A stretch of DNA of 64,000 nucleotides from a virus. Below are positions 1 to 64,000 of the stretch, piece by piece. The notes beneath the pieces were generated by a model. The model searched no databases. It was not told the origin of the DNA and worked only from the letters and a program-made list of their open reading frames with translations. Location of the stretch: positions 1 through 64,000 of IMG/VR virus record IMGVR_UViG_3300020471_000623. One strand, 5' to 3'. How positions within the stretch are numbered: position 1 is the first letter of the stretch; each line of letters starts with the position of its first letter. Made by a program: the position numbers and the translations under genes.

Positions 1-1665
1 TTAGATGACGATACAGCCCGAAACGCAGTAGCGTCAGGCACAGCAACGTTAATTAAAAACGATGACGACTATGTAAATAACCACGGTTCAGGTGAAGGTT
101 CAAATGGAATGTGGGCAGCTAAGTATCCAGGCGCTATGGGGAACTCCCTTAAAGTGTCATTTGCGGATTCTAGTAATTACGACACTAACTCAGTAGCAAG
201 TGTAACTATAACAGCAGGAGGCTCAAGTTATACTTCAGCACCTACTGTAACTTTTAGTGCACCACCAGCTGGCGGAGTTACTGCTACAGGAACAGCTACA
301 ATAAGTGGCGACGCTGTATCAGCAGTTACAATTACTAATCCAGGTAATGGATACACATCAGCACCTACAATTTCATTCTCAGGTGGAGGCGGTTCTGGAG
401 CAGCAGCAACAGCAGTTCTAGCAACAGATTGGGCATATAAAAGCTTCTTTAGCTTTGCTCCATTAACTTCACTTTACACTCAAGCTAAATTAGGCTCAAA
501 TGACGAGTTGCATTTAGTAGTAGTTGACGAGGACGGACTATTTACAGGAACAATAGGAACAATCCTAGAAAGATATGAAGGTCTTTCAAAAGCATCCGAC
601 GCTAAAGGCTTAGACGGCGAATCAATATTTTATAAAGATGTGATTAATGCACAATCTAAATACATTTATTGGACAGACCATCCAGCAGGCGACAGCACTT
701 GGGGTAACTCCCAGGCAAACCAAGCATTTACATCAGGCTTTACAGCAGCAGAATCAACTGTTTCGCTTTCAGGCGGTGTAGATGATGCTCCAGACAGTGG
801 CGACATTCAAACAGGATGGTCATTGTTTGCAGACAAAGAGAGTATAGACGTAAGTCTATTAATAACAGGGGAAATTAGCACAACAGACCAAAAATGGGTC
901 CAAGACAATGTTGCTAGAGTCCGTAAGGATTGTGTAGCATTTGTATCACCTCAGAAAGCTAGTGTTGTAAACAACTCAGGCTCAGAGGTAACAGACACTA
1001 TTGCTAATAGGAACGCTCTAACAGGAACATCTTATTCCTTTTTTGACGGTAACTATAAGTATATGTATGACAGATACAATGATGTCTACAGATGGGTTCC
1101 ATTAAACGGAGACATTGCAGGGTTATGTGTAATCACAGATAACAACAATGATCCTTGGTTCTCACCAGCAGGTTATAACAGAGGTATTATTAAAAACGCT
1201 GTTAAACTAGCATATAATCCTACACAAGCACAAAGAGATGACTTATATAGTGCACAAGTCAATCCAATAATTAATTCTGCAGGAAGTGGAATTGTATTGT
1301 TGGGAGACAAAACTATGTTAGCAGCACCTAGTGCTTTCAATAGAATTAACGTGAGAAGGCTGTTTAACGTTGTAGAAAAAGCAATTGCTACAGCAGCTCA
1401 ATTTCAATTATTTGAATTTAACGACGCATTTACAAGGTCACAATTCACATCGTTAATAACACCTTTCCTCAGAGACGTTCAAGGACGTAGAGGACTATAT
1501 GACTTTAAAGTAATTTGTAACGAAAATAATAACACTGGAGAAGTAATTGACAGAAACGAATTCGTAGCTGACATATTCCTAAAACCAGCCAAGTCTATTA
1601 ATTTCATACAACTAAACTTTATTGCTACTAGAACGGGTATTAACTTTAGTGAAATTGGCGGGTAA
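1..1665 (+). CDS. gp18: Tail sheath protein (5'-truncated by window edge)
   Basis: Frame open from base 1; PWFSPAGYNRG, FNRINVRRLF and FVADIFLKPAKSINFI motifs; precedes tail tube and portal. Confidence 0.97.
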   Translation, partial: LDDDTARNAVASGTATLIKNDDDYVNNHGSGEGSNGMWAAKYPGAMGNSLKVSFADSSNYDTNSVASVTITAGGSSYTSAPTVTFSAPPAGGVTATGTATISGDAVSAVTITNPGNGYTSAPTISFSGGGGSGAAATAVLATDWAYKSFFSFAPLTSLYTQAKLGSNDELHLVVVDEDGLFTGTIGTILERYEGLSKASDAKGLDGESIFYKDVINAQSKYIYWTDHPAGDSTWGNSQANQAFTSGFTAAESTVSLSGGVDDAPDSGDIQTGWSLFADKESIDVSLLITGEISTTDQKWVQDNVARVRKDCVAFVSPQKASVVNNSGSEVTDTIANRNALTGTSYSFFDGNYKYMYDRYNDVYRWVPLNGDIAGLCVITDNNNDPWFSPAGYNRGIIKNAVKLAYNPTQAQRDDLYSAQVNPIINSAGSGIVLLGDKTMLAAPSAFNRINVRRLFNVVEKAIATAAQFQLFEFNDAFTRSQFTSLITPFLRDVQGRRGLYDFKVICNENNNTGEVIDRNEFVADIFLKPAKSINFIQLNFIATRTGINFSEIGG

Positions 1666-1667
1666 AT

Positions 1668-1675
1668 TATAAATA
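1668..1675 (+). promoter_or_regulatory. T4-type late promoter TATAAATA
   Basis: Exact gp55 consensus just upstream of gp19. Confidence 0.85.
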
Positions 1676-1693
1676 GGTATATAGGAGAATAAA

Positions 1694-2251
1694 ATGCCAG
1701 ACATATCACAATTTAGAGCACAACTAGGAGATGGTGGTGCAAGACCCAACCAATTCGTAATAAAGATCAATTGGCCGAGCGTCTGTCCTTCAGGATTAGG
1801 TCTAGACTCTAATACAAGTTTACTTGTAACGGGTGCAGCTGCCCCAGCTTCAACTGTTAATCCAGCGATTATACAGTATAGAGGTAGGGAAGTTAAGTTC
1901 GCAGGAGAAAGAATTTTTGACCCATGGACTATTACAGTCGTTAATCCTAACGATTTCGGAATGCGTGCAGCATTTGAGGAATGGTTAGATGCAATGAATG
2001 CAAAAGATTCCAATGAGGGTGCACTAAGACTAGAAGATTACGGAGCAGAAATCATCGTTCAACACTTAAACAGAAACGATGACCCAATTTGTGAATGGAC
2101 TTTAAGAGGTGCTTTTCCAATTAACATGTCAGAAATTGCATTACAATATGCACAGAACGACATTTTGGAAGAATACACAGTTACATTCCAATACCAAGAT
2201 TACATTGGTGGAGAAGGCAGAAGCTCAGTAACAGCATCACTTACAGCGTAA
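1694..2251 (+). CDS. gp19: Tail tube protein
   Basis: GGARPNQF, YRGREVKFAGERIFDPWTITV and GAFPINMSEI motifs; synteny. Confidence 0.95.
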   Translation: MPDISQFRAQLGDGGARPNQFVIKINWPSVCPSGLGLDSNTSLLVTGAAAPASTVNPAIIQYRGREVKFAGERIFDPWTITVVNPNDFGMRAAFEEWLDAMNAKDSNEGALRLEDYGAEIIVQHLNRNDDPICEWTLRGAFPINMSEIALQYAQNDILEEYTVTFQYQDYIGGEGRSSVTASLTA

Positions 2252-2286
2252 GTGAGCCAATTAACCAGAATGGTTAGGTAGAAATT

Positions 2287-3870
2287 ATGGATTTATTTGG
2301 ATTTGAAATAAAGAGGAAGGATAAGTCTACAAATGAAAAATCGTTTGTAGCTCCCTCCGAAGATACGGCGATAGAAAGTATAAGAGCCGGTGGTTATTAT
2401 GGCACCTACATGGATTTGGAAGGTGTCGCACAAACCGAGGCAGAACTTATAAAAAGATATCGTGACATCGGCATGATGGCTGATGTAGACACAGCAATTG
2501 AAGACATTATTAATGAGTCAGTTGCACAGTTAGAAAACGAAGCGCCGGTAGAACTTAATGTTGACAATGTCCAATTATCGTCAGCAGTTAAGAAAAGAGT
2601 CCTAAGTGAATTCGAGGAAATTAAAAGTATCCTGGACTTTAAGGACAGAGCCCAGGATTACTTCCGTAGGTGGTATATAGATGGACGACTATACTTCCAC
2701 AAGGTTATAGACCTTGAAAATCCTAAGGCAGGGATAAAAGATATTAGATATATCGACCCTCGTAAAATTAGGAAAGTCCGAGAAGTCAAGAAGGAGAAAA
2801 ATCCTTCTGGAGTTCAAATGGTTAAGAGTGTTGAAGAATACTTTATCTATAATGATAAAGGTGTAACACAAAAGCCTGGAGCATATGTAGCACCTGAAAA
2901 CCAACAAGGTTTGAAGATTACAAAAGATGCTATTACATATTGTCCAAGCGGATTAGTAGATCAAGATAAAAACATACCTTTATCTTATTTACATAAGGCT
3001 ATTAGGCCAGCTAACCAATTAAGAATGATGGAGAACGCAGTAGTCATTTATAGGATTACAAGGGCTCCAGAAAGACGTATTTTTTATGTAGATGTTGGTA
3101 ACTTGCCAAAGATGAAGGCAGAACAATATCTAAAAGACATCATGGACAGGTATAGAAATAAACTTGTTTACGATGCTAACACAGGAGAGATACGTGATGA
3201 TAAGAAATTTATGTCTATGTTGGAAGACTTCTGGTTACCTAGAAGGGACGGCGGAACAGGGACACAAATTGATACATTGCCAGCAGGTCAAAACCTAGGG
3301 CAAATAGAAGACGTAGAATATTTTCAACGTAAATTGTATCAAGCATTGAATGTTCCAGTATCACGTTTAGAACAACAGGCAGGATTAAACTTTGGTAGAG
3401 CAGCTGAGATAAACCGAGACGAGATGAAGTTTACAAAATTCATCATCAAGTTAAGAAGGAAGTTCTCAGTTATGTTAAGTGATCTTTTAAGAACACAGCT
3501 CTTACTAAAAGGTGTTTTAACTGAAGACGACTTTGATGCTATTAAAGACGATCTAGAGTTTGAGTTTGCTACAGATGCTTACTACACAGAATCTAAAGAA
3601 CAAGAGATTCTAAGAAGTAGAGTAGAAGTATTAAATGGATTAGCAGCTTACATAGGAACATTTTTTAGTAAGCGTTATATACAGAAAAACGTATTAATGC
3701 TTACCGATGAAGAGATTGAGACTATCGAAACAGAATTGTTAAGTGAGCCTCAATATCAAAGACAATATCAATGGAGTCCATTAAGTGCAGTTCAACAAGA
3801 AGCACCTGAAGGACCCGAAGGACCAGCCGGCGAAGGAGTTCCAGAACCCGGCCCAGATAACGGAGCATAA
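2287..3870 (+). CDS. gp20: Portal vertex protein
   Basis: RRWYIDGRLYFHK, IYRITRAPERRIFYVDVGNLPK and MLEDFWLPRR motifs. Confidence 0.98.
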   Translation: MDLFGFEIKRKDKSTNEKSFVAPSEDTAIESIRAGGYYGTYMDLEGVAQTEAELIKRYRDIGMMADVDTAIEDIINESVAQLENEAPVELNVDNVQLSSAVKKRVLSEFEEIKSILDFKDRAQDYFRRWYIDGRLYFHKVIDLENPKAGIKDIRYIDPRKIRKVREVKKEKNPSGVQMVKSVEEYFIYNDKGVTQKPGAYVAPENQQGLKITKDAITYCPSGLVDQDKNIPLSYLHKAIRPANQLRMMENAVVIYRITRAPERRIFYVDVGNLPKMKAEQYLKDIMDRYRNKLVYDANTGEIRDDKKFMSMLEDFWLPRRDGGTGTQIDTLPAGQNLGQIEDVEYFQRKLYQALNVPVSRLEQQAGLNFGRAAEINRDEMKFTKFIIKLRRKFSVMLSDLLRTQLLLKGVLTEDDFDAIKDDLEFEFATDAYYTESKEQEILRSRVEVLNGLAAYIGTFFSKRYIQKNVLMLTDEEIETIETELLSEPQYQRQYQWSPLSAVQQEAPEGPEGPAGEGVPEPGPDNGA

Positions 3871-3875
3871 ATAGT

Positions 3876-4229
3876 ATGGCAGAAAATGAGAACAATGAAG
3901 TTGAAGTAGAGGTTCACGAACCTTCTACTAATAGTATGTTGGACAATATGATTGCTGGTAAGGCATCAGACGTTCAAGATAATTTTAACGATTTAATGCA
4001 CAGTAGGGCAACCGAAGCATTAGACCAACGTAAGGTAGAGCTTGCTAAAGATATCTTTAGACAGTCTATAGAAGGAACCGATGGTTCTGACATCGAAGAG
4101 TTTGACAAAATGGGTCTTACTCCAGGAGATGAGCCAATAATCGGAGATAAACTTGAAGACAATCTAGTTGATATAAATATGGAGACAGGACTACCTGTAG
4201 ACAAAGAGGAGACAAATGAAAACACTTAG
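3876..4229 (+). CDS. Acidic prohead core protein, gp67-like
   Basis: Follows portal; acidic; FNDLM..RA.EALD.RK pattern. Confidence 0.6.
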   Translation: MAENENNEVEVEVHEPSTNSMLDNMIAGKASDVQDNFNDLMHSRATEALDQRKVELAKDIFRQSIEGTDGSDIEEFDKMGLTPGDEPIIGDKLEDNLVDINMETGLPVDKEETNENT

Positions 4230-4518
4230 AGAATTCAGAGAAAGACATGGCATCGAAGAAGCTAAAGTCGACGGTGTTGCTAAAGGTTCATTAGATGGTG
4301 ACTCTCACATGTGCGCAAGCAAGATATTCCACAAGGAATGGAAAGAGGGAACACCTATTATTGGTGAACACGCAGAACCTGTAGATGGTAAAGTCGCTTG
4401 GTATAAAGTTATGTTTGAACACGGTATAGAAACAGTTGACGTGAATGACCCTGATGTTGAAATCGTAGCAGAAGCAGGACATGGTAACCATGCTAAAAAG
4501 CCTGCTAAAAAATATTAA
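4216..4518 (+). CDS. Head-region protein with capsid-targeting-like N terminus
   Basis: GGAG RBS; N terminus MKTLREFRE; WYKVMFEHGIE motif. Confidence 0.6.
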   Translation: MKTLREFRERHGIEEAKVDGVAKGSLDGDSHMCASKIFHKEWKEGTPIIGEHAEPVDGKVAWYKVMFEHGIETVDVNDPDVEIVAEAGHGNHAKKPAKKY

Positions 4519-4540
4519 TTTTTAACAAAGGAAATAACAA

Positions 4541-4966
4541 ATGGCAGTCACAGTAAACACATTAAAACTGACCCAAGTCCAGGGTGTGGTTAGTGTGAGG
4601 GGGACTGCAGCGACGGGAACAATAGATATTAGTTCAACACTAAAGAAATCGTCCGAAACGCAGAGCTCCCCAACAGTAAACATAAAAGGACTAACATGGG
4701 CGCTTTCAAGCGGTGCTAGTGCAAAGGTGCAACGTAACTCCGTTGTGCTTTATGAACTAATGGAAAGCGGCAATATAGACATGTATGGTTATTCAGACAA
4801 TTCAGAAAACACATCAGACATAGAGGTAGTTATAGCGGGGGGAGCCGGTGGAACTGTCATTGTAGATTGTGCTAAAATATCTGGATATGGTAGCCAACAA
4901 CACCAAAACGCGCCACTAGACACTAATGATAGTGGAGACGTATATGACGGAGGAAGTTTAGGATAA
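4541..4966 (+). CDS. Hypothetical virion protein
   Basis: AAGGA RBS; Ser/Thr/Gly-rich; within head operon. Confidence 0.6.
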   Translation: MAVTVNTLKLTQVQGVVSVRGTAATGTIDISSTLKKSSETQSSPTVNIKGLTWALSSGASAKVQRNSVVLYELMESGNIDMYGYSDNSENTSDIEVVIAGGAGGTVIVDCAKISGYGSQQHQNAPLDTNDSGDVYDGGSLG

Positions 4967-5625
4967 TGAGATTAATAAAAGAATTTAACGAAAGTATTAC
5001 ATACTTAACTGAAGAGAGTAAAGATCCTAAAAAGCCTAACGTTTTTATAGAAGGCGTATTTTTACAATCAGATTTAAAGAACAAGAACGGTCGTGTATAT
5101 CCTAAAGAGATAATGCAACGAGAAGTGCAGCGTTATGTAGATGAGAACGTAAAAACTAAAAGAGCATATGGAGAATTAGGTCATCCTGAAGGTCCAACAG
5201 TTAATTTAGATAGAGTCTCACATATGATAACATCTCTTAAGGAAGACGGTAACAACTGGATTGGTAAAGCCAAAATTATGGATACACCAATGGGCCGTAT
5301 TGTTAAAGAACTCATTAGCGAGGGTGCTCAACTAGGTGTTAGTTCACGTGGTTTAGGTAGTCTCAAAGAGAGAAACGGCATTAATGAAGTTCAAGGGGAC
5401 TTTATGCTTGCCACAGCGGCAGATATTGTAGCTGATCCTAGTGCTCCAGACGCTTTTGTAAGCGGCATAATGGAGGGCAAAGAATGGGTTTTTGTTAATG
5501 GGAAATGGACAGAACAAGATATTGAGGAAGCAAAAAGCACTATTTCTAGAGCCAATATAAGGGATTTAGAAGAAGAAAAGATGCAAGTTTTCTCAAATTT
5601 CTTAGATAAACTGTCCAAAATTTAA
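4966..5625 (+). CDS. gp21: Prohead protease
   Basis: NKNGRVYP, GELGHP and GVSSRGLGSL motifs. Confidence 0.97.
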   Translation: MRLIKEFNESITYLTEESKDPKKPNVFIEGVFLQSDLKNKNGRVYPKEIMQREVQRYVDENVKTKRAYGELGHPEGPTVNLDRVSHMITSLKEDGNNWIGKAKIMDTPMGRIVKELISEGAQLGVSSRGLGSLKERNGINEVQGDFMLATAADIVADPSAPDAFVSGIMEGKEWVFVNGKWTEQDIEEAKSTISRANIRDLEEEKMQVFSNFLDKLSKI

Positions 5626-5630
5626 ATAAA

Positions 5631-5638
5631 TATAAATA
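5631..5638 (+). promoter_or_regulatory. T4-type late promoter TATAAATA
   Basis: Exact consensus upstream of gp22. Confidence 0.8.
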
Positions 5639-5697
5639 TATTAGATTAATACTATTATATTAATATATAATCCGACTTTTAATAAAAGGAGAAAGAC

Positions 5698-7044
5698 ATG
5701 GGAGTAGAATCCAAAATCAGAGAACTTCTAGAAGGCAAAGTCCAAGACGAAGCCGTAGAAGTTATAGACGAGCAGATTGCTGGAGATCAACAACCACCTA
5801 TGCAAGGTGGCAGTTCTAAAGCTAATTTGCCAGTATCCTCTGCGGATGCCCACCGTCCTTTAGATAAGAAGAACAATGGTGATGCTAGTAATCCATTACA
5901 AGGCAGCTCAAATGCTAACCCTGAAATGCAAGACCTAAGCGGTTCAAGCAATCCAGAAGGTGGCTTAACAAGCCCAGTAGGACAAGCAGCATCAAGCAAA
6001 GCTTCTAAAGCACCTGGACTAGAAGGTTCAGGAGCAGGTCAGGCACCTAACTACAGCGGTTCTGAAGACGCATCGTCTGTTGTAAATCAATCTAGCAATG
6101 CTGGAAACGTTTACAAAGAAGAAGACGAAGTTGAACCAGAAGGCGAAGAAGAAGTTCTAGATTCAGTTGAAGAAATTGATGACGAAGTAGAAGAACTTGA
6201 TTCTGATGTAGAGGTTGAAGAAGAAGAGGAAGTCGTAGCAGAAGACGTTGAAGACGAAGAAATCGTTGAAGACGAACTAGAAGCAGAAACACTCTTTGAA
6301 GATGACATTGCTAACTTATTTGAGGAAGAAGAGCATCTATCAGAAGAATTTAAAACTAAAGCAGCTTCATTATTTGAAGCAGCAGTAGTTGCCCGTGTAA
6401 ATCAACAAATAGACCTTATTGAGGACGAACTTGTTGAGGAAGCGGAAAAAGCTTTTAACGAAGCTAAAGAAAAACTCGTGGAAAACATCGACAAGTATCT
6501 GTCTTATGTGACAGAACAGTGGATGGCAGAAAATGAGATTGCCGTTGAGAACGGTTTGAAAAATGAAATCAATGAGAGCTTTATTAAAGATCTTAGAGAA
6601 ACATTTGCTAACCATTACATCGAGGTTCCTGAAGAGAAATACGATGTATTAGCATCTCAACAAACAGAGATTGATGAGTTAAAATCTAAATTAGATGAAG
6701 AGATTAACAAATCTATTTCGATCAGCGAAGAAAGGGAACAACTACAAAAGGATAAAGTATTCCGTTCCGTGGTTGACGATCTAGCTGACACTGAAGTTGA
6801 AAAGTTTGCAAGTTTAGTTGAAGGTATTACATACGACAACGAAAACATGTATGCTGAGAAACTAAATGTTATCAAGGAAAATTATTTTCCTAAAGCTAAA
6901 ACTGATGACTCAGATAGGCTAGAAGATAGCGTTGATCAGGGAGCATTATCAGAGAATACTGTAATGGACAGATATGCGAGAGCAGTAAGTCAATCCGCTA
7001 AATTTGGCGGAGTTGCAGCAGACTTCGATAAGGCAAAAAATTAA
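5698..7044 (+). CDS. gp22: Prohead scaffolding/core protein
   Basis: LSEEFKTKAASLFEAAV and YVTEQWMAENEIAVE motifs; between gp21 and gp23. Confidence 0.93.
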   Translation: MGVESKIRELLEGKVQDEAVEVIDEQIAGDQQPPMQGGSSKANLPVSSADAHRPLDKKNNGDASNPLQGSSNANPEMQDLSGSSNPEGGLTSPVGQAASSKASKAPGLEGSGAGQAPNYSGSEDASSVVNQSSNAGNVYKEEDEVEPEGEEEVLDSVEEIDDEVEELDSDVEVEEEEEVVAEDVEDEEIVEDELEAETLFEDDIANLFEEEEHLSEEFKTKAASLFEAAVVARVNQQIDLIEDELVEEAEKAFNEAKEKLVENIDKYLSYVTEQWMAENEIAVENGLKNEINESFIKDLRETFANHYIEVPEEKYDVLASQQTEIDELKSKLDEEINKSISISEEREQLQKDKVFRSVVDDLADTEVEKFASLVEGITYDNENMYAEKLNVIKENYFPKAKTDDSDRLEDSVDQGALSENTVMDRYARAVSQSAKFGGVAADFDKAKN

Positions 7045-7049
7045 TTTTT

Positions 7050-7057
7050 TATAAATA
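7050..7057 (+). promoter_or_regulatory. T4-type late promoter TATAAATA
   Basis: Exact consensus upstream of gp23. Confidence 0.85.
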
Positions 7058-7105
7058 ATTAGGTTATAGAAAACATAACAAAACGTTAAAAACAAGGAGA
7101 AACTG

Positions 7106-8371
7106 ATGTATCTTTCAGAAGAACTACAGAAAAAGTGGAGCCCAGTTTTGGATCACAAAGATCTCTCTGAGATTAAAGATCCTTATAAGCGTGCGGTAAC
7201 CACGGTTGTTCTTGAAAACCAGGAAAAAGCTCTCCGTGAGGAGAAGGAAGCCCTTTTCGAGGCAACTCATGCTAACCAGACAGGTGCAAGCGTTGATAAC
7301 TACGATCCGATATTAATATCGTTAGTTAGACGTGCTTTACCTAACTTGATGGCATACGACGTTTGTGGTGTTCAGCCAATGTCAGGACCTACAGGTCTAA
7401 TCTTCGCAATGAAGTCTCACTTTACCAGCCAGACTGGAACAGAGGCTTTATTTAACGAAGCAGATTCAGACTTCTCAGGTGGTGGCACACACGCAGGCTC
7501 TAACCCAGTTGATGGAACTTACACAACTGGTGCTGGAGTATCCACAAGCACAGCTGAAGGCTTTGGTGACTCAACAACTCTAAACGAAATGGCTTTCTCA
7601 ATCGAGAAAACTACTGTAACTGCTAAATCAAGAGCACTTAAAGCAGAATATACTGTTGAACTTGCTCAGGACTTAAAAGCAATTCATGGTTTAGACGCAG
7701 AGTCAGAACTAAGCAACATTCTTTCACAAGAAATTTTAGCTGAGATTAACCGTGAGGTTATTAGAACTATTTACAAAGTAGCAAAAACAGGCTCAGCCTC
7801 AACTGCTACAGCTGGAACATTTGACTTAGATGTTGACAGTAACGGTAGGTGGTCAGTAGAAAGATTTAAAGGTCTTTTATTCAATATCGAACGTGACGCT
7901 AACGTAATTGCACAAGACACAAGGCGTGGTAAAGGTAACTTCATCATCTGTTCATCAGATGTTGCTAGTGCTTTAGCTATGGCTGGTGTTTTAGATTACG
8001 CTCCAGCTTTATCAACTAATTTAAATGTTGATGACACAGGTAATACATTTGCTGGTGTGTTAAACGGTAGATATAAAGTATATATTGACCCTTATTCAGC
8101 AAACACAGGAGCTGCTAGCCAGTTCTATGTTTGTGGTTATAAAGGCACAAGCCCTTATGACGCTGGTATTTTCTATTGTCCATACGTCCCACTACAAATG
8201 GTTAGGGCTATTGACCCAAGCACATTCCAACCTAAAATTGGTTTCAAAACTAGGTATGGCATGATTGCTAACCCATTTGTAATGAAAGCAGATGGAACTA
8301 CTGATGCTGATTCATTCACAGCAGACAGAAACCAGTATTACAGATCTGTTAAAGTTACAAACTTAATGTAA
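7106..8371 (+). CDS. gp23: Major capsid protein
   Basis: GVQPMSGPTGLIFAM, AKSRALKAEYTVELAQDLKAIHGLDAE and FQPKIGFKTRYG motifs. Confidence 0.99.
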   Translation: MYLSEELQKKWSPVLDHKDLSEIKDPYKRAVTTVVLENQEKALREEKEALFEATHANQTGASVDNYDPILISLVRRALPNLMAYDVCGVQPMSGPTGLIFAMKSHFTSQTGTEALFNEADSDFSGGGTHAGSNPVDGTYTTGAGVSTSTAEGFGDSTTLNEMAFSIEKTTVTAKSRALKAEYTVELAQDLKAIHGLDAESELSNILSQEILAEINREVIRTIYKVAKTGSASTATAGTFDLDVDSNGRWSVERFKGLLFNIERDANVIAQDTRRGKGNFIICSSDVASALAMAGVLDYAPALSTNLNVDDTGNTFAGVLNGRYKVYIDPYSANTGAASQFYVCGYKGTSPYDAGIFYCPYVPLQMVRAIDPSTFQPKIGFKTRYGMIANPFVMKADGTTDADSFTADRNQYYRSVKVTNLM

Positions 8372-8399
8372 TTCAGGTCTTTCCAATCATTGGAAATCG

Positions 8400-8428
8400 A
8401 AAAGCCCTACAATAGTAGGGCTTTTTTT
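8400..8428. terminator. Rho-independent terminator, probably bidirectional
   Basis: AAAAGCCCTAC-aata-GTAGGGCTTTTTTT between gp23 and a convergent minus-strand gene. Confidence 0.9.
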
Positions 8429-8441
8429 GTGTCTTAAGATA

Positions 8442-8675
8442 TTAACCTAATTGATATTGGCCTTTTTCAGTAACGAATTCGTTTAACTGTCTTGCAGTAT
8501 CAATAACATCTTGTGCATTTATTGACATTGTAGGTAAAGGCTTTTTGTCATTTGGAAAGTTTTCGTTATGTTCACGTATCGCATCAACTTGTCTGTGATA
8601 GTTATCCATAAGAATACCTTGTGCTTGGTTTAGTAAGTCGGCTCTGATCTCGAACCCTGATTTGCTGTTTGACAT
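8442..8675 (-). CDS. Small hypothetical protein (only convincing minus-strand gene)
   Basis: Minus-strand RBS ACAGGAGAAAATTATG; fills an otherwise empty gap; converges on the gp23 terminator. Confidence 0.8.
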   Translation of the reverse strand: MSNSKSGFEIRADLLNQAQGILMDNYHRQVDAIREHNENFPNDKKPLPTMSINAQDVIDTARQLNEFVTEKGQYQLG

Positions 8676-8747
8676 AATTTTCTCCTGTGTATGTGTATGT
8701 CGTCCTTAAGTGGACTATATTATTTATTACTTTGGTATAATACCTAC

Positions 8748-8781
8748 TTTACTTCTGGTTAGATAGAAAGTATTATAAATA
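8748..8781 (+). promoter_or_regulatory. Overlapping sigma70-like promoter and late promoter for iscU-iscA
   Basis: TTTACT-17 nt-TATTAT with GGTT spacer motif; TATAAATA at 8774-8781. Confidence 0.6.
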
Positions 8782-8799
8782 CTATTACTAGGAGGACTT

Positions 8800-9258
8800 A
8801 TGGCTTATAGTAAAGAAGTAGTAAAAAGATTTGAAGAAGTAACAAACAATCCAGCAGCACACGGAGTAGGTAGGTTTGACCCTAACGACCCACATGTAGC
8901 TACAGGACTTACAGGCGCACCTGCTTGTGGTGATGTTATGAAGTTAGATCTAAAGTTAGACCCAGAAACAGATAGAATTTTAGATGTTAAGTTTAAAACC
9001 TATGGTTGTGGTTCTGCTATCGCTAGTTCAAGCATGTTTGTTGAAATGCTAACAGGTCTTACAATCCAAGAGGCAAAAGAAATAAAGGATAAAGATATTG
9101 CAACAGCACTAGATTTACCACCTATTAAGATACATTGTTCTGTATTAGCAGAAGATAGTATTAAGAGAGCTATCCAGGATTGGGAAGAAAAGAAAGCAGG
9201 AAGAAACACTACTTGGTTAGAACAAATGGGAGCTACTAAAAAGAATGACAGTAAATAG
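8800..9258 (+). CDS. iscU: Fe-S cluster scaffold IscU
   Basis: GAPACGDVM, KFKTYGCGSAIASSS and LPPIKIHCSVLAED; all three Cys ligands present. Confidence 0.95.
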   Translation: MAYSKEVVKRFEEVTNNPAAHGVGRFDPNDPHVATGLTGAPACGDVMKLDLKLDPETDRILDVKFKTYGCGSAIASSSMFVEMLTGLTIQEAKEIKDKDIATALDLPPIKIHCSVLAEDSIKRAIQDWEEKKAGRNTTWLEQMGATKKNDSK

Positions 9259-9610
9259 TTTTATACCTGTTCAAACTGTTAGTCGTATGATAGACTTTAC
9301 GCCTATAGGCAGAGAGAAAGTTATTGAAAGACTATCAGAAGAGAATAAAAAAGGTGTAAGATATAGTTTACTAGGTGGTGGGTGTGCAGGATTTAGTTAT
9401 GTATTTGACTATGCAGACGAACCACAAGAAGGAGATATAGAATTAGACTTTGAAGATTTTAAACTATGGGTCTGTCCTATATCAGAGAAATATTTAAAAG
9501 GAACAGTTATAGATTGGAAGAAACAAGGATTGAATCAACAGTTTATATACATGAATCCTAATGAAGCTAGCTCATGTGGTTGTGGAACATCTGCTAGTTT
9601 TGAATTATAG
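9245..9610 (+). CDS. iscA: A-type Fe-S carrier (IscA/HesB)
   Basis: GGGCAGFSY and C-terminal SCGCGTS. Confidence 0.92.
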   Translation: MTVNSFIPVQTVSRMIDFTPIGREKVIERLSEENKKGVRYSLLGGGCAGFSYVFDYADEPQEGDIELDFEDFKLWVCPISEKYLKGTVIDWKKQGLNQQFIYMNPNEASSCGCGTSASFEL

Positions 9611-9619
9611 GAGTATATT

Positions 9620-9775
9620 ATGGCAAGAGTAACAAATTATGTAAGCATTACGCCTACAAAGAAAAGTTCATCACAAGGACAAGGTGGCAGAGGTAGAAGC
9701 ACAAAGATTTCTATGTCCACGATGAATAAACACAAAAAAAGAAGCCACAAAAAATATAGAGGACAAGGTAGATGA
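9620..9775 (+). CDS. Small basic protein, 51 aa (not in ORF track)
   Basis: AGGAG RBS; MARVTNYV...KHKKRSHKKYRGQGR; ATGA overlap with gp3. Confidence 0.75.
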   Translation: MARVTNYVSITPTKKSSSQGQGGRGRSTKISMSTMNKHKKRSHKKYRGQGR

Positions 9776-10359
9776 CACTAACAAATATAACTAACGTATC
9801 AGATGCAGCATTTAGTGCTAACAATCCTGGTGAGTTGGATTACTTACGACCCAATAGTTTTAAATTTATGGTTCATAATATTCCTAATGTTAGTTATTTT
9901 TGTCAAGCAGCTAATATACCTGAAATAAACATTCCAGCAGCAGAACAATCTACACCTTTAGTAGATATACCTTACCCTGGAGACAAATTACAGTTTGGTC
10001 CTTTAATGATTAGATTCTTGGTTCAAGAAGATATGGCTAATTACAAAGAATTATATGATTGGTTAATAGGTTTAGGTTTTCCAGAAAGCCATAAACAATC
10101 TTCTGAATATACACAGAAACAAGAATATAGATTCCCTGATGCTAATCCAGATAAACTACAAGGAATAGCATTACATTCAGACGCTAGCTTATTCATGTTA
10201 GATTCTAACAACAATCCAATTACCAAAATTATTTTTAGGGACGCTTTCCCTATAAGTCTACAAGGATTAGACTTTGAAATATCTTCAGGTAACACAGACT
10301 ATCTAGTAGGTGTTGCTATGTTTAGATACAGAGATTATGTTATTGAGACAGTTACCTAA
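9772..10359 (+). CDS. gp3: Tail completion/sheath stabilizer
   Basis: YLRPNSFKF, YFCQAANIP, PGDK, NYKELYDWL and DAFPISL; precedes uvsY. Confidence 0.9.
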   Translation: MTLTNITNVSDAAFSANNPGELDYLRPNSFKFMVHNIPNVSYFCQAANIPEINIPAAEQSTPLVDIPYPGDKLQFGPLMIRFLVQEDMANYKELYDWLIGLGFPESHKQSSEYTQKQEYRFPDANPDKLQGIALHSDASLFMLDSNNNPITKIIFRDAFPISLQGLDFEISSGNTDYLVGVAMFRYRDYVIETVT

Positions 10360-10376
10360 AACGGTATTACACTTAC

Positions 10377-10405
10377 TTGACTCTTACTATGTAAGAGCTT
10401 ACAAT
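10377..10405 (+). promoter_or_regulatory. Sigma70-like promoter for uvsY with palindromic spacer
   Basis: TTGACT-17 nt-TACAAT; CTCTTAC-tat-GTAAGAG inverted repeat. Confidence 0.7.
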
Positions 10406-10415
10406 AGACTATATT

Positions 10416-10859
10416 ATGATAAAACTCAACGAAATACAAGAAATGTGGGAGGAAGACTGTAAACTAGATGAATTGAATCTAGGTCAAGAGTCTACTAAAA
10501 TCCCAGAGTTACATTCTAAATACTTGAACATGCTGACAACGTTCAAGTTACAATTACGAAAAAACAAAAGTAATTTACTATCTCTTAGACGTTTGAAATG
10601 GAAATACTTTCGAGGCGAACTAACACAAGAAGAACTAAACAAATTAGGCTGGGACCAATATTTAGGCAATGCACCGTTGAACAATCAGATGAATGAATAC
10701 TTAGACTCAGACCCAGACATTATTACATTACAAGACAAAGTAGAATACATAGAAGCTTGTCTTACACAATTAGATTATATTATGCGCTCTATTAATAGTA
10801 GATCTTTTGATATTAAGAATGCTATTGAATGGAGTAAGTTTACAAGTGGAGTATTATAA
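10416..10859 (+). CDS. uvsY: Recombination mediator UvsY
   Basis: ESTKIPELHSKYL and RSFDIKNAIEW motifs; synteny. Confidence 0.9.
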   Translation: MIKLNEIQEMWEEDCKLDELNLGQESTKIPELHSKYLNMLTTFKLQLRKNKSNLLSLRRLKWKYFRGELTQEELNKLGWDQYLGNAPLNNQMNEYLDSDPDIITLQDKVEYIEACLTQLDYIMRSINSRSFDIKNAIEWSKFTSGVL

Positions 10860-11002
10860 TGGTAGAGAAAATAGCAGAACAGATAGAAATATGTAAATGC
10901 CATTGGAAAACTATTTTCGTAGGTAGTTTTATAATGCACTTCGTATTTGATTGGTTTATATTTGGATTAGGCATTCTATTAGGAATGCACATAGGACATT
11001 AA
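10859..11002 (+). CDS. Small membrane protein, 47 aa (not in ORF track)
   Basis: TAATG coupling to uvsY; MVEKIAEQIEICKCHWKTIFVGSFIMHFVFDWFIFGLGILLGMHIGH. Confidence 0.6.
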   Translation: MVEKIAEQIEICKCHWKTIFVGSFIMHFVFDWFIFGLGILLGMHIGH

Positions 11003-11003
11003 C

Positions 11004-11576
11004 ATGAACATATTCTTACTACACGAAAATCCTACTATATGTGCTGAAATGCACTGTGATAAACATGTGGTTAAAATGGTTATTGAGTATGCACAACTTA
11101 TGTCCACAGCACACAGAGTCTTAGACGGAGATATGTATGAAAGTAAAACTGCAGCAGGCAGACGAATTAAAAGGTGGCTTCATCCTAACAGCAATATGGA
11201 AAACGTTCTATACAAGGCGAGCCATATCAACCATCCAGATGGTTTGTGGGTTAGAAGTAGTGATGCCAATTATAATTACCTTTACAATCTATGGTGTAGG
11301 TTATGTGAAGAATATACTCATAGGTATGGTAGGACACATCTAACAGAAGAAAAACTAAAAGATCTTCTTAGGTTCCCACCTAGTAATATACAACATGCAT
11401 CTATGGCAGACATTCATGGTTTGCCACTAGCTATGCCAGATGATGTAAAAGGCAGAAGTGTAGTAAAATCTTATCGTAGGTATTACAAGAAATACAAAAT
11501 GCCTTTTGCAAGATACACAAAAAGAGAAACACCTGAGTTTATGGTTGAAGAACTACACGCAGGTTATGCATCGTAA
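11004..11576 (+). CDS. Pyrimidine-dimer DNA glycosylase / endonuclease V-like family protein
   Basis: MNIF.L...HCDKHVVKM..EYAQL.STAH and H.NHP..W motifs. Confidence 0.75.
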   Translation: MNIFLLHENPTICAEMHCDKHVVKMVIEYAQLMSTAHRVLDGDMYESKTAAGRRIKRWLHPNSNMENVLYKASHINHPDGLWVRSSDANYNYLYNLWCRLCEEYTHRYGRTHLTEEKLKDLLRFPPSNIQHASMADIHGLPLAMPDDVKGRSVVKSYRRYYKKYKMPFARYTKRETPEFMVEELHAGYAS

Positions 11577-13054
11577 TGACTATCAGTGTAACCAAGAAAG
11601 ACGAAGTATATCTTAAAATAAAAACAGATCTTAGCACAGACCAAGAACTGAATGACTTCTTTACCTTTGATGTTCCTGGTGCAAAGTTTATGCCACTATA
11701 TAGAAACAGAATGTGGGACGGCAAAGCAAGGCTATACAGTTTATACAAGAAAGAATTATATGTAGGACTTCTGCCCTACTTAAAAGAGTTTGCAGAAACA
11801 TTAGAATACGATTTAGACATAAACATTCCAGATATAGGAGAAGAAACAGATGTCAAAAAACTTACAGAAGCTCTCAAATTACATGCTGGAGGAAAACCGA
11901 TACAGGCTAGGGAGTATCAACAGGATGCAGTTGATCATTGTATTAAGCAGGGCAGAACTTTGTTGCTCAGTCCTACTGCTAGTGGGAAGTCTCTTATTAT
12001 ATACAGCCTTATAAGATATCATCAGGCAAAAGGTCGTAAGCAACTTGTTATTGTTCCTACTACATCATTGGTAGAACAAATGTATGGGGACTTTCAAGAC
12101 TATGCCACAGCAGACAAACATTGGGCAGCACCTGATAACTGTCATAGGATATATGGAGGCAAAGAAAAGAGTAATGAATATCCTATTACTATTTCTACAT
12201 GGCAATCTATATACAAGTTTCCTAAGAAATGGTTTGAACAGTTTGATGTCGTGTATGGAGATGAGGCACACTTATTTAAGGCAAAGTCTTTAACAACATT
12301 AATGAATAAACTTACTAATACACCTTATAGAATAGGAACAACAGGAACATTAGACGGAACAAAGACACATAGGTTAGTATTAGAAGGTGTGTTTGGACAA
12401 GTTCATAAGGTTACTACAACTAAAAAATTAATGGAAGATAAACAACTTGCTAATCTTAAAATTGTATGTTGCACACTAAATTATAAAGACGTTATACGAA
12501 AAGAAATGAAAGGCAAAACATATCAAGAAGAAATAGATTGGCTTGTTACTAATCCAGATCGTAATGAAATAATAAAGAACTTAACTATTGCACAAGAAGG
12601 TAATACACTTGTTCTATTTCAATTTGTAGAAAAACATGGTTCAGTATTACATGAAATGATTAGCAATAGTGTTAAGAAAGGTAGGAAAGTGTTCTTTGTA
12701 TATGGTGGCACAGAAACAGAACAAAGAGAACAAGTTAGAGCTATAACAGAAAAAGAAAATGATGTAATTATTATAGCTTCATACGGCACATTTTCCACAG
12801 GTATAAATATAAGAAACCTTCATAATATTGTTTTCGCCTCTCCTAGTAAGAGTAGAATTAGAAATCTACAAAGTATAGGTAGAGGGCTTAGAAAAGGAGA
12901 TAAGAAGGTAGTATGTAACTTGTTTGACATTGGTGATGATTTATCGTGGAAATCTCACAAGAATTACACACTTAACCATTTAATAGAGAGGGTAAAACTT
13001 TATAACGAAGAAGGCTTCGATTATAAGTTAGTAAAAATAGATGTCAGAAGTTAG
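11576..13054 (+). CDS. uvsW: SF2 DNA helicase UvsW
   Basis: SPTASGKS, DEAH, GTTGT and QSIGRGLR motifs. Confidence 0.97.
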   Translation: MTISVTKKDEVYLKIKTDLSTDQELNDFFTFDVPGAKFMPLYRNRMWDGKARLYSLYKKELYVGLLPYLKEFAETLEYDLDINIPDIGEETDVKKLTEALKLHAGGKPIQAREYQQDAVDHCIKQGRTLLLSPTASGKSLIIYSLIRYHQAKGRKQLVIVPTTSLVEQMYGDFQDYATADKHWAAPDNCHRIYGGKEKSNEYPITISTWQSIYKFPKKWFEQFDVVYGDEAHLFKAKSLTTLMNKLTNTPYRIGTTGTLDGTKTHRLVLEGVFGQVHKVTTTKKLMEDKQLANLKIVCCTLNYKDVIRKEMKGKTYQEEIDWLVTNPDRNEIIKNLTIAQEGNTLVLFQFVEKHGSVLHEMISNSVKKGRKVFFVYGGTETEQREQVRAITEKENDVIIIASYGTFSTGINIRNLHNIVFASPSKSRIRNLQSIGRGLRKGDKKVVCNLFDIGDDLSWKSHKNYTLNHLIERVKLYNEEGFDYKLVKIDVRS

Positions 13055-13445
13055 TATATTAAAATTAAGAGATGGAGCTACAGTAGTGGCAAAAGTAAGT
13101 TCAGAAGATGGAGAAAAGTTTTTAGTAGAACATCCTATAGAACTTGTATCAGCAGCAGGAATGTTGAAACAAGGATTAGGAGAAGCTATTAGTTTGAAAC
13201 CTTGGATATCCATTGCAGAAGAACATGCGTTTACTATTGAAAGAGCACAAGTAATAACAGTAGCAACATTACAGGAAAAGTTTATAAACGGATATCATAA
13301 TATGGTTGAAGCTATATACTTTAAAGATCCTCAATGGATGGGAGACTTTGTTGAAGAAGAAGAGGCTCTTACAACTGAGGATGATATTAACATAGATGAA
13401 TTAGCAGATTACGCAGATGCTATCATAAAAAACAAAATACATTGA
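13041..13445 (+). CDS. Conserved hypothetical protein (small beta/Sm-like)
   Basis: ILKLRDG..VVA and LKPW motifs; usual position between uvsW and gp55. Confidence 0.6.
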   Translation: MSEVSILKLRDGATVVAKVSSEDGEKFLVEHPIELVSAAGMLKQGLGEAISLKPWISIAEEHAFTIERAQVITVATLQEKFINGYHNMVEAIYFKDPQWMGDFVEEEEALTTEDDINIDELADYADAIIKNKIH

Positions 13446-13446
13446 T

Positions 13447-13896
13447 ATGAAAGAATTAGGAATGGTATTATTAGGTTGTCTTGTATTCGTAGGATTCTTT
13501 GCAGGTGTTGTATATCCTGATTTAGAATACAAAGGTTATCCTAGCACACATAATTGCACAGGCGAGTGTTATGATGAGTATGTTAGAACACATGGAACAA
13601 CTGTAGAAATATTAAAGGCTAAACAGGCAATAGCAGCAGGCGACCCGTTTAGCAGTATTAGAGGCTTATACGCAGGTTGCGCTGCCTGTCATGGTAGGAA
13701 CGGAGAAGGTAGTGGAATGTTTCCTCAGTTAGCAGGTAACAGTGCAAGTTATATTAGTGGACAACTAATCAAGTATAAGAATAGAGAACAAATTGGAATG
13801 AACAGTTCTATGATGTGGGGACAAGCAGGCAACTTGTCTGATAAAGAAATTGAATTATTAGGGGAATACATAGAAGCAGGTTTCCCAGCTGAATAA
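13447..13896 (+). CDS. Membrane-anchored class I c-type cytochrome (c553/c4-like)
   Basis: N-terminal TM; CAACH heme motif; G.G.FPQLAG and distal Met (SMM). Confidence 0.88.
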   Translation: MKELGMVLLGCLVFVGFFAGVVYPDLEYKGYPSTHNCTGECYDEYVRTHGTTVEILKAKQAIAAGDPFSSIRGLYAGCAACHGRNGEGSGMFPQLAGNSASYISGQLIKYKNREQIGMNSSMMWGQAGNLSDKEIELLGEYIEAGFPAE

Positions 13897-13908
13897 TAGG
13901 AGTATATT

Positions 13909-14505
13909 ATGGCAAAAAGACGTGACCCTAACTCGGCTCACTACATTGATAACAAAGAATTTTTAGCAAAAATATCTGATTATCGTGAAAAGAGAATAGA
14001 GGCAGAAGAATGTGGTGACCCAAGACCACAAGTAACTAATTACTTGGGAGAGTGCTTTGTGAAGATTGCTAATCACTTGGCATATAAATCCAACTTTGTA
14101 AACTATACATTTAGAGATGAAATGATTCTAGATGGGATAGAAAATTGTCTTACATACATGGACAACTTTGACCCAGCAAAATCTAAAAATCCTTTTGCAT
14201 ACTTTACACAAATCACATACTATGCTTTCATTAGACGTATCCAGAAAGAGAAACGTCAGATGGAAACAAAGTTCAAATATATAAAGTCATTAGATATAGA
14301 ACAAATATTAGAAGCAAGTGCAGATGGCACAGAAGGTTCTAATGAATATATCAGTTATATGAGAGGCATAATTGAACAAGCAGAGGCAGATAATGCAGCA
14401 GCAGATAAAGCCAATGAAGGTAAGAAGATGCCTAAACGTCGTCCTAAATACTTAGACGAAAAAATTAAAGCAGAAGAAGCTAAAAAAGGTAAAACTGACT
14501 CTTGA
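13909..14505 (+). CDS. gp55: Late transcription sigma factor
   Basis: HYIDNKEF, NFVNYTFRDEMILDGIENC and NPFAYFTQI motifs. Confidence 0.97.
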   Translation: MAKRRDPNSAHYIDNKEFLAKISDYREKRIEAEECGDPRPQVTNYLGECFVKIANHLAYKSNFVNYTFRDEMILDGIENCLTYMDNFDPAKSKNPFAYFTQITYYAFIRRIQKEKRQMETKFKYIKSLDIEQILEASADGTEGSNEYISYMRGIIEQAEADNAAADKANEGKKMPKRRPKYLDEKIKAEEAKKGKTDS

Positions 14506-14531
14506 ATCTAGGTTCAGGTTTCATATATAAT
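14502..14531 (+). promoter_or_regulatory. Sigma70-like promoter for the deazaguanine cluster
   Basis: TTGAAT-ctaGGTTC...-TATAAT (18-nt spacer). Confidence 0.6.
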
Positions 14532-14539
14532 ATCACACT

Positions 14540-15421
14540 ATGGGAAAGTTAAGATATTCAGAGGTATTTTATAGCGTCCAAGGCGAAGGCAGATTCGTAG
14601 GTGTTCCTAGTGTCTTCCTCAGAGTCTTTGGTTGTAATTTTGAATGCGCTGGCTTTGGACAAGAACGTGGTAAACTAATTGCTACAGATCAGATGCCTTA
14701 CTTTACAGACCCTAAAGCAGATAAGAATCATCCTGAGGCATATAAGAGTATTGAAGAATTGCCTGTTACTCCTATAGGTTGTGATAGTTCTGCTAGTTGG
14801 GCTATGAAATATAAACATTTACAATTAACTGAAACAATAGAACAAGTCCAACAAAGAATTATAGATTTACTTCCTAATGGTAAGTATGATGAAAGAGAAG
14901 ATATACATCTAGTTATTACAGGCGGAGAACCTTTATTAGGTTGGCAAAGAGTATGGCCTGAACTATTAGAACTAGGCAGAAGTATAGGATTGAAGAACGT
15001 TACATTTGAAACAAATGGAACACAGAATTTACAAGATCAATTTATAGAATATTTAAATGGAGATGGCAAAGATATACATGTTACATGGTCTACATCTCCT
15101 AAACTATCTATCTCAGGTGAGGAACAATTTGACGCACTTGTTCCTGAAGTATTGGTAGATATGAATAAGGTTACGAATAGTCATTTATATAATAAATTTG
15201 TCGTTAGGGATATAAATGACTTTGAAGAAGTAGATACTTTCGTGAACGCATACAAAGAGGCAGGTGTAAAATTAGATGCTGTCTATTGTATGCCTGAAGG
15301 TGCTACATTAGAACAACAAACACTAACGGCAAAAGGTGTTGCTGAGGCATGTATGAAAACAGGCTACAAATATAGCCCTAGGTTACATATAGATTTATTT
15401 GGTAATGCCTGGGGAACGTAA
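14540..15421 (+). CDS. queE: 7-carboxy-7-deazaguanine synthase (radical SAM)
   Basis: FYSVQGEG, FLR.FGCNFEC...GCDS with long insert, ITGGEPL, ETNGT and SPRLH motifs. Confidence 0.92.
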   Translation: MGKLRYSEVFYSVQGEGRFVGVPSVFLRVFGCNFECAGFGQERGKLIATDQMPYFTDPKADKNHPEAYKSIEELPVTPIGCDSSASWAMKYKHLQLTETIEQVQQRIIDLLPNGKYDEREDIHLVITGGEPLLGWQRVWPELLELGRSIGLKNVTFETNGTQNLQDQFIEYLNGDGKDIHVTWSTSPKLSISGEEQFDALVPEVLVDMNKVTNSHLYNKFVVRDINDFEEVDTFVNAYKEAGVKLDAVYCMPEGATLEQQTLTAKGVAEACMKTGYKYSPRLHIDLFGNAWGT

Positions 15422-15423
15422 AT

Positions 15424-15618
15424 ATGAAATGGTGGGAAACTTTATGGAAACAAGATGTTGAAAAAGACACTTGGACAGACCCAGACCCTGATGATTTGAC
15501 AGTAGATAATGCTTACAAAACCAGATGGATTTGGTATCACACAATCCTAGGAATAGGAATGTTCATGACAAACATATTATTGATTGCTATTTTACTACTA
15601 TTGGCGATAAAATTATGA
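15424..15618 (+). CDS. Small membrane protein
   Basis: C-terminal hydrophobic helix; tightly packed in operon. Confidence 0.6.
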   Translation: MKWWETLWKQDVEKDTWTDPDPDDLTVDNAYKTRWIWYHTILGIGMFMTNILLIAILLLLAIKL

Positions 15619-16037
15619 GTGAACATGGAGTAATAATTGTATCTTGGCAGGACATTGATGAGATGGTTGAAACACTATATCAAAAATTAAAAGACGAGAA
15701 CATAGATAAAGTGGTAGGCATATCACGTGGTGGACTTATACCAGGTGTTATGTTATCACACAAACTAAACGCAGGCTTTGAACCTCTTGAATGGCAAACC
15801 AGAGATGGAGAGTTTCAAGATAAGATTAAAGCTAACGGATTCAATAAAAATTTAAAAGGCACTATTTTTGTTGATGATATTTGTGATAGTGCCTTAACAA
15901 TAAATCAAATCAAGGAAATAATACCCAATAGCAGGTGGGCTGTATTACACCAAAAGGCAGACATAAGTCTTGACTTTGTTGCTGAAAGATTGTATTCTAA
16001 TGATACTAGGTGGGTAATATATCCTTGGGAAGAATAA
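15615..16037 (+). CDS. Purine phosphoribosyltransferase (Gpt-like); start reassigned to 15615
   Basis: GISRGGLIP, FVDDICDS PRPP loop, WVIYPWE; ATGA coupling to upstream gene. Confidence 0.88.
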   Translation: MSEHGVIIVSWQDIDEMVETLYQKLKDENIDKVVGISRGGLIPGVMLSHKLNAGFEPLEWQTRDGEFQDKIKANGFNKNLKGTIFVDDICDSALTINQIKEIIPNSRWAVLHQKADISLDFVAERLYSNDTRWVIYPWEE

Positions 16038-16056
16038 TCTCATACAGGAGAATAAA

Positions 16057-16737
16057 ATGATTAGTAAGGAAATAATAGCAAGGTTAAAGGACAAAGGCAT
16101 TAGATATTATGCTGCTGACAATATTTCAGAAGTCCTAGAGCCCGGTGACAAGGAAAAACTAATTGAAGAACTATCTGGCAAGTTCCATGAAGTTCTAAAG
16201 TCATTAGTTATTGACACAGAAAACGATCCTAACAGTATTGATACTGGCAGGCGTATGGCTAAGATGTATGTTAATGAAATTATGGGTGGTAGGTATAAAA
16301 CTATGCCAGATCCTAATAGTTTTCCTAACTATATTGAGAATGGATACGAAGGTATGTTGGTTGTGAGAAGTGAATTGAAAAGTGTATGTTCACATCATCA
16401 CCAGCCTGTTACAGGTATAGCATACATAGGAATAATTGCAGGTGATAAACTATTAGGTTTATCTAAATACACAAGGATAGCACAATGGTGTGCTACAAGA
16501 GGCACATTACAAGAAGAACTTAATGTAATGATAGCAGATGAAATTCAGAGACAATGTGAAACAGAACATGTAGGAGTCTATATACAGGCAACGCATGGTT
16601 GTTGTGAGAACAGAGGCATTAAAGCACATAGTTCTTTAACACAGACAACTGTTTTACGAGGCGGTTTTAAGAAAGAAGATTTGAAGAAAGAATTCTTTGA
16701 TAATATTACACAACAACAAATGGTATCACCTAGATAA
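16057..16737 (+). CDS. folE: GTP cyclohydrolase I
   Basis: SVCSHHH, GLSKYTRI, LQEEL and HGCCENRGI motifs. Confidence 0.95.
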   Translation: MISKEIIARLKDKGIRYYAADNISEVLEPGDKEKLIEELSGKFHEVLKSLVIDTENDPNSIDTGRRMAKMYVNEIMGGRYKTMPDPNSFPNYIENGYEGMLVVRSELKSVCSHHHQPVTGIAYIGIIAGDKLLGLSKYTRIAQWCATRGTLQEELNVMIADEIQRQCETEHVGVYIQATHGCCENRGIKAHSSLTQTTVLRGGFKKEDLKKEFFDNITQQQMVSPR

Positions 16738-17249
16738 TGAATGTAAACGGAAAACAAGTAGTCGTTGACTTAGAAACATTAAGCACACATGCTAACGCAT
16801 GTATTGTTTCTATAGGCGCTGTCTTGATTGACGATTTAGAAATAGTAGATACATTCTATACGAATGTTGATGCTAACACATGCAAAGAAGTAGGATTACA
16901 TATTGAAAAAGATACACTTAATTGGTGGGCTGAACAACCACAAGAAATTAGAGAGGCGTGGCTTAAGAATCCTCAACCTCTTTCTAAAGCTCTCATGGAC
17001 TTTAGTGCTTGGTATGGGAATGACAGTATTCCTATTTGGGGCTACGGGGCTAATTTTGATGTTGTAATATTAGAGTCTGCCTACAGAGCAGAAAAAGTTA
17101 TACCTATACCTTGGAAGTTCTGGGACATTTACTGCCTTAGAACTCTCATGAATGTATTGGATAAAAGACTACCTAAGGAAAACAATCATAATGCTTTAGA
17201 CGATGCTACAGCACAAGCAAACATGCTTATTGAGATATTGAAAACATGA
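16737..17249 (+). CDS. DEDDh 3'-5' exonuclease (Rv2179c/DexA-like)
   Basis: VDLETL, GANFD and HNALDDA motifs. Confidence 0.88.
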   Translation: MNVNGKQVVVDLETLSTHANACIVSIGAVLIDDLEIVDTFYTNVDANTCKEVGLHIEKDTLNWWAEQPQEIREAWLKNPQPLSKALMDFSAWYGNDSIPIWGYGANFDVVILESAYRAEKVIPIPWKFWDIYCLRTLMNVLDKRLPKENNHNALDDATAQANMLIEILKT

Positions 17250-18577
17250 GTAATATATTAGAATATGTAGTTAGTGGAACCTCTTATATGAGGTTAAGTA
17301 ATCCTGCTATATGTAGAGATGAAACTAATACAGAAATTGTAAACATGCTAATTGATAAACTTGTTCAAGATCAATTCTCACATAAGTTTAGTATGCTATA
17401 TAATGGACACACAGAATCTAGTTTTGGAGAAAGATTTAAACCTTACAAACCATATCAAGTCCATGCAGATAGTGGTGGCTTACAAATGGTTACATTAGGT
17501 TTAGATATAACAGATGAACTAAAAGACAAAGTTTATGAGAACCAAGCACAATTTGCTGACGTAGGCATGTGCTTTGATGAGATACCTGTTAAGGTAGCAG
17601 ATGGTAGAAGTGAACGTAATGATACAAAAGGTAGATCTTTTGACAAGGATAACTTTGAAGACTATGCTAGAAAGACAGGACAAAACATAAAAAGACAATT
17701 AGAAGTATTTGACAAACACGAGAGCAGCTGTAAGCCCTTTGTTATCTTGCAGGGTAATGATGTTGATACATACCTACAATGGTATGAGTATATAATGGAA
17801 GAAGTCCCTAATGAATGGCACAACAGATTAGGTGGTGTGGCTTTGGGTGCAGCTGCTCTCGGCACAGGTGCCTTAGAAGATATAAAAAGAGGCTTTATTG
17901 CTAGTGAAGTTAAAAAGATGTGGCCACAAGATGAAATGCACTTACACGTCTTAGGAATAGGTTCCATTAGACGTATGTTGCCTTATCTAGTTAATTTACA
18001 GAGTGGTTTATATAAAGATATACATATATCTTATGACTCTACAACACATAGTAGAGCCGTAGAAACAGGTTTGTTTTACAAAGGACAGGGCACAATAAAG
18101 TATTCTAGAGAAATGTCCAATTACTATTACGAAATGCACAAAAACTGCATGGAAACTATCAATTTAGGTGTAGAATTAGACGAATTTTATCAACTTTTAA
18201 ACTTACCTAGTTTACAGGCAAAAGAAAAATATGGAGACTTACATAAGTGGTTATATGTAAGGACTGCTTTTATATTAATGTCTGTAAGAAACTTTATGCA
18301 ACACTTAGAACAAATGATGTTAGATGAAAAACAGTTATTAAAGTTTGCAGGTAGAATGAAATTGAAAGAAGTATTTGCTACTCTATATCAAGTTAAAGAT
18401 AGAGATGATTTTGACTCTTGGTTAAATGCTACAAGGAATGTTCATGCACTAAAAAGCCAGGCAATAGGAACAGGTGATGAAGGTTCTTTAGATATAGAAA
18501 TGACACAGACAGATCAAGAAGCTTTAAAACAATTTAAGAAGAAAAATTTTAAGAAAGACACATTGGAGTTATTTTAA
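17246..18577 (+). CDS. dpdA: TGT-fold guanine transglycosylase, DpdA-like
   Basis: HADSGGLQ, MCFDEIP, ILQG, HVLGIG and SYDST motifs; embedded among folE/queD/queE. Confidence 0.78.
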   Translation: MSNILEYVVSGTSYMRLSNPAICRDETNTEIVNMLIDKLVQDQFSHKFSMLYNGHTESSFGERFKPYKPYQVHADSGGLQMVTLGLDITDELKDKVYENQAQFADVGMCFDEIPVKVADGRSERNDTKGRSFDKDNFEDYARKTGQNIKRQLEVFDKHESSCKPFVILQGNDVDTYLQWYEYIMEEVPNEWHNRLGGVALGAAALGTGALEDIKRGFIASEVKKMWPQDEMHLHVLGIGSIRRMLPYLVNLQSGLYKDIHISYDSTTHSRAVETGLFYKGQGTIKYSREMSNYYYEMHKNCMETINLGVELDEFYQLLNLPSLQAKEKYGDLHKWLYVRTAFILMSVRNFMQHLEQMMLDEKQLLKFAGRMKLKEVFATLYQVKDRDDFDSWLNATRNVHALKSQAIGTGDEGSLDIEMTQTDQEALKQFKKKNFKKDTLELF

Positions 18578-18960
18578 TGATTAAGAATAGATATATTAAG
18601 GTATCGTTTAGACGTGAAGGCGTTCATATGTTTCCAGGAGCTGATACAAATCCTAAATATGCTACAGGCGGTTGGGACGATGTAAGTTTCCTAGGTTATC
18701 CTCATAGACATAAATTTTATTTTTATGTAACTGTAGGTGTTACACATAATGATAGGGACATAGAGTTCATACAATTTCAACGTGAACTAGAAAGACTTTA
18801 TGGTAACGAAGAACTACAACTTGATCACCGTTCATGTGAAATGATAGCAGAAGAGTTAATAAATTATATAGAAGACAAATATCCTAACAGAGCTGTTAGA
18901 GTTGAAGTATATGAGGATGATGAAAACGGAGCAATACTAGAAAATGATTTATTTGTTTGA
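18577..18960 (+). CDS. Divergent T-fold (QueD-paralog) protein, possibly DpdL-like
   Basis: HRHKFYF.V.V and SCEMIAE..V.VYED T-fold signature. Confidence 0.55.
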   Translation: MIKNRYIKVSFRREGVHMFPGADTNPKYATGGWDDVSFLGYPHRHKFYFYVTVGVTHNDRDIEFIQFQRELERLYGNEELQLDHRSCEMIAEELINYIEDKYPNRAVRVEVYEDDENGAILENDLFV

Positions 18961-20002
18961 TCTAGAGTATGTAGAAACACGCTATACTGCACAATGGAAA
19001 ACAGAATTTCCACAGTCTATAGCAGACTCTACAGGCAATGATGTAACAATTATAGAAGGTCCAGCAGATATAGCTGGAGAACCTACACCTGGTGCCTTCT
19101 TAGACTTTGCAGGCACAAACATTTACAAGTCTGCACAAGTAGCACAGATGTCTATGTTCTTTAGAGAAGGCAAAGTAAAAGATGGAGATCATTTTGTATT
19201 TGCAGATGCTTGGCACCCTGGTATTTTACAACTTAAATACATGCTAGAACTATTACAAATAAAAGGCACTATACATGCACTATGGCATGCAGGCAGTTAT
19301 GATAAACATGACTTCTTAGGTAGACTAATAGGAAACAAACCTTGGGTAAGACTTACAGAACAAGCACTATTTCATTCTATAGACAAAAATTATTTTGCTA
19401 GTAACTTTCATATAGAATTATTCCTAAATACATTTGGAGAAGATTGTGCAATACAAGAAAAAATTGTAAGAACAGGCTGGCCTATGGAATACTTAACACC
19501 TGTATTACAAGCAGATACAGTAGGCACAGAAAAACAAAATTTAATATTATTTCCTCACAGAAATGCACCTGAAAAACAGTTGAACATATTTGAGGACTTA
19601 AAGAAAGAATTACCTGAATACAATTTTATGAATTGTCAGGAACATAAATTAACTAAAAAGGATTATCATAAACTTCTAGGCGAGGCAAAGATGGTCTTTA
19701 GTGCTAATTTACAAGAAACATTAGGTATATCTTGTTATGAGATATTAAGAACAGGAGGTGTTCCATTTGTTCCTAATAGATTATCTTATACTGAGATGTA
19801 TGAAGATATATTTTTATATCCTAGTGAATGGACAGAGACTTGGAAGTCCTATCAGGAACACAAAGAAGAAATAAAAGAAAGAATTGTTTATTTTATGGAC
19901 AATTTTAATAGCAACGAAATACAAGGTGCTATTAATACAAATAGAGACATGCTCGAGGAACAATACTTCTCGGCATATAACTTATATAAGGAGCTTATAT
20001 GA
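18944..20002 (+). CDS. GT-B glycosyltransferase
   Basis: FPHRNAPEKQ and FSANLQETLGIS.YE...G.VP.VP (GT4-like EX7E region). Confidence 0.75.
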   Translation: MIYLFDLEYVETRYTAQWKTEFPQSIADSTGNDVTIIEGPADIAGEPTPGAFLDFAGTNIYKSAQVAQMSMFFREGKVKDGDHFVFADAWHPGILQLKYMLELLQIKGTIHALWHAGSYDKHDFLGRLIGNKPWVRLTEQALFHSIDKNYFASNFHIELFLNTFGEDCAIQEKIVRTGWPMEYLTPVLQADTVGTEKQNLILFPHRNAPEKQLNIFEDLKKELPEYNFMNCQEHKLTKKDYHKLLGEAKMVFSANLQETLGISCYEILRTGGVPFVPNRLSYTEMYEDIFLYPSEWTETWKSYQEHKEEIKERIVYFMDNFNSNEIQGAINTNRDMLEEQYFSAYNLYKELI

Positions 20003-20460
20003 ATATGAGAAATTTTAAATATTTTTCTACAAAGACTTATGGACATGAAGAAGGATTGTCTTGTGCTTTTAGACAACCATTGGCAACACATAGTCATTGC
20101 AGTCTATTACATGGATACGCTTTATCATTTTCATTTAAGTTTGGTTGTGATATGTTAGATGACAAAAATTGGGTCGTAGACTTTGGCGGTTTGAAAGAAC
20201 TAAAGACTTGGTTAAAAGATAACTTTGATCATAAGATAACTGTATGTAAAGATGACCCTGAAATAGAAAGAATACTAAAATTACAAGACGAAGGATTGGC
20301 AGAAGTGGTTGTAATGAATGGTGTAGGCTGTGAAAAGTTTGCAGAACATGCGTTCCATTTTGCTAATGATCTTGTTAGTAAACAAACTAACGGGAGATGC
20401 TTTGCAGTCTCTTGTGAAGTAAGGGAACACGGAGCTAACAGCGCTATATACGAGGGCTAA
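19999..20460 (+). CDS. queD: 6-carboxytetrahydropterin synthase
   Basis: HCSLLHGY, WVVDFGGLK, FDH, GCEKFA and EHGANSA motifs. Confidence 0.9.
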   Translation: MNMRNFKYFSTKTYGHEEGLSCAFRQPLATHSHCSLLHGYALSFSFKFGCDMLDDKNWVVDFGGLKELKTWLKDNFDHKITVCKDDPEIERILKLQDEGLAEVVVMNGVGCEKFAEHAFHFANDLVSKQTNGRCFAVSCEVREHGANSAIYEG

Positions 20461-20462
20461 AC

Positions 20463-21524
20463 ATGAAAATAGCCCTAGTTACAGACACCCACTTTGGTGC
20501 CAGATCAGACAATTTAGCTTTCGATGCTTACTTTGAAAAATTTTATACTGAATGTTTCTTTCCTTATCTAGAAAAGGAAGGCATAAAAACAATATGTCAT
20601 TTAGGTGATATATTTGATAGACGTAAGTATATAAATTTTAATACACTAAGATCTTGTAAAAGATACTTCTTTCAGAAGGCAGAAGACTTAGGTATTGAAA
20701 TACACATGATACCTGGTAATCATGACACTTACTTTAAAAATACAAATGAAGTAAACAGTCCTAACTTATTACTAGGAGAATATAACAACATAACATTATA
20801 CGAAGAACCTACAGAGATAATGTTAGACAGACATAAGGTATTATATTTACCTTGGATATGTGGAGAAAATTATGACAGGACTATGGCCAAAATTAAAGAG
20901 TCTGACGCAACGACTTGCTTCGGACATTTTGAATTCGCAGGTTACTTCCTTTTGCCTGGAATGCCTAATATCCATGGCATGGATACTGACGCTTTTAGTG
21001 GTTTTGACCTTGTGGTTTCTGGCCACTTTCATCATCGCCATAGCAGAGGGAATATTACATATATGGGCAACCCTTACGAAATCACTTGGTCTGACTATGA
21101 CGACCCTCGTGGATTCGCCATATTCGACACAGTTAAAGGAGATTTGGAATACATCAACAACCCGTTTAGAATCTTCCACAAAATTTATTACGACGATAGT
21201 GATTTCGAGGGCGTCAATGATATCAGCAATTTTGATTTTAATAGTATTGTTGGTTCTAATGTTAAGTTAATTGTAACTAAGAAACAGGACTATGCTAGGT
21301 TTGATCATTTCGTAGACAAACTTTACCAATGTAATCTAATAGATTTAAAAATTATAGAAGACTTATCTGAATTTGAAGATGAGGCATTAGATGAGAACAT
21401 TGACTTAGAAGATACTATGACATTATTAAAAGAATATGTAAATGCTGTTGAAACAGACTTAGACAAACAAAGGATAAAGAACTTGTTACAAACATTATAT
21501 ATTGAAGCACAAGATACAGTATGA
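20463..21524 (+). CDS. gp47: Recombination nuclease, Mre11/SbcD-like
   Basis: TDTHFG, LGDIFD, GNHD and SGHFH motifs. Confidence 0.96.
   Translation: MKIALVTDTHFGARSDNLAFDAYFEKFYTECFFPYLEKEGIKTICHLGDIFDRRKYINFNTLRSCKRYFFQKAEDLGIEIHMIPGNHDTYFKNTNEVNSPNLLLGEYNNITLYEEPTEIMLDRHKVLYLPWICGENYDRTMAKIKESDATTCFGHFEFAGYFLLPGMPNIHGMDTDAFSGFDLVVSGHFHHRHSRGNITYMGNPYEITWSDYDDPRGFAIFDTVKGDLEYINNPFRIFHKIYYDDSDFEGVNDISNFDFNSIVGSNVKLIVTKKQDYARFDHFVDKLYQCNLIDLKIIEDLSEFEDEALDENIDLEDTMTLLKEYVNAVETDLDKQRIKNLLQTLYIEAQDTV
20872..21270 (+). CDS. Putative overprinted membrane protein in the +1 frame of gp47
   Basis: GGAGAAAATTATG RBS/start; 132 stop-free codons; gp47 codons locally avoid NTA+purine; hydrophobic helices. 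Confidence 0.5.
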   Translation: MTGLWPKLKSLTQRLASDILNSQVTSFCLECLISMAWILTLLVVLTLWFLATFIIAIAEGILHIWATLTKSLGLTMTTLVDSPYSTQLKEIWNTSTTRLESSTKFITTIVISRASMISAILILIVLLVLMLS

Positions 21525-23218
21525 TAAATTTTAAAAATCTTAGATGGAAAAACTTTTTATCTACAGGCAATGCCTGGACAGAGATAGACTTTGAAAGAAG
21601 TCCTTCTACATTAATTATAGGTGAGAATGGCTCTGGTAAATCTACATTACTAGACGCTTTAACCTATGCCTTGTTTAACAAGCCTTTTAGAAATGTATCT
21701 AAACCTCAGTTAATTAATTCTATTAATAATAAACATTGTCTAGTAGAAATTAATTTTAGTATAGGCAGTAAGAATTATTTGATAAGACGTGGACTACAAC
21801 CGAGAGTATTTGATATAGAAATAAATGGTGACAAAGTAGATAAGAATGCTAATATAAGAGACTTTCAGAAGTATTTAGAAGAGAACATTCTAAAACTTAA
21901 TTACAAATCTTTTACACAGATAGTGATGTTAGGTAGTGCATCTTTTACTCCTTTTATGCAGTTACATTTAGGAGCGAGACGTGAGATTATAGAAGATATA
22001 TTAGACATTAGTATCTTTACAAGTATGAACTCTGTATTGAAAACAAAGTATGCAGAACTAGAAACTAAACTTAGAGTAATTACAGGTGAAATAGATGTAG
22101 CAAAGCAGAAAGCAAATATTCAAGAACAATATATACAAACATTAGAAACAGATAAACAGTCTAAAGTAGACAAAATACTGGAAGAAATAGATGAGACGAC
22201 AAAACAGGTCAAGATTTATCAGGAGAATGCAGCAGCAACAACAGAGGAGAAGGAGAGCCTGGGTAATGCAAAAGAAAAACAACAACAGCTCGACAAATAC
22301 AGAACAAAGTTTGAACAACAAATCTCTTCTCACAGAAAACACTTAGACTTCTTTCATAACACAGACGAATGTCCTACTTGCCAACAAGGCATAGAACACG
22401 ATCATAAAGAGGTAATGACACAGAGAGATGAAGACAAAATCTCTGAACTTGAAAAGGCTCTAGTCGAACTGGATACGCAGTATAGCGAGGTAGAAAAACT
22501 TGTTGCACAGATACAAGAATTGGACAATAAGATAATGGAAGCTAACAACGAAGCTATATCACAACAAAGGCTCTTACAACGATTACAATTAGAATATCAG
22601 GATACACAAAACAAAGTAGGTGATATAGATGTTGAGAAAAAGAAACTTAGAAAGTTAGCAAAAGAAGCTGTAGGAAAGACAGAAGAAAAGATTACACTTA
22701 CAGAAGATGAACATTACTTTGATGTAGCAAAAGCAATGCTACAAGATTCTGGTATTAAAACTAAAATTATTAAGGCATATTTGCCTATAATTAATAAGTT
22801 AGTTAATAAATACCTGGCAAGTATGGATTTCTTTGTTCAGTTTGAACTTGATGAAACATTTAAAGAAACAATAAAATCCAGACACAGAGATGAATTTAGT
22901 TATGCATCTTTTAGTGAAGGAGAGAAACAAAGAATAGACTTAGCATTAGTATTTACATGGAGAACTATTGCTAAGATGAAGAATTCTGCTAGCACAAATA
23001 TCTTATTATTAGATGAGGTGTTTGATAGTAGTTTAGATAATAATGGAACTGAATATGTGATGCAACTGTTGAACACAATAGGAGAGGATACAAATGTCTT
23101 TGTAATATCTCATAAAGGTGATCAATTGTTTGACAAATTTAGAAGCGTTATTAGGTTTGAGAAAAGGCAAAACTATTCTGTATTAGAGAATAGAAAAATG
23201 GAAAACGAATTTCAATAG
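21521..23218 (+). CDS. gp46: Recombination ATPase, Rad50/SbcC-like
   Basis: GENGSGKST, CPTC zinc hook, FSEGEK and LLDE motifs. Confidence 0.96.
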   Translation: MINFKNLRWKNFLSTGNAWTEIDFERSPSTLIIGENGSGKSTLLDALTYALFNKPFRNVSKPQLINSINNKHCLVEINFSIGSKNYLIRRGLQPRVFDIEINGDKVDKNANIRDFQKYLEENILKLNYKSFTQIVMLGSASFTPFMQLHLGARREIIEDILDISIFTSMNSVLKTKYAELETKLRVITGEIDVAKQKANIQEQYIQTLETDKQSKVDKILEEIDETTKQVKIYQENAAATTEEKESLGNAKEKQQQLDKYRTKFEQQISSHRKHLDFFHNTDECPTCQQGIEHDHKEVMTQRDEDKISELEKALVELDTQYSEVEKLVAQIQELDNKIMEANNEAISQQRLLQRLQLEYQDTQNKVGDIDVEKKKLRKLAKEAVGKTEEKITLTEDEHYFDVAKAMLQDSGIKTKIIKAYLPIINKLVNKYLASMDFFVQFELDETFKETIKSRHRDEFSYASFSEGEKQRIDLALVFTWRTIAKMKNSASTNILLLDEVFDSSLDNNGTEYVMQLLNTIGEDTNVFVISHKGDQLFDKFRSVIRFEKRQNYSVLENRKMENEFQ

Positions 23219-23237
23219 ATAAAATAAGGAGAAAATA

Positions 23238-23447
23238 TTGAAAAAGTTAATACCTGTATTATTACTTCTGGCAGGTTGTAATTCACAAGGTTACACCAAA
23301 GGAAATTTTTATGATGACCCAGACAACTTCCGTTGTCCTAATACACATTTTGCATTGTGTGAAGGTCATATGAGAACCCAAATGGAATGTCAATGTGTTG
23401 ATAAACAACTACAAAGGCAGGTCCTACAAGGATTAAGTGGCTGGTAA
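23238..23447 (+). CDS. Small Cys-rich lipoprotein
   Basis: AGGAG RBS with TTG start; lipobox LLAGC. Confidence 0.6.
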   Translation: MKKLIPVLLLLAGCNSQGYTKGNFYDDPDNFRCPNTHFALCEGHMRTQMECQCVDKQLQRQVLQGLSGW

Positions 23448-23745
23448 AGGTAGCAAACGTAGACCTGGAAAAGGCTATGAAGATAATTGGGACAGGATAT
23501 TTAGAAAGGAAAAGAATATGATTACAATATATGGAAAGTCAAGATGTAGTTTTTGCACACAAGCAAAAAATCTATGTGAACAGAAAGGTTTAGATTATGA
23601 ATATAAAATGTTAGATGCTGATTATACATCTGATGAATTCTTTGAAACCTTTCCAGGTGCTAGAACCTTCCCACAAATTATTATGAACGGAGAAAAAATT
23701 GGTGGATATGCTGGTCTAGTTGAGTTATTAACTAACGAGGAATAA
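23437..23745 (+). CDS. nrdC: Glutaredoxin with in-frame basic N-terminal peptide (core start probably 23518)
   Basis: CSFC, RTFPQI and IGGY motifs. Confidence 0.88.
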   Translation: MAGKGSKRRPGKGYEDNWDRIFRKEKNMITIYGKSRCSFCTQAKNLCEQKGLDYEYKMLDADYTSDEFFETFPGARTFPQIIMNGEKIGGYAGLVELLTNEE

Positions 23746-23748
23746 ATT

Positions 23749-24201
23749 ATGAACGTATGGAGTTTGTCTGAGATACAGACAAATCATATCATAGATAGTC
23801 AGCCTAAAAAAATGTTGGAATGGGGAAGTGGAGAAGCTTCTCAAAAATTTGTTCAGGCAGGAATAGATCTTACAAGTATAGAACATAACGAAGGCATGTT
23901 TCCACATGCAGGTAATTATAAAGTCGTCCCACCTATACTAAGAACACACTTTGAACCTAAACAATTTATAGATTGGTCACCATATGTAATGGTAGAAAAC
24001 TTAGAACAATACGATTGCATACTAATTGATGGAGAGGCAAGGGGAGAGTGTTTAGCATGGACTGCTAGATATGCAGATAGAAATGCCAGAATATATTTAG
24101 ATGATTATCAACGTGGATGGTATGGTTGGGCATTAGACTTCTTTGATGTTATAAATGTTATAGAAGGTTTTGCACACATGGCAGAGCTAAAAATAAAATG
24201 A
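23749..24201 (+). CDS. Class I SAM-dependent methyltransferase-like protein
   Basis: LEWGSG, SIEH and ILIDG..R motifs. Confidence 0.7.
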   Translation: MNVWSLSEIQTNHIIDSQPKKMLEWGSGEASQKFVQAGIDLTSIEHNEGMFPHAGNYKVVPPILRTHFEPKQFIDWSPYVMVENLEQYDCILIDGEARGECLAWTARYADRNARIYLDDYQRGWYGWALDFFDVINVIEGFAHMAELKIK

Positions 24202-24854
24202 GTGAAAAAGAACAATTACCAAGTGCAGTAGATGACGCAGCAGATGTAATGTCTAAATATGATAGGCCATCTTATGATGACCCTGCACCAGAACCTGTTG
24301 CAACATATGATGGTCCTGAACTATTACATATGACTCACCCTTCTCTAAAGAAAGCACCTTCAGAAGTTAATGTAGAAACAGAAGATCTTAAATTACTAAA
24401 AGAAAAATTACTAGAAGCTATGTATTTTTATGGTGGCGTAGGATTATCTGCTAATCAAGTAGGCATAGATGGCAAGTATTTTGTTATGGGCTCTAAGTTA
24501 GTAACAGAAGAAGAAGAGAATACATTCGAGAAGTGTTTTTTCAATCCTAAAATTGTATCTGTATCTAAAGAAGAAACATCACAGAAAGAAGGTTGTTTAT
24601 CTTTTCCAGGACTATGGTTAATGGTAAAAAGACCTGAAAAGGTAACTTTACAATACATCAATTCTGATGGAGAAGAGATGGTAGAAACATACGAAGGCGT
24701 ATCTGCTAGAGTTATTTTACACGAATATGATCATATGTTAGGTGCAAACTTCACAGGCAGAGTATCTAGACTAAAGCTAGAACGTGGTTTGAAGGCAGCA
24801 CAGAAAAAGTATAAAAAACACCAAAGGCGTATGCAACGCTTTCCACAGGCATAA
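24198..24854 (+). CDS. def: Peptide deformylase
   Basis: GVGLSANQVG, EGCLS and HEYDH motifs. Confidence 0.95.
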   Translation: MSEKEQLPSAVDDAADVMSKYDRPSYDDPAPEPVATYDGPELLHMTHPSLKKAPSEVNVETEDLKLLKEKLLEAMYFYGGVGLSANQVGIDGKYFVMGSKLVTEEEENTFEKCFFNPKIVSVSKEETSQKEGCLSFPGLWLMVKRPEKVTLQYINSDGEEMVETYEGVSARVILHEYDHMLGANFTGRVSRLKLERGLKAAQKKYKKHQRRMQRFPQA

Positions 24855-24882
24855 ATAGTTATTTAACACAAAGGAGTAAGCA

Positions 24883-25233
24883 ATGGCAGAAGAATTTGAT
24901 TTTGGTTTTACCGCCGTAGACGAGCCCGACCAAGGGACACCTGCGCCGGCCGCTCCTTCTATTGATGAAGACAAAATCATGGATAAATTACAGCAGTTAG
25001 AAGCTAAGATATTATCAGCCGATAACTCCGGGATGATCAACGAACACAGATCATTAATTGAATCAGACGTGGCAACAAAACTTCGTGATGTAGAGGATCT
25101 GGTCCTCCCTTTACTATTCAATTTACAAAAGAATCCTGAGAAGGAATATATACATTGGCCAAACAGAACGGCTATCATTGACAAACAAATTGAAAAGATA
25201 AAGGCAGTAACCAGATACTATGAGCGAATCTAA
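24883..25233 (+). CDS. Conserved hypothetical phage protein
   Basis: FDFGFTAVDE and LQKNPEKEYIHWPNR; AAGGAG RBS. Confidence 0.7.
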   Translation: MAEEFDFGFTAVDEPDQGTPAPAAPSIDEDKIMDKLQQLEAKILSADNSGMINEHRSLIESDVATKLRDVEDLVLPLLFNLQKNPEKEYIHWPNRTAIIDKQIEKIKAVTRYYERI

Positions 25234-25816
25234 ACCAATACAACAACAACCAAATCCTAGCAACATATATGAAAAACCCGTTGCTAGGATGTTTGACTTC
25301 TATTTGACAGGTCACATAGAAGAAGCAAAACAATTCCAAGACTGGAACCAGATAATGAGAACAGCAACAGAAAATGATGCTATTATCATACATATAAACT
25401 CTGGTGGAGGCGACATGTTTACAGTAATTCAATTACTAAGAAGCATGACAGAAAGTCCAGCAACTATTGTAGCCTCAGTAGAGGGACAATGTATGTCAGC
25501 AGCTACACTAATCTTTTTATCAGCAGATGTATGTGAAATATCAGAACATAGTCATTTTATGTTTCACACATATAGCTCTGGTAATTGGGGAAAAGGTAGT
25601 GAGCAGTTGGCCTCGGTAACAGCAGATGATAAATGGGCTAGACATCTATTTAATTCTGTTTATAAAAATTTCTTGACCCCACAAGAAATAAAGGAGATAG
25701 TAGACGGTAAGGACCTTTGGATGAATCCTGCAGAAGTGAAAAAACGTTTAGAAGAAAGAAACAAAAAAGCACAAAAATCTAAAGGACCAAAAAAGCCTAA
25801 AAAAGCTTTACTCTAG
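25220..25816 (+). CDS. ClpP-like serine protease
   Basis: INSGGG, GQCMSAAT, FMFH and DLWM motifs. Confidence 0.85.
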   Translation: MSESKPIQQQPNPSNIYEKPVARMFDFYLTGHIEEAKQFQDWNQIMRTATENDAIIIHINSGGGDMFTVIQLLRSMTESPATIVASVEGQCMSAATLIFLSADVCEISEHSHFMFHTYSSGNWGKGSEQLASVTADDKWARHLFNSVYKNFLTPQEIKEIVDGKDLWMNPAEVKKRLEERNKKAQKSKGPKKPKKALL

Positions 25817-25835
25817 GTTCTAGAACGTCTAATAT
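25807..25835 (+). promoter_or_regulatory. Sigma70-like promoter with GGTTC spacer
   Basis: TTTACT-ctaGGTTC-(17-nt spacer)-TAATAT. Confidence 0.5.
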
Positions 25836-25841
25836 TATATT

Positions 25842-26255
25842 ATGAAAAAGAAAGTATATTTAGATTTAAAAGTAAAATCGATTATTTCAGTGCTAGTAAT
25901 ACTAGGTATCATACTTTACGCAGCTCCTATTAAGGCAGCTGATACAAGAGATGTAATAGCTGGTGTTATTATAGGTGGGATTATAGGTTCAGAGATTGAG
26001 AAGGCAAATGAAAGAGCTGGAACAACTGTTATATATCCTAATAATCCTAGAGTGCCATATGGACATAACTCTGTAAGAGAGTATCGTTACTATGAGAAAC
26101 TTCCTAATGCTATAACATATTGCAGAATGCCAATGGATACAATATATGTTCCAGATAAAAGGAATTTTGATCCTCGTCGTGACCCTTTATATTTAGGTGA
26201 ATGGCATTGGTCAGCACATGAGCAAGCGTGGATAAGAGACACTCGACAAAAATAA
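25842..26255 (+). CDS. Exported/membrane protein with glycine-zipper motif
   Basis: Signal-like N terminus; GVIIGGIIG. Confidence 0.6.
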   Translation: MKKKVYLDLKVKSIISVLVILGIILYAAPIKAADTRDVIAGVIIGGIIGSEIEKANERAGTTVIYPNNPRVPYGHNSVREYRYYEKLPNAITYCRMPMDTIYVPDKRNFDPRRDPLYLGEWHWSAHEQAWIRDTRQK

Positions 26256-26273
26256 TATTAATTAAGGAGTGAT

Positions 26274-27839
26274 ATGAAAAATATTATGTATTGTATGGCT
26301 ACGGTCATACTTTTATTCAGCATGTCTGGAGCTTATGCCTCAGATATTGAAGAGGTAATTGTTGTAGGAGCTAAGGTTAGTTACAGCAACAGTGACCCAG
26401 AAAGTGAGTCAAATGCTATGGAAGCAATTGACCCAACAAGAGTATTCCAAGCAGGAGGCTTAGGTGGTTTTAATGCAGCTACAATAAATGGAACTGATAC
26501 TAAACACACAGCAGTCTATAGAAATGGAATACCTGTAAATGACGTAGGTAATGGTTGGTATGATTTTGGAACAGAACTATCTCAGAACCAAATATACAAA
26601 ATAATATCAGGACCTAATAGTGCTATATACGGCAGTTCTTCTATGGGAGGAACAATACTTATTGAAGACTCATTTGAAAGACAAGCATTCTTTCAAGCAG
26701 GTGAGGATACATATAAAGTTATGGCAGGTAATGAGTTCATTAATGTAGGACAATATAGAGGTTCTACAGGAAGTGCTAAATCAAATAACACAGAAAAAGA
26801 TTTCTTTGAAAACACAACGGCTAGAAGTAAATTTGTATTTGGAGATTGGTCTATCAATACCAATCATCAGAAATATGAAACAGATTATGACGGTTGTTGG
26901 AATGCTAATTGGGAAGAAGTAAATGATTGTGTCAGTAAAGGAGAGAAACATGATGTGTCTATTAGAGGTGATTGGCTAACAGTTGGTTATTCTAGAAATG
27001 ATGCACAGTTCTATACAGAAGGAGTTCAAACTTGGTCAGCAGTAAGTGAAAGATATTTTGCTGATGCTAATAAAGAAGTAACTGAAGGTGTAGTAATAGG
27101 ATTACAAGGACATAGAGAGGAATACGGACCTAATTGGGACGAACACCTAGCAGCTTATTTAAATGTTGAACATGTAGATGACGACATGAATAAGATTGGT
27201 TTCTCATATAGATTTGAGGAGAAGGAAAGTATATTTAGATTAGGTGGTGAGTATGGATTATTTAGAATCTCAGCAGCTAATAGTATTCGTAAACCTAACC
27301 TATATGAAAGGTATGGAGATGGATTTGTAAGTGCTAATCCTTTTCTAAAACCTGAAATAGGTAAAGGTATTGAAATGGGATACGACCACTTCTCGGCATG
27401 GTTTTATAGATTCTCAGAAAGTATTGAGTATGACTTTGTAGGTCAACAATATATAAATGCTGGTGGTTATGAATCTAAAGGTGTTAAGTATGACAATTAT
27501 ATAATGTCAGACTATGGAAATTTTGGTGTGTTATTAGTATATCAAGTTACTGATAAAATTAGAATTCCTAAATACAAATCTAAACTATCATGGTTTGATG
27601 GTGACGATGAATTTGATTATGAACTATCTTGGATTGCACAAGTAGACAGAGGCAATGACTTTGATGGCTCTGCAATAGAAGATGTAAACACAATCAACCT
27701 AGATCTTGGCTGGAATTTAGGACCTAATTATAGGATATCACTAGCTATAAATGACATTCTCGATCGAGAATTTGAGGTTTTACCAGGATATGGAGCTGGC
27801 GGAAGAACAGTTTATCTTGGTTTGCGCCTAACTTATTGA
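26274..27839 (+). CDS. TonB-dependent outer-membrane receptor (BtuB-like, compact)
   Basis: Signal peptide; EEVIVVG TonB box; plug motifs NG.PVND and GPNSAIYGSSSMGG.I; C-terminal N.LDREF...GY...GRTVYLGL.Y. Confidence 0.85.
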   Translation: MKNIMYCMATVILLFSMSGAYASDIEEVIVVGAKVSYSNSDPESESNAMEAIDPTRVFQAGGLGGFNAATINGTDTKHTAVYRNGIPVNDVGNGWYDFGTELSQNQIYKIISGPNSAIYGSSSMGGTILIEDSFERQAFFQAGEDTYKVMAGNEFINVGQYRGSTGSAKSNNTEKDFFENTTARSKFVFGDWSINTNHQKYETDYDGCWNANWEEVNDCVSKGEKHDVSIRGDWLTVGYSRNDAQFYTEGVQTWSAVSERYFADANKEVTEGVVIGLQGHREEYGPNWDEHLAAYLNVEHVDDDMNKIGFSYRFEEKESIFRLGGEYGLFRISAANSIRKPNLYERYGDGFVSANPFLKPEIGKGIEMGYDHFSAWFYRFSESIEYDFVGQQYINAGGYESKGVKYDNYIMSDYGNFGVLLVYQVTDKIRIPKYKSKLSWFDGDDEFDYELSWIAQVDRGNDFDGSAIEDVNTINLDLGWNLGPNYRISLAINDILDREFEVLPGYGAGGRTVYLGLRLTY

Positions 27840-27880
27840 TAAATAAGTAAATAAGATTTCAAAAGATTCACTCTGAGGGC

Positions 27881-27909
27881 TTGACAATAGGTTCCTCAGA
27901 GTGCATAAT
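27881..27909 (+). promoter_or_regulatory. Early sigma70-type promoter
   Basis: TTGACA-ataGGTTCctcAGAGTG-CATAAT. Confidence 0.85.
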
Positions 27910-27947
27910 ATACGCATAATTAGTAAAAAGTAAGGACTTTATTAAAT

Positions 27948-30380
27948 ATGAACCAAATTCAAGCACAATCAATATTAGCAAAATGTTTAGCAACAGAAAA
28001 CATTGACATTATTCATGACCCAAAAATGGAAACTGCAGCATTCGATGTTAAGAATCGTAAACTGTATCTTCCAGTATGGCAGGAAATGTCTAAAGACTTA
28101 TATGATTTGCTTATTGGACACGAAGTAGGACATGCACACGAAACTCCAGAAGCTGGATGGCATGATACAGTCATTGACAATCCTCAAAAGAAAGCATTTC
28201 TTAATGTTGTTGAAGACGTTCGTATAGAAAGAAAAGTTAAGGCAAGGTATCCTGGTTTAGTAAAGTCCTTTTACAAAGGTTACCAAGAACTATTTGATAA
28301 AGACTTCTTCGGTATCCAAGATTTAGATATTCAAGACCTTCCTTTAGTTGATAGAGTAAACTTACATTTTAAAATTGGACACTTACTAGGTGTTGAATTT
28401 GCAGACGGATTTGAAAAAGATCTAGTTGAAAGAATTGGTAAGGCAGATACTTGGGCAGAAGTTGAAAAACTAGCTGACGAACTATACAAGAATCATCAAC
28501 AAGAAAGACAAGACAAGCAAGAAGAATATGATGAACTTCTTGAAAAACTTATGCCACACAGATTTACTTCTGAAGGACAACAAGAACAAGAAGAACGTCA
28601 ACAACAAAGACAGCAAGCTCGTCAGAAAATGGAAGACAAAAAAGATGAGCTACAAGAAGCTTATGATAAAGAAGAACAAAGACGTAGAGATTTAAGAGAC
28701 GAGGCATACGACAAAGGCGAAGACTTTGACTATGATCAGTTCAAAGATGAGAACGGTAACGACGAACATGATGAAAAATATTATGACGGCACAACTCGTC
28801 AGGACAGAGAGGACTTCTACAATAAAGAAACAGAACTTGAAAAAGAAGAACAAGCAGATAAAGCTACAGAGGCAGAAGATCAAAAGATCAAAGATAGACT
28901 TGACGAGATTCAAAAGTTCTTAGACGAAGAAGGACATTCAATTACAGACGCTAACTACAGAAAGAACGAAGGTGATTTAGTAGACCAAGACGCTGTTAGT
29001 AACTTATACGCTAAGCCATTCAACGACTTTGATGTTGAAGAAGTTATAGTTCCAATGGACGAACTATATGATTGGAACAAATGCGCAGATCTTACAAAAA
29101 TATCTAGAAGCGAAGACTATGGTTGGGACGAGTCAACAGTTCCAACAGAAGAGTTACCAGGTTTAGGTCAAGAACTTTGGAAAAAATACCAAGCTCAACA
29201 ACAACCTATTATCAACGCTATGGCTCAACAGTTTGAACTTAGAAAAGCAGCTACAGGTTTCAAGAAATCTAGAATTTCTAAAACAGGTAAGTTGAACGAG
29301 GACAAACTTTGGGCTTACAAGTTGACAGAAGATATTTTCCAACAGACACAGATTGTTCCTAACGGTAAGAATCACGGTATCCTAATGTATGTAGATATGT
29401 CAGGAAGTATGCACAAGAACTTCTACGGCACCCTACAACAAATGGAAACGGTTGCAATGTTCTGTAGAAAAGTAAACATTCCATTTGATGTGTATGGTTT
29501 TTCAAGTGAAGCAAGAAAAGGAGCCCTACAATATGATGAGAATGGTTATGTTACTGATGAAAGACAAGTAGGTGAGGAAGGTAGAATAGTTCTTAACAGA
29601 CATGATTCAATGGTCCACATTCTTAGTTCTAAGGCTAACAAGAAGGATTGGAACAATGCAATGGCATACCTACAAGTTATTAAAATTTGCTACATGGGTT
29701 ACAGATACTACGGTGACATCAATGATACAGATACACCTTACTATGGTTATGCAAGTAACAGACACTTTAGACTAGGTTCTACTCCACTTAACTTTGGAAT
29801 TATTGCAGGCACAGAAATTGCACAAAGATTCCAGAAAAGATACAATGTAGAGAAGTTGACTACAATCTTCTTAACAGACGGTGGTGCTACAGATTATGTT
29901 ACTGTTAGGACTGAAGACAATGGTAGAGTTCAAGCAGGTTCATATGAAACTAAAAGATTGGTTATCCAAGACGGTAGTTCAACATGTGCTCTTCCTCAGA
30001 AGTCATCATACTATGGTGGTAGAGAAGAAACAACTAACACTCTGCTTACATACTACAAGCAAAAGACAGGGTCTACAGTAATTAATTTCCACATATTAGA
30101 GTCAGGTAAAAGATATGACTTTGATAGAGAGATAGGTGGTTACATGGACGACTTATCCTGGAAAAAGATTCTTAAGGACAAGTTCACAATGTTCACTCCT
30201 AAAGCAGGATACGATGCAAGGTTCCTACTTAAAGGTAAGGACGATCTTAAAATTAAGAGCACAGAACTTGAAGTAAAATCCAACAAAAAAGGAGATTTAC
30301 TTAGAGGTTTTAGACAGTTTAACAAAGGAAAGTCAGGACAAAGAACTTTCCTCAACCAAATCATAGAGTTAGTAGCATGA
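27948..30380 (+). CDS. Metallopeptidase-motif/vWA protein (phage CobT-like)
   Basis: HEVGH, NVVED.RIE, DMSGSM and FLTDG motifs; paired with MoxR ATPase. Confidence 0.8.
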   Translation: MNQIQAQSILAKCLATENIDIIHDPKMETAAFDVKNRKLYLPVWQEMSKDLYDLLIGHEVGHAHETPEAGWHDTVIDNPQKKAFLNVVEDVRIERKVKARYPGLVKSFYKGYQELFDKDFFGIQDLDIQDLPLVDRVNLHFKIGHLLGVEFADGFEKDLVERIGKADTWAEVEKLADELYKNHQQERQDKQEEYDELLEKLMPHRFTSEGQQEQEERQQQRQQARQKMEDKKDELQEAYDKEEQRRRDLRDEAYDKGEDFDYDQFKDENGNDEHDEKYYDGTTRQDREDFYNKETELEKEEQADKATEAEDQKIKDRLDEIQKFLDEEGHSITDANYRKNEGDLVDQDAVSNLYAKPFNDFDVEEVIVPMDELYDWNKCADLTKISRSEDYGWDESTVPTEELPGLGQELWKKYQAQQQPIINAMAQQFELRKAATGFKKSRISKTGKLNEDKLWAYKLTEDIFQQTQIVPNGKNHGILMYVDMSGSMHKNFYGTLQQMETVAMFCRKVNIPFDVYGFSSEARKGALQYDENGYVTDERQVGEEGRIVLNRHDSMVHILSSKANKKDWNNAMAYLQVIKICYMGYRYYGDINDTDTPYYGYASNRHFRLGSTPLNFGIIAGTEIAQRFQKRYNVEKLTTIFLTDGGATDYVTVRTEDNGRVQAGSYETKRLVIQDGSSTCALPQKSSYYGGREETTNTLLTYYKQKTGSTVINFHILESGKRYDFDREIGGYMDDLSWKKILKDKFTMFTPKAGYDARFLLKGKDDLKIKSTELEVKSNKKGDLLRGFRQFNKGKSGQRTFLNQIIELVA

Positions 30381-30397
30381 TTCTTTTGAAAAAATGC

Positions 30398-30426
30398 TTG
30401 ACTCTTGGTTCGCCAGAGTGCATAAT
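30398..30426 (+). promoter_or_regulatory. Early sigma70-type promoter
   Basis: TTGACT-cttGGTTCgccAGAGTG-CATAAT. Confidence 0.85.
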
Positions 30427-30464
30427 ATACAGTATAAATTAAATTAATAAGTGAGGACTTAATT

Positions 30465-31652
30465 ATGAAGAAAATAGATAGAGAAAACCTAGTAGCCAGA
30501 CTCCAAGAACAGGACAACGGCACAGGTGTTTTTACTCGTAGGCAGATTATAGATACTGCCGAGAGCTTAGGACTAGGCTTCCCAGCTTGGTTAGTAAATG
30601 GTAGGAAAGACCTTAAAGTAGACAGAGGTGTTTACAACCTTACAGCAATGTTCGGTGGTCAGGCAGTAGCTCCAGTAGCTCAACCTACTATTCCAGCAGC
30701 TCAACCAATTGAGGTTGTTGAAACTAAGAATCCTGAATTTGTAGTTCAGGCAAAACTTCAAGTAGAAGTTGATAACTTGGTTCCAAACAAAGACGAAACT
30801 TTCGTCCCTTTTGGTTTTTACAAAGATTTGAAAAAGGTATTACAAGGTAACTTGTTTTATCCAATTTTCATAAGTGGCTTATCAGGTAATGGTAAGACTA
30901 CAATGGTAGAACAAGTATGTGCTAATCTTAAAAGAGAGGCTATACGAGTTAATATTAGTATTGAAACTGATGAGGATGATTTAATCGGTGGCAATACTCT
31001 AGTTGACGGTAACGTCGTTTACAGAGAGGGACCAGTCCTCACCGCTATGAAGCGTGGTGCCATTCTAATACTTGATGAAATAGATAGAGGCTCAAATAAA
31101 ATGATGTGTCTTCAGGCAATACTAGAAGGCAAGCCTTATTTCAACAAGAAAACAGGCGAAACCGTAGCTCCTGCTCCCGGCTTTAACATTGTTGCAACAG
31201 CCAACACAAAAGGTCGAGGTTCAGACGATGGCAAATTTATTTCAGCCAACATACTCGACGAGGCATTCCTAGAAAGGTTTGCAATTACCGTGGAGCAGGA
31301 GTATCCTACAATGGCAACCGAGAAAAAGATTGTCCTAAGAAAAATGGACAGAGCTAATATCCAAGATGAGGATTTTGCTACACACTTGGTTACATGGTCA
31401 GATGTTATTCGTAAAACATATTACGAAGGTGCAATTGACGAGTTGATTTCAACACGTAGGTTAGAACACATCGTGAACGCGTTTGCCGTATTTGGCGACA
31501 AACAAAAAGCAGTTCAACTTTGTGTCAACAGGTTTGACGAAGATACTAAACAAGCATTCATTGACTTGTATAGTAAAGTTGACCCTACAGTTGAACTTAA
31601 CGAGGCTGATGTAGACTCTGAACAAGAGATACACGAAGATGGCGAAAGTTAA
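30465..31652 (+). CDS. MoxR-type AAA+ ATPase (phage CobS-like)
   Basis: GLSGNGKT, ILDEID, ATANTKG and DEAFLERF motifs. Confidence 0.9.
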   Translation: MKKIDRENLVARLQEQDNGTGVFTRRQIIDTAESLGLGFPAWLVNGRKDLKVDRGVYNLTAMFGGQAVAPVAQPTIPAAQPIEVVETKNPEFVVQAKLQVEVDNLVPNKDETFVPFGFYKDLKKVLQGNLFYPIFISGLSGNGKTTMVEQVCANLKREAIRVNISIETDEDDLIGGNTLVDGNVVYREGPVLTAMKRGAILILDEIDRGSNKMMCLQAILEGKPYFNKKTGETVAPAPGFNIVATANTKGRGSDDGKFISANILDEAFLERFAITVEQEYPTMATEKKIVLRKMDRANIQDEDFATHLVTWSDVIRKTYYEGAIDELISTRRLEHIVNAFAVFGDKQKAVQLCVNRFDEDTKQAFIDLYSKVDPTVELNEADVDSEQEIHEDGES

Positions 31653-32097
31653 GTTAAACGAAACTGTAACTCATAAGGTCACCGAATATAAATTCGGTGA
31701 TCTTACATCTGAGGAACTGAAAGAAACATTTCAAGATGGCAGGATTGCTTCTTGGTTTATGGAACAACAATTACCATATTGGTATCCAGAATTAACCAGA
31801 GTAACAGGCCAAAAAGATCATGATCATATAGATAATACAGGCAGGTTATTTGATCAGAAGACGTTTACTGCCAGAGGTGTAACTTGTTTACCTAGTAACC
31901 AGCAAGGTAAAGGCAGAACTTTTAATGAAGAGGCTGCTTATGAAAAGGCAAACAAGTTAATTTATATTATTACAGACGTGAATGACTTTCCAAATATTCA
32001 TGTAAGATTTGTAGAGGGTAAAGAATTAATTAATAATTATCCTCAATTGAAAGTTAAATTCACACAACGAGAGGAGTTCTTATGGCCAAAGATATAG
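31639..32097 (+). CDS. Putative type II restriction-like endonuclease (RsaI-like by recalled similarity)
   Basis: D..D-x-DQK PD-(D/E)xK-like core; DGR..S...E, GV...PSNQ.G.GR.FNE and I.D...FP.I.V blocks match my memory of RsaI; not verified by alignment. Confidence 0.6.
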   Translation: MAKVKLNETVTHKVTEYKFGDLTSEELKETFQDGRIASWFMEQQLPYWYPELTRVTGQKDHDHIDNTGRLFDQKTFTARGVTCLPSNQQGKGRTFNEEAAYEKANKLIYIITDVNDFPNIHVRFVEGKELINNYPQLKVKFTQREEFLWPKI

Positions 32098-32387
32098 ATT
32101 ATAAATTTAATGAAGGTGAACTTACAAAAGAACTAGCAGATTATATTGATGCCACATACGATGGACACTATTCTAAAAACAAATTCCAATCTACGGAATT
32201 CATTGTTGATTGTGGACATGGTATTGGATTTACAATAGGAAATATTCTAAAGTATGCACAACGTTACGGTAGAAAAGGCACCACAGAGGACCATAGAAAG
32301 GACCTAATGAAGGTTCTACATTATGGCATTATTGCTTTATCCATTCACGATAACGAAACTACACAGCACTATTTAGACGAAGAGTAA
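32082..32387 (+). CDS. DUF3310 / T7 gp1.7-like putative nucleotide kinase
   Basis: HY, GF..GNILKYAQRYG.K and DLMK.LHY motifs. Confidence 0.65.
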   Translation: MAKDIDYKFNEGELTKELADYIDATYDGHYSKNKFQSTEFIVDCGHGIGFTIGNILKYAQRYGRKGTTEDHRKDLMKVLHYGIIALSIHDNETTQHYLDEE

Positions 32388-32390
32388 CCA

Positions 32391-32714
32391 ATGACATTCG
32401 TCGTCGGTTCACCTTGTGTAGGTTGCAAAGATACAAAGTGCGTTACAGTATGCCCTGTGGATTGTTTCCACGAGGGTCCTAACATGCTTGTAATCAATCC
32501 CGACGACTGTATTGATTGTGGACTTTGTGTTCCTGAATGTCCTGTATCAGCAATATGGAGTGAAGATGAAGTCCCTGCTGAGGAGATAGAATTTATAGAA
32601 ATAAATGCCAAAAAAGCATATGAATGGCCTGTTATAGATGAAGAGAAAGAGCCTATGGCACATAAATCTCCCCACACAACAGCAGAAGCTATAGCAGTAG
32701 TTCTACTAGACTAA
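32391..32714 (+). CDS. fdxA: 7Fe-type ferredoxin (FdxA-like)
   Basis: [18 protein letters not shown] and [16 protein letters not shown] motifs. Confidence 0.92.
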
Positions 32715-32725
32715 TAAATACATAT

Positions 32726-34279
32726 ATGAATCATGGAATGATATTAGGTTGTCTCCAGGCACATCCTGGTTGGCAAGGGCAGGGTAAAGACAATAATTGG
32801 ATAAGTCTAAAACGTTCTGCTGGTTCTCATAAAATTGCTAGTTTTATGAGGAAAGAAGGTTGGGATATTGAAGTCATAGATTATTGGTTAGCATTTACTG
32901 AGGAAGAGTTTCAAACATTAATTAGAGCTAGAGTAACAAGTGATACAAAATTTATAGGAGTATCTGTTACATTTGGTTTCAGAGGAGATACTCTAAAAAG
33001 AGCACAAGATAATCTTACATGGTTAAAAGAAAACTATCCAGATATCATGATCGTTGCAGGTTCTAAATCCATTAGTGATACAATGAACTTACCTTGTGAT
33101 TATTATGTAACAGGTTACGGAGAGTTTGGACTACAACATCTATTAAATGGAACAGCAAAGATAACAGATTTTCAAGGCAAGAAGGTTGTAAATTCAGATA
33201 AAGATCATCCATGTTTTCCTCAAAAAGATTTAGTAACAAGATACGAAGAAAGAGATTTTATACAACCAACGGATACTTTAACCTTAGAACTATCCAGAGG
33301 ATGCAAATTTAAATGTAAATTTTGTTCTTACAATGCTATAGGATTGAAAGGCGACATTGATAGAGATATGTCTACACTATATGCAGAGCTAAAAGAAAAT
33401 TATGAGAAGTGGGGTGTAACAGATTACCACGTAGCAGATGAAACAACAAACGACAACACAGAAAAATTAAGACGAGCTGCTGAGGAGATTAGAAAATTAC
33501 CTTTCACACCTAACATGACAGGATTTATTAGAGCAGATCTTTTAATATCCAGAGAACATGATAAAGAGTATTTGGCAGAGATGGGATATTGGGCACACTT
33601 CTATGGTATAGAAACTTTTGACCAAAAGGCAGGACAAGTAATTGGTAAAGGTATGAATAGGGACAAACAGAAACAAGGTTTGTTAGATCTCAGAGATTAC
33701 TTCTGGAAACAATGTGGTAGATATCGTAGCACAACATCTCTTATTGTAGGTTTACCTTACGAAACAAGACAGTCATTATTTGATGGTTTAGATTGGCATA
33801 AAGAGAACTTTCCAAAAGAAAACTTACAGATAAATATATTGTTCATAAATAAATTTGCAGAACATTTAGGAGATATGTTTTCTCAATCTGATTTTGATAT
33901 GACTTGGAAAGATGGAAAACACTTTCACGAAAGATTAATACAGGATGATGAGGAAGTAGAAGCAACACCAGAAGCATTTGTTGATGGCCTTAAACATTTA
34001 TGGTTTAACTATAAAAGACATTCTGCTTTACCCTGGTCTCATGATACATTTAATTGGTGGACAGCACATCTTGCAACAAGAGATATCTACATGTCTAATA
34101 AAAATTATATGAGAGATAGAGGCCCTATGAATTGGGACTTATTTAATTTTACAACTCCTGGAACATATGATTGGGATAGTGTATTAGAAATGTCTTATGA
34201 TGATTATGATGAAGAAAGATTGGAAAAAGATACAAAATTACATATCCAAAAATATAAAAATGCTAAGTTAAACGTATAA
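32726..34279 (+). CDS. Radical SAM protein with B12-binding-like N-terminal region
   Basis: ELSRGCKFKCKFC, ADET, GIET and IVGLPYET motifs. Confidence 0.85.
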   Translation: MNHGMILGCLQAHPGWQGQGKDNNWISLKRSAGSHKIASFMRKEGWDIEVIDYWLAFTEEEFQTLIRARVTSDTKFIGVSVTFGFRGDTLKRAQDNLTWLKENYPDIMIVAGSKSISDTMNLPCDYYVTGYGEFGLQHLLNGTAKITDFQGKKVVNSDKDHPCFPQKDLVTRYEERDFIQPTDTLTLELSRGCKFKCKFCSYNAIGLKGDIDRDMSTLYAELKENYEKWGVTDYHVADETTNDNTEKLRRAAEEIRKLPFTPNMTGFIRADLLISREHDKEYLAEMGYWAHFYGIETFDQKAGQVIGKGMNRDKQKQGLLDLRDYFWKQCGRYRSTTSLIVGLPYETRQSLFDGLDWHKENFPKENLQINILFINKFAEHLGDMFSQSDFDMTWKDGKHFHERLIQDDEEVEATPEAFVDGLKHLWFNYKRHSALPWSHDTFNWWTAHLATRDIYMSNKNYMRDRGPMNWDLFNFTTPGTYDWDSVLEMSYDDYDEERLEKDTKLHIQKYKNAKLNV

Positions 34280-34291
34280 ATATTATAAATA
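34275..34291 (+). promoter_or_regulatory. Tandem late promoters TATAAATA
   Basis: Two exact copies at 34275 and 34284. Confidence 0.75.
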
Positions 34292-34313
34292 GTAAAACAA
34301 GATAGAGGTAAAC

Positions 34314-34673
34314 ATGGCCTATAAAGTAACAGTAACATACAAAAGACCTAACACAGGAGTTGACTTTCCTAAGGCAGCAGATCATGACAGTGATTACTAC
34401 GATTGGTTAAGACAAGAATACCAAGACCGTAGTATTTCTCCTTCATTTGAATTGTCAGAAGATGAACTAACATTGAAGGCTTCAAGTGAATGTGCAGACA
34501 GAGCAACTTATGATGCTTGGAGAGCAGCAGATGATGCCGATGGTAGATATGCAGCTACAGTTAAAGCTGGCATTAATTCAGACTTAGCATCTAGAAACAT
34601 TACAGTTAAAATAGATGCTGAAGAAGATGGAACAGTTACTAATCTTGTTGCAGAAGGAAACGCACTTCCCTAA
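34314..34673 (+). CDS. Late hypothetical protein
   Basis: GAGG RBS; directly follows late promoters. Confidence 0.7.
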   Translation: MAYKVTVTYKRPNTGVDFPKAADHDSDYYDWLRQEYQDRSISPSFELSEDELTLKASSECADRATYDAWRAADDADGRYAATVKAGINSDLASRNITVKIDAEEDGTVTNLVAEGNALP

Positions 34674-34703
34674 CCAAAACGTAGCAATTGGTATGCTACA
34701 CTA

Positions 34704-34732
34704 TTGATTTATACTATGAAAGATCCTATAAT
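34704..34732 (+). promoter_or_regulatory. Sigma70-like promoter for gp45
   Basis: TTGATT-17 nt-TATAAT; spacer TACTATG shared with the uvsY promoter. Confidence 0.65.
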
Positions 34733-34763
34733 AATAGGATAATAAATTTGGAGATATTATATT

Positions 34764-35420
34764 ATGAAAATTAGTAATGATACTATTGAAGTCCTAAAAA
34801 ACTTTGCAGGTATTAACACAAACATTCTCGTTCGAGAAGGCAACACACTTTCCACAATTAGCACAGGCAAAAATATTTTTGCTAAGGCAGAATTGAAGGA
34901 AACATTTCCAAAAGAATTTGCAATCTATGATCTAAATAGTTTGCTATCTCTTCTTACATTAACTGAAGATGCTGATATTAGCTTTGAAGATGAAAGTCTA
35001 AAAGTTAGTAAAGGTAATTCTGTTTTTGAATATTTTTATGCAGACCCTAACATTATTGTTACTGCTCCTGATAAAAGTATTGAAGTAGATAACTTCTTCC
35101 AGTTCGACTTAACAAAAGATGATATTGATATGATCATGAAGGCAGCAGCTATTACAGCAGCTCCTATGTTAAGTATTGTAGGACAAGGTGGAGAAGTAAT
35201 TGTTACAGTAGGAGACCCTAGCACACCTAAGTCTAATAGTTTTAGACAAGTTATAGGAACTACTGATAAGGAATTTGATGCCAGACTTGCAGTGGAGAAT
35301 TTTAAAGTTATTCCTGCTAGTTATACAGTAACACTTTCTCAGAAGAAGTTTATGTTCTTGGAAAGTAGCAAAAGTGAATTGAAATATTGGTTGGCGCTTG
35401 AGCGTTCTTCCACTATATAA
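34764..35420 (+). CDS. gp45: Sliding clamp
   Basis: LKNFAGIN, FAIYDL and YWLALE motifs. Confidence 0.95.
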   Translation: MKISNDTIEVLKNFAGINTNILVREGNTLSTISTGKNIFAKAELKETFPKEFAIYDLNSLLSLLTLTEDADISFEDESLKVSKGNSVFEYFYADPNIIVTAPDKSIEVDNFFQFDLTKDDIDMIMKAAAITAAPMLSIVGQGGEVIVTVGDPSTPKSNSFRQVIGTTDKEFDARLAVENFKVIPASYTVTLSQKKFMFLESSKSELKYWLALERSSTI

Positions 35421-35429
35421 GGAGACGTT

Positions 35430-35615
35430 ATGGACGAAGATAAATTAGAGGTTACTCTTAGAGAGGCAACCAATGGTTGGATTGTAGAATTCAACAGAAG
35501 TGGTGAAACTGTAGAATACATTTTCACAAGACCTAACCCAGCTATCTCATTAGTTAGAAAAGTAATGAAGGGAGAGCTAGATGTATTTGGAACGGAGGAT
35601 GACATCGATGAGTGA
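35430..35615 (+). CDS. Hypothetical protein
   Basis: AAGGAG RBS; EATNGWIV motif. Confidence 0.65.
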   Translation: MDEDKLEVTLREATNGWIVEFNRSGETVEYIFTRPNPAISLVRKVMKGELDVFGTEDDIDE

Positions 35616-36198
35616 GTTAGCAACAAGTTTACCAGCAGTTAAATTTAAGAAACATGTAAAGGCAACTGATGGTATTGCAAGATGGGTTGATATAGACATA
35701 TCAGAGTTGGCAGAAGGTAAAAAGATTGTAATCTTTGGATTGCCTGGTGCTTTTACTCCTACATGTTCTAGTCAACAACTACCTGGTTTTGAGGAAAACT
35801 ATTTTCTATTTCGAGATGCAGGTATAGATGATATTTATTGTGTGACAGTAAATGATACTTTCGTATGCAGTAAATGGGCAATGGACCAAGAGCTTGCCAA
35901 TGTAAAAGTATTACCAGATGGTAGTGGAGAATTTACAATTAAAATGGGTATGGACGTTAGGAAAGATAACCTAGGGTTTGGTATGAGATCTTGGAGATAT
36001 GCAGCAGTATATGACGATGGCATGCTTGTCTGGTCAGGTGTTGAAGAAGGATTTGGAGATAATTTTGAGGGTGACCCTTATGAAGTTTCTAAACCTGAGA
36101 ATGTCCTAGAAGCTGTGAAAGGTTTGAACTTTACTAAAGGTAAAGAGATAAATTTGGACTTTTCAGATACGACAGATGTTAAGGAGACTTTTTCGTAG
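35608..36198 (+). CDS. Peroxiredoxin, Prx5 type (start probably at MSELA)
   Basis: LPGAFTPTCS, VND.FV and GMRSWRYA motifs. Confidence 0.92.
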   Translation: MSELATSLPAVKFKKHVKATDGIARWVDIDISELAEGKKIVIFGLPGAFTPTCSSQQLPGFEENYFLFRDAGIDDIYCVTVNDTFVCSKWAMDQELANVKVLPDGSGEFTIKMGMDVRKDNLGFGMRSWRYAAVYDDGMLVWSGVEEGFGDNFEGDPYEVSKPENVLEAVKGLNFTKGKEINLDFSDTTDVKETFS

Positions 36199-36274
36199 AC
36201 CTTTTTCTACGGTCAAAAAACCGTCCGAAAAAAAGAGCAAAAAAGTTTCTGACTAAATTATGATATGGTGAATT

Positions 36275-37213
36275 ATGGAAACAGGACAATTTTTATGGGT
36301 TGAAAAATATAGACCCATGCACATACAAGATTGTATTTTGCCTGAACAGGTAAAAGAACAATTCCAACAATTTATAGCAAAGGGAGAAGTTCCTAACTTG
36401 CTATTATCTGGTTCTGCAGGAACAGGTAAAACAACAATAGCTCGTGCTTTATGTAATGAACTAGGTTGTGACTACATTGTTATTAATGGTAGTGATGAAG
36501 GCAGACAGATAGATACTCTCAGAACAAAGATAAAGCAGTTTGCATCTGCTGTATCTTTTGAGGGTAAAACAAAGGTAGTTATATTAGATGAGGCTGACTA
36601 TATGAACAGAGATAGTGTTCAGCCAGCCCTTAGAGCGTTCATAGAAACGTTCTCTGAGAACTGTAGGTTTATATTTACATGTAACTACTCTAATAGGCTT
36701 ATAGAGCCCCTACATAGCAGGACTACTGTTATAGACTTTAAGTTAGCCCCCTCAGACAAGCCTGTATTAGCGTCTAAGTTCCTTAAACGTATGGAATACA
36801 TACTGAATAATGAGGGTGTAGACTACAATCAGAGGGTTCTGGCGGAGCTTTTAAACAAGTATTTTCCAGACTATCGTAGGGTTATAAATGAGCTACAGAG
36901 ATACTCTGTGGGAGGTTCTATAGATGAGGGTATATTAAGTAACTTCCAAGAAATCAATGCTAAGGCCCTAGTAGAGAGCCTCAGAGAGAAGGATTGGAAG
37001 AAGATGAGGCAATGGATTGCCAACAATATAGACACAGACCCACAACATGTATTTAGGCAGATATATGATATATTACTGCCTGAAGTTAAGGGTATTCCAC
37101 ACTTGGTCTTGTTAATTGCAGATTATCAGTATAAAGCAGCTTTCGTTGCAGATCAGGAAATTAACTTGACAGCCTGTTTGACTGAAATAATGGCAAATGT
37201 GGAATTTAAGTAA
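36275..37213 (+). CDS. gp44: Clamp loader large subunit
   Basis: WVEKYRP, GTGKTT, LDEAD and FPDYRR motifs. Confidence 0.96.
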   Translation: METGQFLWVEKYRPMHIQDCILPEQVKEQFQQFIAKGEVPNLLLSGSAGTGKTTIARALCNELGCDYIVINGSDEGRQIDTLRTKIKQFASAVSFEGKTKVVILDEADYMNRDSVQPALRAFIETFSENCRFIFTCNYSNRLIEPLHSRTTVIDFKLAPSDKPVLASKFLKRMEYILNNEGVDYNQRVLAELLNKYFPDYRRVINELQRYSVGGSIDEGILSNFQEINAKALVESLREKDWKKMRQWIANNIDTDPQHVFRQIYDILLPEVKGIPHLVLLIADYQYKAAFVADQEINLTACLTEIMANVEFK

Positions 37214-37368
37214 TGGCCAAAAAAGACGCTGTTCTGACTCTTAGGGTTTCTGCTCAAGAAAAAGAAGAAATCAAGAAAGAAGCAGAAATTAGAGAAATAA
37301 CAATTACAGAACTTCTGATGAAAGGCTTCAAAATCATGAAAGAAGGACAATACATTGACTTTAAGTAA
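37213..37368 (+). CDS. Ribbon-helix-helix DNA-binding protein, 51 aa (not in ORF track)
   Basis: TAATG coupling to gp44; VLTLRVSAQEKEEIKKEAEIREITITELL fits the RHH pattern. Confidence 0.7.
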   Translation: MAKKDAVLTLRVSAQEKEEIKKEAEIREITITELLMKGFKIMKEGQYIDFK

Positions 37369-37519
37369 ATTATGGAGATTATGGTGTTTATCCCTAGGCG
37401 ACAAAGCAAGTGATAACACCAAGGATGCAGACATGGTGGCAATTATGAGGTCCATCGTTGTTTTAGTAAATTTTGTAACCTGTTTTTTCATTGTAGCAGG
37501 TATATTGAGGCATTGGTGA
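37355..37519 (+). CDS. Small membrane protein (not in ORF track)
   Basis: TTG start after AAGGA; WRLWCLSLGDKAS...FFIVAGILRHW. Confidence 0.6.
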   Translation: MTLSKLWRLWCLSLGDKASDNTKDADMVAIMRSIVVLVNFVTCFFIVAGILRHW

Positions 37520-37764
37520 TGACGTTTCCAGATATAATAGGACTAACAGGAGTTGCATTGCTTATAATTACATATGCTCTATTACAATTAGATAGAATTG
37601 ACCCTAAAGGGTTTTGGTATAGTTTCAATAATTTGATTGTAGCTATTTTGGTTACAGTTAGTTTGATATATACTCCTAATCTTGCTAGTATTGTAATAGA
37701 AGTGTTTTGGTTTATAATTAGTTTATATGGTGTTGTAATGTATTACAACAGGAAGAGAATATGA
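37513..37764 (+). CDS. Small multi-TM membrane protein (CBU_0592-like)
   Basis: IG..GV.L....Y.LLQ, YS..N and IE.FW..IS.YG pattern. Confidence 0.65.
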   Translation: MVMTFPDIIGLTGVALLIITYALLQLDRIDPKGFWYSFNNLIVAILVTVSLIYTPNLASIVIEVFWFIISLYGVVMYYNRKRI

Positions 37765-38237
37765 GTGATAGTATATTAGAAGGATTTGGAGAACCTATCG
37801 TAGAGGTAGATGAGAAAGAGTTTGAAGACAAACTCAAGAAGATATCTCCTTTTGACTTCGTAAATAGCATAAACTATTCTAAAGAAAACTTAATTGTAGA
37901 TGAAAGAACAGAAAAAGAATATAATCCATTCATTGTAAATCGTGCAATGGGCTTTGGTCCTGATACAGTTATTGCAGGTAATGAAATGAATAGCAGGCAT
38001 CACTTAGACAACAAAATGCAGTATGACTTTCTAATGGCAACTGTTAGAAAGGCAAAGAGATATAATAAATGGATAAAAGCAGAAGAATCTAACATTGAAG
38101 CTATACAAAAGTTCTTCGGTTATTCCTTTATGAAGGCAAAAGAAGCACTAAAACTTTTAAATGAAGATCAAATTGATAGAATCAAACTACATTTAGCCAT
38201 GTCTCAAGGGGGCCAAAAGGTCCAAAAACATAAATAA
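37761..38237 (+). CDS. gp62: Clamp loader small subunit
   Basis: PFDFVNSIN, YNPFIVNR and QYDFL motifs. Confidence 0.9.
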   Translation: MSDSILEGFGEPIVEVDEKEFEDKLKKISPFDFVNSINYSKENLIVDERTEKEYNPFIVNRAMGFGPDTVIAGNEMNSRHHLDNKMQYDFLMATVRKAKRYNKWIKAEESNIEAIQKFFGYSFMKAKEALKLLNEDQIDRIKLHLAMSQGGQKVQKHK

Positions 38238-38274
38238 GTTATTATAGACATAATAATTTACAAGAAACAGAGAA

Positions 38275-38703
38275 TTGAGAATGGTTGATCAAGACAATTA
38301 CTTTAATATAGACTATCCAGGTTATTCACCCTTAGAAGTTTCATTAAAGGACCCAGAAGATTTCCTAAAAGTGAGGGAGACTCTATCACGAATAGGTGTT
38401 GCTTCTAAGAAGGAAAAGGTTCTTTATCAGTCTTGTCATATACTGCACAAAAAAGGTAGATACTTTATTACACATTTTAAAGAACTATTTGCATTAGACG
38501 GCAAGGAAGCTGACTTCCAAGACAATGATTTACAACGAAGAAATACAATAGCAAAACTACTATCCGATTGGGGATTAGTAGACATCATTTCTAAAGATGT
38601 TGATGATTATGCTCCTTTAAGTCAGATAAAAATAATATCATTTAAGGAGAAGGGTGAGTGGGAGCTAATCCCTAAATATAACATTGGGAAGAAAGTCAAA
38701 TAA
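38275..38703 (+). CDS. regA: Translational repressor RegA
   Basis: DFLKVRETLSRIG and LYQSCHILHKKGRYFITHFKELF motifs. Confidence 0.96.
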   Translation: MRMVDQDNYFNIDYPGYSPLEVSLKDPEDFLKVRETLSRIGVASKKEKVLYQSCHILHKKGRYFITHFKELFALDGKEADFQDNDLQRRNTIAKLLSDWGLVDIISKDVDDYAPLSQIKIISFKEKGEWELIPKYNIGKKVK

Positions 38704-40012
38704 CCAGGAATACTGGCTCAACAAGATAAAAACAGACTTGGACGCAATTGGTCCAGGATTCTGTATCTTAAAATGGCACTATCTTGAGTTATCACTTGCA
38801 GAGGGACTGAAACATTCTTGTTATCATTGTCCACAACACAAAATACCTTTAAAATCAGATTTACACAATACACCTACAACAAAAGAAGTAAGGCAACAAA
38901 TGCTGGATGGACTAAAACCAGCCGAGGACAATTATTGCTACGATATCGAGAAAACAGGCAACTATTCTGATAGGCAATATCTTGCCGTTCAGTTCATAAA
39001 AGAAGACCCTAACATTATCGCCAAGACAGCAGCTTACGAACCTGATGAACAAATATATCCTAAATATCTAACAGTCAGTTTTACAAATAGATGTCAAATG
39101 TCCTGTATATATTGTGGTGCAGGAAAAAGTTCTACATGGAAAAAAGAAATAGATGAACATGGACCTTATCCTCTAAATGTAAAAGATAATTATGACAAGT
39201 ATATGCCTAGAAATGATATAATGAAAGTAGAAGATAATCCTTATGTAGATAAATTTTGGAAATGGTTACCAGATGCTTATCCTCACTTACAAACAATTAG
39301 ACTTACAGGTGGTGAACCTTTATTAGATGAAAATACATTTAAGTTATTACAATATGTTAAGGATAATCCTAAAGAACTATCATTTGAAATAAGCACAAAT
39401 TTAATGGTTACAGATAGGCGAGTATCTAATTATATAAATTTAGTGAAAGGCTTACCAGGACAGAAATGTTATGTAAGCGTAGATACTTGGGGAGAACAAG
39501 CAGAATGGATTAGAACAGGACTAAAAATAGAACAATTTGAACATAACCTACACAGAGTATTAGGTAACGGTATAAAAGTAGGTATTATGTGCACCTTTAA
39601 TCTTTTATCTATTCCTAACTTTGAAGAGTGGGTATTTAAAATGGCAGAACTAAAACAACAATATCCTGGACTGCTTACAGTTGATGTTCCTCAAATGGTA
39701 GAGCCATTACACCTAACTACAAGAATTGCTGATAAAAAGTTAATAAATATGTTGGATAAGGCATATAAGTCTATGCTAACGTATTCGCATCTATTTGAAG
39801 ATTACGAAATATCTAAATTTAAAAGAACAATAGCATGGACAAAGGCAAACCTTATGAAAGGCGAAGAATTAGAGAGAAATAGAAAAGACTTTGTTAAATT
39901 TGCCAATGAAAAAGATAGGAGAAGAGGCACAAATTTTTTAGAAACTTTTCCTGAATTGAAAGAATTTTATAATGACACAAGCACAACAATACAAGCTACT
40001 TCATCCATATAA
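38684..40012 (+). CDS. Radical SAM protein
   Basis: RCQMSCIYC and TGGEPLL; additional N-terminal Cys cluster. Confidence 0.85.
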   Translation: MGRKSNNQEYWLNKIKTDLDAIGPGFCILKWHYLELSLAEGLKHSCYHCPQHKIPLKSDLHNTPTTKEVRQQMLDGLKPAEDNYCYDIEKTGNYSDRQYLAVQFIKEDPNIIAKTAAYEPDEQIYPKYLTVSFTNRCQMSCIYCGAGKSSTWKKEIDEHGPYPLNVKDNYDKYMPRNDIMKVEDNPYVDKFWKWLPDAYPHLQTIRLTGGEPLLDENTFKLLQYVKDNPKELSFEISTNLMVTDRRVSNYINLVKGLPGQKCYVSVDTWGEQAEWIRTGLKIEQFEHNLHRVLGNGIKVGIMCTFNLLSIPNFEEWVFKMAELKQQYPGLLTVDVPQMVEPLHLTTRIADKKLINMLDKAYKSMLTYSHLFEDYEISKFKRTIAWTKANLMKGEELERNRKDFVKFANEKDRRRGTNFLETFPELKEFYNDTSTTIQATSSI

Positions 40013-40628
40013 TCCTACAATATTAGTAGCAGACGATTTCTTTCCAGCAGAAAAATGTGATTTATTATTAGAAGCTGCACAAGAACCAGACTTTTTTAAG
40101 AAATCCTCAGTAGGAGATGACCCAGATAATCCTACATATGATTATAGACGAACAAGTAAGACAGGTTGGATAGATTATAACAATGTTACAGCTCACGAAT
40201 TTTTACAAAGAGCAGCTTCAATATTAAATGTGAGACCTGAACAGTCAGAACAATTACAAATAGTCAGCTATGATTTAGGACAAGAATATGCACCTCATCA
40301 AGATGCATTTCCTTTAGATTCATATCAACTTAATGAAAACGGCGGACAAAGAGTAGCAACTGCATTATTATATTTAAATACACCTACAGAAGGAGGAGCA
40401 ACATCTTTTCCTAGTATAAATGGTGGTAGAGGATATGAAGTGCAAGCAAGAAAAGGAAGATGTGTATTTTTTACTACTACATTCTTAGGATTACAAGAAC
40501 CACATCCGTTTTCACTACACGGTGCTATGCCATTAATTAAAGGTAGAAAGTATGTTGCTAACTGTTGGTTTAGACAACATCAAAGATGGGCATATAAAAC
40601 ACCAGAAGACACAGATCAAAGTGATTAA
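39972..40628 (+). CDS. 2OG-Fe(II) oxygenase, prolyl-4-hydroxylase-like
   Basis: RTS, HQD, R.ATALLYLN..GGAT.FP and H.A.P...G.K motifs. Confidence 0.9.
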   Translation: MTQAQQYKLLHPYNPTILVADDFFPAEKCDLLLEAAQEPDFFKKSSVGDDPDNPTYDYRRTSKTGWIDYNNVTAHEFLQRAASILNVRPEQSEQLQIVSYDLGQEYAPHQDAFPLDSYQLNENGGQRVATALLYLNTPTEGGATSFPSINGGRGYEVQARKGRCVFFTTTFLGLQEPHPFSLHGAMPLIKGRKYVANCWFRQHQRWAYKTPEDTDQSD

Positions 40629-40631
40629 TTT

Positions 40632-40639
40632 TATAAATA
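40632..40639 (+). promoter_or_regulatory. Late promoter TATAAATA
   Basis: Exact consensus at the start of a long structured intergenic region. Confidence 0.7.
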
Positions 40640-40850
40640 GTATTACCTCGTTGACAAAACGACCTAGATGGGTTTTAAATCCATTTTGTTTAGGTAGTAA
40701 ATGTTTGGAGATGTATAGGAGGCTTTTAGCCATACTATGTGTTCCAAAGGAATTTTACTACGCAACCTGGGAAGTTTTAGAGAGGTATTTGGGTATGAGG
40801 CAGAAAACTGATATATTCATTATTGAAACCGAAACCTCTACTCATCTTAC

Positions 40851-40913
40851 TGATACGCCGGAAGGGTATCATTTTATATTAACCTTGCTAACTAATAGGA
40901 GGAAACTAACATG
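40851..40913 (+). promoter_or_regulatory. ROSE-like RNA thermometer in hsp20 5' UTR
   Basis: CCUUGCUA pairs with the SD UAGGAGG leaving a bulged G; upstream GGAA-tetraloop hairpin. Confidence 0.7.
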
Positions 40914-41357
40914 GTAAGATTAAGCACGACTAATTGGAACAATTTCGTTTCAGCATTCCCACAAGTAGAAAGTAGATTAATAGGATTTGACAGAGTATTT
41001 GACGCTGTCAATAGACTTCATAGTATTGAAGGCGGACAATCTAACTCTTTCCCACCTTACAACATCAAGAAACTAGATGATGAAAATTATGAAATCACAC
41101 TAGCTCTTGCAGGCTTTAAAAAGTCTGAATTAAGTGTTGTTGTGGAAGACGGCAACCTTGTCGTCAAAGGTGAGCAAGAAAAATCAGAAGATGAATTCTT
41201 GCACAAAGGAATTGCAGAACGCAATTTCACAAGAACATGGGCTTTAGCAGATGAAGTTAAAGTATCAGGTTCTAAACTTGAAGATGGAGTTTTAACTATT
41301 TCACTGGTTCATGAAATACCAGAGGAAAAGAAACCTGTCGATATAAAAATTAAATAA
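40911..41357 (+). CDS. Small heat-shock protein (Hsp20/IbpA-like)
   Basis: FPPYNI, ALAGF, HKGIAERNF and DGVL.I.L motifs. Confidence 0.95.
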   Translation: MVRLSTTNWNNFVSAFPQVESRLIGFDRVFDAVNRLHSIEGGQSNSFPPYNIKKLDDENYEITLALAGFKKSELSVVVEDGNLVVKGEQEKSEDEFLHKGIAERNFTRTWALADEVKVSGSKLEDGVLTISLVHEIPEEKKPVDIKIK

Positions 41358-41373
41358 TTACAGGAGAAGGAGC

Positions 41374-41727
41374 ATGTCTAAAAACATTCAAATAATCAAA
41401 CTCACAACGGGTGAAGACTTAATTGGAGAAGTAGGCGATACAGAAGTAGATGGAAAAGCATTTCTAACTATTGATAAACCTGCACTAATCATGATGATGC
41501 CTAAGCCTGGAAGTGATAATGAATTTGGTGTGGGACTTGCTCCTTACGCTCCTTTTGCCAAAGGGCACAAGGTTCCTATTTTTCCAGCGCATATTGTATC
41601 AGTCTATGACCCTGCAGAGGAAATACTATCAGCATATAACCAGAAGTTCGGAGCTGGACTTGTTATGCCGACACAGAAAGAAAAGTCGATTATAAATAAA
41701 CAAGTATTAAACGAACAGAAGAAGTAA
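41374..41727 (+). CDS. Conserved hypothetical protein (small beta/Sm-like)
   Basis: IIKLTTGEDLIG motif; AAGGAG RBS. Confidence 0.7.
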   Translation: MSKNIQIIKLTTGEDLIGEVGDTEVDGKAFLTIDKPALIMMMPKPGSDNEFGVGLAPYAPFAKGHKVPIFPAHIVSVYDPAEEILSAYNQKFGAGLVMPTQKEKSIINKQVLNEQKK

Positions 41728-41728
41728 T

Positions 41729-42130
41729 ATGTATGAATACAGAATTAACGTTGTCAAAATCATAGATGGAGATACAGTAGATGTGGACATTGACCTCGGT
41801 TTCGGTGTCTGGCTCAAGAAGCAAAGAATACGACTGCATGGGATTGATACTCCCGAAAGTCGAACCCGTGACCTCGATGAAAAACGATATGGACTCATGG
41901 CAAAGAAATTCCTTACGGAACAAATCAAAGATGGAGCTATACTCAAAACAAGGCTCGATAAAAAAGGAAAATACGGTAGGATACTTGGTGAATTTCTTAG
42001 TTTAGATGATAGAACTAATATCAATGAACTAATGATATTGAAACACCATGCCGTCTCTTATCACGGTGCAAGTAAACAGGAAATAGCAGAAGGACACTTG
42101 CGCAATAGGACCAGAGTAAAAGAAATCTAA
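41729..42130 (+). CDS. Staphylococcal nuclease-like (thermonuclease) protein
   Basis: IDGDTV, RIRL.GIDTPE and GKYGRIL motifs. Confidence 0.9.
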   Translation: MYEYRINVVKIIDGDTVDVDIDLGFGVWLKKQRIRLHGIDTPESRTRDLDEKRYGLMAKKFLTEQIKDGAILKTRLDKKGKYGRILGEFLSLDDRTNINELMILKHHAVSYHGASKQEIAEGHLRNRTRVKEI

Positions 42131-42159
42131 TTGACTGTAGGTTCGTAAGAGCCTATAAT
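42131..42159 (+). promoter_or_regulatory. Sigma70-like promoter for gp43
   Basis: TTGACT-gtaGGTTCgtaAGAGcc-TATAAT. Confidence 0.8.
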
Positions 42160-42185
42160 GTCTATATTATTAATAAGGTGTTGTT

Positions 42186-44684
42186 ATGAATTTCTATACT
42201 TATGCTCGACATTATGGGGACAAGATACTTGTCCGAGGTGTTAAGGATGGAAGAAGGTTTATAGGTAAACATGATTTCCGTCCAACATTATTCGTAAAGT
42301 CAGATAAGCCAAGCAAATACAAATCAATATATGGTGAAAATGTTTCGCCTATTCAGTTTGAATCCAACAAGGAGGCAACCGCCTTCTATGACAGATACAA
42401 AGATATATCCAACTTTCCTATATACGGACAAGACTATTATGGCTATCAGTATATTACAGAAAAATATCCTGGCATAGTAGAATGGGACGCTAAAAATATT
42501 AAGGTTTTTTCTATTGATATAGAAACAACTTCGGAAAGTGGATTTCCGAACGTGGACTCTCCAACCGAGAAGATGTTAGTTATTACCATGCAAGATAACA
42601 ACACCAAGAAAATAACAACCTTCGGAGTTGGAGAGTTCACACCTACAGACAATGTAAAAGGATATGATATAGATTATATCAACTGTAAAGATGAATATAC
42701 ATTACTAAAAACATTCTTAGAATGGTGGCAGGATAATTGTCCAGATGTTATTACAGGCTGGAACTCTGCCTTATTTGATATTCCTTATTTACTTGCAAGA
42801 ACAGAAAGAATATTGGGGGAAGGGGAGCATAAGAAGTTTTCTCCCTTCGAGCTTGTAAACAAACGAAAAGTTAGGTTTGCAGCAGGAAGGGAGATGACTG
42901 CTTTTGAGATTACAGGTGTTGCACAACTAGACTATCTCGACTTATACAAGAAGTTTACTTATGTGACTCGTGAATCTTATAAACTAGACTTTATTGCTGA
43001 AACAGAACTAGGCAAGAACAAATTAGAGTCTGGGTTTGATACATTTAAGGAGTTCTATGAGGGTGACTGGAATAGATTTGTAGAATATAATATTATTGAT
43101 ACAGTTATTGTTGATGAACTAGAAGATAAAATGAAACTTATTGAACTAGCATTGACAATGGCATATGACGCTAAATGTAACTACAATGACGTCTTCTCAG
43201 CAGTTAGAACATGGGATAGTTTACTTTACAATCACTTATGGGAGAAGAACATTGTTATCCATCAGAAAAGTGGAAAGAAAGATAGACAGATCGAAGGAGC
43301 CTATGTCCAAGAGCCTAAACCAGGCGGTTATGATTGGGTATGTAGCTTTGACGCTACAAGTCTGTATCCTTCTATACTTATGCAGTATAATATGAGTCCA
43401 GAAACTATTGTCCCTGGATTCAAGTATGATGTTAAGGTTGATGACTTGTTAGATAGATACAAGTTAGACAAACTGAAAGAAAAGAACTATGCTATGGCAT
43501 CTAATGGCACATGCTATACAAGAGAGAAACAAGGATTGTTTCCTGAGATTGTCCAGAAGTTCTTTAATGATAGATTAAAATACAAAAAACTAATGCAGGA
43601 GGCACAGAAGAAATATCAGGAGACAGGTGCTAAGGCATATCAGAATGAGGTTAGTAAATACAACAACTTCCAGATGGCTAGAAAGATTCAACTAAACAGC
43701 TTATATGGTGCCCTCGCTAATCAATACTTTAGATTCTATGATGACGATATTGCAGAAGGTATTACAATGACAGGACAACTTGTTATTCGAGATACTGCTA
43801 AGGCGTTAGATAATTACATGAACAAAGTATGTGGCACAGAAGATGAAATGTATTCTTTTTATAGTGATACTGACTCTTGTTATGTAACCTGTAAAAATCT
43901 AGTAGAAAACTTCTTCCCTGATAAAGGTGTAGATAAAACAGTTGAACTATTAGATAAGATAGGAACAGATAAAATAGAACCTGCTATAGATCAGGCAATG
44001 ACTAAACTTGCTAATTACACAAATGCTTTCGAGAATAAAATATTCTTTAAACGTGAGGTAATTGCAGATAAAGGTATATTTGTTGCTAAGAAACGTTATG
44101 CCTTGAACGTTTTAGATGATGAAGGATTACGTCTACAAAAGGCAAAACTAAAGGTAATGGGACTAGAAATAGTAAGAAGTAGCACTCCTGGCCCTATTAG
44201 AGAGTCTCTAAGGGAGGCAGTTAGGCTAATACTTACAAGCACACAAGAAGAATTACATAGTTTTATAGAGAATACGAAACAAGACTTCCATACTATGACT
44301 GCTGAGGATATAGCATTTCCTAGAGGTTGTAACAATATGGCAAAGTATCATTCTACAGCAGACATCTATAGTAAAGGCACACCTATACATGTTCGAGGTG
44401 GTTTACTTTACAATTATTATGTGAGTAAATTGAACTTGAACTTAAAATATGAACAGATACAAGAAGGAGATAAGATTAAGTTTTTATATTTGAAAGAACC
44501 TAATCCTCTGAAAGAAAATACTATTGCTTTTGTGGCAAAACTTCCTAATGAGTTTGGATTAGAAAAGTATGTGGACTATGAACTAATATTCCAAAAGGCA
44601 TTCTTAGACCCTCTTGATAATATACTAAAGCCTATAGGTTGGCATACAGAACCACAGGCAACACTCGAGGATTTATTTGCATGA
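42186..44684 (+). CDS. gp43: Family B DNA polymerase
   Basis: DIET, FDATSLYPS, KIQLNSLYG, YSDTDS and KKRYA motifs. Confidence 0.98.
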   Translation: MNFYTYARHYGDKILVRGVKDGRRFIGKHDFRPTLFVKSDKPSKYKSIYGENVSPIQFESNKEATAFYDRYKDISNFPIYGQDYYGYQYITEKYPGIVEWDAKNIKVFSIDIETTSESGFPNVDSPTEKMLVITMQDNNTKKITTFGVGEFTPTDNVKGYDIDYINCKDEYTLLKTFLEWWQDNCPDVITGWNSALFDIPYLLARTERILGEGEHKKFSPFELVNKRKVRFAAGREMTAFEITGVAQLDYLDLYKKFTYVTRESYKLDFIAETELGKNKLESGFDTFKEFYEGDWNRFVEYNIIDTVIVDELEDKMKLIELALTMAYDAKCNYNDVFSAVRTWDSLLYNHLWEKNIVIHQKSGKKDRQIEGAYVQEPKPGGYDWVCSFDATSLYPSILMQYNMSPETIVPGFKYDVKVDDLLDRYKLDKLKEKNYAMASNGTCYTREKQGLFPEIVQKFFNDRLKYKKLMQEAQKKYQETGAKAYQNEVSKYNNFQMARKIQLNSLYGALANQYFRFYDDDIAEGITMTGQLVIRDTAKALDNYMNKVCGTEDEMYSFYSDTDSCYVTCKNLVENFFPDKGVDKTVELLDKIGTDKIEPAIDQAMTKLANYTNAFENKIFFKREVIADKGIFVAKKRYALNVLDDEGLRLQKAKLKVMGLEIVRSSTPGPIRESLREAVRLILTSTQEELHSFIENTKQDFHTMTAEDIAFPRGCNNMAKYHSTADIYSKGTPIHVRGGLLYNYYVSKLNLNLKYEQIQEGDKIKFLYLKEPNPLKENTIAFVAKLPNEFGLEKYVDYELIFQKAFLDPLDNILKPIGWHTEPQATLEDLFA

Positions 44685-45040
44685 TGAGAACATTTGGAGA
44701 AAAAACATATAGACCGTTACCTAAAGAGGTAACGATTACAACATCTAAAATAGATGGATTAGGATTACATGCCTTACAAAATTTACAGGCAGGAACAGTA
44801 TTAGGAGAGACTCATGTTCTAGTTCACGATAAGGATAGACTAGAATGGGTAAGAACACCTTTAGGAGGATTTATTAATCATAGTGATGACCCTAACAGTT
44901 ATATTGCTACAAATAAAGGAGATAGAATATTACATACTATCAAACCTGTAAAAGCAGGAGAAGAAATAACTGTTTATTATCGTTTCAAAGGTTATGATGG
45001 AACTACAGGTGATGACACAGAAGTAGAAATAGATGCGTAA
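44681..45040 (+). CDS. Minimal SET-domain protein (start reassigned to 44681)
   Basis: SKIDGLGLHA, GFINHS.DPN and GEEITV.Y motifs; ATGA overlap with gp43. Confidence 0.85.
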   Translation: MMRTFGEKTYRPLPKEVTITTSKIDGLGLHALQNLQAGTVLGETHVLVHDKDRLEWVRTPLGGFINHSDDPNSYIATNKGDRILHTIKPVKAGEEITVYYRFKGYDGTTGDDTEVEIDA

Positions 45041-45618
45041 TGTATATTAGATTGATGGAAAACCAAATAAGAAACATACCTAGTTTCTGGCCTCATGATT
45101 GGCCATTTAATGATATTGTAAAAAGATTGCCTGATACAGGTAAACTATTAGAGATAGGTCCTTATTTAGGAAAGTCTACAACTACATGGGCACAAGAATT
45201 TAAAAAGGCAAACAAGGATTGGGAAATACATACAATAGATGCTTTTGAAGGTATAAAGAAAGCATGGCCTGGAATGGAACATTTACAAATAACAGAAGAA
45301 GAACATTTAGAAAAATTTAAAAGTAATATATCTGGATGGGATAATATTACATGGGAAAAGACAAGATGGACACCTGATTATAAAGGGTTTAGAGAATATG
45401 ATGTGTTATTTTATGATGGCTTACATGACTATGAAAGTGTAAACAAAGTATTAGAACATTATATAAATGTGGAATGTATTGTAGTAGATGATTATGATAT
45501 GGAACACGAAGGAACTATGCAGGCAGTAGATGAATTTTATAATTCATTACCTTGGCCTAAGGAACTAGAACACATAGTTGAAAAAGGTAAGGGTATTGCA
45601 GTAATATGGAGAAAGTGA
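45040..45618 (+). CDS. Class I SAM methyltransferase (Methyltransf_24-like)
   Basis: LEIG.YLGKST, IDAF, FYDGLHDYE and VDDY motifs. Confidence 0.8.
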   Translation: MYIRLMENQIRNIPSFWPHDWPFNDIVKRLPDTGKLLEIGPYLGKSTTTWAQEFKKANKDWEIHTIDAFEGIKKAWPGMEHLQITEEEHLEKFKSNISGWDNITWEKTRWTPDYKGFREYDVLFYDGLHDYESVNKVLEHYINVECIVVDDYDMEHEGTMQAVDEFYNSLPWPKELEHIVEKGKGIAVIWRK

Positions 45619-45797
45619 TGAAAGCAGAACTGAATGAAAAAGACTTTGACGAGTTTTTGAAAAAGACTGAAAAGTTAGAAGAGAAAGGTTACTCATTAGG
45701 TTATGAAGTAACTAAAACTAAAGAAGGAATGTTCTTAGTAGAAATTATTGGAGAACATGACATTAACGAATTAGATACATTAACAGAGGGTAGCTAA
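45606..45797 (+). CDS. Hypothetical protein
   Basis: Tightly packed ORF. Confidence 0.55.
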   Translation: MEKVMKAELNEKDFDEFLKKTEKLEEKGYSLGYEVTKTKEGMFLVEIIGEHDINELDTLTEGS

Positions 45798-45982
45798 TGA
45801 AAATGAGAAAATACTCTGCCACAGGAGGCAGAAAGGCAAGGCGTGAGCGTGCATTAGAACGTTTACAGAAAACTAACTTCACAACTAAAGTCCTAAACGG
45901 CAAGGAACGCAATGAAAAGAACTGGACAAAGAAGAAAGAAGAGGCAATCAAAGTCCTTGAATCCAGAATTGCAGGGGCATAA
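45797..45982 (+). CDS. Small basic hypothetical protein
   Basis: TAATG coupling; RRERALERL motif. Confidence 0.6.
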   Translation: MKMRKYSATGGRKARRERALERLQKTNFTTKVLNGKERNEKNWTKKKEEAIKVLESRIAGA

Positions 45983-46036
45983 AATAAAATTTTTAGAAAA
46001 AAGAATAATAGATCAACAATCAAAAATAGAGGAACA

Positions 46037-46816
46037 ATGGCAAGAGATAAACAAGTTGCAATCATCGGATACGGATTCGTAGGCAAGGCTACAGAATATC
46101 TTTTAGATTATTTTTATCCTGGAACAGAAATACAAATCCATGACCCTGATCAAGGTCATGAGATAGAAGATTGGAATGGTATTGAATATGCCTTTATTTG
46201 TGTTCCAACTAACCTAAAGGGTGATAAATTAGACACATCTATTATAGATAAAGTGTTAAAAGGATTAAGTGAAAGGTCATGTGCTAATATAGTAACACCT
46301 GTAATAAGAAGCACAATAGGTCCTGATCAAGCACTTGATTATTCTCGAAACGGAGCAATAATTATGCCAGAGTTTCTTAGAGAACAACATTGGAAAGTAG
46401 ACGTTGTAGACCCAGACATACCTCTGCTTATAGGATGTGTTAATTGTGATGACTTTATATCTTTCATTATGGATTGTAATTTAAAAGGTAAGAAAGTTTT
46501 TCTTACAGAACCAGCAACAGCAGCTACAATAAAATTATTTAGAAATGCTGCACTAGCAGTTAATGTAGGATTAGCAAATGACATTCATGGCGTATGTGAT
46601 GTTTATGGTTTAGATTATCAAGATGTTAAAAACTTTATGATGAATGATAAAACAATGGGCACACATTGGGAAGTGCCTGGTCCAGATGGAGAGTTTGGTT
46701 TTGGTGGAACTTGTCTACCAAAAGATTTGACTCATGCTTCTGGCCTCGTGTATAATGAGAACAATATTATGAAAACGGCCTTAGAGGCTAACAAAACTAG
46801 GAGAGATGATGAGTAG
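46037..46816 (+). CDS. UDP-glucose/GDP-mannose dehydrogenase family protein (lacks C-terminal domain)
   Basis: IIGYGFVG, FICVPT, RST, PEFLRE and GFGGTCLPKD motifs. Confidence 0.88.
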   Translation: MARDKQVAIIGYGFVGKATEYLLDYFYPGTEIQIHDPDQGHEIEDWNGIEYAFICVPTNLKGDKLDTSIIDKVLKGLSERSCANIVTPVIRSTIGPDQALDYSRNGAIIMPEFLREQHWKVDVVDPDIPLLIGCVNCDDFISFIMDCNLKGKKVFLTEPATAATIKLFRNAALAVNVGLANDIHGVCDVYGLDYQDVKNFMMNDKTMGTHWEVPGPDGEFGFGGTCLPKDLTHASGLVYNENNIMKTALEANKTRRDDE

Positions 46817-47879
46817 TTTGATAGATAGAATAAAGAAAAATTCTACAATAAAAGAGTCTGATGTAATTGCAGATTCTAAATTCCTAAATGATAAGGACTT
46901 GATACAGACTTCTGTTCCAGCAGTTAATGTTGCATTGAGTGGTAAACTTGATGGAGGTTTGACTCCTGGACTTACAGTATTTGCAGGTCCTAGTAAACAT
47001 TTTAAGACTGCTTTTGCTATGTTATTGGCAAAGGCATATTTAGATAAGTATGAAGATGGAGTTATCCTATTTTATGATAGTGAGTTTGGTGCTCCACAAC
47101 AATACTTTGAAACATTTGAAATAGATACAAATAGAGTAATACATAGTCCTATTACAGATATTGAACAACTGAAACATGATAGTATGCAGCAGTTGAATAA
47201 TCTGGAGAGAGGAGATCATGTAATGATTATTGTAGACTCTGTAGGTAACTTGGCATCTAAGAAAGAAGTAGAAGATGCTTTAGATGGTAAGAGTGTAGCA
47301 GACATGACAAGAGCTAAACAAATGAAGTCCTTGTTTAGAATGATTACACCTCATCTAACAATTAAAGATATTCCTGCTATTGTAGTGAACCACACATATA
47401 AAGAAATAGGATTGTTTCCTAAAGATGTTGTTAGTGGTGGCACAGGCATTTATTATTCAGCAGACAATATCTACATTATAGGTAGAAGGCAACAAAAGAC
47501 AGGAACAGAAGTTACAGGTTATGAATTTGTAATTAATGTTGAGAAGTCTAGGTTTGTTAGAGAGAAGTCTAAGATTCCTGTAGAAGTATCTTGGGAGGCA
47601 GGTATTAGTAAATGGTCTGGCTTACTAGATATGGCTATTGAATCTGGACATGTTATAAAACCTAGTAATGGTTGGTATCAGAGAATAGATTCAGATACAG
47701 GTGAAGCAGTAGAGCCTAAGGTAAGATCTAAAGACTTAGGTAAAGACTTCTGGTTGCCTATATTACAAGACAAAACATTTTCTGATTGGATTAGAAATAG
47801 ATATACTATAGGCGCTGTAGATATGATGGCAGCAGAAGTATCGGACGAAGATATTGAGAAAGAATACGATAAAGTGTGA
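46806..47879 (+). CDS. uvsX: RecA-like recombinase
   Basis: AGPSKHFKT, YDSEFG and DMTRAK motifs. Confidence 0.96.
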   Translation: MMSSLIDRIKKNSTIKESDVIADSKFLNDKDLIQTSVPAVNVALSGKLDGGLTPGLTVFAGPSKHFKTAFAMLLAKAYLDKYEDGVILFYDSEFGAPQQYFETFEIDTNRVIHSPITDIEQLKHDSMQQLNNLERGDHVMIIVDSVGNLASKKEVEDALDGKSVADMTRAKQMKSLFRMITPHLTIKDIPAIVVNHTYKEIGLFPKDVVSGGTGIYYSADNIYIIGRRQQKTGTEVTGYEFVINVEKSRFVREKSKIPVEVSWEAGISKWSGLLDMAIESGHVIKPSNGWYQRIDSDTGEAVEPKVRSKDLGKDFWLPILQDKTFSDWIRNRYTIGAVDMMAAEVSDEDIEKEYDKV

Positions 47880-48042
47880 TAGGTGTGGAGACAAACTTAA
47901 TCTAAAGAAAGATAAAGCATATTGTTTCCATAGTGATGAACAAGAAGTTTATATCTGTATCCCTTGCGTTCGAGAAGTATATACTGATTATGTAAAATTT
48001 AATGGTGATGGAAAGTTTATCCCAGATGAAGAACCGAATTGA
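47854..48042 (+). CDS. Small zinc-finger-like protein
   Basis: CDRC and CIPC pairs. Confidence 0.5.
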   Translation: MRKNTIKCDRCGDKLNLKKDKAYCFHSDEQEVYICIPCVREVYTDYVKFNGDGKFIPDEEPN

Positions 48043-49402
48043 ACAAGTAATATTAGAAAATTTAATTAAGGATGATGACTTTGTAAGAAAAGTCATTCCT
48101 TTTCTAAAGCCTGAATACTTTATGGCATTTGAAGACAATAAAGTATTTAAAATTATTCATGACTTTGTAGAAAAGTATAACAATCCGCCTAGTAAACAGG
48201 CAATCGTATTAGCATTGAATGAAGATAAGAGTTTGAACGAAGACACTCATGCTAAATGTATGGAGGTTGTTAATACATTAAATGGTGATGAAGTAGATAA
48301 AGCCTGGTTAGTAGATGAAACAGAAAAGTTCTGTAAAGATAAGGCTTTGTATTTGGGTGTTATGGAAAGTATCCAGATAATAGATGGCAAAAAGAAAGAC
48401 ATGTCTACAGATGCTTTGCCCGAGATATTATCTCAGGCATTACAAGTAGGATTTGATACTAATGTAGGACATGATTTTATTGAAGATGCCGATAAACGTT
48501 TTGATTTTTACAACAGACTAGAAGAAAAAGTTCCTTTTGATCTTGAAATGTTTAACAAGATTACAGAAGGTGGATTATCTAACAAGACATTAAATATAGC
48601 TCTGGCGGGCACGGGTGTAGGTAAATCCTTGTTTATGTGTCATATGGCGTCTGCTAATATTGCAGCAGGCAAAAATGTATTATACATTACTCTTGAAATG
48701 GCAGAAGAAAGAATAGCAGAACGTATTGATGCTAATCTTATGAACTTGCCTATAATGGAACTCAAGGATTTATCTAAACCTATGTATGAAGACAGAATAC
48801 AAAAGTTGAAAGATAAGTATGAAGGCAGATTAATTGTTAAGGAATATCCTACAGCATCTGCACATTCAGGACACTTTAAGGCTTTGATAAATGAATTGAA
48901 ACTAAAAAGGAATTTCTTTCCTGATATAATTTTTGTAGACTATTTGAATATATGCACAAGTTCTAGATTTAGGCCAGGTAGTAGTGCTAACTCCTATACA
49001 ATTATTAAGAGTATTGCAGAAGAGCTTAGGGGCTTAGCAGTAGAACAAGATGTTCCTATATTTAGTGCTACACAAACAACAAGAGGTGGTTATAATTCTA
49101 GTGATGTAGATTTGACAGACACCTCAGAAAGTTTTGGTTTGCCTGCTACAGCAGACTTGATGTTTGCTATTATTAGCACAGAAGAACTAGAAAACATGGG
49201 ACAGTTTATGATTAAACAATTAAAGAATAGATATGCTGACCCTACAAGAAACAAAAGATTTATGATTGGTGTTGATAGAGCTAAAATGAAACTGTTTGAT
49301 TTAGAACAGTCTGCACAGACAGCACTTACAGACGCCAACATAGACGTTCCGGTATTTGATAGAGGAAAACAGGAAGACAAATATGGAGACATTAAATTTT
49401 AA
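48002..49402 (+). CDS. gp41: Replicative DNA helicase
   Basis: AGTGVGKS, LEMAEE, VDYLNI, SESFGLP and KQLKNRY motifs. Confidence 0.97.
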   Translation: MVMESLSQMKNRIEQVILENLIKDDDFVRKVIPFLKPEYFMAFEDNKVFKIIHDFVEKYNNPPSKQAIVLALNEDKSLNEDTHAKCMEVVNTLNGDEVDKAWLVDETEKFCKDKALYLGVMESIQIIDGKKKDMSTDALPEILSQALQVGFDTNVGHDFIEDADKRFDFYNRLEEKVPFDLEMFNKITEGGLSNKTLNIALAGTGVGKSLFMCHMASANIAAGKNVLYITLEMAEERIAERIDANLMNLPIMELKDLSKPMYEDRIQKLKDKYEGRLIVKEYPTASAHSGHFKALINELKLKRNFFPDIIFVDYLNICTSSRFRPGSSANSYTIIKSIAEELRGLAVEQDVPIFSATQTTRGGYNSSDVDLTDTSESFGLPATADLMFAIISTEELENMGQFMIKQLKNRYADPTRNKRFMIGVDRAKMKLFDLEQSAQTALTDANIDVPVFDRGKQEDKYGDIKF

Positions 49403-50117
49403 TGATATCGAATGGGAAGTATTGGACACACCAATCGCGAAAAGATATTCTAAGTTTCTAAAAGATAGAGAAGACACAAAACAATTCTTCTATATGGGAG
49501 AAACAAAAACACAAATTAAAGACGAAATAGAAAAGATAGCATACATGAAAGGTGCTCCTACTATGGACTTGAATGATCTACATGAATATTTCGCAGATCA
49601 TGAGGACGATGAGGACTTACAAAGACTAAATCATCTTATTCATTATTATGAATTGATAGATAATAATTATCCTCCTCGATGGGGTTTTGAACCTACAGCA
49701 GATTATATTGGATTGCTTGAAGAAGACTTTGATCAGTTTACATTAACAAGACAATATGGTTATTTGTATATAGGTTATCCTCATGTAGGCAAACATTTTG
49801 CCGAGATAGTATTTTCTAATGATGTAGATATTAAAGAAGAACAATATCATCCTCAGGAAATATGTAGAACAAATTTTTTCTGTTGGCTAGGTAAAGAGAT
49901 TTCTAGTCCACCTGTAACGTTTTGGAATAAAGCACAAAAGGTTCATAAACAGGTAAAAGATAGATTAAATTTGCCTGAAATGGATGATCCTGCATTGCGC
50001 ATGGGCTATATTCCGTTTGCCAAGTTAAAGACTCGTATAAATAGTAATGAACTTGTTAGTCACCTATTGAAAGTGAAACAAAGTTCTACTAATTATACGG
50101 AGTTATTTAATGGCTGA
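49356..50117 (+). CDS. Hypothetical protein
   Basis: Long ORF in operon; LNHLIH and Y.HVGK motifs. Confidence 0.65.
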   Translation: MIEENRKTNMETLNFNDIEWEVLDTPIAKRYSKFLKDREDTKQFFYMGETKTQIKDEIEKIAYMKGAPTMDLNDLHEYFADHEDDEDLQRLNHLIHYYELIDNNYPPRWGFEPTADYIGLLEEDFDQFTLTRQYGYLYIGYPHVGKHFAEIVFSNDVDIKEEQYHPQEICRTNFFCWLGKEISSPPVTFWNKAQKVHKQVKDRLNLPEMDDPALRMGYIPFAKLKTRINSNELVSHLLKVKQSSTNYTELFNG

Positions 50118-50466
50118 AGGTAAAAGAGAAAATTTTGTTGAAATCAGTTTAGATGAATACGAAGAACTCAAAGCACAAATACCAGACCCAGACGAAGAAA
50201 AACCTTCTGGTAAACCTTGGTGGCAAGCACCAGATGAAAGAGGTTGGATTTGGGTAGCACCTGAGTATTTTAGCAGATGGAGATTATTTCCACGTGCTTT
50301 TATATCCATGTATATCTACTTGTTATTTGAAGTAACAATGTGGTTCATGGCTTTACCAGACCCTAATTCACAACAAGCAGGACTTGTTTCTGTTATTGTA
50401 GGGGCTGGAGCTGCTTGGTTCGGACTATATGTAAACAGCACATCAACAGACTTTAAGAAAGATTAA
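50110..50466 (+). CDS. Two-TM membrane protein (holin-like candidate)
   Basis: WRLFPR followed by two hydrophobic helices; late promoter at 50036-50043. Confidence 0.55.
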   Translation: MAEGKRENFVEISLDEYEELKAQIPDPDEEKPSGKPWWQAPDERGWIWVAPEYFSRWRLFPRAFISMYIYLLFEVTMWFMALPDPNSQQAGLVSVIVGAGAAWFGLYVNSTSTDFKKD

Positions 50467-50467
50467 C

Positions 50468-50881
50468 ATGCCTACAATAGAATTAAGCACATACTATGTT
50501 GAGTTCATAGGGTTTTTACTTACCTTGATGTTAGGTCTAGGTTTGAAAGACTGGGCTGGTTCTTTCATAAAGGGTATGAAATTCAGAATAAATCCTGCCT
50601 TTAAAGAAGGAGACAAAGTATTATTAGATGGTTGTCCAGCACTAATAGTTAAGATAGGATATTCAGAAACAGTATTTGGAGTATATGGAAAAGATGGTTA
50701 CACCTGGAGATATGTCCCTAATACTAGAATAGAGTATTTGAAACTAGAGAAGATTGTTGACCCTGAACTACATAGGGACACAGATCAAGAAAAAGCACAA
50801 AGAATAATAGACGCAATACAAGACGCTAATATTGAGGCCAACCAACAGGAGATAACAAAAATAAAAAATGGAGACAAGTGA
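50468..50881 (+). CDS. Membrane protein with MscS-like beta domain
   Basis: TM then F..G..F.....F.EGD.V.LDG and VPN. Confidence 0.6.
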   Translation: MPTIELSTYYVEFIGFLLTLMLGLGLKDWAGSFIKGMKFRINPAFKEGDKVLLDGCPALIVKIGYSETVFGVYGKDGYTWRYVPNTRIEYLKLEKIVDPELHRDTDQEKAQRIIDAIQDANIEANQQEITKIKNGDK

Positions 50882-51114
50882 TGCCGGCAAAATTCAAACC
50901 AAGCCACAAAGAGTCTATAAAAGGAGCTGATGGACGCCCAACCAAACGTTGGAGAATGAAACATTACTACCTTAAACAGACACCTACAGACGAGATAATC
51001 GAAGCTATAAACAAGGGTAAACCTAAACACAGAAACAAATTTATCAATGAATTGACCCGTAGAGGGGTAAAATTAGTGTGGAAAACCGAGGAAGAACTGG
51101 CTTTAGACACCTAA
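50878..51114 (+). CDS. Hypothetical basic protein
   Basis: GGAG RBS; HYY and NEL.RRG motifs. Confidence 0.6.
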   Translation: MMPAKFKPSHKESIKGADGRPTKRWRMKHYYLKQTPTDEIIEAINKGKPKHRNKFINELTRRGVKLVWKTEEELALDT

Positions 51115-51153
51115 CTTACTGTTATTAAACACAAAAAGATTTCAAAAAAAGGG

Positions 51154-51182
51154 TTGACAATTGGTTCACCAGAGTGCATAAT
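51154..51182 (+). promoter_or_regulatory. Early sigma70-type promoter
   Basis: TTGACA-attGGTTCaccAGAGTG-CATAAT; flanks shared with the 27881 promoter. Confidence 0.85.
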
Positions 51183-51214
51183 AACGGTATATTTAGTAAA
51201 AAGGTAAAGAAAAT

Positions 51215-51601
51215 ATGAAAACATGGGAACAACTAACAGAGAGAGAACAGTTACTAACTTATATCTCTGATGTCCACAAGGACGCATATGGCTTTAGGCC
51301 ACGTGGTTCTTACGACAACTATTCTGTAGTTGAGCTCAAGGCTGAGTTAGACAGACTTTGTGAGATTGCTGAAGAAGAATACAAACAGCAGCAAGCTCTT
51401 GAAGCCGAGAACTACAAGGCTCTTCATAAGCACTTTGCAGATTTAGTGAATATGGGGGCTAAAGACTTCAAACAGGCTCTTGCTTGGGACGTTCAAGCTG
51501 AAGAATGTGAGTATGAAGGCTATGTTGATTATGGCTTTTATTGCTACAAAAAAGGCTTGGCTTATGGCAAGCAGAGAGTTCTAGAAAGATTAGCAAGTTA
51601 A
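51215..51601 (+). CDS. Early hypothetical protein
   Basis: SD.HKDAYGFRPR motif; follows strong promoter. Confidence 0.7.
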   Translation: MKTWEQLTEREQLLTYISDVHKDAYGFRPRGSYDNYSVVELKAELDRLCEIAEEEYKQQQALEAENYKALHKHFADLVNMGAKDFKQALAWDVQAEECEYEGYVDYGFYCYKKGLAYGKQRVLERLAS

Positions 51602-51625
51602 TTGCGCTTTTGGTCCTATTGAGTG

Positions 51626-51654
51626 TTGACTCTTGGTTTACAAGAGTCTATAAT
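51626..51654 (+). promoter_or_regulatory. Sigma70-like promoter with 8-bp inverted repeat
   Basis: TTGACT-17 nt-TATAAT; GACTCTTG-gttta-CAAGAGTC. Confidence 0.8.
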
Positions 51655-51683
51655 GTGATAGTAAATATAGAAATGGAGATGTT

Positions 51684-52052
51684 ATGTCAGAGCAACTATT
51701 CAAATATGCAGGCTATTCAGTAACAGAGTCAGGCCAGACTAAGGCTAGATTCGGTAATGATATGGTCTCGCGCATAAAAAAACTTACGGCAAATTCTAAT
51801 ACAAACACTTGGTTTGCAGAACTGCCGGAAGCTATGACCAAGAAGGATGCGTGTAATTACTTACTACAAAACAACGAGGAAATTGCCTCGAATTTTGAAG
51901 TAAAAGATGCGCTACAGAAGGTCGTATATCGTAATGCACCTCGTGTAACGAGAACGGTTAATTTAGGAAACCCTACGGTTTCTTCAACAACCGTTGTCAA
52001 CGAGAGTGTGAATTCAACCAATGAAATGGGAGGCCAAGATGGCAACAACTAG
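51684..52052 (+). CDS. Conserved hypothetical protein
   Basis: F.YAGYS, K.RF.ND...RIK and ELPEAM.K motifs; GGAG RBS. Confidence 0.7.
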   Translation: MSEQLFKYAGYSVTESGQTKARFGNDMVSRIKKLTANSNTNTWFAELPEAMTKKDACNYLLQNNEEIASNFEVKDALQKVVYRNAPRVTRTVNLGNPTVSSTTVVNESVNSTNEMGGQDGNN

Positions 52053-52290
52053 AGTAACTCAGGAACAAAAAGTTCTTAACTTTTTGAATACCGGTGCTTC
52101 ATTAAGCAATGCTGTGGCAACACACAAGCTTAAAGTAAATAGACTTCCTGCTAAGATTAATGTTCTTAGAGGTAAAGGATATCCTATTTACACAAACACT
52201 AACCAACAAGGTAATGCTACCTACAGGTTAGGAACTCCTAGCAGAGCAATGATCTCAGCAGCTTTTGCAGCTGGTGTATCTTTTAGCTAA
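52039..52290 (+). CDS. Winged-HTH DNA-binding protein (start reassigned to 52039)
   Basis: GGAGG RBS; Q..KVL..L..G.SL....A, LR.KGY.IY.N and YRLGTPSR. Confidence 0.65.
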   Translation: MATTRVTQEQKVLNFLNTGASLSNAVATHKLKVNRLPAKINVLRGKGYPIYTNTNQQGNATYRLGTPSRAMISAAFAAGVSFS

Positions 52291-52300
52291 ACTGCTAGTC

Positions 52301-52349
52301 AACCAAGGGATATTGCTATCATAAGAACCATATCCCTTGGTTTATTTTT
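52301..52349 (+). terminator. 13-bp stem-loop followed by T-rich tract
   Basis: AACCAAGGGATAT-16 nt-ATATCCCTTGGTT-tattttt. Confidence 0.6.
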
Positions 52350-52386
52350 ATATACATATAAATAAAAGAACAAACACAGGAACACA

Positions 52387-52629
52387 ATGACCAATCCATT
52401 AGGTAAAGAATTACTAGAAGCCCTGGAGGCCAAATATAGGGGCGACATAGCTACAGCGGTAGCCAACATAAGAGTTTACATAGAAAATCCAGCTGGAATA
52501 GGCGAACACCCAGACGTAGTTCAAGCAATGGATACACAGATAGAGATTATAGCATCAGCACAAGAAAAATTAGATATCTTATTAAGTAGAAGATATAATT
52601 TTAGCGGAGCGAGGACTCCCGTTGAATAA
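52387..52629 (+). CDS. Conserved hypothetical protein
   Basis: NPAGIGEHPD motif; late promoter at 52357-52364. Confidence 0.75.
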   Translation: MTNPLGKELLEALEAKYRGDIATAVANIRVYIENPAGIGEHPDVVQAMDTQIEIIASAQEKLDILLSRRYNFSGARTPVE

Positions 52630-52843
52630 GGTGACTTGCTTTGGAGACGAATTTATAGGCGCAGAAGTATCTCAGACAGGAGATAATATGCACACGGTTA
52701 ATTATATAAGAGAAGGTGAGATAATCTTTTCTAATTATGTTTTTAATGATAACTTGGAATCAGGGAGACTTGATTCTATTGAAATGGCAACTAAATTTGT
52801 TGAGAGTGAGAAACTAAAGAATGGCAAACAATGTTTACAGTAA
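52622..52843 (+). CDS. Hypothetical protein
   Basis: Packed ORF with GAGG RBS. Confidence 0.5.
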   Translation: MNKVTCFGDEFIGAEVSQTGDNMHTVNYIREGEIIFSNYVFNDNLESGRLDSIEMATKFVESEKLKNGKQCLQ

Positions 52844-53318
52844 AATAATATTACAAGATGCTAATATAGATGCTGAAAAAGCTTTTGTAGAAGTATTTAA
52901 TTATTTAGAAGACAACGGTGAAAAAGGTCTAGAATATTCTCATATTCTTCCTGAAACAGAAATAATGGACAACTCATATTATGATGAGAACATTGGTCCT
53001 AGATTTGCAAACATCACAAAGTATATGGGAACAGAAGTAGAAATAACTTCTGGTTGGATGTCGCCTCACATATTTTTTGAAATACTAGGAGAACATCTAT
53101 CCTCATATGACCCTGATGTAAAACTAACTATGCAATATATAGATGAATATTATGTATTTGCAGGAGTTTATACATGGTTTGATGGTATGGAACAAAAAGA
53201 AGAATCAGGTGGTTGGTTTAGAGAACAACACGAAGAGATAGGAGGCAATCCTAGTGACTTGCCAGATTTTATATATGACACAATAGATGAATGGGTAGAA
53301 GATGAAATTAGATTATAA
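52821..53318 (+). CDS. Hypothetical acidic protein
   Basis: MANNV start; SGW..P and Y.DE...FAG motifs. Confidence 0.65.
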   Translation: MANNVYSKIILQDANIDAEKAFVEVFNYLEDNGEKGLEYSHILPETEIMDNSYYDENIGPRFANITKYMGTEVEITSGWMSPHIFFEILGEHLSSYDPDVKLTMQYIDEYYVFAGVYTWFDGMEQKEESGGWFREQHEEIGGNPSDLPDFIYDTIDEWVEDEIRL

Positions 53319-53742
53319 AGACGTAGGTAAAATAGGTATAACTTGTTCTACATTTGATTTACTACATGCAGGACATGTTGTAATGTTAGAAGAAGCTAAA
53401 CGTCATTGTGATTATCTAATAGCAGCCCTACAAGTAGACCCTACACAAGACAGAAAAGAAAAGAACAAACCTATACAAAGTGTCGTAGAAAGACAAATAC
53501 AACTAGCAGCAGTTAGATTTGTAGATGAGATTGTAGTATATAACACAGAAAAAGAATTAGATGATATATTTTTAACCTTGCCTATTAATGTTAGGATTAT
53601 AGGAGAAGAATATAAGGACAAAGATTTTACGGCAAAGAAAATTTGCTATAAAAGAAAGATAGAGATAATCTATAACAAGCGAGATCATTCTTTCAGTAGC
53701 ACTGATCTTAAAAAACGAACTAAAATTATGGAGATAAAATGA
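53302..53742 (+). CDS. Cytidylyltransferase (TagD-like)
   Basis: FDLLHAGH and R.H.FSST motifs. Confidence 0.9.
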   Translation: MKLDYKDVGKIGITCSTFDLLHAGHVVMLEEAKRHCDYLIAALQVDPTQDRKEKNKPIQSVVERQIQLAAVRFVDEIVVYNTEKELDDIFLTLPINVRIIGEEYKDKDFTAKKICYKRKIEIIYNKRDHSFSSTDLKKRTKIMEIK

Positions 53743-53933
53743 AAACAAATGCAGTTCAAAGAATAGTAAATTGTCTAAAGGCAGAGAAGAAAGCATTACA
53801 TGGTGAATTCAAAGCCTATTGGAAAAAGACTGCTCAGGACATCGCTACAAAAAACAATATAGATATAGCAGATGTAAAAGAAAACTTGGAGCTTTATGAT
53901 GCAAGAAATTATCAAAGTGGTAGCTACCACTAA
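53739..53933 (+). CDS. Hypothetical protein
   Basis: ATGA overlap; GGAG RBS. Confidence 0.55.
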   Translation: MKTNAVQRIVNCLKAEKKALHGEFKAYWKKTAQDIATKNNIDIADVKENLELYDARNYQSGSYH

Positions 53934-54231
53934 CATTTGGCAGAACTTCGGCGAAGTAAAAGAATATCCTATGTGGAGATCACAAGGAAGCGCTGAATAT
54001 ATTATAGGCTATTGCAAAGAGTTACCTTCTCATACTGAAGTAGGAGAAATGATTACAAAACTACAACATATATTAGAAGGCAAAGTAACAGACAATGTAA
54101 TAGAAATATTCTCAGGTTATGAGATATATGAAAAAGACAAACTAACACATAATGAATATTTCCAACTTAATCAAGGAGGGTCAATTGACTTCCCAGCAGA
54201 AGACATCACGAAAATCAAAGTCGAAGAATAG
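53896..54231 (+). CDS. Hypothetical protein
   Basis: GGAG RBS; packed ORF. Confidence 0.55.
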   Translation: MMQEIIKVVATTNIWQNFGEVKEYPMWRSQGSAEYIIGYCKELPSHTEVGEMITKLQHILEGKVTDNVIEIFSGYEIYEKDKLTHNEYFQLNQGGSIDFPAEDITKIKVEE

Positions 54232-54982
54232 ATTTACTGTAGGCTTCACATACTTTGATGAGCCACATATACTCAAACAACAATTTGAGATATGGAAAAT
54301 GTGGCCTAAAGATGTTGAAATTATATTAGTTGATGATGGGAGTGAACATTCACCTGCCAAAGATGTTATTGAAGAGGCAGGATTCAAGATGGAAGATTGG
54401 AATGCAGACTTTAGATTATTTAGAGTCACAAGGAATTTAGGATTCAATTCACATGGTTGTAGAAATCTAATAGCAAAATATGCTGAGACAGATACTATTG
54501 CCTTTTTGGATATGGATTGTAGAATACATGAAGGAGACATTGCACTCTTAAAACAAATGATATTCAATCCTGAAAAGATATATTTACATAGACTGTATAT
54601 GTATCAAGATCAAAAGTTATCTACTGCTCCAGGGCATAGAAACTGTTTTATAATTAACAAAGAACTATATTGGGCTGCTGGTGGTTATGATGAGTCCTTC
54701 ACAGGATATCATTATGGCGATTGGGAGTTTCATGAAAGAGTAGAAAAACTACAGGAGGAAAGAGGGACTTCTCCTACATGGGAAACGACTGGCATCACGG
54801 TTACCTGCACAAGAAAAGGCAGACATGGCTCTGTTAGACACGATGAGAATCTAACATTAGGTAGAACTACACATTATATTGATGATGAGTTATTCTATAC
54901 AGATAAAACAGAGGGTCAAGTTAAAAAATTACGAGGAACCAAGAAGCAAGTTATAGACTTTCCATTTATTGAAGTCTTATAA
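54152..54982 (+). CDS. GT-A glycosyltransferase (GT2/GT7-like)
   Basis: ILVDDGS, RN, DMD and GGYDESF.G...GD motifs. Confidence 0.85.
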   Translation: MNISNLIKEGQLTSQQKTSRKSKSKNRFTVGFTYFDEPHILKQQFEIWKMWPKDVEIILVDDGSEHSPAKDVIEEAGFKMEDWNADFRLFRVTRNLGFNSHGCRNLIAKYAETDTIAFLDMDCRIHEGDIALLKQMIFNPEKIYLHRLYMYQDQKLSTAPGHRNCFIINKELYWAAGGYDESFTGYHYGDWEFHERVEKLQEERGTSPTWETTGITVTCTRKGRHGSVRHDENLTLGRTTHYIDDELFYTDKTEGQVKKLRGTKKQVIDFPFIEVL

Positions 54983-54985
54983 ATA
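54978..54985 (+). promoter_or_regulatory. Late promoter TATAAATA
   Basis: Exact consensus just upstream of the ATG at 54992. Confidence 0.7.
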
Positions 54986-54991
54986 CTGCTT

Positions 54992-56149
54992 ATGAGGTTT
55001 ACAGAATTTTTAACAGAACAATCCGAGGAAGATAAACTCAAACATTTAGAACATGTTGAGGACCACGTCATCCATTCAGGACATAAAGGTTTTGGACACG
55101 CATTTCATACATTAAATGACGTGCATAATAACCTACAAGGCAAAGGTGGCAAAGATACACAGGTAACAATGAAATATGATGGCAGTCCTGCCGTTGTATT
55201 TGGTAAGCATCCTGAAAATGGTAAGTTCTTTGTAGCATCTAAGTCAGCATTCAATAAAAATCCTAAGATAAATCATACACACGAAGATATACAAAAGAAT
55301 CACGGACATGCTCCTGGACTTGTTCAGAAGTTAAGTGCAGCATTAGATCACGCACATAAAATAGAGCCTGATGGAATCTATCAGGCGGACATAATGCACG
55401 CAGGAGATGTTAAGAAGAAAGGCAACAGAGTAGAATTTACTCCTAACACTATTACATATCACGCACCACATGATTCAGATCATGGTAAAGCAGCAGCTAA
55501 TTCTAAACTAGGATTAGCAGTTCATACAAAGTATGAAGGCAAAAATATAGCAGATTTAAAGGCTGTTCATGGTGCAGTAGATATGAAAAACTTTAAACAA
55601 CATAAAGACGTCCATATGATGGACGCTAATCACGATACAAGCACTCATAGATACTCTATGGAAGACAGACAAAAGGTGCAACACCACTTGGACCAAGCAG
55701 TGGCACACTTCAAAAATACACCAAGAGAGCACCACGATACTGTGGCAAAACACGCAGTAGCAAAGAAAACATACATCAATCATACTGTAAGAACAGGAGA
55801 ACCTTATAGTCATGAAGGATTTGTAAAACATGTAACTGCTAGCCACCAAAAGAAAGTAGATAAAGTAAAAACAGACGCAGCTAAGGCTAGGCATCAAACT
55901 ACAATGGATAACACATTAGATCATATAAATAAGAACAAAGAACACTTTGAAGGGCCTATGAACATGCACAAACACCTTCAAGCAGCAAAGAATATTATTA
56001 CTAATACTTTGTCGCAGAAGTCACAGTATGGACATGAGATAGCAGGCTCTCCTAGTAAACCAGAAGGTTTTGTTGCCATACGAAATGGCAGACCTTCTAA
56101 ATTTGTAGATAGAAAAGAGTTTAGTGCAGCTAACTTTAATAAAGGATAA
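54992..56149 (+). CDS. DUF6267-like protein, His-rich, with capsid-targeting-like N terminus
   Basis: HLEHVED, KYDGSPA, FTPNTITY, PEGFV and KFVDR.EFS; N terminus MRFTEFLTE. Confidence 0.75.
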   Translation: MRFTEFLTEQSEEDKLKHLEHVEDHVIHSGHKGFGHAFHTLNDVHNNLQGKGGKDTQVTMKYDGSPAVVFGKHPENGKFFVASKSAFNKNPKINHTHEDIQKNHGHAPGLVQKLSAALDHAHKIEPDGIYQADIMHAGDVKKKGNRVEFTPNTITYHAPHDSDHGKAAANSKLGLAVHTKYEGKNIADLKAVHGAVDMKNFKQHKDVHMMDANHDTSTHRYSMEDRQKVQHHLDQAVAHFKNTPREHHDTVAKHAVAKKTYINHTVRTGEPYSHEGFVKHVTASHQKKVDKVKTDAAKARHQTTMDNTLDHINKNKEHFEGPMNMHKHLQAAKNIITNTLSQKSQYGHEIAGSPSKPEGFVAIRNGRPSKFVDRKEFSAANFNKG

Positions 56150-56784
56150 TGGATATTAATATAGAAGTAACAGAAAATGCAATAGAGTATTTGAAGGGAC
56201 TATTGGAAACAGTAGACATTCAAGACCCTAAAGGTCCTAAGACTAATATTAAAGTTTTTGTAGAAAACGGTGGGACTCCACATGCAGAAACAATGCTAAC
56301 GTATTGTAAAGAGTCAGAGAAAGGCGATTCAGAGGTAATAAACTTTGAACCTTTTGATCTGTATGTAGATAAAAACAGTATAAAATTTTTAGAAGACGCT
56401 AAAGTAGACCATAACAAGGATACTTTTGGAGGACAATTAACTATAAAGGCACCTAATTCTAAGGTATCTAAATTAGATGAAAATTCTACTTTAGAAGAGA
56501 AAGTTAATTATTATCTGTTCAATGATGTAGCTCCTATGTTAGCACAACATGGTGGTAATGTAAGACTACATAAAATTACAGAAGATAATATGGCAGTATT
56601 AGAATTTGGTGGGGGTTGTCAAGGGTGTAGTGCAGTAGATATGACACTTACTCATGGCATAGAACAAATAATTTTACAGAACGTTCCTGAGATAAAAGGC
56701 ATAATGGATATGACAGATCATAGTCTAGCACAGAATGCTTATTATAAGGACGAATCTGAAGCACAAGCATACGGAGGCTTTTAA
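56149..56784 (+). CDS. nfuA: Fe-S biogenesis protein NfuA (gammaproteobacterial two-domain type)
   Basis: Degenerate A-type domain GTP.AE...YC; QLTIKAPN; HGG and FGGGCQGC. Confidence 0.92.
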   Translation: MDINIEVTENAIEYLKGLLETVDIQDPKGPKTNIKVFVENGGTPHAETMLTYCKESEKGDSEVINFEPFDLYVDKNSIKFLEDAKVDHNKDTFGGQLTIKAPNSKVSKLDENSTLEEKVNYYLFNDVAPMLAQHGGNVRLHKITEDNMAVLEFGGGCQGCSAVDMTLTHGIEQIILQNVPEIKGIMDMTDHSLAQNAYYKDESEAQAYGGF

Positions 56785-56837
56785 TGCAAAAGAAATGCAA
56801 ATGTTGTGAATGCTGTTCTTGCACTTGTTGCGGGTAA
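56784..56837 (+). CDS. 17-aa Cys-rich micropeptide MQKKCKCCECCSCTCCG (metallothionein-like)
   Basis: GGAGG RBS; TAATG coupling to nfuA; 8 of 17 residues are Cys. Confidence 0.6.
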   Translation: MQKKCKCCECCSCTCCG

Positions 56838-56841
56838 TTAA

Positions 56842-57708
56842 ATGGCAGACGAACAAGAAAAACATATAGTATTTTCATATGGACGTATGAATCCGCCTAC
56901 TGCTGGACATAGCAAAGTCGTAGATAAAGTTAAGTCACATGCAGAAAAAATAGGTGCTAATCATGCTGTCATTGTTAGTCATTCACAAAACAGTAAAACA
57001 GACCCTTTACATCATGAGCACAAAAAAGAATATCTAAGACATATTCATCCAGATGTAAACTTTGAACATTCTACAAAAGAACACCCACACTTCTTAGCAC
57101 AACTTAAAAAGTTTAATCAAGAAGGACATTCACACGCAACTATGGTTGTAGGTAGTGATAGAGTAAAACAATTCAAGTCGTTGGCACATAAATACAACGG
57201 TAAAGAGTATAATTATAAAAAGATAAACATACTATCAGCAGGACACAGAGACCCAGATGCTGAGGGTGTTGCAGGTATAAGTGGAACAAAGATGCGTAAT
57301 CATGCTAGTGGTAATGATTACAAATCATTTAAGGCAGGACTACATGCCAATCATAGTGATGAACATGCCAGAAAACTATTTAAAGCAACACGTCAAGGTA
57401 TGAATCTACAGAAAGAAGAGGTAGGCATGAAAGACTTTAAAACATTCCTTGCAGAAGATATGTCAGGTATGACTGTCGGAGGCGGACATAAAAGAAGTGT
57501 CAAGCAAGGAGCTGGACTTACTAAGAAAGGTGTTGCTAAATATAGGCGACAAAATCCTGGTAGTAAATTACAAACAGCAGTTACCACACCACCAAGTAAA
57601 CTAAAACCTGGCAGTAAAGCTGCCAAAAGACGTAAATCGTTTTGCGCTAGAAGTAGAGGATGGACAGGTGAAAGAGGTAAAGCAGCAAGACGGAGGTGGA
57701 ATTGTTAA
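56842..57708 (+). CDS. HxGH nucleotidyltransferase fused to a basic DUF6321-like C-terminal module
   Basis: GRMNPPTAGH, VVGSDR and SGTKMR; C-terminal GL..KG..KYRR.NPGS.L and RRKSFCAR. Confidence 0.82.
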   Translation: MADEQEKHIVFSYGRMNPPTAGHSKVVDKVKSHAEKIGANHAVIVSHSQNSKTDPLHHEHKKEYLRHIHPDVNFEHSTKEHPHFLAQLKKFNQEGHSHATMVVGSDRVKQFKSLAHKYNGKEYNYKKINILSAGHRDPDAEGVAGISGTKMRNHASGNDYKSFKAGLHANHSDEHARKLFKATRQGMNLQKEEVGMKDFKTFLAEDMSGMTVGGGHKRSVKQGAGLTKKGVAKYRRQNPGSKLQTAVTTPPSKLKPGSKAAKRRKSFCARSRGWTGERGKAARRRWNC

Positions 57709-57962
57709 TAGTTTATAGACTAATGTTGTCAGCAGTAACGGCAACATTTGGAACAGCATTTGCAAAGTGGTTTTTCACAACAAAGATAGGTATATGGGTT
57801 CAACAAAAATTTGAACAGTTCATGAATTACCTACAAGAAAAATACGACATTGAATTGGCAAAAAAGGAAGCAGCTTGGAGGAGAGATTATCCATTATTAG
57901 CACAACGTATTGATGGTTTAGAAGAGGATTTAGACGAGCTGTATAAAAAGGTAAATAAATGA
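57696..57962 (+). CDS. Hypothetical membrane-associated protein
   Basis: GGAGG RBS with GTG start; hydrophobic N terminus. Confidence 0.55.
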   Translation: MELLIVYRLMLSAVTATFGTAFAKWFFTTKIGIWVQQKFEQFMNYLQEKYDIELAKKEAAWRRDYPLLAQRIDGLEEDLDELYKKVNK

Positions 57963-58333
57963 GTAAAATTTTTATAGGAATAATATTTGCTATGCTTTTG
58001 GCATTCGGAGGTTATTATTGGATATCAGAAAAGAGAATAGCTACTCTAACTGAGAATAATGCTAAACTAACAATAGCAGCACAAACTAATCAAGAAACAA
58101 TTAATAAGCTGGAAGAGGACAATCAGGCTTATGAAGTAGCTAATAAAGAATTACAATTGAAGTATAGAGAGGCAGAAAAATATGGTGACGAACTGTCTAA
58201 AAAATTAAGAGAACATGATTTAACAAGATTGACTTTGCGTAAGCCTGGTCTAATTGAAAAGAGAGTAAACGATGCAACAAAGAAAGTATTTGAAGAACTT
58301 GAGTCTTCTACTGCTGTTCAGCCTGACAATTAG
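57959..58333 (+). CDS. i-spanin (Rz-like)
   Basis: N-terminal TM plus coiled coil; overlaps a lipoprotein gene. Confidence 0.7.
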   Translation: MSKIFIGIIFAMLLAFGGYYWISEKRIATLTENNAKLTIAAQTNQETINKLEEDNQAYEVANKELQLKYREAEKYGDELSKKLREHDLTRLTLRKPGLIEKRVNDATKKVFEELESSTAVQPDN

Positions 58334-58670
58334 TGGCTGTTCATTAATACCTAAGCAAGTAGAAGTTCAAACAAAATTTATAGAAAGAAAGATTCCTATT
58401 CAGGAACCACCTAAAGGACTTACACTTTACCCTGTTACATTCTATGCAGTAACAGAAGATAACTACAAAGAGTTCGAGGAAAAGTTTAAAGATAAGAATG
58501 AAAACCTAGTCTTTTTTGCGCTATCAGTGCCAGATTATGAGAATATGTCGTTAAATTTAGCAGAAATGAAAAGATATATAGATCAACAAAAAACTATCAT
58601 TGTCTACTATGAGAAAAGTATAAATAATGAGTATAAAGCACAAATTGGCGTAGAAGAGGGTAATGAGTAA
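58272..58670 (+). CDS. o-spanin (Rz1-like lipoprotein)
   Basis: Lipobox LTISGC; Pro-rich linker; YE.MS.N. Confidence 0.7.
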   Translation: MQQRKYLKNLSLLLLFSLTISGCSLIPKQVEVQTKFIERKIPIQEPPKGLTLYPVTFYAVTEDNYKEFEEKFKDKNENLVFFALSVPDYENMSLNLAEMKRYIDQQKTIIVYYEKSINNEYKAQIGVEEGNE

Positions 58671-61260
58671 AATCACACAAGTATTCGAGGACTTAGCATC
58701 AGGTAGACCTATAAAGAAACCTGTAAAATCTAACCTGCTTAAGGCTAGAAAAGATGCTAACGAAAAGGCTTTGAAGTCAGGTTTTATGAAAATGCCTGAT
58801 TATGCTAGAAAAAAGTTTGATGAGGAAAAGGAAGAAGAATACAAACCTCATTACATGTATAAAGGTGATAAAAAAGTTTACGCCAAGAAAAAAGAAGATC
58901 ACGACAAATTAAACAAACAAGGTTACGATCACGACGACCCTAAAACTAAAAAGATAGAAGAAGGGAAGAAGAAAGGTTTGTGGGATAACATACATGCTCG
59001 TAGGAAAAAAGGACTACCACCTAAAAAACCTGGGCAAGAAGGATATCCTAAAACTCTAAATATAGAAGAGAAAAAACCTAAGAACTGTGGTTGTGGACAG
59101 GACCCTTGTATCACATACGGCAAAGGTGGTAAGATGGAAAAAGAACAAGTAAATGAAATTTCAGATGAAATGAAAATGAGATACATTTCTAAAGCTAACA
59201 AAGAAATTAGCTCAGCAGAAAAAGAAAGACTAGCAGGCAAAGGTCACGCTGTTAAAACAGATAAAGACTATGATAGATTAGTATCCAAACCACTTAAAAG
59301 ACGTAAAGGTGTTGTCCAAGCAAAAAGTAAATTAGGGGAAGAGAAAAAGAAAGGCCTAGACGGCAAAGAATGTTGGGACGGTTATAAACTACAAGGAACT
59401 AAAAAGAAAGGTGGTAAGACTGTAGATAATTGTGTTAAGATAAAAGAAGAAATGTTATCTGAAATATCTAAAGATATGAAACTAAGATATATTTCTCAAG
59501 CAAACAAGAGTATATCTAAAGATGAACACATGAAAGATTATCTTCAAAGGCAAATGAATAGGAGTAATGCAAAGACTCCAGGCACATTTAGTGGCATGAA
59601 CAAAAAATTTGTTGATGACAAATACGACAAGGATATAAACAAAAGACGTAAAGGTGTAGCAAAGGCTAAGGCATCTCTACAAAAAGAATCTAGTTCTTGG
59701 GTTCAACAAACAGCAGATACTTGGAACGATCACGCAGATCACCCACATCCTAAAGTTAAAAAACATATTAAAGCAGCAGAGAAGGCATACAACAATCAAG
59801 ACATGGAAGCTTTCCATCACCATACAAATAGAGCAGCAGATCACGCACATAGTTTAAAGAGAAATGAGGAAACTTTAGATGCTATAAGAAACGAAGGCTA
59901 TGGTCCTACTATCATGCAAACTCCTAAAGAAAGAGCTAAAACACAGCAGAAGGCAGGAATAGAGCTTGCAAAGAAAAAAGGAATGAAGCCAAGACCTTTT
60001 ATGGAAGCATGGTTTGATACTAATTCATGGCCTACACATAACAGACATAGACAAAGAACAGCAGCTAGGGTATCAGCAGATACTTTAAATAGTGATAGTG
60101 TAAGAGCTAAATTTAAAAAGATGCACCCTAGACAACAAGCGGCATACACCAAAAAAGTTAGAGACAACAACAATAAAAAGTATGGTTACCATCCTACAGT
60201 AGGACATCCTCAGAACAAAACAACACCATTACCTAAACACTTACATCACCCTAAGGTAGGACTAAACGATAGTATTCAAAGGGATATTTACATGAGCCTT
60301 ATGGAACTATCTCCTAAAACAATTAGTTCTTATCAGAAAAAAGCAGGTGCACAATATAGACAATTAAGAAAAGATACACCTAGCAGAGCATCAGCAGATG
60401 GTGGTTACTATAAAGGTTATATCTCAGATAAAGAATATGATTCTATAAACACAGCTAGAGACAAAATGAAAAGAAGAGGTAAAGGTCTTTCAATGTCAGC
60501 AGGCAAAGGTGTTAAGAAAGAATCTTTTGAAAACATATATGAATTAAAGAAGTCTACACTAGGTAGCTATGTTAAGAAGGCTACAGGAGATGCTATATCT
60601 AGATCACATACATCTCAATATAACATTCAAAAAGGAATGTCTGCAAGAGATAAAGGACAGGAAAAGATAGCACAAAAACATTTTAAAAAATCTGAGAAAG
60701 AAAGTAAAAAAACAATGGATAGATTCCATGGTATTAATAGGGCAGCAAATAAACTAACTCCTGGAAAAGACAAAGACGAATACTTAGCAGATAAAAATAA
60801 AACTAAAATGGGTGCAAGTGAGAAAACATTTAAACAAATGCACTCAGGTAAAGTTAAAGCTACAAATGAAGAAAAAATGTCTGGTAGTGAATACACTTCT
60901 TATATGAAAAATGTAAAATCTACAGACAGACAAGTTAGAAAAGCAGTTACTAATGTTTTAGATAAAGCAACTAAAGGTAGAGGCGCTTCACTACACAATA
61001 AACACAAAGACCATCCTGAAGTAAAGGCAGCTCAAAAGTATATGACTGTTGAAAGTCTAAACAAACTTATAGGACAGACTGTAAGTAAAATTAGAGATGC
61101 TGCACAAGAATACAAAAAGAAACAAGATGCTAGTATGAAAGCAGGCAAAGGTATATATCAAAATCCTATGTCAGGCGACAACATAGCAAAACGTTTAGGA
61201 CCAGTAAAAAAAAAGGTAGCGATAAAAGGGTCTCAAATCAAGAACAAGTCAACGTATTAG
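58663..61260 (+). CDS. Large basic modular protein, probable capsid-internal polyprotein
   Basis: Late promoter at 58619; repeated E(I/L)S....(R/S)Y..KA modules separated by (I/L/V)xE sites. Confidence 0.7.
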   Translation: MSKITQVFEDLASGRPIKKPVKSNLLKARKDANEKALKSGFMKMPDYARKKFDEEKEEEYKPHYMYKGDKKVYAKKKEDHDKLNKQGYDHDDPKTKKIEEGKKKGLWDNIHARRKKGLPPKKPGQEGYPKTLNIEEKKPKNCGCGQDPCITYGKGGKMEKEQVNEISDEMKMRYISKANKEISSAEKERLAGKGHAVKTDKDYDRLVSKPLKRRKGVVQAKSKLGEEKKKGLDGKECWDGYKLQGTKKKGGKTVDNCVKIKEEMLSEISKDMKLRYISQANKSISKDEHMKDYLQRQMNRSNAKTPGTFSGMNKKFVDDKYDKDINKRRKGVAKAKASLQKESSSWVQQTADTWNDHADHPHPKVKKHIKAAEKAYNNQDMEAFHHHTNRAADHAHSLKRNEETLDAIRNEGYGPTIMQTPKERAKTQQKAGIELAKKKGMKPRPFMEAWFDTNSWPTHNRHRQRTAARVSADTLNSDSVRAKFKKMHPRQQAAYTKKVRDNNNKKYGYHPTVGHPQNKTTPLPKHLHHPKVGLNDSIQRDIYMSLMELSPKTISSYQKKAGAQYRQLRKDTPSRASADGGYYKGYISDKEYDSINTARDKMKRRGKGLSMSAGKGVKKESFENIYELKKSTLGSYVKKATGDAISRSHTSQYNIQKGMSARDKGQEKIAQKHFKKSEKESKKTMDRFHGINRAANKLTPGKDKDEYLADKNKTKMGASEKTFKQMHSGKVKATNEEKMSGSEYTSYMKNVKSTDRQVRKAVTNVLDKATKGRGASLHNKHKDHPEVKAAQKYMTVESLNKLIGQTVSKIRDAAQEYKKKQDASMKAGKGIYQNPMSGDNIAKRLGPVKKKVAIKGSQIKNKSTY

Positions 61261-61400
61261 AGGTTGCACCACCTAGTGCTAAGTCAGAGAGAATGGTTAA
61301 GCACATAAAGAAAGCATATTCAAAAGACGGCAAACTAACAGACAAAGAAAAGTCTATTGCCTACGCAACAGCATGGAAACATCACAATGGCGATAAATAG
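61209..61400 (+). other. Putative -1 frameshift site and trans-frame extension of the polyprotein
   Basis: In-frame A-AAA-AAG at 61209-61215; -1 frame open to TAG at 61400 encoding ...VLEVAPPSAKSERMVKHIK...IAYATAWK. Confidence 0.6.
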
Positions 61401-62775
61401 ACACGGAGTTCCTAAAGACGCCACAAAGGCAGAACTTAAAAAGATTCGTGCCACAGGCTCTCCTGGAGCTAAAAAACTAGCACATTGGAAGTTAAACATG
61501 CATCACAATACAGAAGCAGTAGAAGATATCAAACAAAGATTACGAGCTAAAAGTAATCGTGTCAAAGATGCTTTGATGGTTAAAAAGATGCAAAAAGTAG
61601 CATTTCGCCATAGAACAGATGAACAAAAATTACCAATGATAAGTCCAGGACTAGAAATGCCTGATATGGTAAATGTAAAGAATACAGTAAAGAAAAAGAA
61701 AGACGAAAAGTGGGCAGAAACAAAACAACACGAAAGACCTAGACAACCACAAACTATGGGAGAGGACGCTAGATATAAAGCATCAATGGGTCCTGGTAGT
61801 ATGGAATGGGGAACTGATGTAGGAGATAATTACTACAGAAGTCTTACACCAGGACAAACTCCTACAGATAAAAAGGCACTACTTAAACCTTTACCTATTA
61901 AGGCGATCAAACCTGAAGATGTAAAAGCAAGACTTAGACAAAAGATAAGAGAAGATTTTGATATAGGTCATATTGAAGATAGACAGGCAGATCATACTAA
62001 ACATCAATATCCTATAGACAACGAAATAGATGCACAATGGAAGTCTAATATTGATGGTATTCTTACAGGAGCATATGAAGGCGGTAAGATAACAATGAAA
62101 GATGTTGAAGAACTAGATTACGAAGCAGAACATTATTCATTTGAAGACGCAGTAGAAGATGGATTATATGACCCTGATGAATTAATGGCTATGGATTTTG
62201 ATGGTGATGAGTATAATGATATAAACATAACAGAAGAAGTTCAATTATTCCTAGAAGCATTATCCGTTCAAGGAAGAATGAAAAGACGTTTTGCTGCTAG
62301 AAGAAACAGACAAAAATTAAGAGTAGCAAGACGTATAGCATTACGAAGAGGTTCTACACCAGACAGATTAAAACGTAGGGCTGTTCGTGGTGCAAGGCTT
62401 ATGGTTTACAAACGTCTATTAAGAGGTAGGGATAGAGCAGGACTACCACCAGCAGAGAAGGCACGTTTAGAAAGAATGATAACAAGATTCCAACCACTTG
62501 TTAATCGTATATCTGTAAAACTACTTCCTCAGATGAGAAGAAACGAAATCAAACGTCTTACAAATAGAGGTAAAGGCCCACAAAGAGCTAAGAAATATAA
62601 AGCAGCTAAGCCAATTAAAGGAGCAGCTTCTTACAAAGCAAAAAGATATAAAATTAAGGCAAAACCATTTAAAGCTAAATATAAAGCTAAACCAGTGTCC
62701 AGAATTAAATCAGGAGGCCCGACACTTAAGAAGGCATCAAGAGCCTATAAGGCGTTCAGTTATTCAGTAGGATAA
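61387..62775 (+). CDS. Modular head-associated protein with Arg-rich gp68-like region (start reassigned to 61387)
   Basis: EWGTD...Y...TPGQ and EALS...R.KR.....R...K motifs; overlaps the end of the -1 frame extension. Confidence 0.6.
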   Translation: MAINRHGVPKDATKAELKKIRATGSPGAKKLAHWKLNMHHNTEAVEDIKQRLRAKSNRVKDALMVKKMQKVAFRHRTDEQKLPMISPGLEMPDMVNVKNTVKKKKDEKWAETKQHERPRQPQTMGEDARYKASMGPGSMEWGTDVGDNYYRSLTPGQTPTDKKALLKPLPIKAIKPEDVKARLRQKIREDFDIGHIEDRQADHTKHQYPIDNEIDAQWKSNIDGILTGAYEGGKITMKDVEELDYEAEHYSFEDAVEDGLYDPDELMAMDFDGDEYNDINITEEVQLFLEALSVQGRMKRRFAARRNRQKLRVARRIALRRGSTPDRLKRRAVRGARLMVYKRLLRGRDRAGLPPAEKARLERMITRFQPLVNRISVKLLPQMRRNEIKRLTNRGKGPQRAKKYKAAKPIKGAASYKAKRYKIKAKPFKAKYKAKPVSRIKSGGPTLKKASRAYKAFSYSVG

Positions 62776-62779
62776 TATT

Positions 62780-63718
62780 ATGAAACTAAATGACCGTTTT
62801 GATGAAATCAGGTCGTTATTCAATAACAAGACAATAGACCCTGTTAAAGAAGAGTGGCTAAAAAGACAGCTAAAAAACGATAAGAATCATCAATCACCTA
62901 ACTACAATATCCAATTCAACGAAGTAATATCTACAAATCCTGATTACCTCGCTACAATAAAAACACCTCATGATCTAATTCCATTTGGAGTATTGAAAAA
63001 CTTTACAGGACCTGGCCCTATTCAAAACATATATGGTTGGGAACGATATGAGTGGTCATATCAAATGAATGAGTATAATCACAGAGACCCTTGGCGATTA
63101 GATAAACCTAAATTAGTAGGATTATTTGGCTCTAGTGATACCTTTGGTGCTGGTTGTAATATAACATATGGAGAAAGATTACAGGAAAAATTACCACCAG
63201 ATTATGGTGTATGTAATTTTGCTACAGCAGGAGCAAACATTCTAGTCATGTTTAAAAAGTTTTTAGTGGTTACAAACATGATGAAATTTGATACTATAAT
63301 ATTATCTTTTCCTGAGGCAAAGTTAATAAGTATGCGAGATCAAGGTTTTATGGCATTGGGAGCATTAACACAGGTATTACCTCACACACCTGAATGGTTA
63401 CAATTATTAAGTAATTTATCACAACCTGATTATGAAGAACTACATGAAGAGATAAAACAAGGTAAAGAAGGCATACCTCTTACAGTATTTCTAATGAAAT
63501 ATGTAGATTATATGATAGATATAGCAGTAAAGAGTAAAGCAAAGGTTGTTATAAGTGGTTGGGATAGAAACTTATACTTCACAATTAAAGAAAAATACCC
63601 TGAAATCACTGCAGAACGCTGGGAATGGTTCGATAAAGCAGAATATGACAAAGCTCATCCAGGACAAGGTTCCCACGACAAATATGCTAATGACCTTTAT
63701 AAGCAGATGAAAGTCTAA
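62780..63718 (+). CDS. SGNH-hydrolase-like hypothetical protein
   Basis: FG.S.TFG.G, NFA..G and D..HPG..SH motifs. Confidence 0.55.
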   Translation: MKLNDRFDEIRSLFNNKTIDPVKEEWLKRQLKNDKNHQSPNYNIQFNEVISTNPDYLATIKTPHDLIPFGVLKNFTGPGPIQNIYGWERYEWSYQMNEYNHRDPWRLDKPKLVGLFGSSDTFGAGCNITYGERLQEKLPPDYGVCNFATAGANILVMFKKFLVVTNMMKFDTIILSFPEAKLISMRDQGFMALGALTQVLPHTPEWLQLLSNLSQPDYEELHEEIKQGKEGIPLTVFLMKYVDYMIDIAVKSKAKVVISGWDRNLYFTIKEKYPEITAERWEWFDKAEYDKAHPGQGSHDKYANDLYKQMKV

Positions 63719-63748
63719 TTTGTATAAATACATGTAATAGGAAGAAGT

Positions 63749-64000
63749 ATGGAAATTGCAGAAAGTTTAGAATACTTACTAGAGTTAGATCAACAACAAC
63801 AAAGGTTGAACACGCTCATAAGACAAGGCATGTTGCCTGCTAGACAATTACCTATACTACACAGAGCTTTAGCAAACATGAGAGCAGGTAAACTATTACC
63901 ACCTTATGAAAGAGAAGCCCTAAGTAAGTTACTAGATAAAATGATGGGATTTCAATTAGGAGATGACATCACATACAATAGAGCAAGACTTCATACTCAG
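63749..64000 (+). CDS. Late hypothetical protein (3'-truncated)
   Basis: Late promoter at 63723-63730; AGGA RBS; frame open to window end. Confidence 0.65.
   Translation, partial: MEIAESLEYLLELDQQQQRLNTLIRQGMLPARQLPILHRALANMRAGKLLPPYEREALSKLLDKMMGFQLGDDITYNRARLHTQ

Follow-up and report, generated by a model that had tools for sequence, protein, structure and literature searches.

Results

GTAC is missing from the phage DNA

The tetranucleotide GTAC is totally and specifically absent from an 82,084-bp contig of a marine T4-like phage, and this purge is probably driven by the phage's own solitary nuclease, a small and presumably homodimeric RsaI-like enzyme for which the contig contains no cognate methyltransferase gene. 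The window analyzed here (64,000 bp) comprises bases 1 to 64,000 of the contig (IMG/VR record IMGVR_UViG_3300020471_000623), whose completeness was estimated by CheckV at about 50% of the genome.

On both strands of the window (positions 1 to 64,000) no GTAC was counted, while 100 dinucleotide-preserving shuffles contained 179.3 ± 14.0 sites and 199, 178 and 174 sites were expected from base composition, a first-order and a second-order Markov model, respectively. The original prediction, according to which GTAC is purged from the window, was thus confirmed (0 versus 174 to 199 sites). The absence extends over the whole contig, for which 215.1 sites were expected by the second-order Markov model (z = -17.6) and 257 by composition. 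Synonymous-codon shuffles were also performed genome-wide, preserving every protein and the codon usage; 200 of them gave a mean of 197.6 GTAC sites in the contig (sd 11.9, minimum 161). As had been suggested along with the prediction, 4-mer counts were compared with Markov and codon-shuffled expectations. Out of 256 tetramers counted in the contig, GTAC was the only one with a zero count. The purge is specific to GTAC because the remaining 15 palindromic tetramers reached 0.31 to 1.07 of the codon-shuffle expectation. Among them, GATC (146 observed/221 expected), ACGT (152/179), AGCT (256/337) and TGCA (311/400) are still present, as the first inspection of the sequence had indicated. In the same lineage, four further, independent contigs from metagenomes (L001 to L004) were also free of GTAC, with 11.5 to 28.6 sites expected in each, which rules out an assembly artefact.

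GTAC is avoided entirely through the choice among synonymous codons, whichever of the three reading phases the word would fall in. In front of Thr, the contig never uses GGT for Gly (0/97 junctions versus 694/1523 elsewhere), AGT for Ser (0/92 versus 397/1298), TGT for Cys (0/10 versus 201/240) or CGT for Arg (0/54 versus 165/1083). Likewise, Val preceding a C-initial codon is never GTA (0/160 versus 638/1275 elsewhere), and Tyr following a G-ending codon is never TAC (0/123 versus 299/918). Hence, the avoidance initially described for Gly-Thr, Ser-Thr and Cys-Thr junctions holds contig-wide, and so does the spelling of Val-Pro without GTA.

A candidate restriction enzyme gene

The gene proposed to cause the purge is located on the forward strand at positions 31639 to 32097 and encodes a protein of 152 aa (P0001). 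This protein matched the PADLOC model REase_II PDLC03550 (E = 1.2e-11), its residues 22-129 aligning with positions 20-129 of the 160 in the profile. P0018, P0026 and the homologue of Syn19 matched this model as well, the last at 1.6e-11. P0001 is 32-33% identical to the products of two cyanophage genes, Syn19_153 of Syn19 and gp047 of ACG-2014j, which were annotated by their depositors as "R.RsaI endonuclease". RsaI recognizes GTAC and cuts it as GT^AC. Searches of P0001 against Pfam (no family at E ≤ 0.01), PHROG, NCBIfam and the PDB gave no sequence match.

An AlphaFold model of P0001 (pLDDT 88.8) found PvuII as its best Foldseek match (E = 5.8e-4, prob 1.0, TM 0.43-0.48), and PvuII was also the nearest named Atlas cluster. 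With VIA-align, Z scores of 7.0-7.6 to NhoI, Eco15I-N and PvuII and of 5.6 to EcoRV were obtained; these values are middling, yet the list of matches consists nearly entirely of restriction enzymes. In 11 homologous sequences, D62 and K74 of a D62...D72-x-K74 motif are invariant, while D72 is found in at least 90%. By homology and fold, P0001 is thus a predicted Type II restriction enzyme of the PD-(D/E)xK type (D...DxK), and cleavage of GTAC appears to be its likely activity judging from the annotation of the cyanophage homologues and, as described below, from the specific depletion of GTAC in carriers and the two kinds of partner methyltransferases. A PabI-type identity of the phage gene is not supported by the PD-(D/E)xK fold and the lack of a Pfam match. 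PabI did not appear in the fold-match lists, an absence which alone does not exclude it, and the best matches were PD-(D/E)xK enzymes.

A homodimer, as expected for an enzyme with a palindromic site, was predicted by modelling: ipSAE was 0.77 in three runs versus 0.00 for the best control, the partner pLDDT was at least 86, and the interface is symmetric, involving residues 14-48. The mark applied was reached by 20/30 proteins solved as pairs and by 1/23 solved as single chains, and that P0001 passed it may stem from its resemblance to solved PvuII-type dimers. The ORF is under purifying selection (dN/dS 0.10-0.23; dS reaches 1.1), and none of the five loci of this lineage contains GTAC.

Resolvases and homing endonucleases can have a PD-(D/E)xK fold as well, and I-Ssp6803I (Z 6.8) and Hjc (Z 5.8) were among the VIA-align matches. 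The ORF might accordingly encode a homing or repair nuclease and GTAC might have been lost for a reason other than restriction, e.g. interference with DNA modification, packaging or replication. However, the best fold and profile matches of P0001 are Type IIP restriction enzymes, and together with the distribution of the family given below this makes such a cause highly improbable.

Gene neighborhood and search for a methyltransferase

Upstream of the nuclease gene lies a gene for a CobS-like AAA+ ATPase (positions 30465 to 31652, forward strand; Pfam AAA_5, E = 4.7e-17), whose final 14 nt overlap the nuclease gene and which marks the insertion slot. Downstream, with an overlap of 16 nt, a DUF3310 gene follows on the same strand (positions 32082 to 32387; Pfam DUF3310, E = 5.2e-9). 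It occupies the place which in homologous cassettes of other viruses is taken by a methyltransferase gene. A sigma-70-like promoter match (TTGACT-17-CATAAT, 10/12 matches) was detected upstream of the CobS gene at positions 30398 to 30426 of the forward strand. Since the region contained seven promoter-like matches versus 7.4 in shuffles, i.e. no excess, this sequence can only be taken as a lead for transcription of CobS, nuclease and DUF3310 genes.

Within the 82-kb contig, no ORF of at least 100 aa contained the methyltransferase motif [DNS]PP[YFWH], and neither custom profiles for the two families of partner methyltransferases described below nor PF01555, PF00145 and PF02086 gave a match. 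Thus, the contig, about half of the genome, does not contain a complete Type II restriction-modification system.

Close relatives with and without the nuclease gene

In all 41 close loci (CobS 78-85% identical), the CobS gene is directly followed by DUF3310 without a nuclease gene in between. For 79 control loci, we counted 2423 GTAC sites versus 3373 expected (0.72), while all five loci with the inserted nuclease gene have none. A 99%-complete relative of 170 kb contains no nuclease homologue anywhere in its genome, and its locus revealed 50 GTAC sites with 67 expected. Only one of the 79 control loci (L144) showed zero GTAC at an expectation of at least 10; 39 sites were expected in this relative, and its 24-kb fragment contains no nuclease homologue. 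The comparison of relatives with and without the gene, which had been recommended at the outset, therefore demonstrates that the insertion is lineage-specific and coincides with the loss of GTAC.

The selecting agent could instead be a GTAC restriction system of the host (RsaI-, CviQI- or PabI-type), the phage nuclease being incidental or acquired later. Site avoidance is widespread in phages as described in PMC6286503, and L144 is free of GTAC with no nuclease homologue in its fragment. Moreover, the lineage lacks GTTAAC, GTATAC and ACTAGT (each 0 versus 12-18 expected), and TACGTA is missing clade-wide (no site in 519 kb from close relatives), which resembles the pressure of several restriction systems and demonstrates that further agents, among them perhaps host enzymes, have an influence on the palindromes of this lineage. 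On the other hand, this hexamer avoidance is not shared by other orphan carriers (i.e. viruses with the nuclease and no adjacent methyltransferase), and a separate cause is therefore to be assumed for it. The same avoidance of GTAC would be expected in relatives without the nuclease, but the 79 control loci retained it at 0.72, and in the 41 close loci it is the nuclease gene alone that is missing from the slot. A host possessing such a system would also methylate its own GTAC sites, and the conserved phage nuclease (dN/dS 0.1-0.2) would be useless against host DNA. Finally, the loss of GTAC follows the gene in viruses that are not related to each other, among them a giant-virus MAG whose host is eukaryotic. 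Selection by the host was thus judged unlikely, and less likely than selection by the phage's own nuclease. Compared with cyanophage polymerases, the gp43 of the phage reaches just 49% identity.

The original prediction had left open whether a GTAC-specific nuclease of the phage or of the host exerts the selection. A nuclease as selecting agent was supported, and the phage gene is favored because its presence tracks the loss of GTAC both in the clade and across unrelated viruses. This correlation has no direction, however: the nuclease could have been gained without harm by a phage from which a host enzyme had previously purged GTAC.

The nuclease family in other viruses

The nuclease family co-occurs with GTAC depletion across viruses. 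In 85 viral loci containing a homologue, the pooled ratio of observed to expected GTAC sites was 0.22, while the other 15 palindromes yielded 0.65-0.97. In 33 of these 85 loci no other palindrome was as strongly depleted as GTAC, versus 3 of 79 controls.

The homologues are usually paired with one of two methyltransferase families. An adjacent methyltransferase gene was found in 43 of 59 homologue clusters, in all 43 at a distance of not more than 78 bp from the nuclease gene. The first type contains an NPPF motif, matches PADLOC MTase_II (2.1e-34) and has a profile that matched N6-adenine methyltransferases; many homologues in giant-virus MAGs adjoin such a gene. The second type has an SPPY motif and belongs to Pfam N6_N4_Mtase. 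GTAC methylases of both chemistries are described in PMC2588503, M.CviQI and M.PabI producing m6A, M.RsaI and M.MjaV m4C. The pairing with DNA methyltransferases is a signature of restriction-modification and, like the loss of GTAC tracking this family over very different kinds of viruses, argues against a cause other than restriction.

Clusters without a methyltransferase were free of GTAC in 9 of 15 cases versus 4 of 43 with the enzyme (Fisher p = 2e-4), and the pooled observed/expected ratios were 0.068 and 0.313, respectively. Most cassette carriers contain GTAC at 0.02-0.5 of expectation, and five orphan clusters retain some sites (0.13-0.32 of expectation). On the nuclease tree, the orphan state originated more than once (nine changes, six of which are forced by well-supported branches), and at least three GTAC-free orphan lineages exist. 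L009, an orphan carrier free of GTAC, is a locus from a giant-virus MAG and contains a desaturase gene of eukaryote type; a bacterial host enzyme cannot have caused the purge there.

The phage might nevertheless possess a full restriction-modification pair, its methyltransferase gene being located on the remaining 50% or so of the genome and the purge representing the extreme of a depletion of own sites that carriers of the full cassette also show. Four methyltransferase-adjacent clusters (L044, L046, L073 and L076) reached zero GTAC as well, and bacteria with separated nuclease and methylase genes are mentioned in PMC3488263. However, the close linkage in all 43 clusters having a methyltransferase, the adjoining DUF3310 gene, as in relatives lacking the nuclease, and the negative search of 82 kb by motif, two custom profiles and three Pfam families speak against it. 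A GTAC methylase would also find no substrate in a phage devoid of GTAC sites. We therefore regard a second half of the system elsewhere in the genome as quite improbable.

Discussion

We propose that the ORF at 31639 to 32097 encodes a small homodimeric PD-(D/E)xK Type IIP endonuclease, RsaI-like and most likely cutting GTAC. In the absence of a cognate methyltransferase from the contig, self-cleavage would be escaped since selection on synonymous codons has eliminated all GTAC sites and keeps them out. The enzyme would be free to cut unmethylated DNA containing GTAC, be it the host chromosome or co-infecting phages, and the phage would remain unharmed. A solitary enzyme would be tolerated by a genome devoid of its site, and with GTAC as the presumed site of P0001 the contig corresponds to such a genome. 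We infer the target of the nuclease, its activity during infection and its role, in place of the host, as the selective agent. A likely route to this state would be a mobile nuclease-methylase cassette that depleted its own site, so that the methylase became dispensable and was lost. In a broader and more tentative scenario, an RsaI-like cassette may spread among phages and giant viruses, deplete GTAC and repeatedly lose its methylase, leaving the lone 150-aa nuclease to attack host DNA or rival viruses.

The virus apparently rewrote about 200 junctions between codons per 82 kb and maintained this over approximately one synonymous change per site. Should P0001 indeed cut GTAC, it would provide a clean example of viral self-immunity by genome composition and explain a compositional anomaly shared by numerous uncultured marine phages and giant viruses. 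A missing word combined with an orphan nuclease could then predict enzyme specificities from metagenomes. In addition, the nuclease may be a means by which abundant marine T4-like phages without the modified-base strategy of T4 break down host DNA or exclude other viruses.

P0001 resembles the enzymes labelled as RsaI in Syn19 and ACG-2014j in its small size (about 150-170 aa) and in the matched PADLOC model; its likeness to RsaI comes via depositors' labels on cyanophage homologues and not from the R.RsaI protein of Rhodobacter. In both cyanophages, an N6_N4-type methyltransferase gene follows downstream and overlaps the nuclease gene; such a gene is lacking here, and 40 kb of their DNA retain 66 (130 expected) and 65 (156 expected) GTAC sites, respectively, whereas our phage has none. 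With the PvuII/EcoRV branch of blunt cutters, the P0001 model shares the PD-(D/E)xK fold, and P0001 was modelled as a dimer.

A restriction enzyme is generally considered to depend on a partner methylase, or on some other modification of the DNA, if its owner is to be spared. The site of PacI is a rare, AT-only sequence of 8 bp. This enzyme of Pseudomonas alcaligenes is a solitary restriction endonuclease without a cognate methylase, the genome being free of its site (cited in PMC3488263). While PacI belongs to a bacterial chromosome, we are dealing here with a virus and a 4-bp site expected approximately once per 380 bp. Unlike in the case of PacI, about 200 sites per 82 kb were purged by synonymous recoding, and the state recurs in several viral lineages. 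A published account of a GTAC-free phage with a lone nuclease was not found.

The nucleases of chloroviruses are thought to degrade host DNA. Lytic viruses such as chloroviruses and marseilleviruses carry Type II nucleases, for which an exclusion of competing viruses is suggested in PMC7253447, and the chlorovirus enzyme M.CviQI methylates adenine in GTAC (PMC2588503, PMC4357717). These viruses protect themselves by methylation, whereas our phage and at least nine homologue clusters apparently do so by absence of the site. Loss of a short word is also described for palindrome avoidance of phages under host restriction (PMC6286503; Gelfand and Koonin 1997 via PMC2588503). Such host-driven avoidance likewise proceeds by synonymous loss of one or few short palindromes, but here a gene of the virus itself is proposed as the agent, and sister phages without it are not depleted. 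In phages with ordinary bases, the lone nuclease would be a functional analogue of the cytosine-specific nucleases that T4 directs against host DNA.

GTAC is absent from the contig and avoided by synonymous codon choice

The original prediction had stated that GTAC appeared to be purged from the window, and indeed not a single site was found on either strand of the 64,000 bp, while 100 dinucleotide-preserving shuffles contained 179 +/- 14 sites and 199, 178 and 174 sites were expected from base composition, a first-order and a second-order Markov model, respectively. The same held true for the full contig of 82,084 bp (0 versus 215 sites by the second-order Markov model, z -17.6, and 257 by composition), a single viral contig of which the window comprises the first 64 kb and which is estimated to cover approximately 50% of the genome. 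GTAC was the only one of the 256 tetramers that was missing in the contig. The + strand of the window is rich in A (A 37.6%, T 26.9%, G 20.4%, C 15.0%), and 105 of the 112 ORFs called on the contig, which together make up 95% of it, reside on this strand.

On the basis of these ORFs, 200 genome-wide synonymous codon shuffles were generated in which all proteins and the codon usage were preserved. They gave an expectation of 198 +/- 12 GTAC sites in the contig with a minimum of 161, whereas the remaining 15 palindromic tetramers occurred at 0.31-1.07 of their codon-shuffle expectation. The avoidance was synonymous and concerned all three reading phases. As had been proposed for the junctions of glycine, serine and cysteine with threonine and for valine ahead of proline, the codons that would create the tetramer were never used there. 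On the contig GGT preceded threonine in 0 of 97 cases (694 of 1523 elsewhere), AGT in 0 of 92 (397 of 1298), TGT in 0 of 10 (201 of 240) and CGT in 0 of 54 (165 of 1083). Likewise, GTA was not found ahead of a C-initial codon (0/160, versus 638/1275 in other contexts), nor TAC after a codon ending in G (0/123, versus 299/918).

The window encodes a protein resembling Type II restriction enzymes

The ORF at positions 31639-32097 of the + strand encodes a protein of 152 aa (P0001) and overlaps by 14 nt with the end of a gene for a CobS-like AAA+ ATPase and by 16 nt with the start of a DUF3310 gene. A promoter scan yielded no more matches than shuffled sequences. P0001 matched the PADLOC Type II restriction-enzyme model PDLC03550 (E 1.2e-11), but not any entry of Pfam, PHROGs or NCBIfam. 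Searches of the PDB sequences with P0001 alone and as a profile gave nothing beyond FKBP (E 0.39), a match that was dismissed as chance, and two homologue searches retrieved 27 and 354 metagenomic clusters without an informative name among them. In a PADLOC scan of the 76 window ORFs of at least 100 aa, P0001 was the sole REase_II match among the 25 listed of 40 matched families. The scan also gave single-member matches to LmuB, mad3, 2OG, DEDDh, REase_I, mREase_IV, DpdF and pVip-type models, which probably represent SMC-like, helicase, AAA+ and radical-SAM proteins of the phage.

An AlphaFold model of P0001 built with 11 homologues reached a pLDDT of 88.8. Its top Foldseek matches were PvuII chains (E 5.8e-4, probability 1.0), and PvuII was also the nearest named ESM Atlas cluster (0.94). 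VIA-align gave Z values of 7.0-7.6 to NhoI, the N-domain of Eco15I and PvuII and of 5.6 to EcoRV; by the standard that the tool itself sets such values are intermediate, but the list consists almost entirely of small Type IIP restriction enzymes. The family has a D...D-x-K motif, in which D62 and K74 do not vary and D72 hardly does. Two copies of P0001 were modelled as a symmetric dimer contacting via residues 14-48 (ipSAE 0.77, best control 0.00). Among proteins with structures solved as pairs, 20 of 30 attained this mark, compared to one of 23 solved as single chains; resemblance to solved PvuII-type dimers may account for this result. Since dN/dS amounted to 0.10-0.23 at dS values of up to 1.1 among five orthologues of the P0001 lineage, the sequences argue for a gene that has long been kept by selection.

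Homologues of P0001 occur in viruses depleted of GTAC

By tblastn against 50,697 deposited phage records, relatives of P0001 (32-33% identity) were detected only in the cyanophages Syn19, Syn2 and ACG-2014j. For Syn19 and ACG-2014j the gene was deposited under the name "R.RsaI endonuclease", a label that thus stems from annotation of distant homologues; RsaI cleaves at GTAC according to PMC2588503. Unlike in the P0001 contig, the nuclease gene of these two phages overlaps a "DNA methyltransferase" gene downstream of it, and GTAC is halved but still present (66 versus 130 expected sites in Syn19 and 65 versus 156 in ACG-2014j, 40 kb each). When 20 kb of the window were compared with deposited phages by megablast, the sole match was 374 bp of portal sequence in S-WAM1. 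The DNA polymerase of the phage shares only 49% identity with its cyanophage counterparts.

A profile scan of IMG/VR disclosed 80 loci with a P0001 homologue, many of them from giant-virus MAGs. Pooled over 85 homologue loci, GTAC reached 0.22 of the Markov expectation, compared to 0.65-0.97 for the other 15 palindromes. In 33 of the 85 loci it was depleted more strongly than any other palindrome, and 21 lacked it entirely at an expectation of at least 10 sites. One locus (L072, 9521-10447) encodes a 308-aa form of the nuclease, in whose N-terminal extension the first block of the family is repeated in degenerate form. ESM Atlas clusters of the family were 92-100% viral. Scanning of 185,579 prokaryotic genomes with family patterns yielded a single locus, a 2.3-kb Flavobacteriales MAG contig with an adjoining methyltransferase of the NPPF family; this pattern-based scan hints that the family might be confined to viruses.

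Gain of the nuclease gene coincides with loss of GTAC within one phage clade

With the CobS protein as query, 80 loci (65-87% identity) were collected from marine T4-like phages related to this one. Only one of them, L004, contained the P0001 gene, and there GTAC was absent. The 79 loci without the gene contained 2423 GTAC sites, 0.72 of the 3373 expected. In all 41 close relatives lacking the nuclease (L085-L125), DUF3310 directly follows CobS, while in the window and in four sister contigs (L001-L004) the nuclease gene lies exactly between the two. A 99%-complete relative of 170 kb has no P0001 homologue anywhere, and its locus holds 50 of 67 expected GTAC sites. Hence, the 460-bp insertion and the total loss of GTAC coincide within one clade, in five of five loci as against none of 41.

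Alternatively, a GTAC-specific enzyme of the host could have been the selective agent, which we regard as rather improbable. The GTAC level of the 79 clade loci speaks against it, whereas one locus fits it: L144 (IMGVR_UViG_3300018428_000181, positions 1-15891; CobS 71% identical) has no GTAC at 39-49 expected sites, and its 24-kb record does not contain a homologue of the nuclease. Between CobS and DUF3310 it contains a different ORF of approximately 170-205 aa, which by eye appears 2OG-oxygenase-like from its sequence.

Nucleases without a methyltransferase partner are frequently GTAC-free

Grouping of the homologues at 90% identity resulted in 59 clusters, 43 with a methyltransferase, 15 without one in the locus and one that could not be judged. 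In the 43 clusters, a methyltransferase ORF of one of two kinds was located at most 78 bp from the nuclease gene. The NPPF family (51 loci) matched MTase_II of PADLOC (2.1e-34), and its profile matched ErmC', METTL5, BsaXI and TaqI, all of which are adenine-N6 methyltransferases; NPPF ORFs had no match in Pfam and only faint ones in NCBIfam, and one ORF searched alone had none among PDB sequences. The second kind is an SPPY N6_N4_Mtase (5 loci). The two kinds of partner parallel the two chemistries of known GTAC methylases, m6A by M.CviQI and M.PabI and m4C by M.RsaI and M.MjaV (PMC2588503). In the contig (82 kb, approximately 50% of the genome), no methyltransferase was found by motif, two custom profiles and three Pfam families.

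Nine of the 15 clusters without a methyltransferase were free of GTAC, compared to four of the 43 that had such a partner (Fisher p 2e-4); the pooled ratios of observed to expected sites were 0.068 and 0.313, respectively. When the 59 nucleases were placed on a tree by maximum likelihood, the methyltransferase-less state required nine changes, six of them forced by well-supported branches, and GTAC-free solitary nucleases occupied at least three separate places, namely the P0001 lineage, the giant-virus locus L009 and a group close to the clade linked with SPPY. L009 has 0 of 71 expected GTAC sites and no methyltransferase, and includes a gene for a cytochrome-b5-fused fatty-acid desaturase. 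A bacterial host enzyme cannot have been the agent of GTAC loss in this virus, which also argues against the host alternative.

Five solitary clusters retained some GTAC. ORFs downstream of their nuclease genes matched neither Pfam nor our custom methyltransferase profiles; these clusters look like eukaryote viruses, whose methyltransferases may be encoded elsewhere in the genome. One further cluster was scored non-zero, 12 of its 13 GTAC sites coming from the first 6.7 kb of L021 (positions 1-10518), while the last 3.9 kb beside the nuclease gene are free of them. Five of six sister contigs had no GTAC and the sixth, L030, one site. L021 looks mosaic and might be chimeric or have arisen by recombination. 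The cassette-bearing locus L008 (1-10744, nuclease and NPPF methyltransferase) has kept GTAC (21 versus 33-42 expected sites), and contains no GATC and two CATG (33 expected each).

Other palindromes are also missing

GTTAAC, GTATAC and ACTAGT were absent from the contig (17.6, 12.9 and 12.2 expected by codon shuffle) and from the four sister contigs; 519 kb of the 41 close relatives without the nuclease gene contained 183, 84 and 52 copies, respectively. The hexamers were considered as secondary sites of the P0001 enzyme, but this was rejected. Because other GTAC-free solitary carriers do not share the losses, having the hexamers at expectation (11, 19 and 16 versus 12, 24.5 and 24 in the L019 group), we treat them as a separate phenomenon. 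In the PADLOC scan of the window ORFs of at least 100 aa, no second nuclease to account for the hexamers came up among the listed families, though one may exist. Non-palindromic GTNNAC words do occur. TACGTA was lacking both in the contig and in the close relatives (519 kb; 165 expected by composition), and more distant relatives had just seven copies in 458 kb. In 42 of the 79 control loci, no tetramer was depleted as strongly as ACGT. This avoidance is clade-wide and independent of the nuclease gene. From the missing hexamers and TACGTA it therefore follows that further agents shape the palindromes of the lineage, perhaps host enzymes, and to this extent the host alternative gains some support.

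Additional tetramers were lost in GTAC-free solitary carriers: L019, L023, L027, L031 and L032 lacked GATC (0 versus 242 by composition), CCGG (0/77) and GCGC (0/77), L014/L015 ACGT and CCGG, L022 ACGT, and L026 AGCT. Further nucleases of viral or host origin may be behind these losses.

Discussion

The original prediction ascribed the purge to selection by a GTAC-specific nuclease, either the phage's own or one of the host. Our results support such selection, and we think that the phage's own enzyme, P0001, was probably the driver. The phage would produce a homodimeric, RsaI-like nuclease that is active in infection and cuts GTAC. Its own DNA would be protected by the lack of sites and not by methylation, newly mutated GTAC sites being weeded out by selection, so that the nuclease would be the cause and the missing tetramer the consequence. 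The data demonstrate the specific lack of GTAC, the family, fold and conservation of P0001, the joint occurrence of insertion and purge, and the association across the family; cleavage of GTAC, a role in infection and the causal direction are inferred from them. Because GTAC levels form a continuum from cassette carriers at 0.02-1.15 of expectation via four further cassette carriers at zero to solitary nucleases at zero, the route may have led from a cassette that depleted its own site to the subsequent loss of the methylase.

The target of the enzyme might be the host chromosome, serving nucleotide recycling or host shut-off, or rival viruses. Chloroviruses degrade host DNA for nucleotide recycling and host shut-off. 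Rival viruses have been proposed as the target for marseilleviruses and chloroviruses in PMC7253447, which also documents virus-borne restriction-modification systems. In the literature searched, of incomplete coverage, we came across no description of a solitary Type II enzyme that is encoded by a virus and whose 4-bp site has been purged. Avoidance of sites by phages is of a known kind (PMC6286503), and a solitary enzyme tolerated by a site-free genome has been described for bacteria, namely PacI (PMC3488263).

Follow-up and report, generated by a model that had tools for sequence, protein, structure and literature searches.

An RsaI-like nuclease gene without an adjoining methylase gene in a marine T4-like phage whose contig lacks GTAC

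In the textbook view restriction enzymes defend the host and depend on a partner methylase, and the avoidance of restriction sites by phages, established as an effect of host enzymes and reportedly surveyed in its classic form by Sharp 1986 and Rusinov 2018, is read as escape. The RsaI restriction-modification (R-M) system of Rhodobacter (Rhodopseudomonas) sphaeroides pairs an endonuclease with a blunt cut (GT^AC) with an N4-cytosine methylase, M.RsaI. Viruses may also own such enzymes: chloroviruses encode type II R-M systems, such as CviQI (G^TAC) with its adenine methylase, whose 4-cutters probably break down host DNA at an early stage of infection, and phage T4 degrades host DNA with endonucleases II and IV, its own DNA being protected by hydroxymethylcytosine. 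According to one published account, M.RsaI makes m4C in GTAC, M.CviQI is a GTAC adenine methylase, and GTAC is avoided in R. sphaeroides (PMC2588503). Among marine T4-like phages, the cultured cyanophage Syn19 carries a nuclease recorded as 'R.RsaI endonuclease' (gp153) together with a methylase (gp154), as do Syn2 and ACG-2014j; in these cyanomyovirus cassettes the genes for the nuclease and for a PF01555 methylase overlap, and GTAC is present but reduced (18/34 and 16/34 in 10-kb stretches). The locus described here encodes a homologous nuclease, but the methylase is missing and GTAC is reduced to zero.

The DNA analysed (the window) is a 64,000-nt stretch, positions 1 to 64,000 of an 82,084-bp contig (IMG/VR record IMGVR_UViG_3300020471_000623). 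The carrier is a marine T4-like myovirus, kin to the SAR11 and OM43 myophages, and its lineage is widespread in ocean metagenomes, where >300 contigs encode near-identical proteins. The original prediction had placed a 152-aa open reading frame (ORF) between, and overlapping, a CobS-like ATPase gene and a DUF3310-like gene, and this arrangement was confirmed, with overlaps of 14 and 16 nt. The features referred to below are:

1..64000, no strand: GTAC-free genome, the proposed self-protection half; runs on to contig base 82,084 and into related contigs
30398..30426, + strand: promoter-like site TTGACT-17-CATAAT, a 10/12 consensus match within an 84-nt gap that precedes the CobS-like gene
30465..31652, + strand: CobS-like AAA+ ATPase gene, 5' neighbour of the nuclease ORF
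31639..32097, + strand: putative nuclease gene, 152 aa, ATG start; RsaI-like homologue of PD-(D/E)XK type II restriction endonucleases, with no methylase adjoining
31639..31652, + strand: left junction of the single-gene insertion, where the nuclease start and the CobS-like stop overlap by 14 nt
31678..31782, + strand: predicted symmetric homodimer interface, residues 14-48, from complex prediction
31762-31764, + strand: E42 codon, in the first long helix
31822..31860, + strand: putative catalytic codons, motif D62 ... D72-Q73-K74, from conservation in the family alignment
32082..32097, + strand: right junction of the single-gene insertion, where the nuclease end and the DUF3310 start overlap by 16 nt
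32082..32387, + strand: DUF3310 gene, 3' neighbour of the nuclease ORF

A complete type II R-M system would have a cognate methyltransferase beside the nuclease; the neighbours here are the CobS-like and DUF3310 genes. In 41 relatives (L084-L124; CobS proteins 78-85% identical) these two genes are spaced by -7 to +53 nt with no gene between them, as against a gap of ~460 nt, filled by the nuclease gene, in the window and in locus L006. Such presence and absence between conserved neighbours in close relatives is homing-endonuclease-like, and genes of the nuclease family occupy different genome positions in different T4-like lineages. Because DUF3310 abuts CobS in the 41 relatives that have no nuclease, it is no specific partner of the enzyme. 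The proposed role of this neighbour as a nucleotide kinase recycling nucleotides found no support, its product being a 60-residue DUF3310 domain only, with phrog_480 (annotated as of unknown function) as best match. The promoter-like site upstream of the CobS-like gene may, as a lead only, be where transcription of the unit that includes the nuclease gene begins; 10/12 matches in its region were not above chance (7 found vs 7.2 expected from shuffles of the same region). Exact pieces of the ORF (31280-31712, 31892-32088 and 32020-32279) occur in contigs from metatranscriptome libraries of two studies, a weak observation in which DNA carry-over is possible.

The nuclease-like core described for the ORF product was located at D60-H-D62-H-I-D65 ... 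D72-Q73-K74. The three blocks quoted for their likeness to R.RsaI were likewise found (DGRIASWFME, residues 33-42; GVTCLPSNQQGKGRTFNE, residues 80-97; IITDVNDFPNIHV, residues 110-122), and they coincide with the most conserved columns of the nuclease family alignment. D62 and K74 are present in 83/83 family members and E42 is near-invariant (82/83), and position 72 holds D (78 members) or E (5 members); all four positions (D62, D/E72, K74 and E42) are retained in 37/37 methylase-less copies. Together with dN/dS values of 0.07-0.20 among methylase-less genes (14/15 pairs with estimable dS; dS up to ~2), this retention shows strong purifying selection on a gene that appears to be maintained as functional. 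The expected similarity to the RsaI family was borne out by both sequence and fold. The PADLOC model REase_II PDLC03550 matched residues 22-129 of the product (E 1.2e-11; 4.2e-12 in a six-frame search) and Syn19 gp153 (E 1.6e-11), and the product is 33% identical to Syn19 gp153 (BLASTP E 5e-21), where 'R.RsaI endonuclease' is the depositors' label and the comparison is with this cyanophage protein rather than with R.RsaI itself. Through that label the product would belong to a small type IIP enzyme family tied to GTAC. Pfam, NCBIfam and PHROGs held no matching model for the product, and the family numbered 290 representatives at E<=1e-3.

The AF2 model of the product (pLDDT 97, pTM 0.90) superimposes on the Syn19 protein with TM 0.88 and rmsd 1.9 A. 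In a Foldseek search of the PDB the top matches were PvuII chains (E 1.6e-3, prob 0.99-1.0, with all E-values above 1e-3). The top rows from VIA-align were nearly all PD-(D/E)XK nucleases at middling Z scores of at most 7.4: NhoI (Z 7.4, rmsd 5.0, 110 aligned), PvuII (Z 6.7, rmsd 3.4, 105 aligned) and EcoRV (Z 5.5). The nearest folds also include HinP1I, NlaIV and the PD-(D/E)XK homing endonuclease I-Ssp6803I (Z 7.2, rmsd 3.8, 109 aligned). R.PabI, a GTAC restriction glycosylase with a half-pipe fold, was not among the fold-search matches listed, of which the top ones are PD-(D/E)XK enzymes, and a sequence search of the PDB at E<=10 gave no match for the product. The modelling shows a predicted PD-(D/E)XK restriction-enzyme fold of an RsaI-like family. 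PvuII (CAG^CTG), of the EcoRV-like branch, is similar in size (~155 aa), fold and dimerisation through its N-terminal part, and the 10-residue spacing of D62 ... D72-x-K74 matches that of its catalytic residues D58, E68 and K70; the two differ in target, share only 13-17% identity, and PvuII is paired with M.PvuII. A symmetric homodimer was predicted with a score of 0.80 (best of three controls 0.00), 100% contact agreement over three runs and partner pLDDT >=87, the interface consisting in both copies of residues 14-22, 26, 30, 33, 35-36, 39-40, 43-44 and 47-48. The mark that this prediction passed is reached by 20/30 proteins solved as one-chain pairs and by 1/23 solved as single chains, and the pass may reflect likeness, since homodimers of similar restriction enzymes have been solved. 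The product is accordingly predicted, but only predicted, to act as a homodimer on a palindrome.

The absence of GTAC from the window, reported from inspection of the letters, proved exact: 0 sites against 179 +/- 14 in 100 shuffles. Over the whole 82,084-bp contig the count was 0 against 215 expected under a second-order Markov model, and the next-lowest palindrome was CGCG at 0.33. Where the CobS genes of eight relatives carry GTAC (22 sites), the window has single-base variants, 18 of them without amino-acid change, 3 with a change and 1 at a gap. In all, 921 synonymous or intergenic one-base changes would make a GTAC, and none is present in any member of the window's clade; selection against GTAC is continuing there, as these unrealised one-step sites indicate. 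Complete loss of a 4-bp palindrome, silent for the protein at 18/22 sites, recalls the palindrome avoidance usually ascribed to host R-M systems, but differs from it in tracking a phage-encoded nuclease and in being absent from close relatives.

The claim that methylase motifs are missing was upheld, with no [DNS]PP[YFWH] in stop-free frames of >=150 aa over the whole contig, and six-frame searches of the contig for PF02086, PF01555, PF00145, PF02384 and PADLOC PDLC03255 returned nothing. The contig is ~50% of the genome (CheckV), so the description of the nuclease as an orphan rests on a composite with closely related extending contigs, ~133 kb together and ~80% of the genome, on which no methylase was found; the remaining fifth or so could still hold one. 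In the relative Melnitz a C5 methylase gene adjoins the DNA polymerase gene, and at this position in our contig, behind the polymerase gene, no C5 methylase was found.

The proposed correlation between presence of the gene and GTAC depletion was run across several virus lineages, with the predicted outcome. The set consisted of 80 viral loci encoding relatives of the nuclease, 36 without a methylase in the locus and 44 with a type II methylase, which lies <=170 bp from the nuclease in 42 and ~2 kb away in 2. GTAC was at zero in 32/36 methylase-less loci (28 sites observed vs 992 expected over all 36), as against 5/44 methylase-paired loci, the other 39 keeping GTAC (354 observed vs 1346 expected over the 44). 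In the methylase-less set GTAC was the only 4-mer lost, the next lowest being GATC at 0.37, and it was the most depleted 4-mer in the methylase-paired carriers too (O/E 0.26, vs 0.72 in non-carriers). Seven methylase-less contigs (30-94 kb) were GTAC-free from end to end (0 vs 843 expected, summed). The methylase-less nuclease is thus associated with zero GTAC across viruses. Equal GTAC loss in relatives lacking the gene would have pointed to a host enzyme, and 78 of 79 nuclease-less loci (CobS proteins 65-87% identical) keep GTAC, with 2423 sites observed vs 3373 expected (O/E 0.72). Those with CobS 78-85% identical, from similar marine samples, had O/E 0.45-0.97, and the count for HTVC008M was 200/209. 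By tail-sheath identity, 11/12 loci at >=82% were GTAC-free and 63/63 at 57-77% kept GTAC; five loci at 55-56% were GTAC-free as well, four of them sharing their samples with L040, L043 and L061 of the L028/L042 lineage. With a second anchor, 7/7 loci at >=95% identity were GTAC-free and 72/73 others had O/E >=0.63. On the family tree the methylase-less state requires >=6 changes, >=2 of them forced by well-supported branches, and the window's clade is nested inside a clade (99% support) that comprises 42 methylase-paired genes. Some family members on giant-virus MAG contigs are paired with NPPF adenine methylases. The family's NPPF partner methylases are ~32% identical to methylases of rV5-like phages; for one phage of that group, Bas51, adenine methylation has been quantified in GATC and GTAC motifs, according to a published account (PMC12548924).

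The exceptions are few. Four methylase-less loci contain GTAC: L039 (12 sites), L070 (9), L048 (6) and L052 (1). L039 can be explained as a mosaic, since all its sites fall in a part only 73% identical to its GTAC-free relatives, and in L070 the contig stops 340 bp from the nuclease gene, so that a methylase may have been cut off; L048 (6 sites vs 27 expected, neighbours without a methylase domain) is unexplained. Two contigs of a methylase-less lineage (G038 and G043) carry, >20 kb from the nuclease, an ORF of 484-506 aa with a partial PF01555 match (E 1.1e-6), so that 'orphan' in this clade means 'no adjacent methylase'. Conversely, one 24-kb contig without the nuclease (L143, CobS protein 71% identical) has 0 GTAC vs 39 expected; either, then, GTAC is lost with no such gene close by, or this genome carries the gene at another place.

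These observations support the core idea of the original prediction, an orphan GTAC nuclease with protection by site elimination. We consider it probable that the gene encodes an active homodimeric type IIP endonuclease for GTAC, carried without a methyltransferase by a GTAC-free and hence self-immune phage, and that it cuts host and/or rival DNA. On this account a PvuII/EcoRV-like PD-(D/E)XK homodimer recognising GTAC would be encoded by a single gene inserted, without its cognate methyltransferase, at the CobS-like/DUF3310 junction. With no GTAC anywhere in its genome, the phage would be safe from its own enzyme, and self would be told from non-self by sequence composition rather than by modification. 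During infection the expressed enzyme would cleave any unmethylated GTAC-bearing DNA: the host chromosome, with shut-off and a supply of nucleotides as the result, and/or the DNA of co-infecting relatives whose genomes have retained GTAC. Catalytic activity and GTAC specificity are suggested by sequence comparison, and host or rival phage DNA is the presumed target in the cell; host DNA would be spared if the host methylates GTAC. As for the order of events, a virus-borne nuclease-plus-methylase cassette may have selected against GTAC in its carrier, the methylase being lost after the sites were gone. A pelagimyophage paper gives an R-M system in only one of >100 SAR11 genomes (PMC7029224); if the host is SAR11-like, it is unlikely to have caused the GTAC loss, and its DNA would be open to cutting. 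A literature search found no published description of a lone GTAC nuclease in a GTAC-free phage.

Of the other readings, one takes the gene for a selfish, homing-like element that serves chiefly its own spread. In mixed infections it would cut GTAC-bearing related phages, and recombinational repair on the GTAC-free template would copy the gene with its GTAC-free flanks into the rival (marker exclusion), as with the free-standing endonucleases of T4-like phages, any benefit to the phage being secondary. The single-gene insertion between genes that abut in 41 relatives would fit this, as would the different insertion points in different T4-like lineages and the presence of I-Ssp6803I among the nearest folds; L039 and L182 switch from GTAC-free to GTAC-containing at a drop in identity, as recombinants would, but both may be chimeric metagenome assemblies. 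Against it, a 4-bp site means hundreds of cuts per rival genome rather than one near the gene, which favours destruction over precise gene conversion, and for a purely selfish passenger the loss of GTAC from the whole genome is a very heavy price. We think this reading unlikely on its own, and it is compatible with an active GTAC endonuclease in a self-immune phage rather than exclusive of it. A free-standing T4-like homing endonuclease of the GIY-YIG or HNH type with a long, rare target fits poorly, the predicted fold being PD-(D/E)XK and the tracked word a 4-mer avoided genome-wide. It is somewhat less probable still that hosts drove the avoidance and that the nuclease came later, as a passenger tolerated once the sites were gone and with no part in their loss. 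Host-driven site avoidance is established, two papers report GTAC avoidance in bacteria with GTAC systems (PMC2588503, PMC10273834), and the GTAC-free L143 has no nuclease on its contig; moreover, a site-bearing genome cannot acquire a lone nuclease, so some earlier depletion is logically needed. Yet nuclease-less relatives close in CobS and from similar marine samples keep much of their GTAC, zero GTAC tracks the methylase-less gene in at least two, and probably about six, independent lineages, the gene is kept functional, and R-M systems are rare in SAR11 hosts, as far as the pelagimyophage paper goes (PMC7029224). The methylase-paired carriers, moreover, are themselves depleted relative to non-carriers, which provides a route to GTAC depletion without a host enzyme.

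Two further readings question the nuclease as an orphan or as an enzyme. A GTAC methyltransferase, or a genome-wide base modification, might be encoded in the unsequenced part, making this an R-M pair with split genes; the half-complete contig, the two paired loci with a methylase ~2 kb off, the distant methylase-like ORF in one 'orphan' clade and the Melnitz C5 methylase all leave room for it. We hold this very doubtful, given the ~133-kb composite without a methylase and the empty Melnitz position; a GTAC methylase would have no substrate, since there are 0 GTAC sites, and a protective modification would end the selection that holds 921 one-step sites at zero. That the fold is repurposed or inactive, a DNA-binding regulator or a nuclease for another target, with GTAC lost for other reasons, is hardly credible: the catalytic positions persist in every methylase-less copy under strong purifying selection, and the contrast between methylase-less and methylase-paired loci in reaching zero GTAC is difficult to account for if the enzyme no longer cuts this site.

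If an active GTAC endonuclease in a self-immune phage is the right account, the roles are reversed relative to the textbook: a phage would own the nuclease, have dropped the methylase and use a missing 4-letter word as its self-marker, a modification-free discrimination of self from non-self. As in T4, a phage nuclease would destroy host DNA with the phage genome exempt, chemically in T4, where the mark is a modified base, and compositionally here; RsaI, in turn, is carried by a bacterium and has its methylase, whereas the carrier here is a phage of lytic type protected by site absence, and chloroviruses protect themselves by methylation. To our knowledge, marine T4-like phages do not use T4's modified cytosine, and the nuclease gene is a candidate answer to how they destroy host DNA or exclude rivals. 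On a wider claim, that self-inflicted restriction avoidance is a recurrent viral route, we are evenly divided: methylation of fast-replicating DNA is never complete, so that a cassette would deplete its carrier of GTAC, the methylase would be discarded when the last sites had gone, and a bare 4-cutter would be left in a site-free virus, destroying host chromosome, plasmids and rival phages, including close relatives. Part of viral restriction-site avoidance would then go back to nucleases of the viruses themselves and not to host defences, which calls for caution when host R-M pressure is inferred from k-mer avoidance in phages. A zero GTAC count together with the nuclease gene may serve as a simple marker for sorting metagenomic contigs into GTAC-free lineages, and the family would offer enzymology a natural set of 4-cutter variants.

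The source contig, a linear viral IMG/VR record of 82,084 bp with a CheckV completeness of ~50%, carries PHROG matches to tail sheath, portal, scaffold, major head protein, a UvsW-type helicase, a gp46-like nuclease subunit, DNA polymerase and a DnaB-like helicase, and on these matches it is a T4-like myovirus. Since its major capsid protein is 70–71% identical (tblastn) to the counterparts in Methylophilales phage Melnitz and Pelagibacter phage HTVC008M, the phage is a relative of the marine 'pelagimyophages'. The candidate nuclease gene and its surroundings are laid out as follows:

27948-30380, upstream of CobS: 810-aa protein that matches no Pfam family and includes a long E/K/Q/D-rich, highly charged stretch, in the same place as an HTVC008M gene annotated 'peptidase' upstream of CobS
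31639..32097, (+) strand: nuclease-like ORF of 152 aa; its 5' end overlaps the end of the CobS-like AAA+ gene by 14 nt and its 3' end overlaps the start of the DUF3310 gene by 16 nt
32391-34279, directly 3' of DUF3310: 107-aa 2x[4Fe-4S] ferredoxin and 517-aa B12-binding-domain radical SAM protein, an auxiliary pair that is unusual among T4-like phages

In 41 relatives (CobS 78–85% identical), CobS and DUF3310 are spaced by only -7 to +53 nt, so the ORF is a clean single-gene insertion; of the loci compared, only the window and L006 have the nuclease gene at this site. Domain and PHROG searches, together with gene-order comparison, did not support the suggestion that the adjacent DUF3310 gene encodes a nucleotide kinase linked to the nuclease. 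At the proposed early promoter at 30398 there is a consensus match and nothing beyond it.

As first noted, GTAC was lacking from the window (0 versus 179 ± 14 in shuffled sequences), and the whole contig was equally devoid of it (0 versus 215 expected under a second-order Markov model). It was the sole missing 4-mer on the contig, the next palindromes being CGCG and GGCC with observed/expected ratios (O/E) of 0.33 and 0.58. The accompanying statement that DNA-methylase motifs are lacking was also borne out, with neither motif nor domain found in screens of the whole contig. In Melnitz, a C5 methylase gene adjoins the DNA polymerase gene (PMC9004378); no C5 methylase was found beside the DNA polymerase gene or elsewhere on the window contig. 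Related contigs lengthen the window contig by ~46 kb on the left and ~5 kb on the right, and the resulting composite of ~133 kb yielded no GTAC and no methylase (PF01555, HMMs built from the loci, and motif screens).

The ORF product matched the PADLOC REase_II model PDLC03550 (E = 1.2e-11), and tblastn returned five records in all, with matches to the 'R.RsaI endonuclease' genes of Synechococcus phages Syn19 and ACG-2014j and to an unnamed Syn2 gene; identity to the Syn19 protein was 33% (E = 5e-21). An exhaustive phmmer search recovered 290 cluster representatives (E ≤ 1e-3), most of them ~150 aa long and metagenomic. Pfam gave a sub-threshold Endonuclease_7 match alone (E = 0.22), while NCBIfam, PHROGs, a PDB sequence search (E ≤ 10) and plasmid tblastn gave zero matches, as did megablast of 4.5 kb of the window against phage records. 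In a large protein collection, family members were all 'hypothetical' or nameless, with no bacterial member or REBASE-type name tied to the family. Among control genomes, PDLC03550 found a match in E. coli and none in Methanocaldococcus jannaschii, which has no bearing either way on the GTAC enzyme MjaV. The nuclease domain, or a partial version of it in repeats, also occurs in four longer proteins: P0054, P0077 and P0102 (421–478 aa) and P0170 (1533 aa; matches in 11 stretches). These may represent fusions (perhaps nuclease-methylase) or miscalled genes.

An AlphaFold2 model built from a 43-sequence alignment (pLDDT 97, pTM 0.90) was compared with known structures. Foldseek against the PDB placed PvuII first (E = 1.6e-3 to 6e-3, probability 0.97–1.0) as the nearest match to the predicted fold, followed by NhoI, NlaIV, MutH and EcoRV. 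VIA-align against 48,161 chains likewise suggested similarity to NhoI (Z 7.4), I-Ssp6803I (Z 7.2), PvuII (Z 6.7) and EcoRV (Z 5.5), values that are middling, with nearly all top rows being PD-(D/E)XK nucleases. Among viral models, the Syn19 protein was a match (TM 0.88, rmsd 1.9 Å). Residues D62 and K74 were invariant in 83/83 family members, E42 was kept in 82/83, and position 72 was always D or E. A symmetric homodimer formed via residues 14–48 was predicted with a score of 0.80, whereas the best of three controls scored 0.00. Among proteins with solved structures, this mark was attained by 20 of 30 that were solved as pairs of one chain and by 1 of 23 single-chain structures. The prediction runs showed 100% contact agreement and a partner pLDDT of at least 87. 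Because similar dimers have already been solved, this prediction represents likeness rather than proof.

Scanning IMG/VR with a 9-sequence alignment gave 149 relatives, of which the best 80 loci were analysed with up to 10 kb per side; GTAC counts were judged against Markov expectation, and methylases were sought with motif screens and locus-derived HMMs.

GTAC in viral loci with and without a methylase, and in relatives lacking the nuclease gene (observed / expected)
Nuclease gene, no methylase in locus: n = 36; 0 GTAC in 32; 28 / 992
Nuclease gene, methylase present (42/44 within 170 bp): n = 44; 0 GTAC in 5; 354 / 1346 (0.26)
CobS-anchored relatives lacking the gene (CobS 65–87% identical): n = 79; 0 GTAC in 1; 2423 / 3373 (0.72)

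The correlation anticipated between the gene and GTAC depletion was thus found across viral loci: 32 of the 36 methylase-less loci were GTAC-free, versus 1 of the 79 relatives, whose fetched stretches held no nuclease-family member. GTAC was the sole missing 4-mer in the methylase-less set, and seven methylase-less contigs of 30–94 kb, fetched whole, contained 0 GTAC versus 843 expected in total. In 50 kb of HTVC008M, 200 GTAC were counted versus 209 expected. After GTAC, the strongest depletion in the GTAC-free methylase-less set was that of GATC (451 versus 1215 expected, O/E 0.37), whose O/E on the window contig was 0.68.

Paired carriers, in which the nuclease gene is accompanied by a methylase, were strongly GTAC-depleted too (O/E 0.26 overall versus 0.72 in non-carriers), and the five without GTAC in the fetched stretch (L055, L057, L063, L068 and L069) look like intermediates on the way to methylase loss. 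Their partner methylases were either SPPY enzymes (PF01555) or NPPF enzymes (PADLOC MTase_II, PDLC03255/03256), the latter ~32% identical to methylases of rV5-like phages. D12-class Dam methylases were considered as partners and set aside, PF02086 giving only two weak sub-threshold matches in the 44 records covered, out of 50 loci. The methods of a study of phage Bas51 describe quantification of adenine methylation in GATC and GTAC motifs (PMC12548924). Nine contigs binned as giant-virus MAGs (L030, L057, L059, L060, L064, L065, L068, L069 and L076; 26–39% G+C) carried family members paired with NPPF methylases, which may point to a connection with CviQI, the GTAC system of chloroviruses.

Several loci depart from the general pattern. 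All 12 GTAC of L039 lie in 1-6485, a part ~73% identical to GTAC-free relatives, and its 6727-10518 part is 92.7% identical to them and has none; this locus is a mosaic. L182 (1-7144) shows the same abrupt switch from a GTAC-containing to a GTAC-free part, and each may be either an artefact of chimeric assembly or the product of genuine recombination between an armed and an unarmed phage. The nuclease gene of L070 lies 340 bp from the contig end, and the one GTAC of L052 is 9.7 kb from the gene. The methylase-less L048, with 6 GTAC versus 27 expected, is a further exception; its four neighbouring ORFs yielded a glycosyltransferase domain and no other. The CobS-anchored relative L143 (CobS 71% identical) had 0 GTAC versus 39 expected and no nuclease-family member on its 24-kb contig (~13% of that genome); a 205-aa ORF between CobS and DUF3310 (5806-6423) had no Pfam match and was not a family member. 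Finally, the methylase-less clade of contigs G038 and G043 carries an ORF of 484–506 aa in which an SPPY motif accompanies a partial match to PF01555 (N6_N4 methylase). The ORF lies over 20 kb away from the lone gene for the nuclease in this GTAC-free lineage, at the following positions:

L169, 7322-8773: SPPY ORF, partial PF01555 match
L175, 1621-3138: SPPY ORF, partial PF01555 match

Absence of a 4-mer could also arise from sequencing or assembly artefact, or from a restriction enzyme of the host. We set artefact aside because GTAC-free and GTAC-rich relatives stem from overlapping sample sets, because DNA runs of several studies contain the stretch (20 rows from 10 studies hold part of it; four rows, possibly the source, were excluded from this argument), and because avoidance is mostly amino-acid-neutral: 22 CobS positions with GTAC in eight relatives are one-base variants in the window, with the amino acid unchanged at 18 of them. 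The host-enzyme explanation was set aside because close relatives retain GTAC. When loci were anchored on the tail sheath, those at 82% identity or more were GTAC-free in 11 of 12 cases (the twelfth being the mosaic L182), and GTAC was kept in 63/63 loci at 57–77% identity (O/E 0.31–1.03). A further five, at 55–56%, lacked GTAC as well, and four of these shared their samples with L040, L043 and L061 (the L028/L042 lineage). A second anchor gave 7/7 GTAC-free loci at 95% identity or more and O/E of at least 0.63 in 72 of 73 others; for a right-end anchor, with 18 of 80 loci counted, the five most similar were GTAC-free and the other 13 had O/E of 0.60–1.04. The pelagimyophage paper (PMC7029224) reports a restriction-modification system in only one of >100 SAR11 genomes, so that, if the host is SAR11-like, its DNA would be open to cutting and the avoidance would be unlikely to stem from the host.

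In a maximum-likelihood phylogeny of 83 members of the family, 66 of them distinct, at least six changes are needed to account for the methylase-less state, and well-supported (starred) branches make at least two of these unavoidable. Support is 100% for the window clade, which falls inside a larger clade (99% support) comprising 42 methylase-paired and seven lone genes. The lone gene takes varied positions among T4-like lineages:

Window lineage: after CobS
L018: before CobS
L028 and L042: after a gp41-type helicase
L034, L045 and L051: among baseplate-region genes
L078: after UvsW

It also occurs in L010, L023, L041 and L044, viruses with no other gene common to the window, and GTAC depletion in paired carriers is graded, from O/E 1.15 down to 0. 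These varied positions and viruses, together with the graded depletion, suggest an order of events in which a cassette was acquired, its sites were depleted and the methylase was then lost.

Among lone genes, dN/dS was 0.07–0.20 (14/15 pairs with estimable dS; dS up to ~2). The contig has 4,081 positions one substitution from GTAC, 684 of them synonymous and 237 intergenic; none of the possible synonymous or intergenic GTAC was present in any clade member despite a within-clade synonymous divergence of 0.13–1.05, and selection against GTAC is therefore still acting. Metatranscriptome contigs from two studies contain exact pieces of the nuclease ORF, with DNA carry-over possible; ~31713-31891 had no contig cover in four RNA runs, and contig data of this kind are uninformative on absence, level, strand and ends. 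Near-identical proteins are each recorded on >300 contigs, indicating that the lineage is common in the ocean.

The ORF and, for the contig, the absence of both GTAC and a methylase are confirmed. Family, fold, GTAC counts and comparative loci support the core of the original prediction, an RsaI-like orphan nuclease whose phage would be protected by site elimination; cutting, GTAC specificity and biological target we infer from sequence. A homodimeric PD-(D/E)XK enzyme would cut unmethylated GTAC, the GTAC-free phage genome would be exempt from it, and in the infected cell the enzyme would fragment host DNA and/or co-infecting phage genomes. Virus-encoded type II systems are known from chloroviruses and Syn19-type cassettes, as is restriction-site avoidance by phages, and T4 destroys host DNA while exempting its own by base modification. 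In contrast to the chlorovirus and Syn19-type systems, the nuclease here is alone, with no methylase found, and unlike the base modification of T4, total lack of the probable site would be the only protection. In a literature search outside subscription journals, no paper was found that describes an RsaI-like or GTAC nuclease standing alone in a phage without GTAC. The distinguishing feature is the combination, in several viral lineages, of a lone nuclease, no methylase and, as the proposed only protection, a genome devoid of the probable site.
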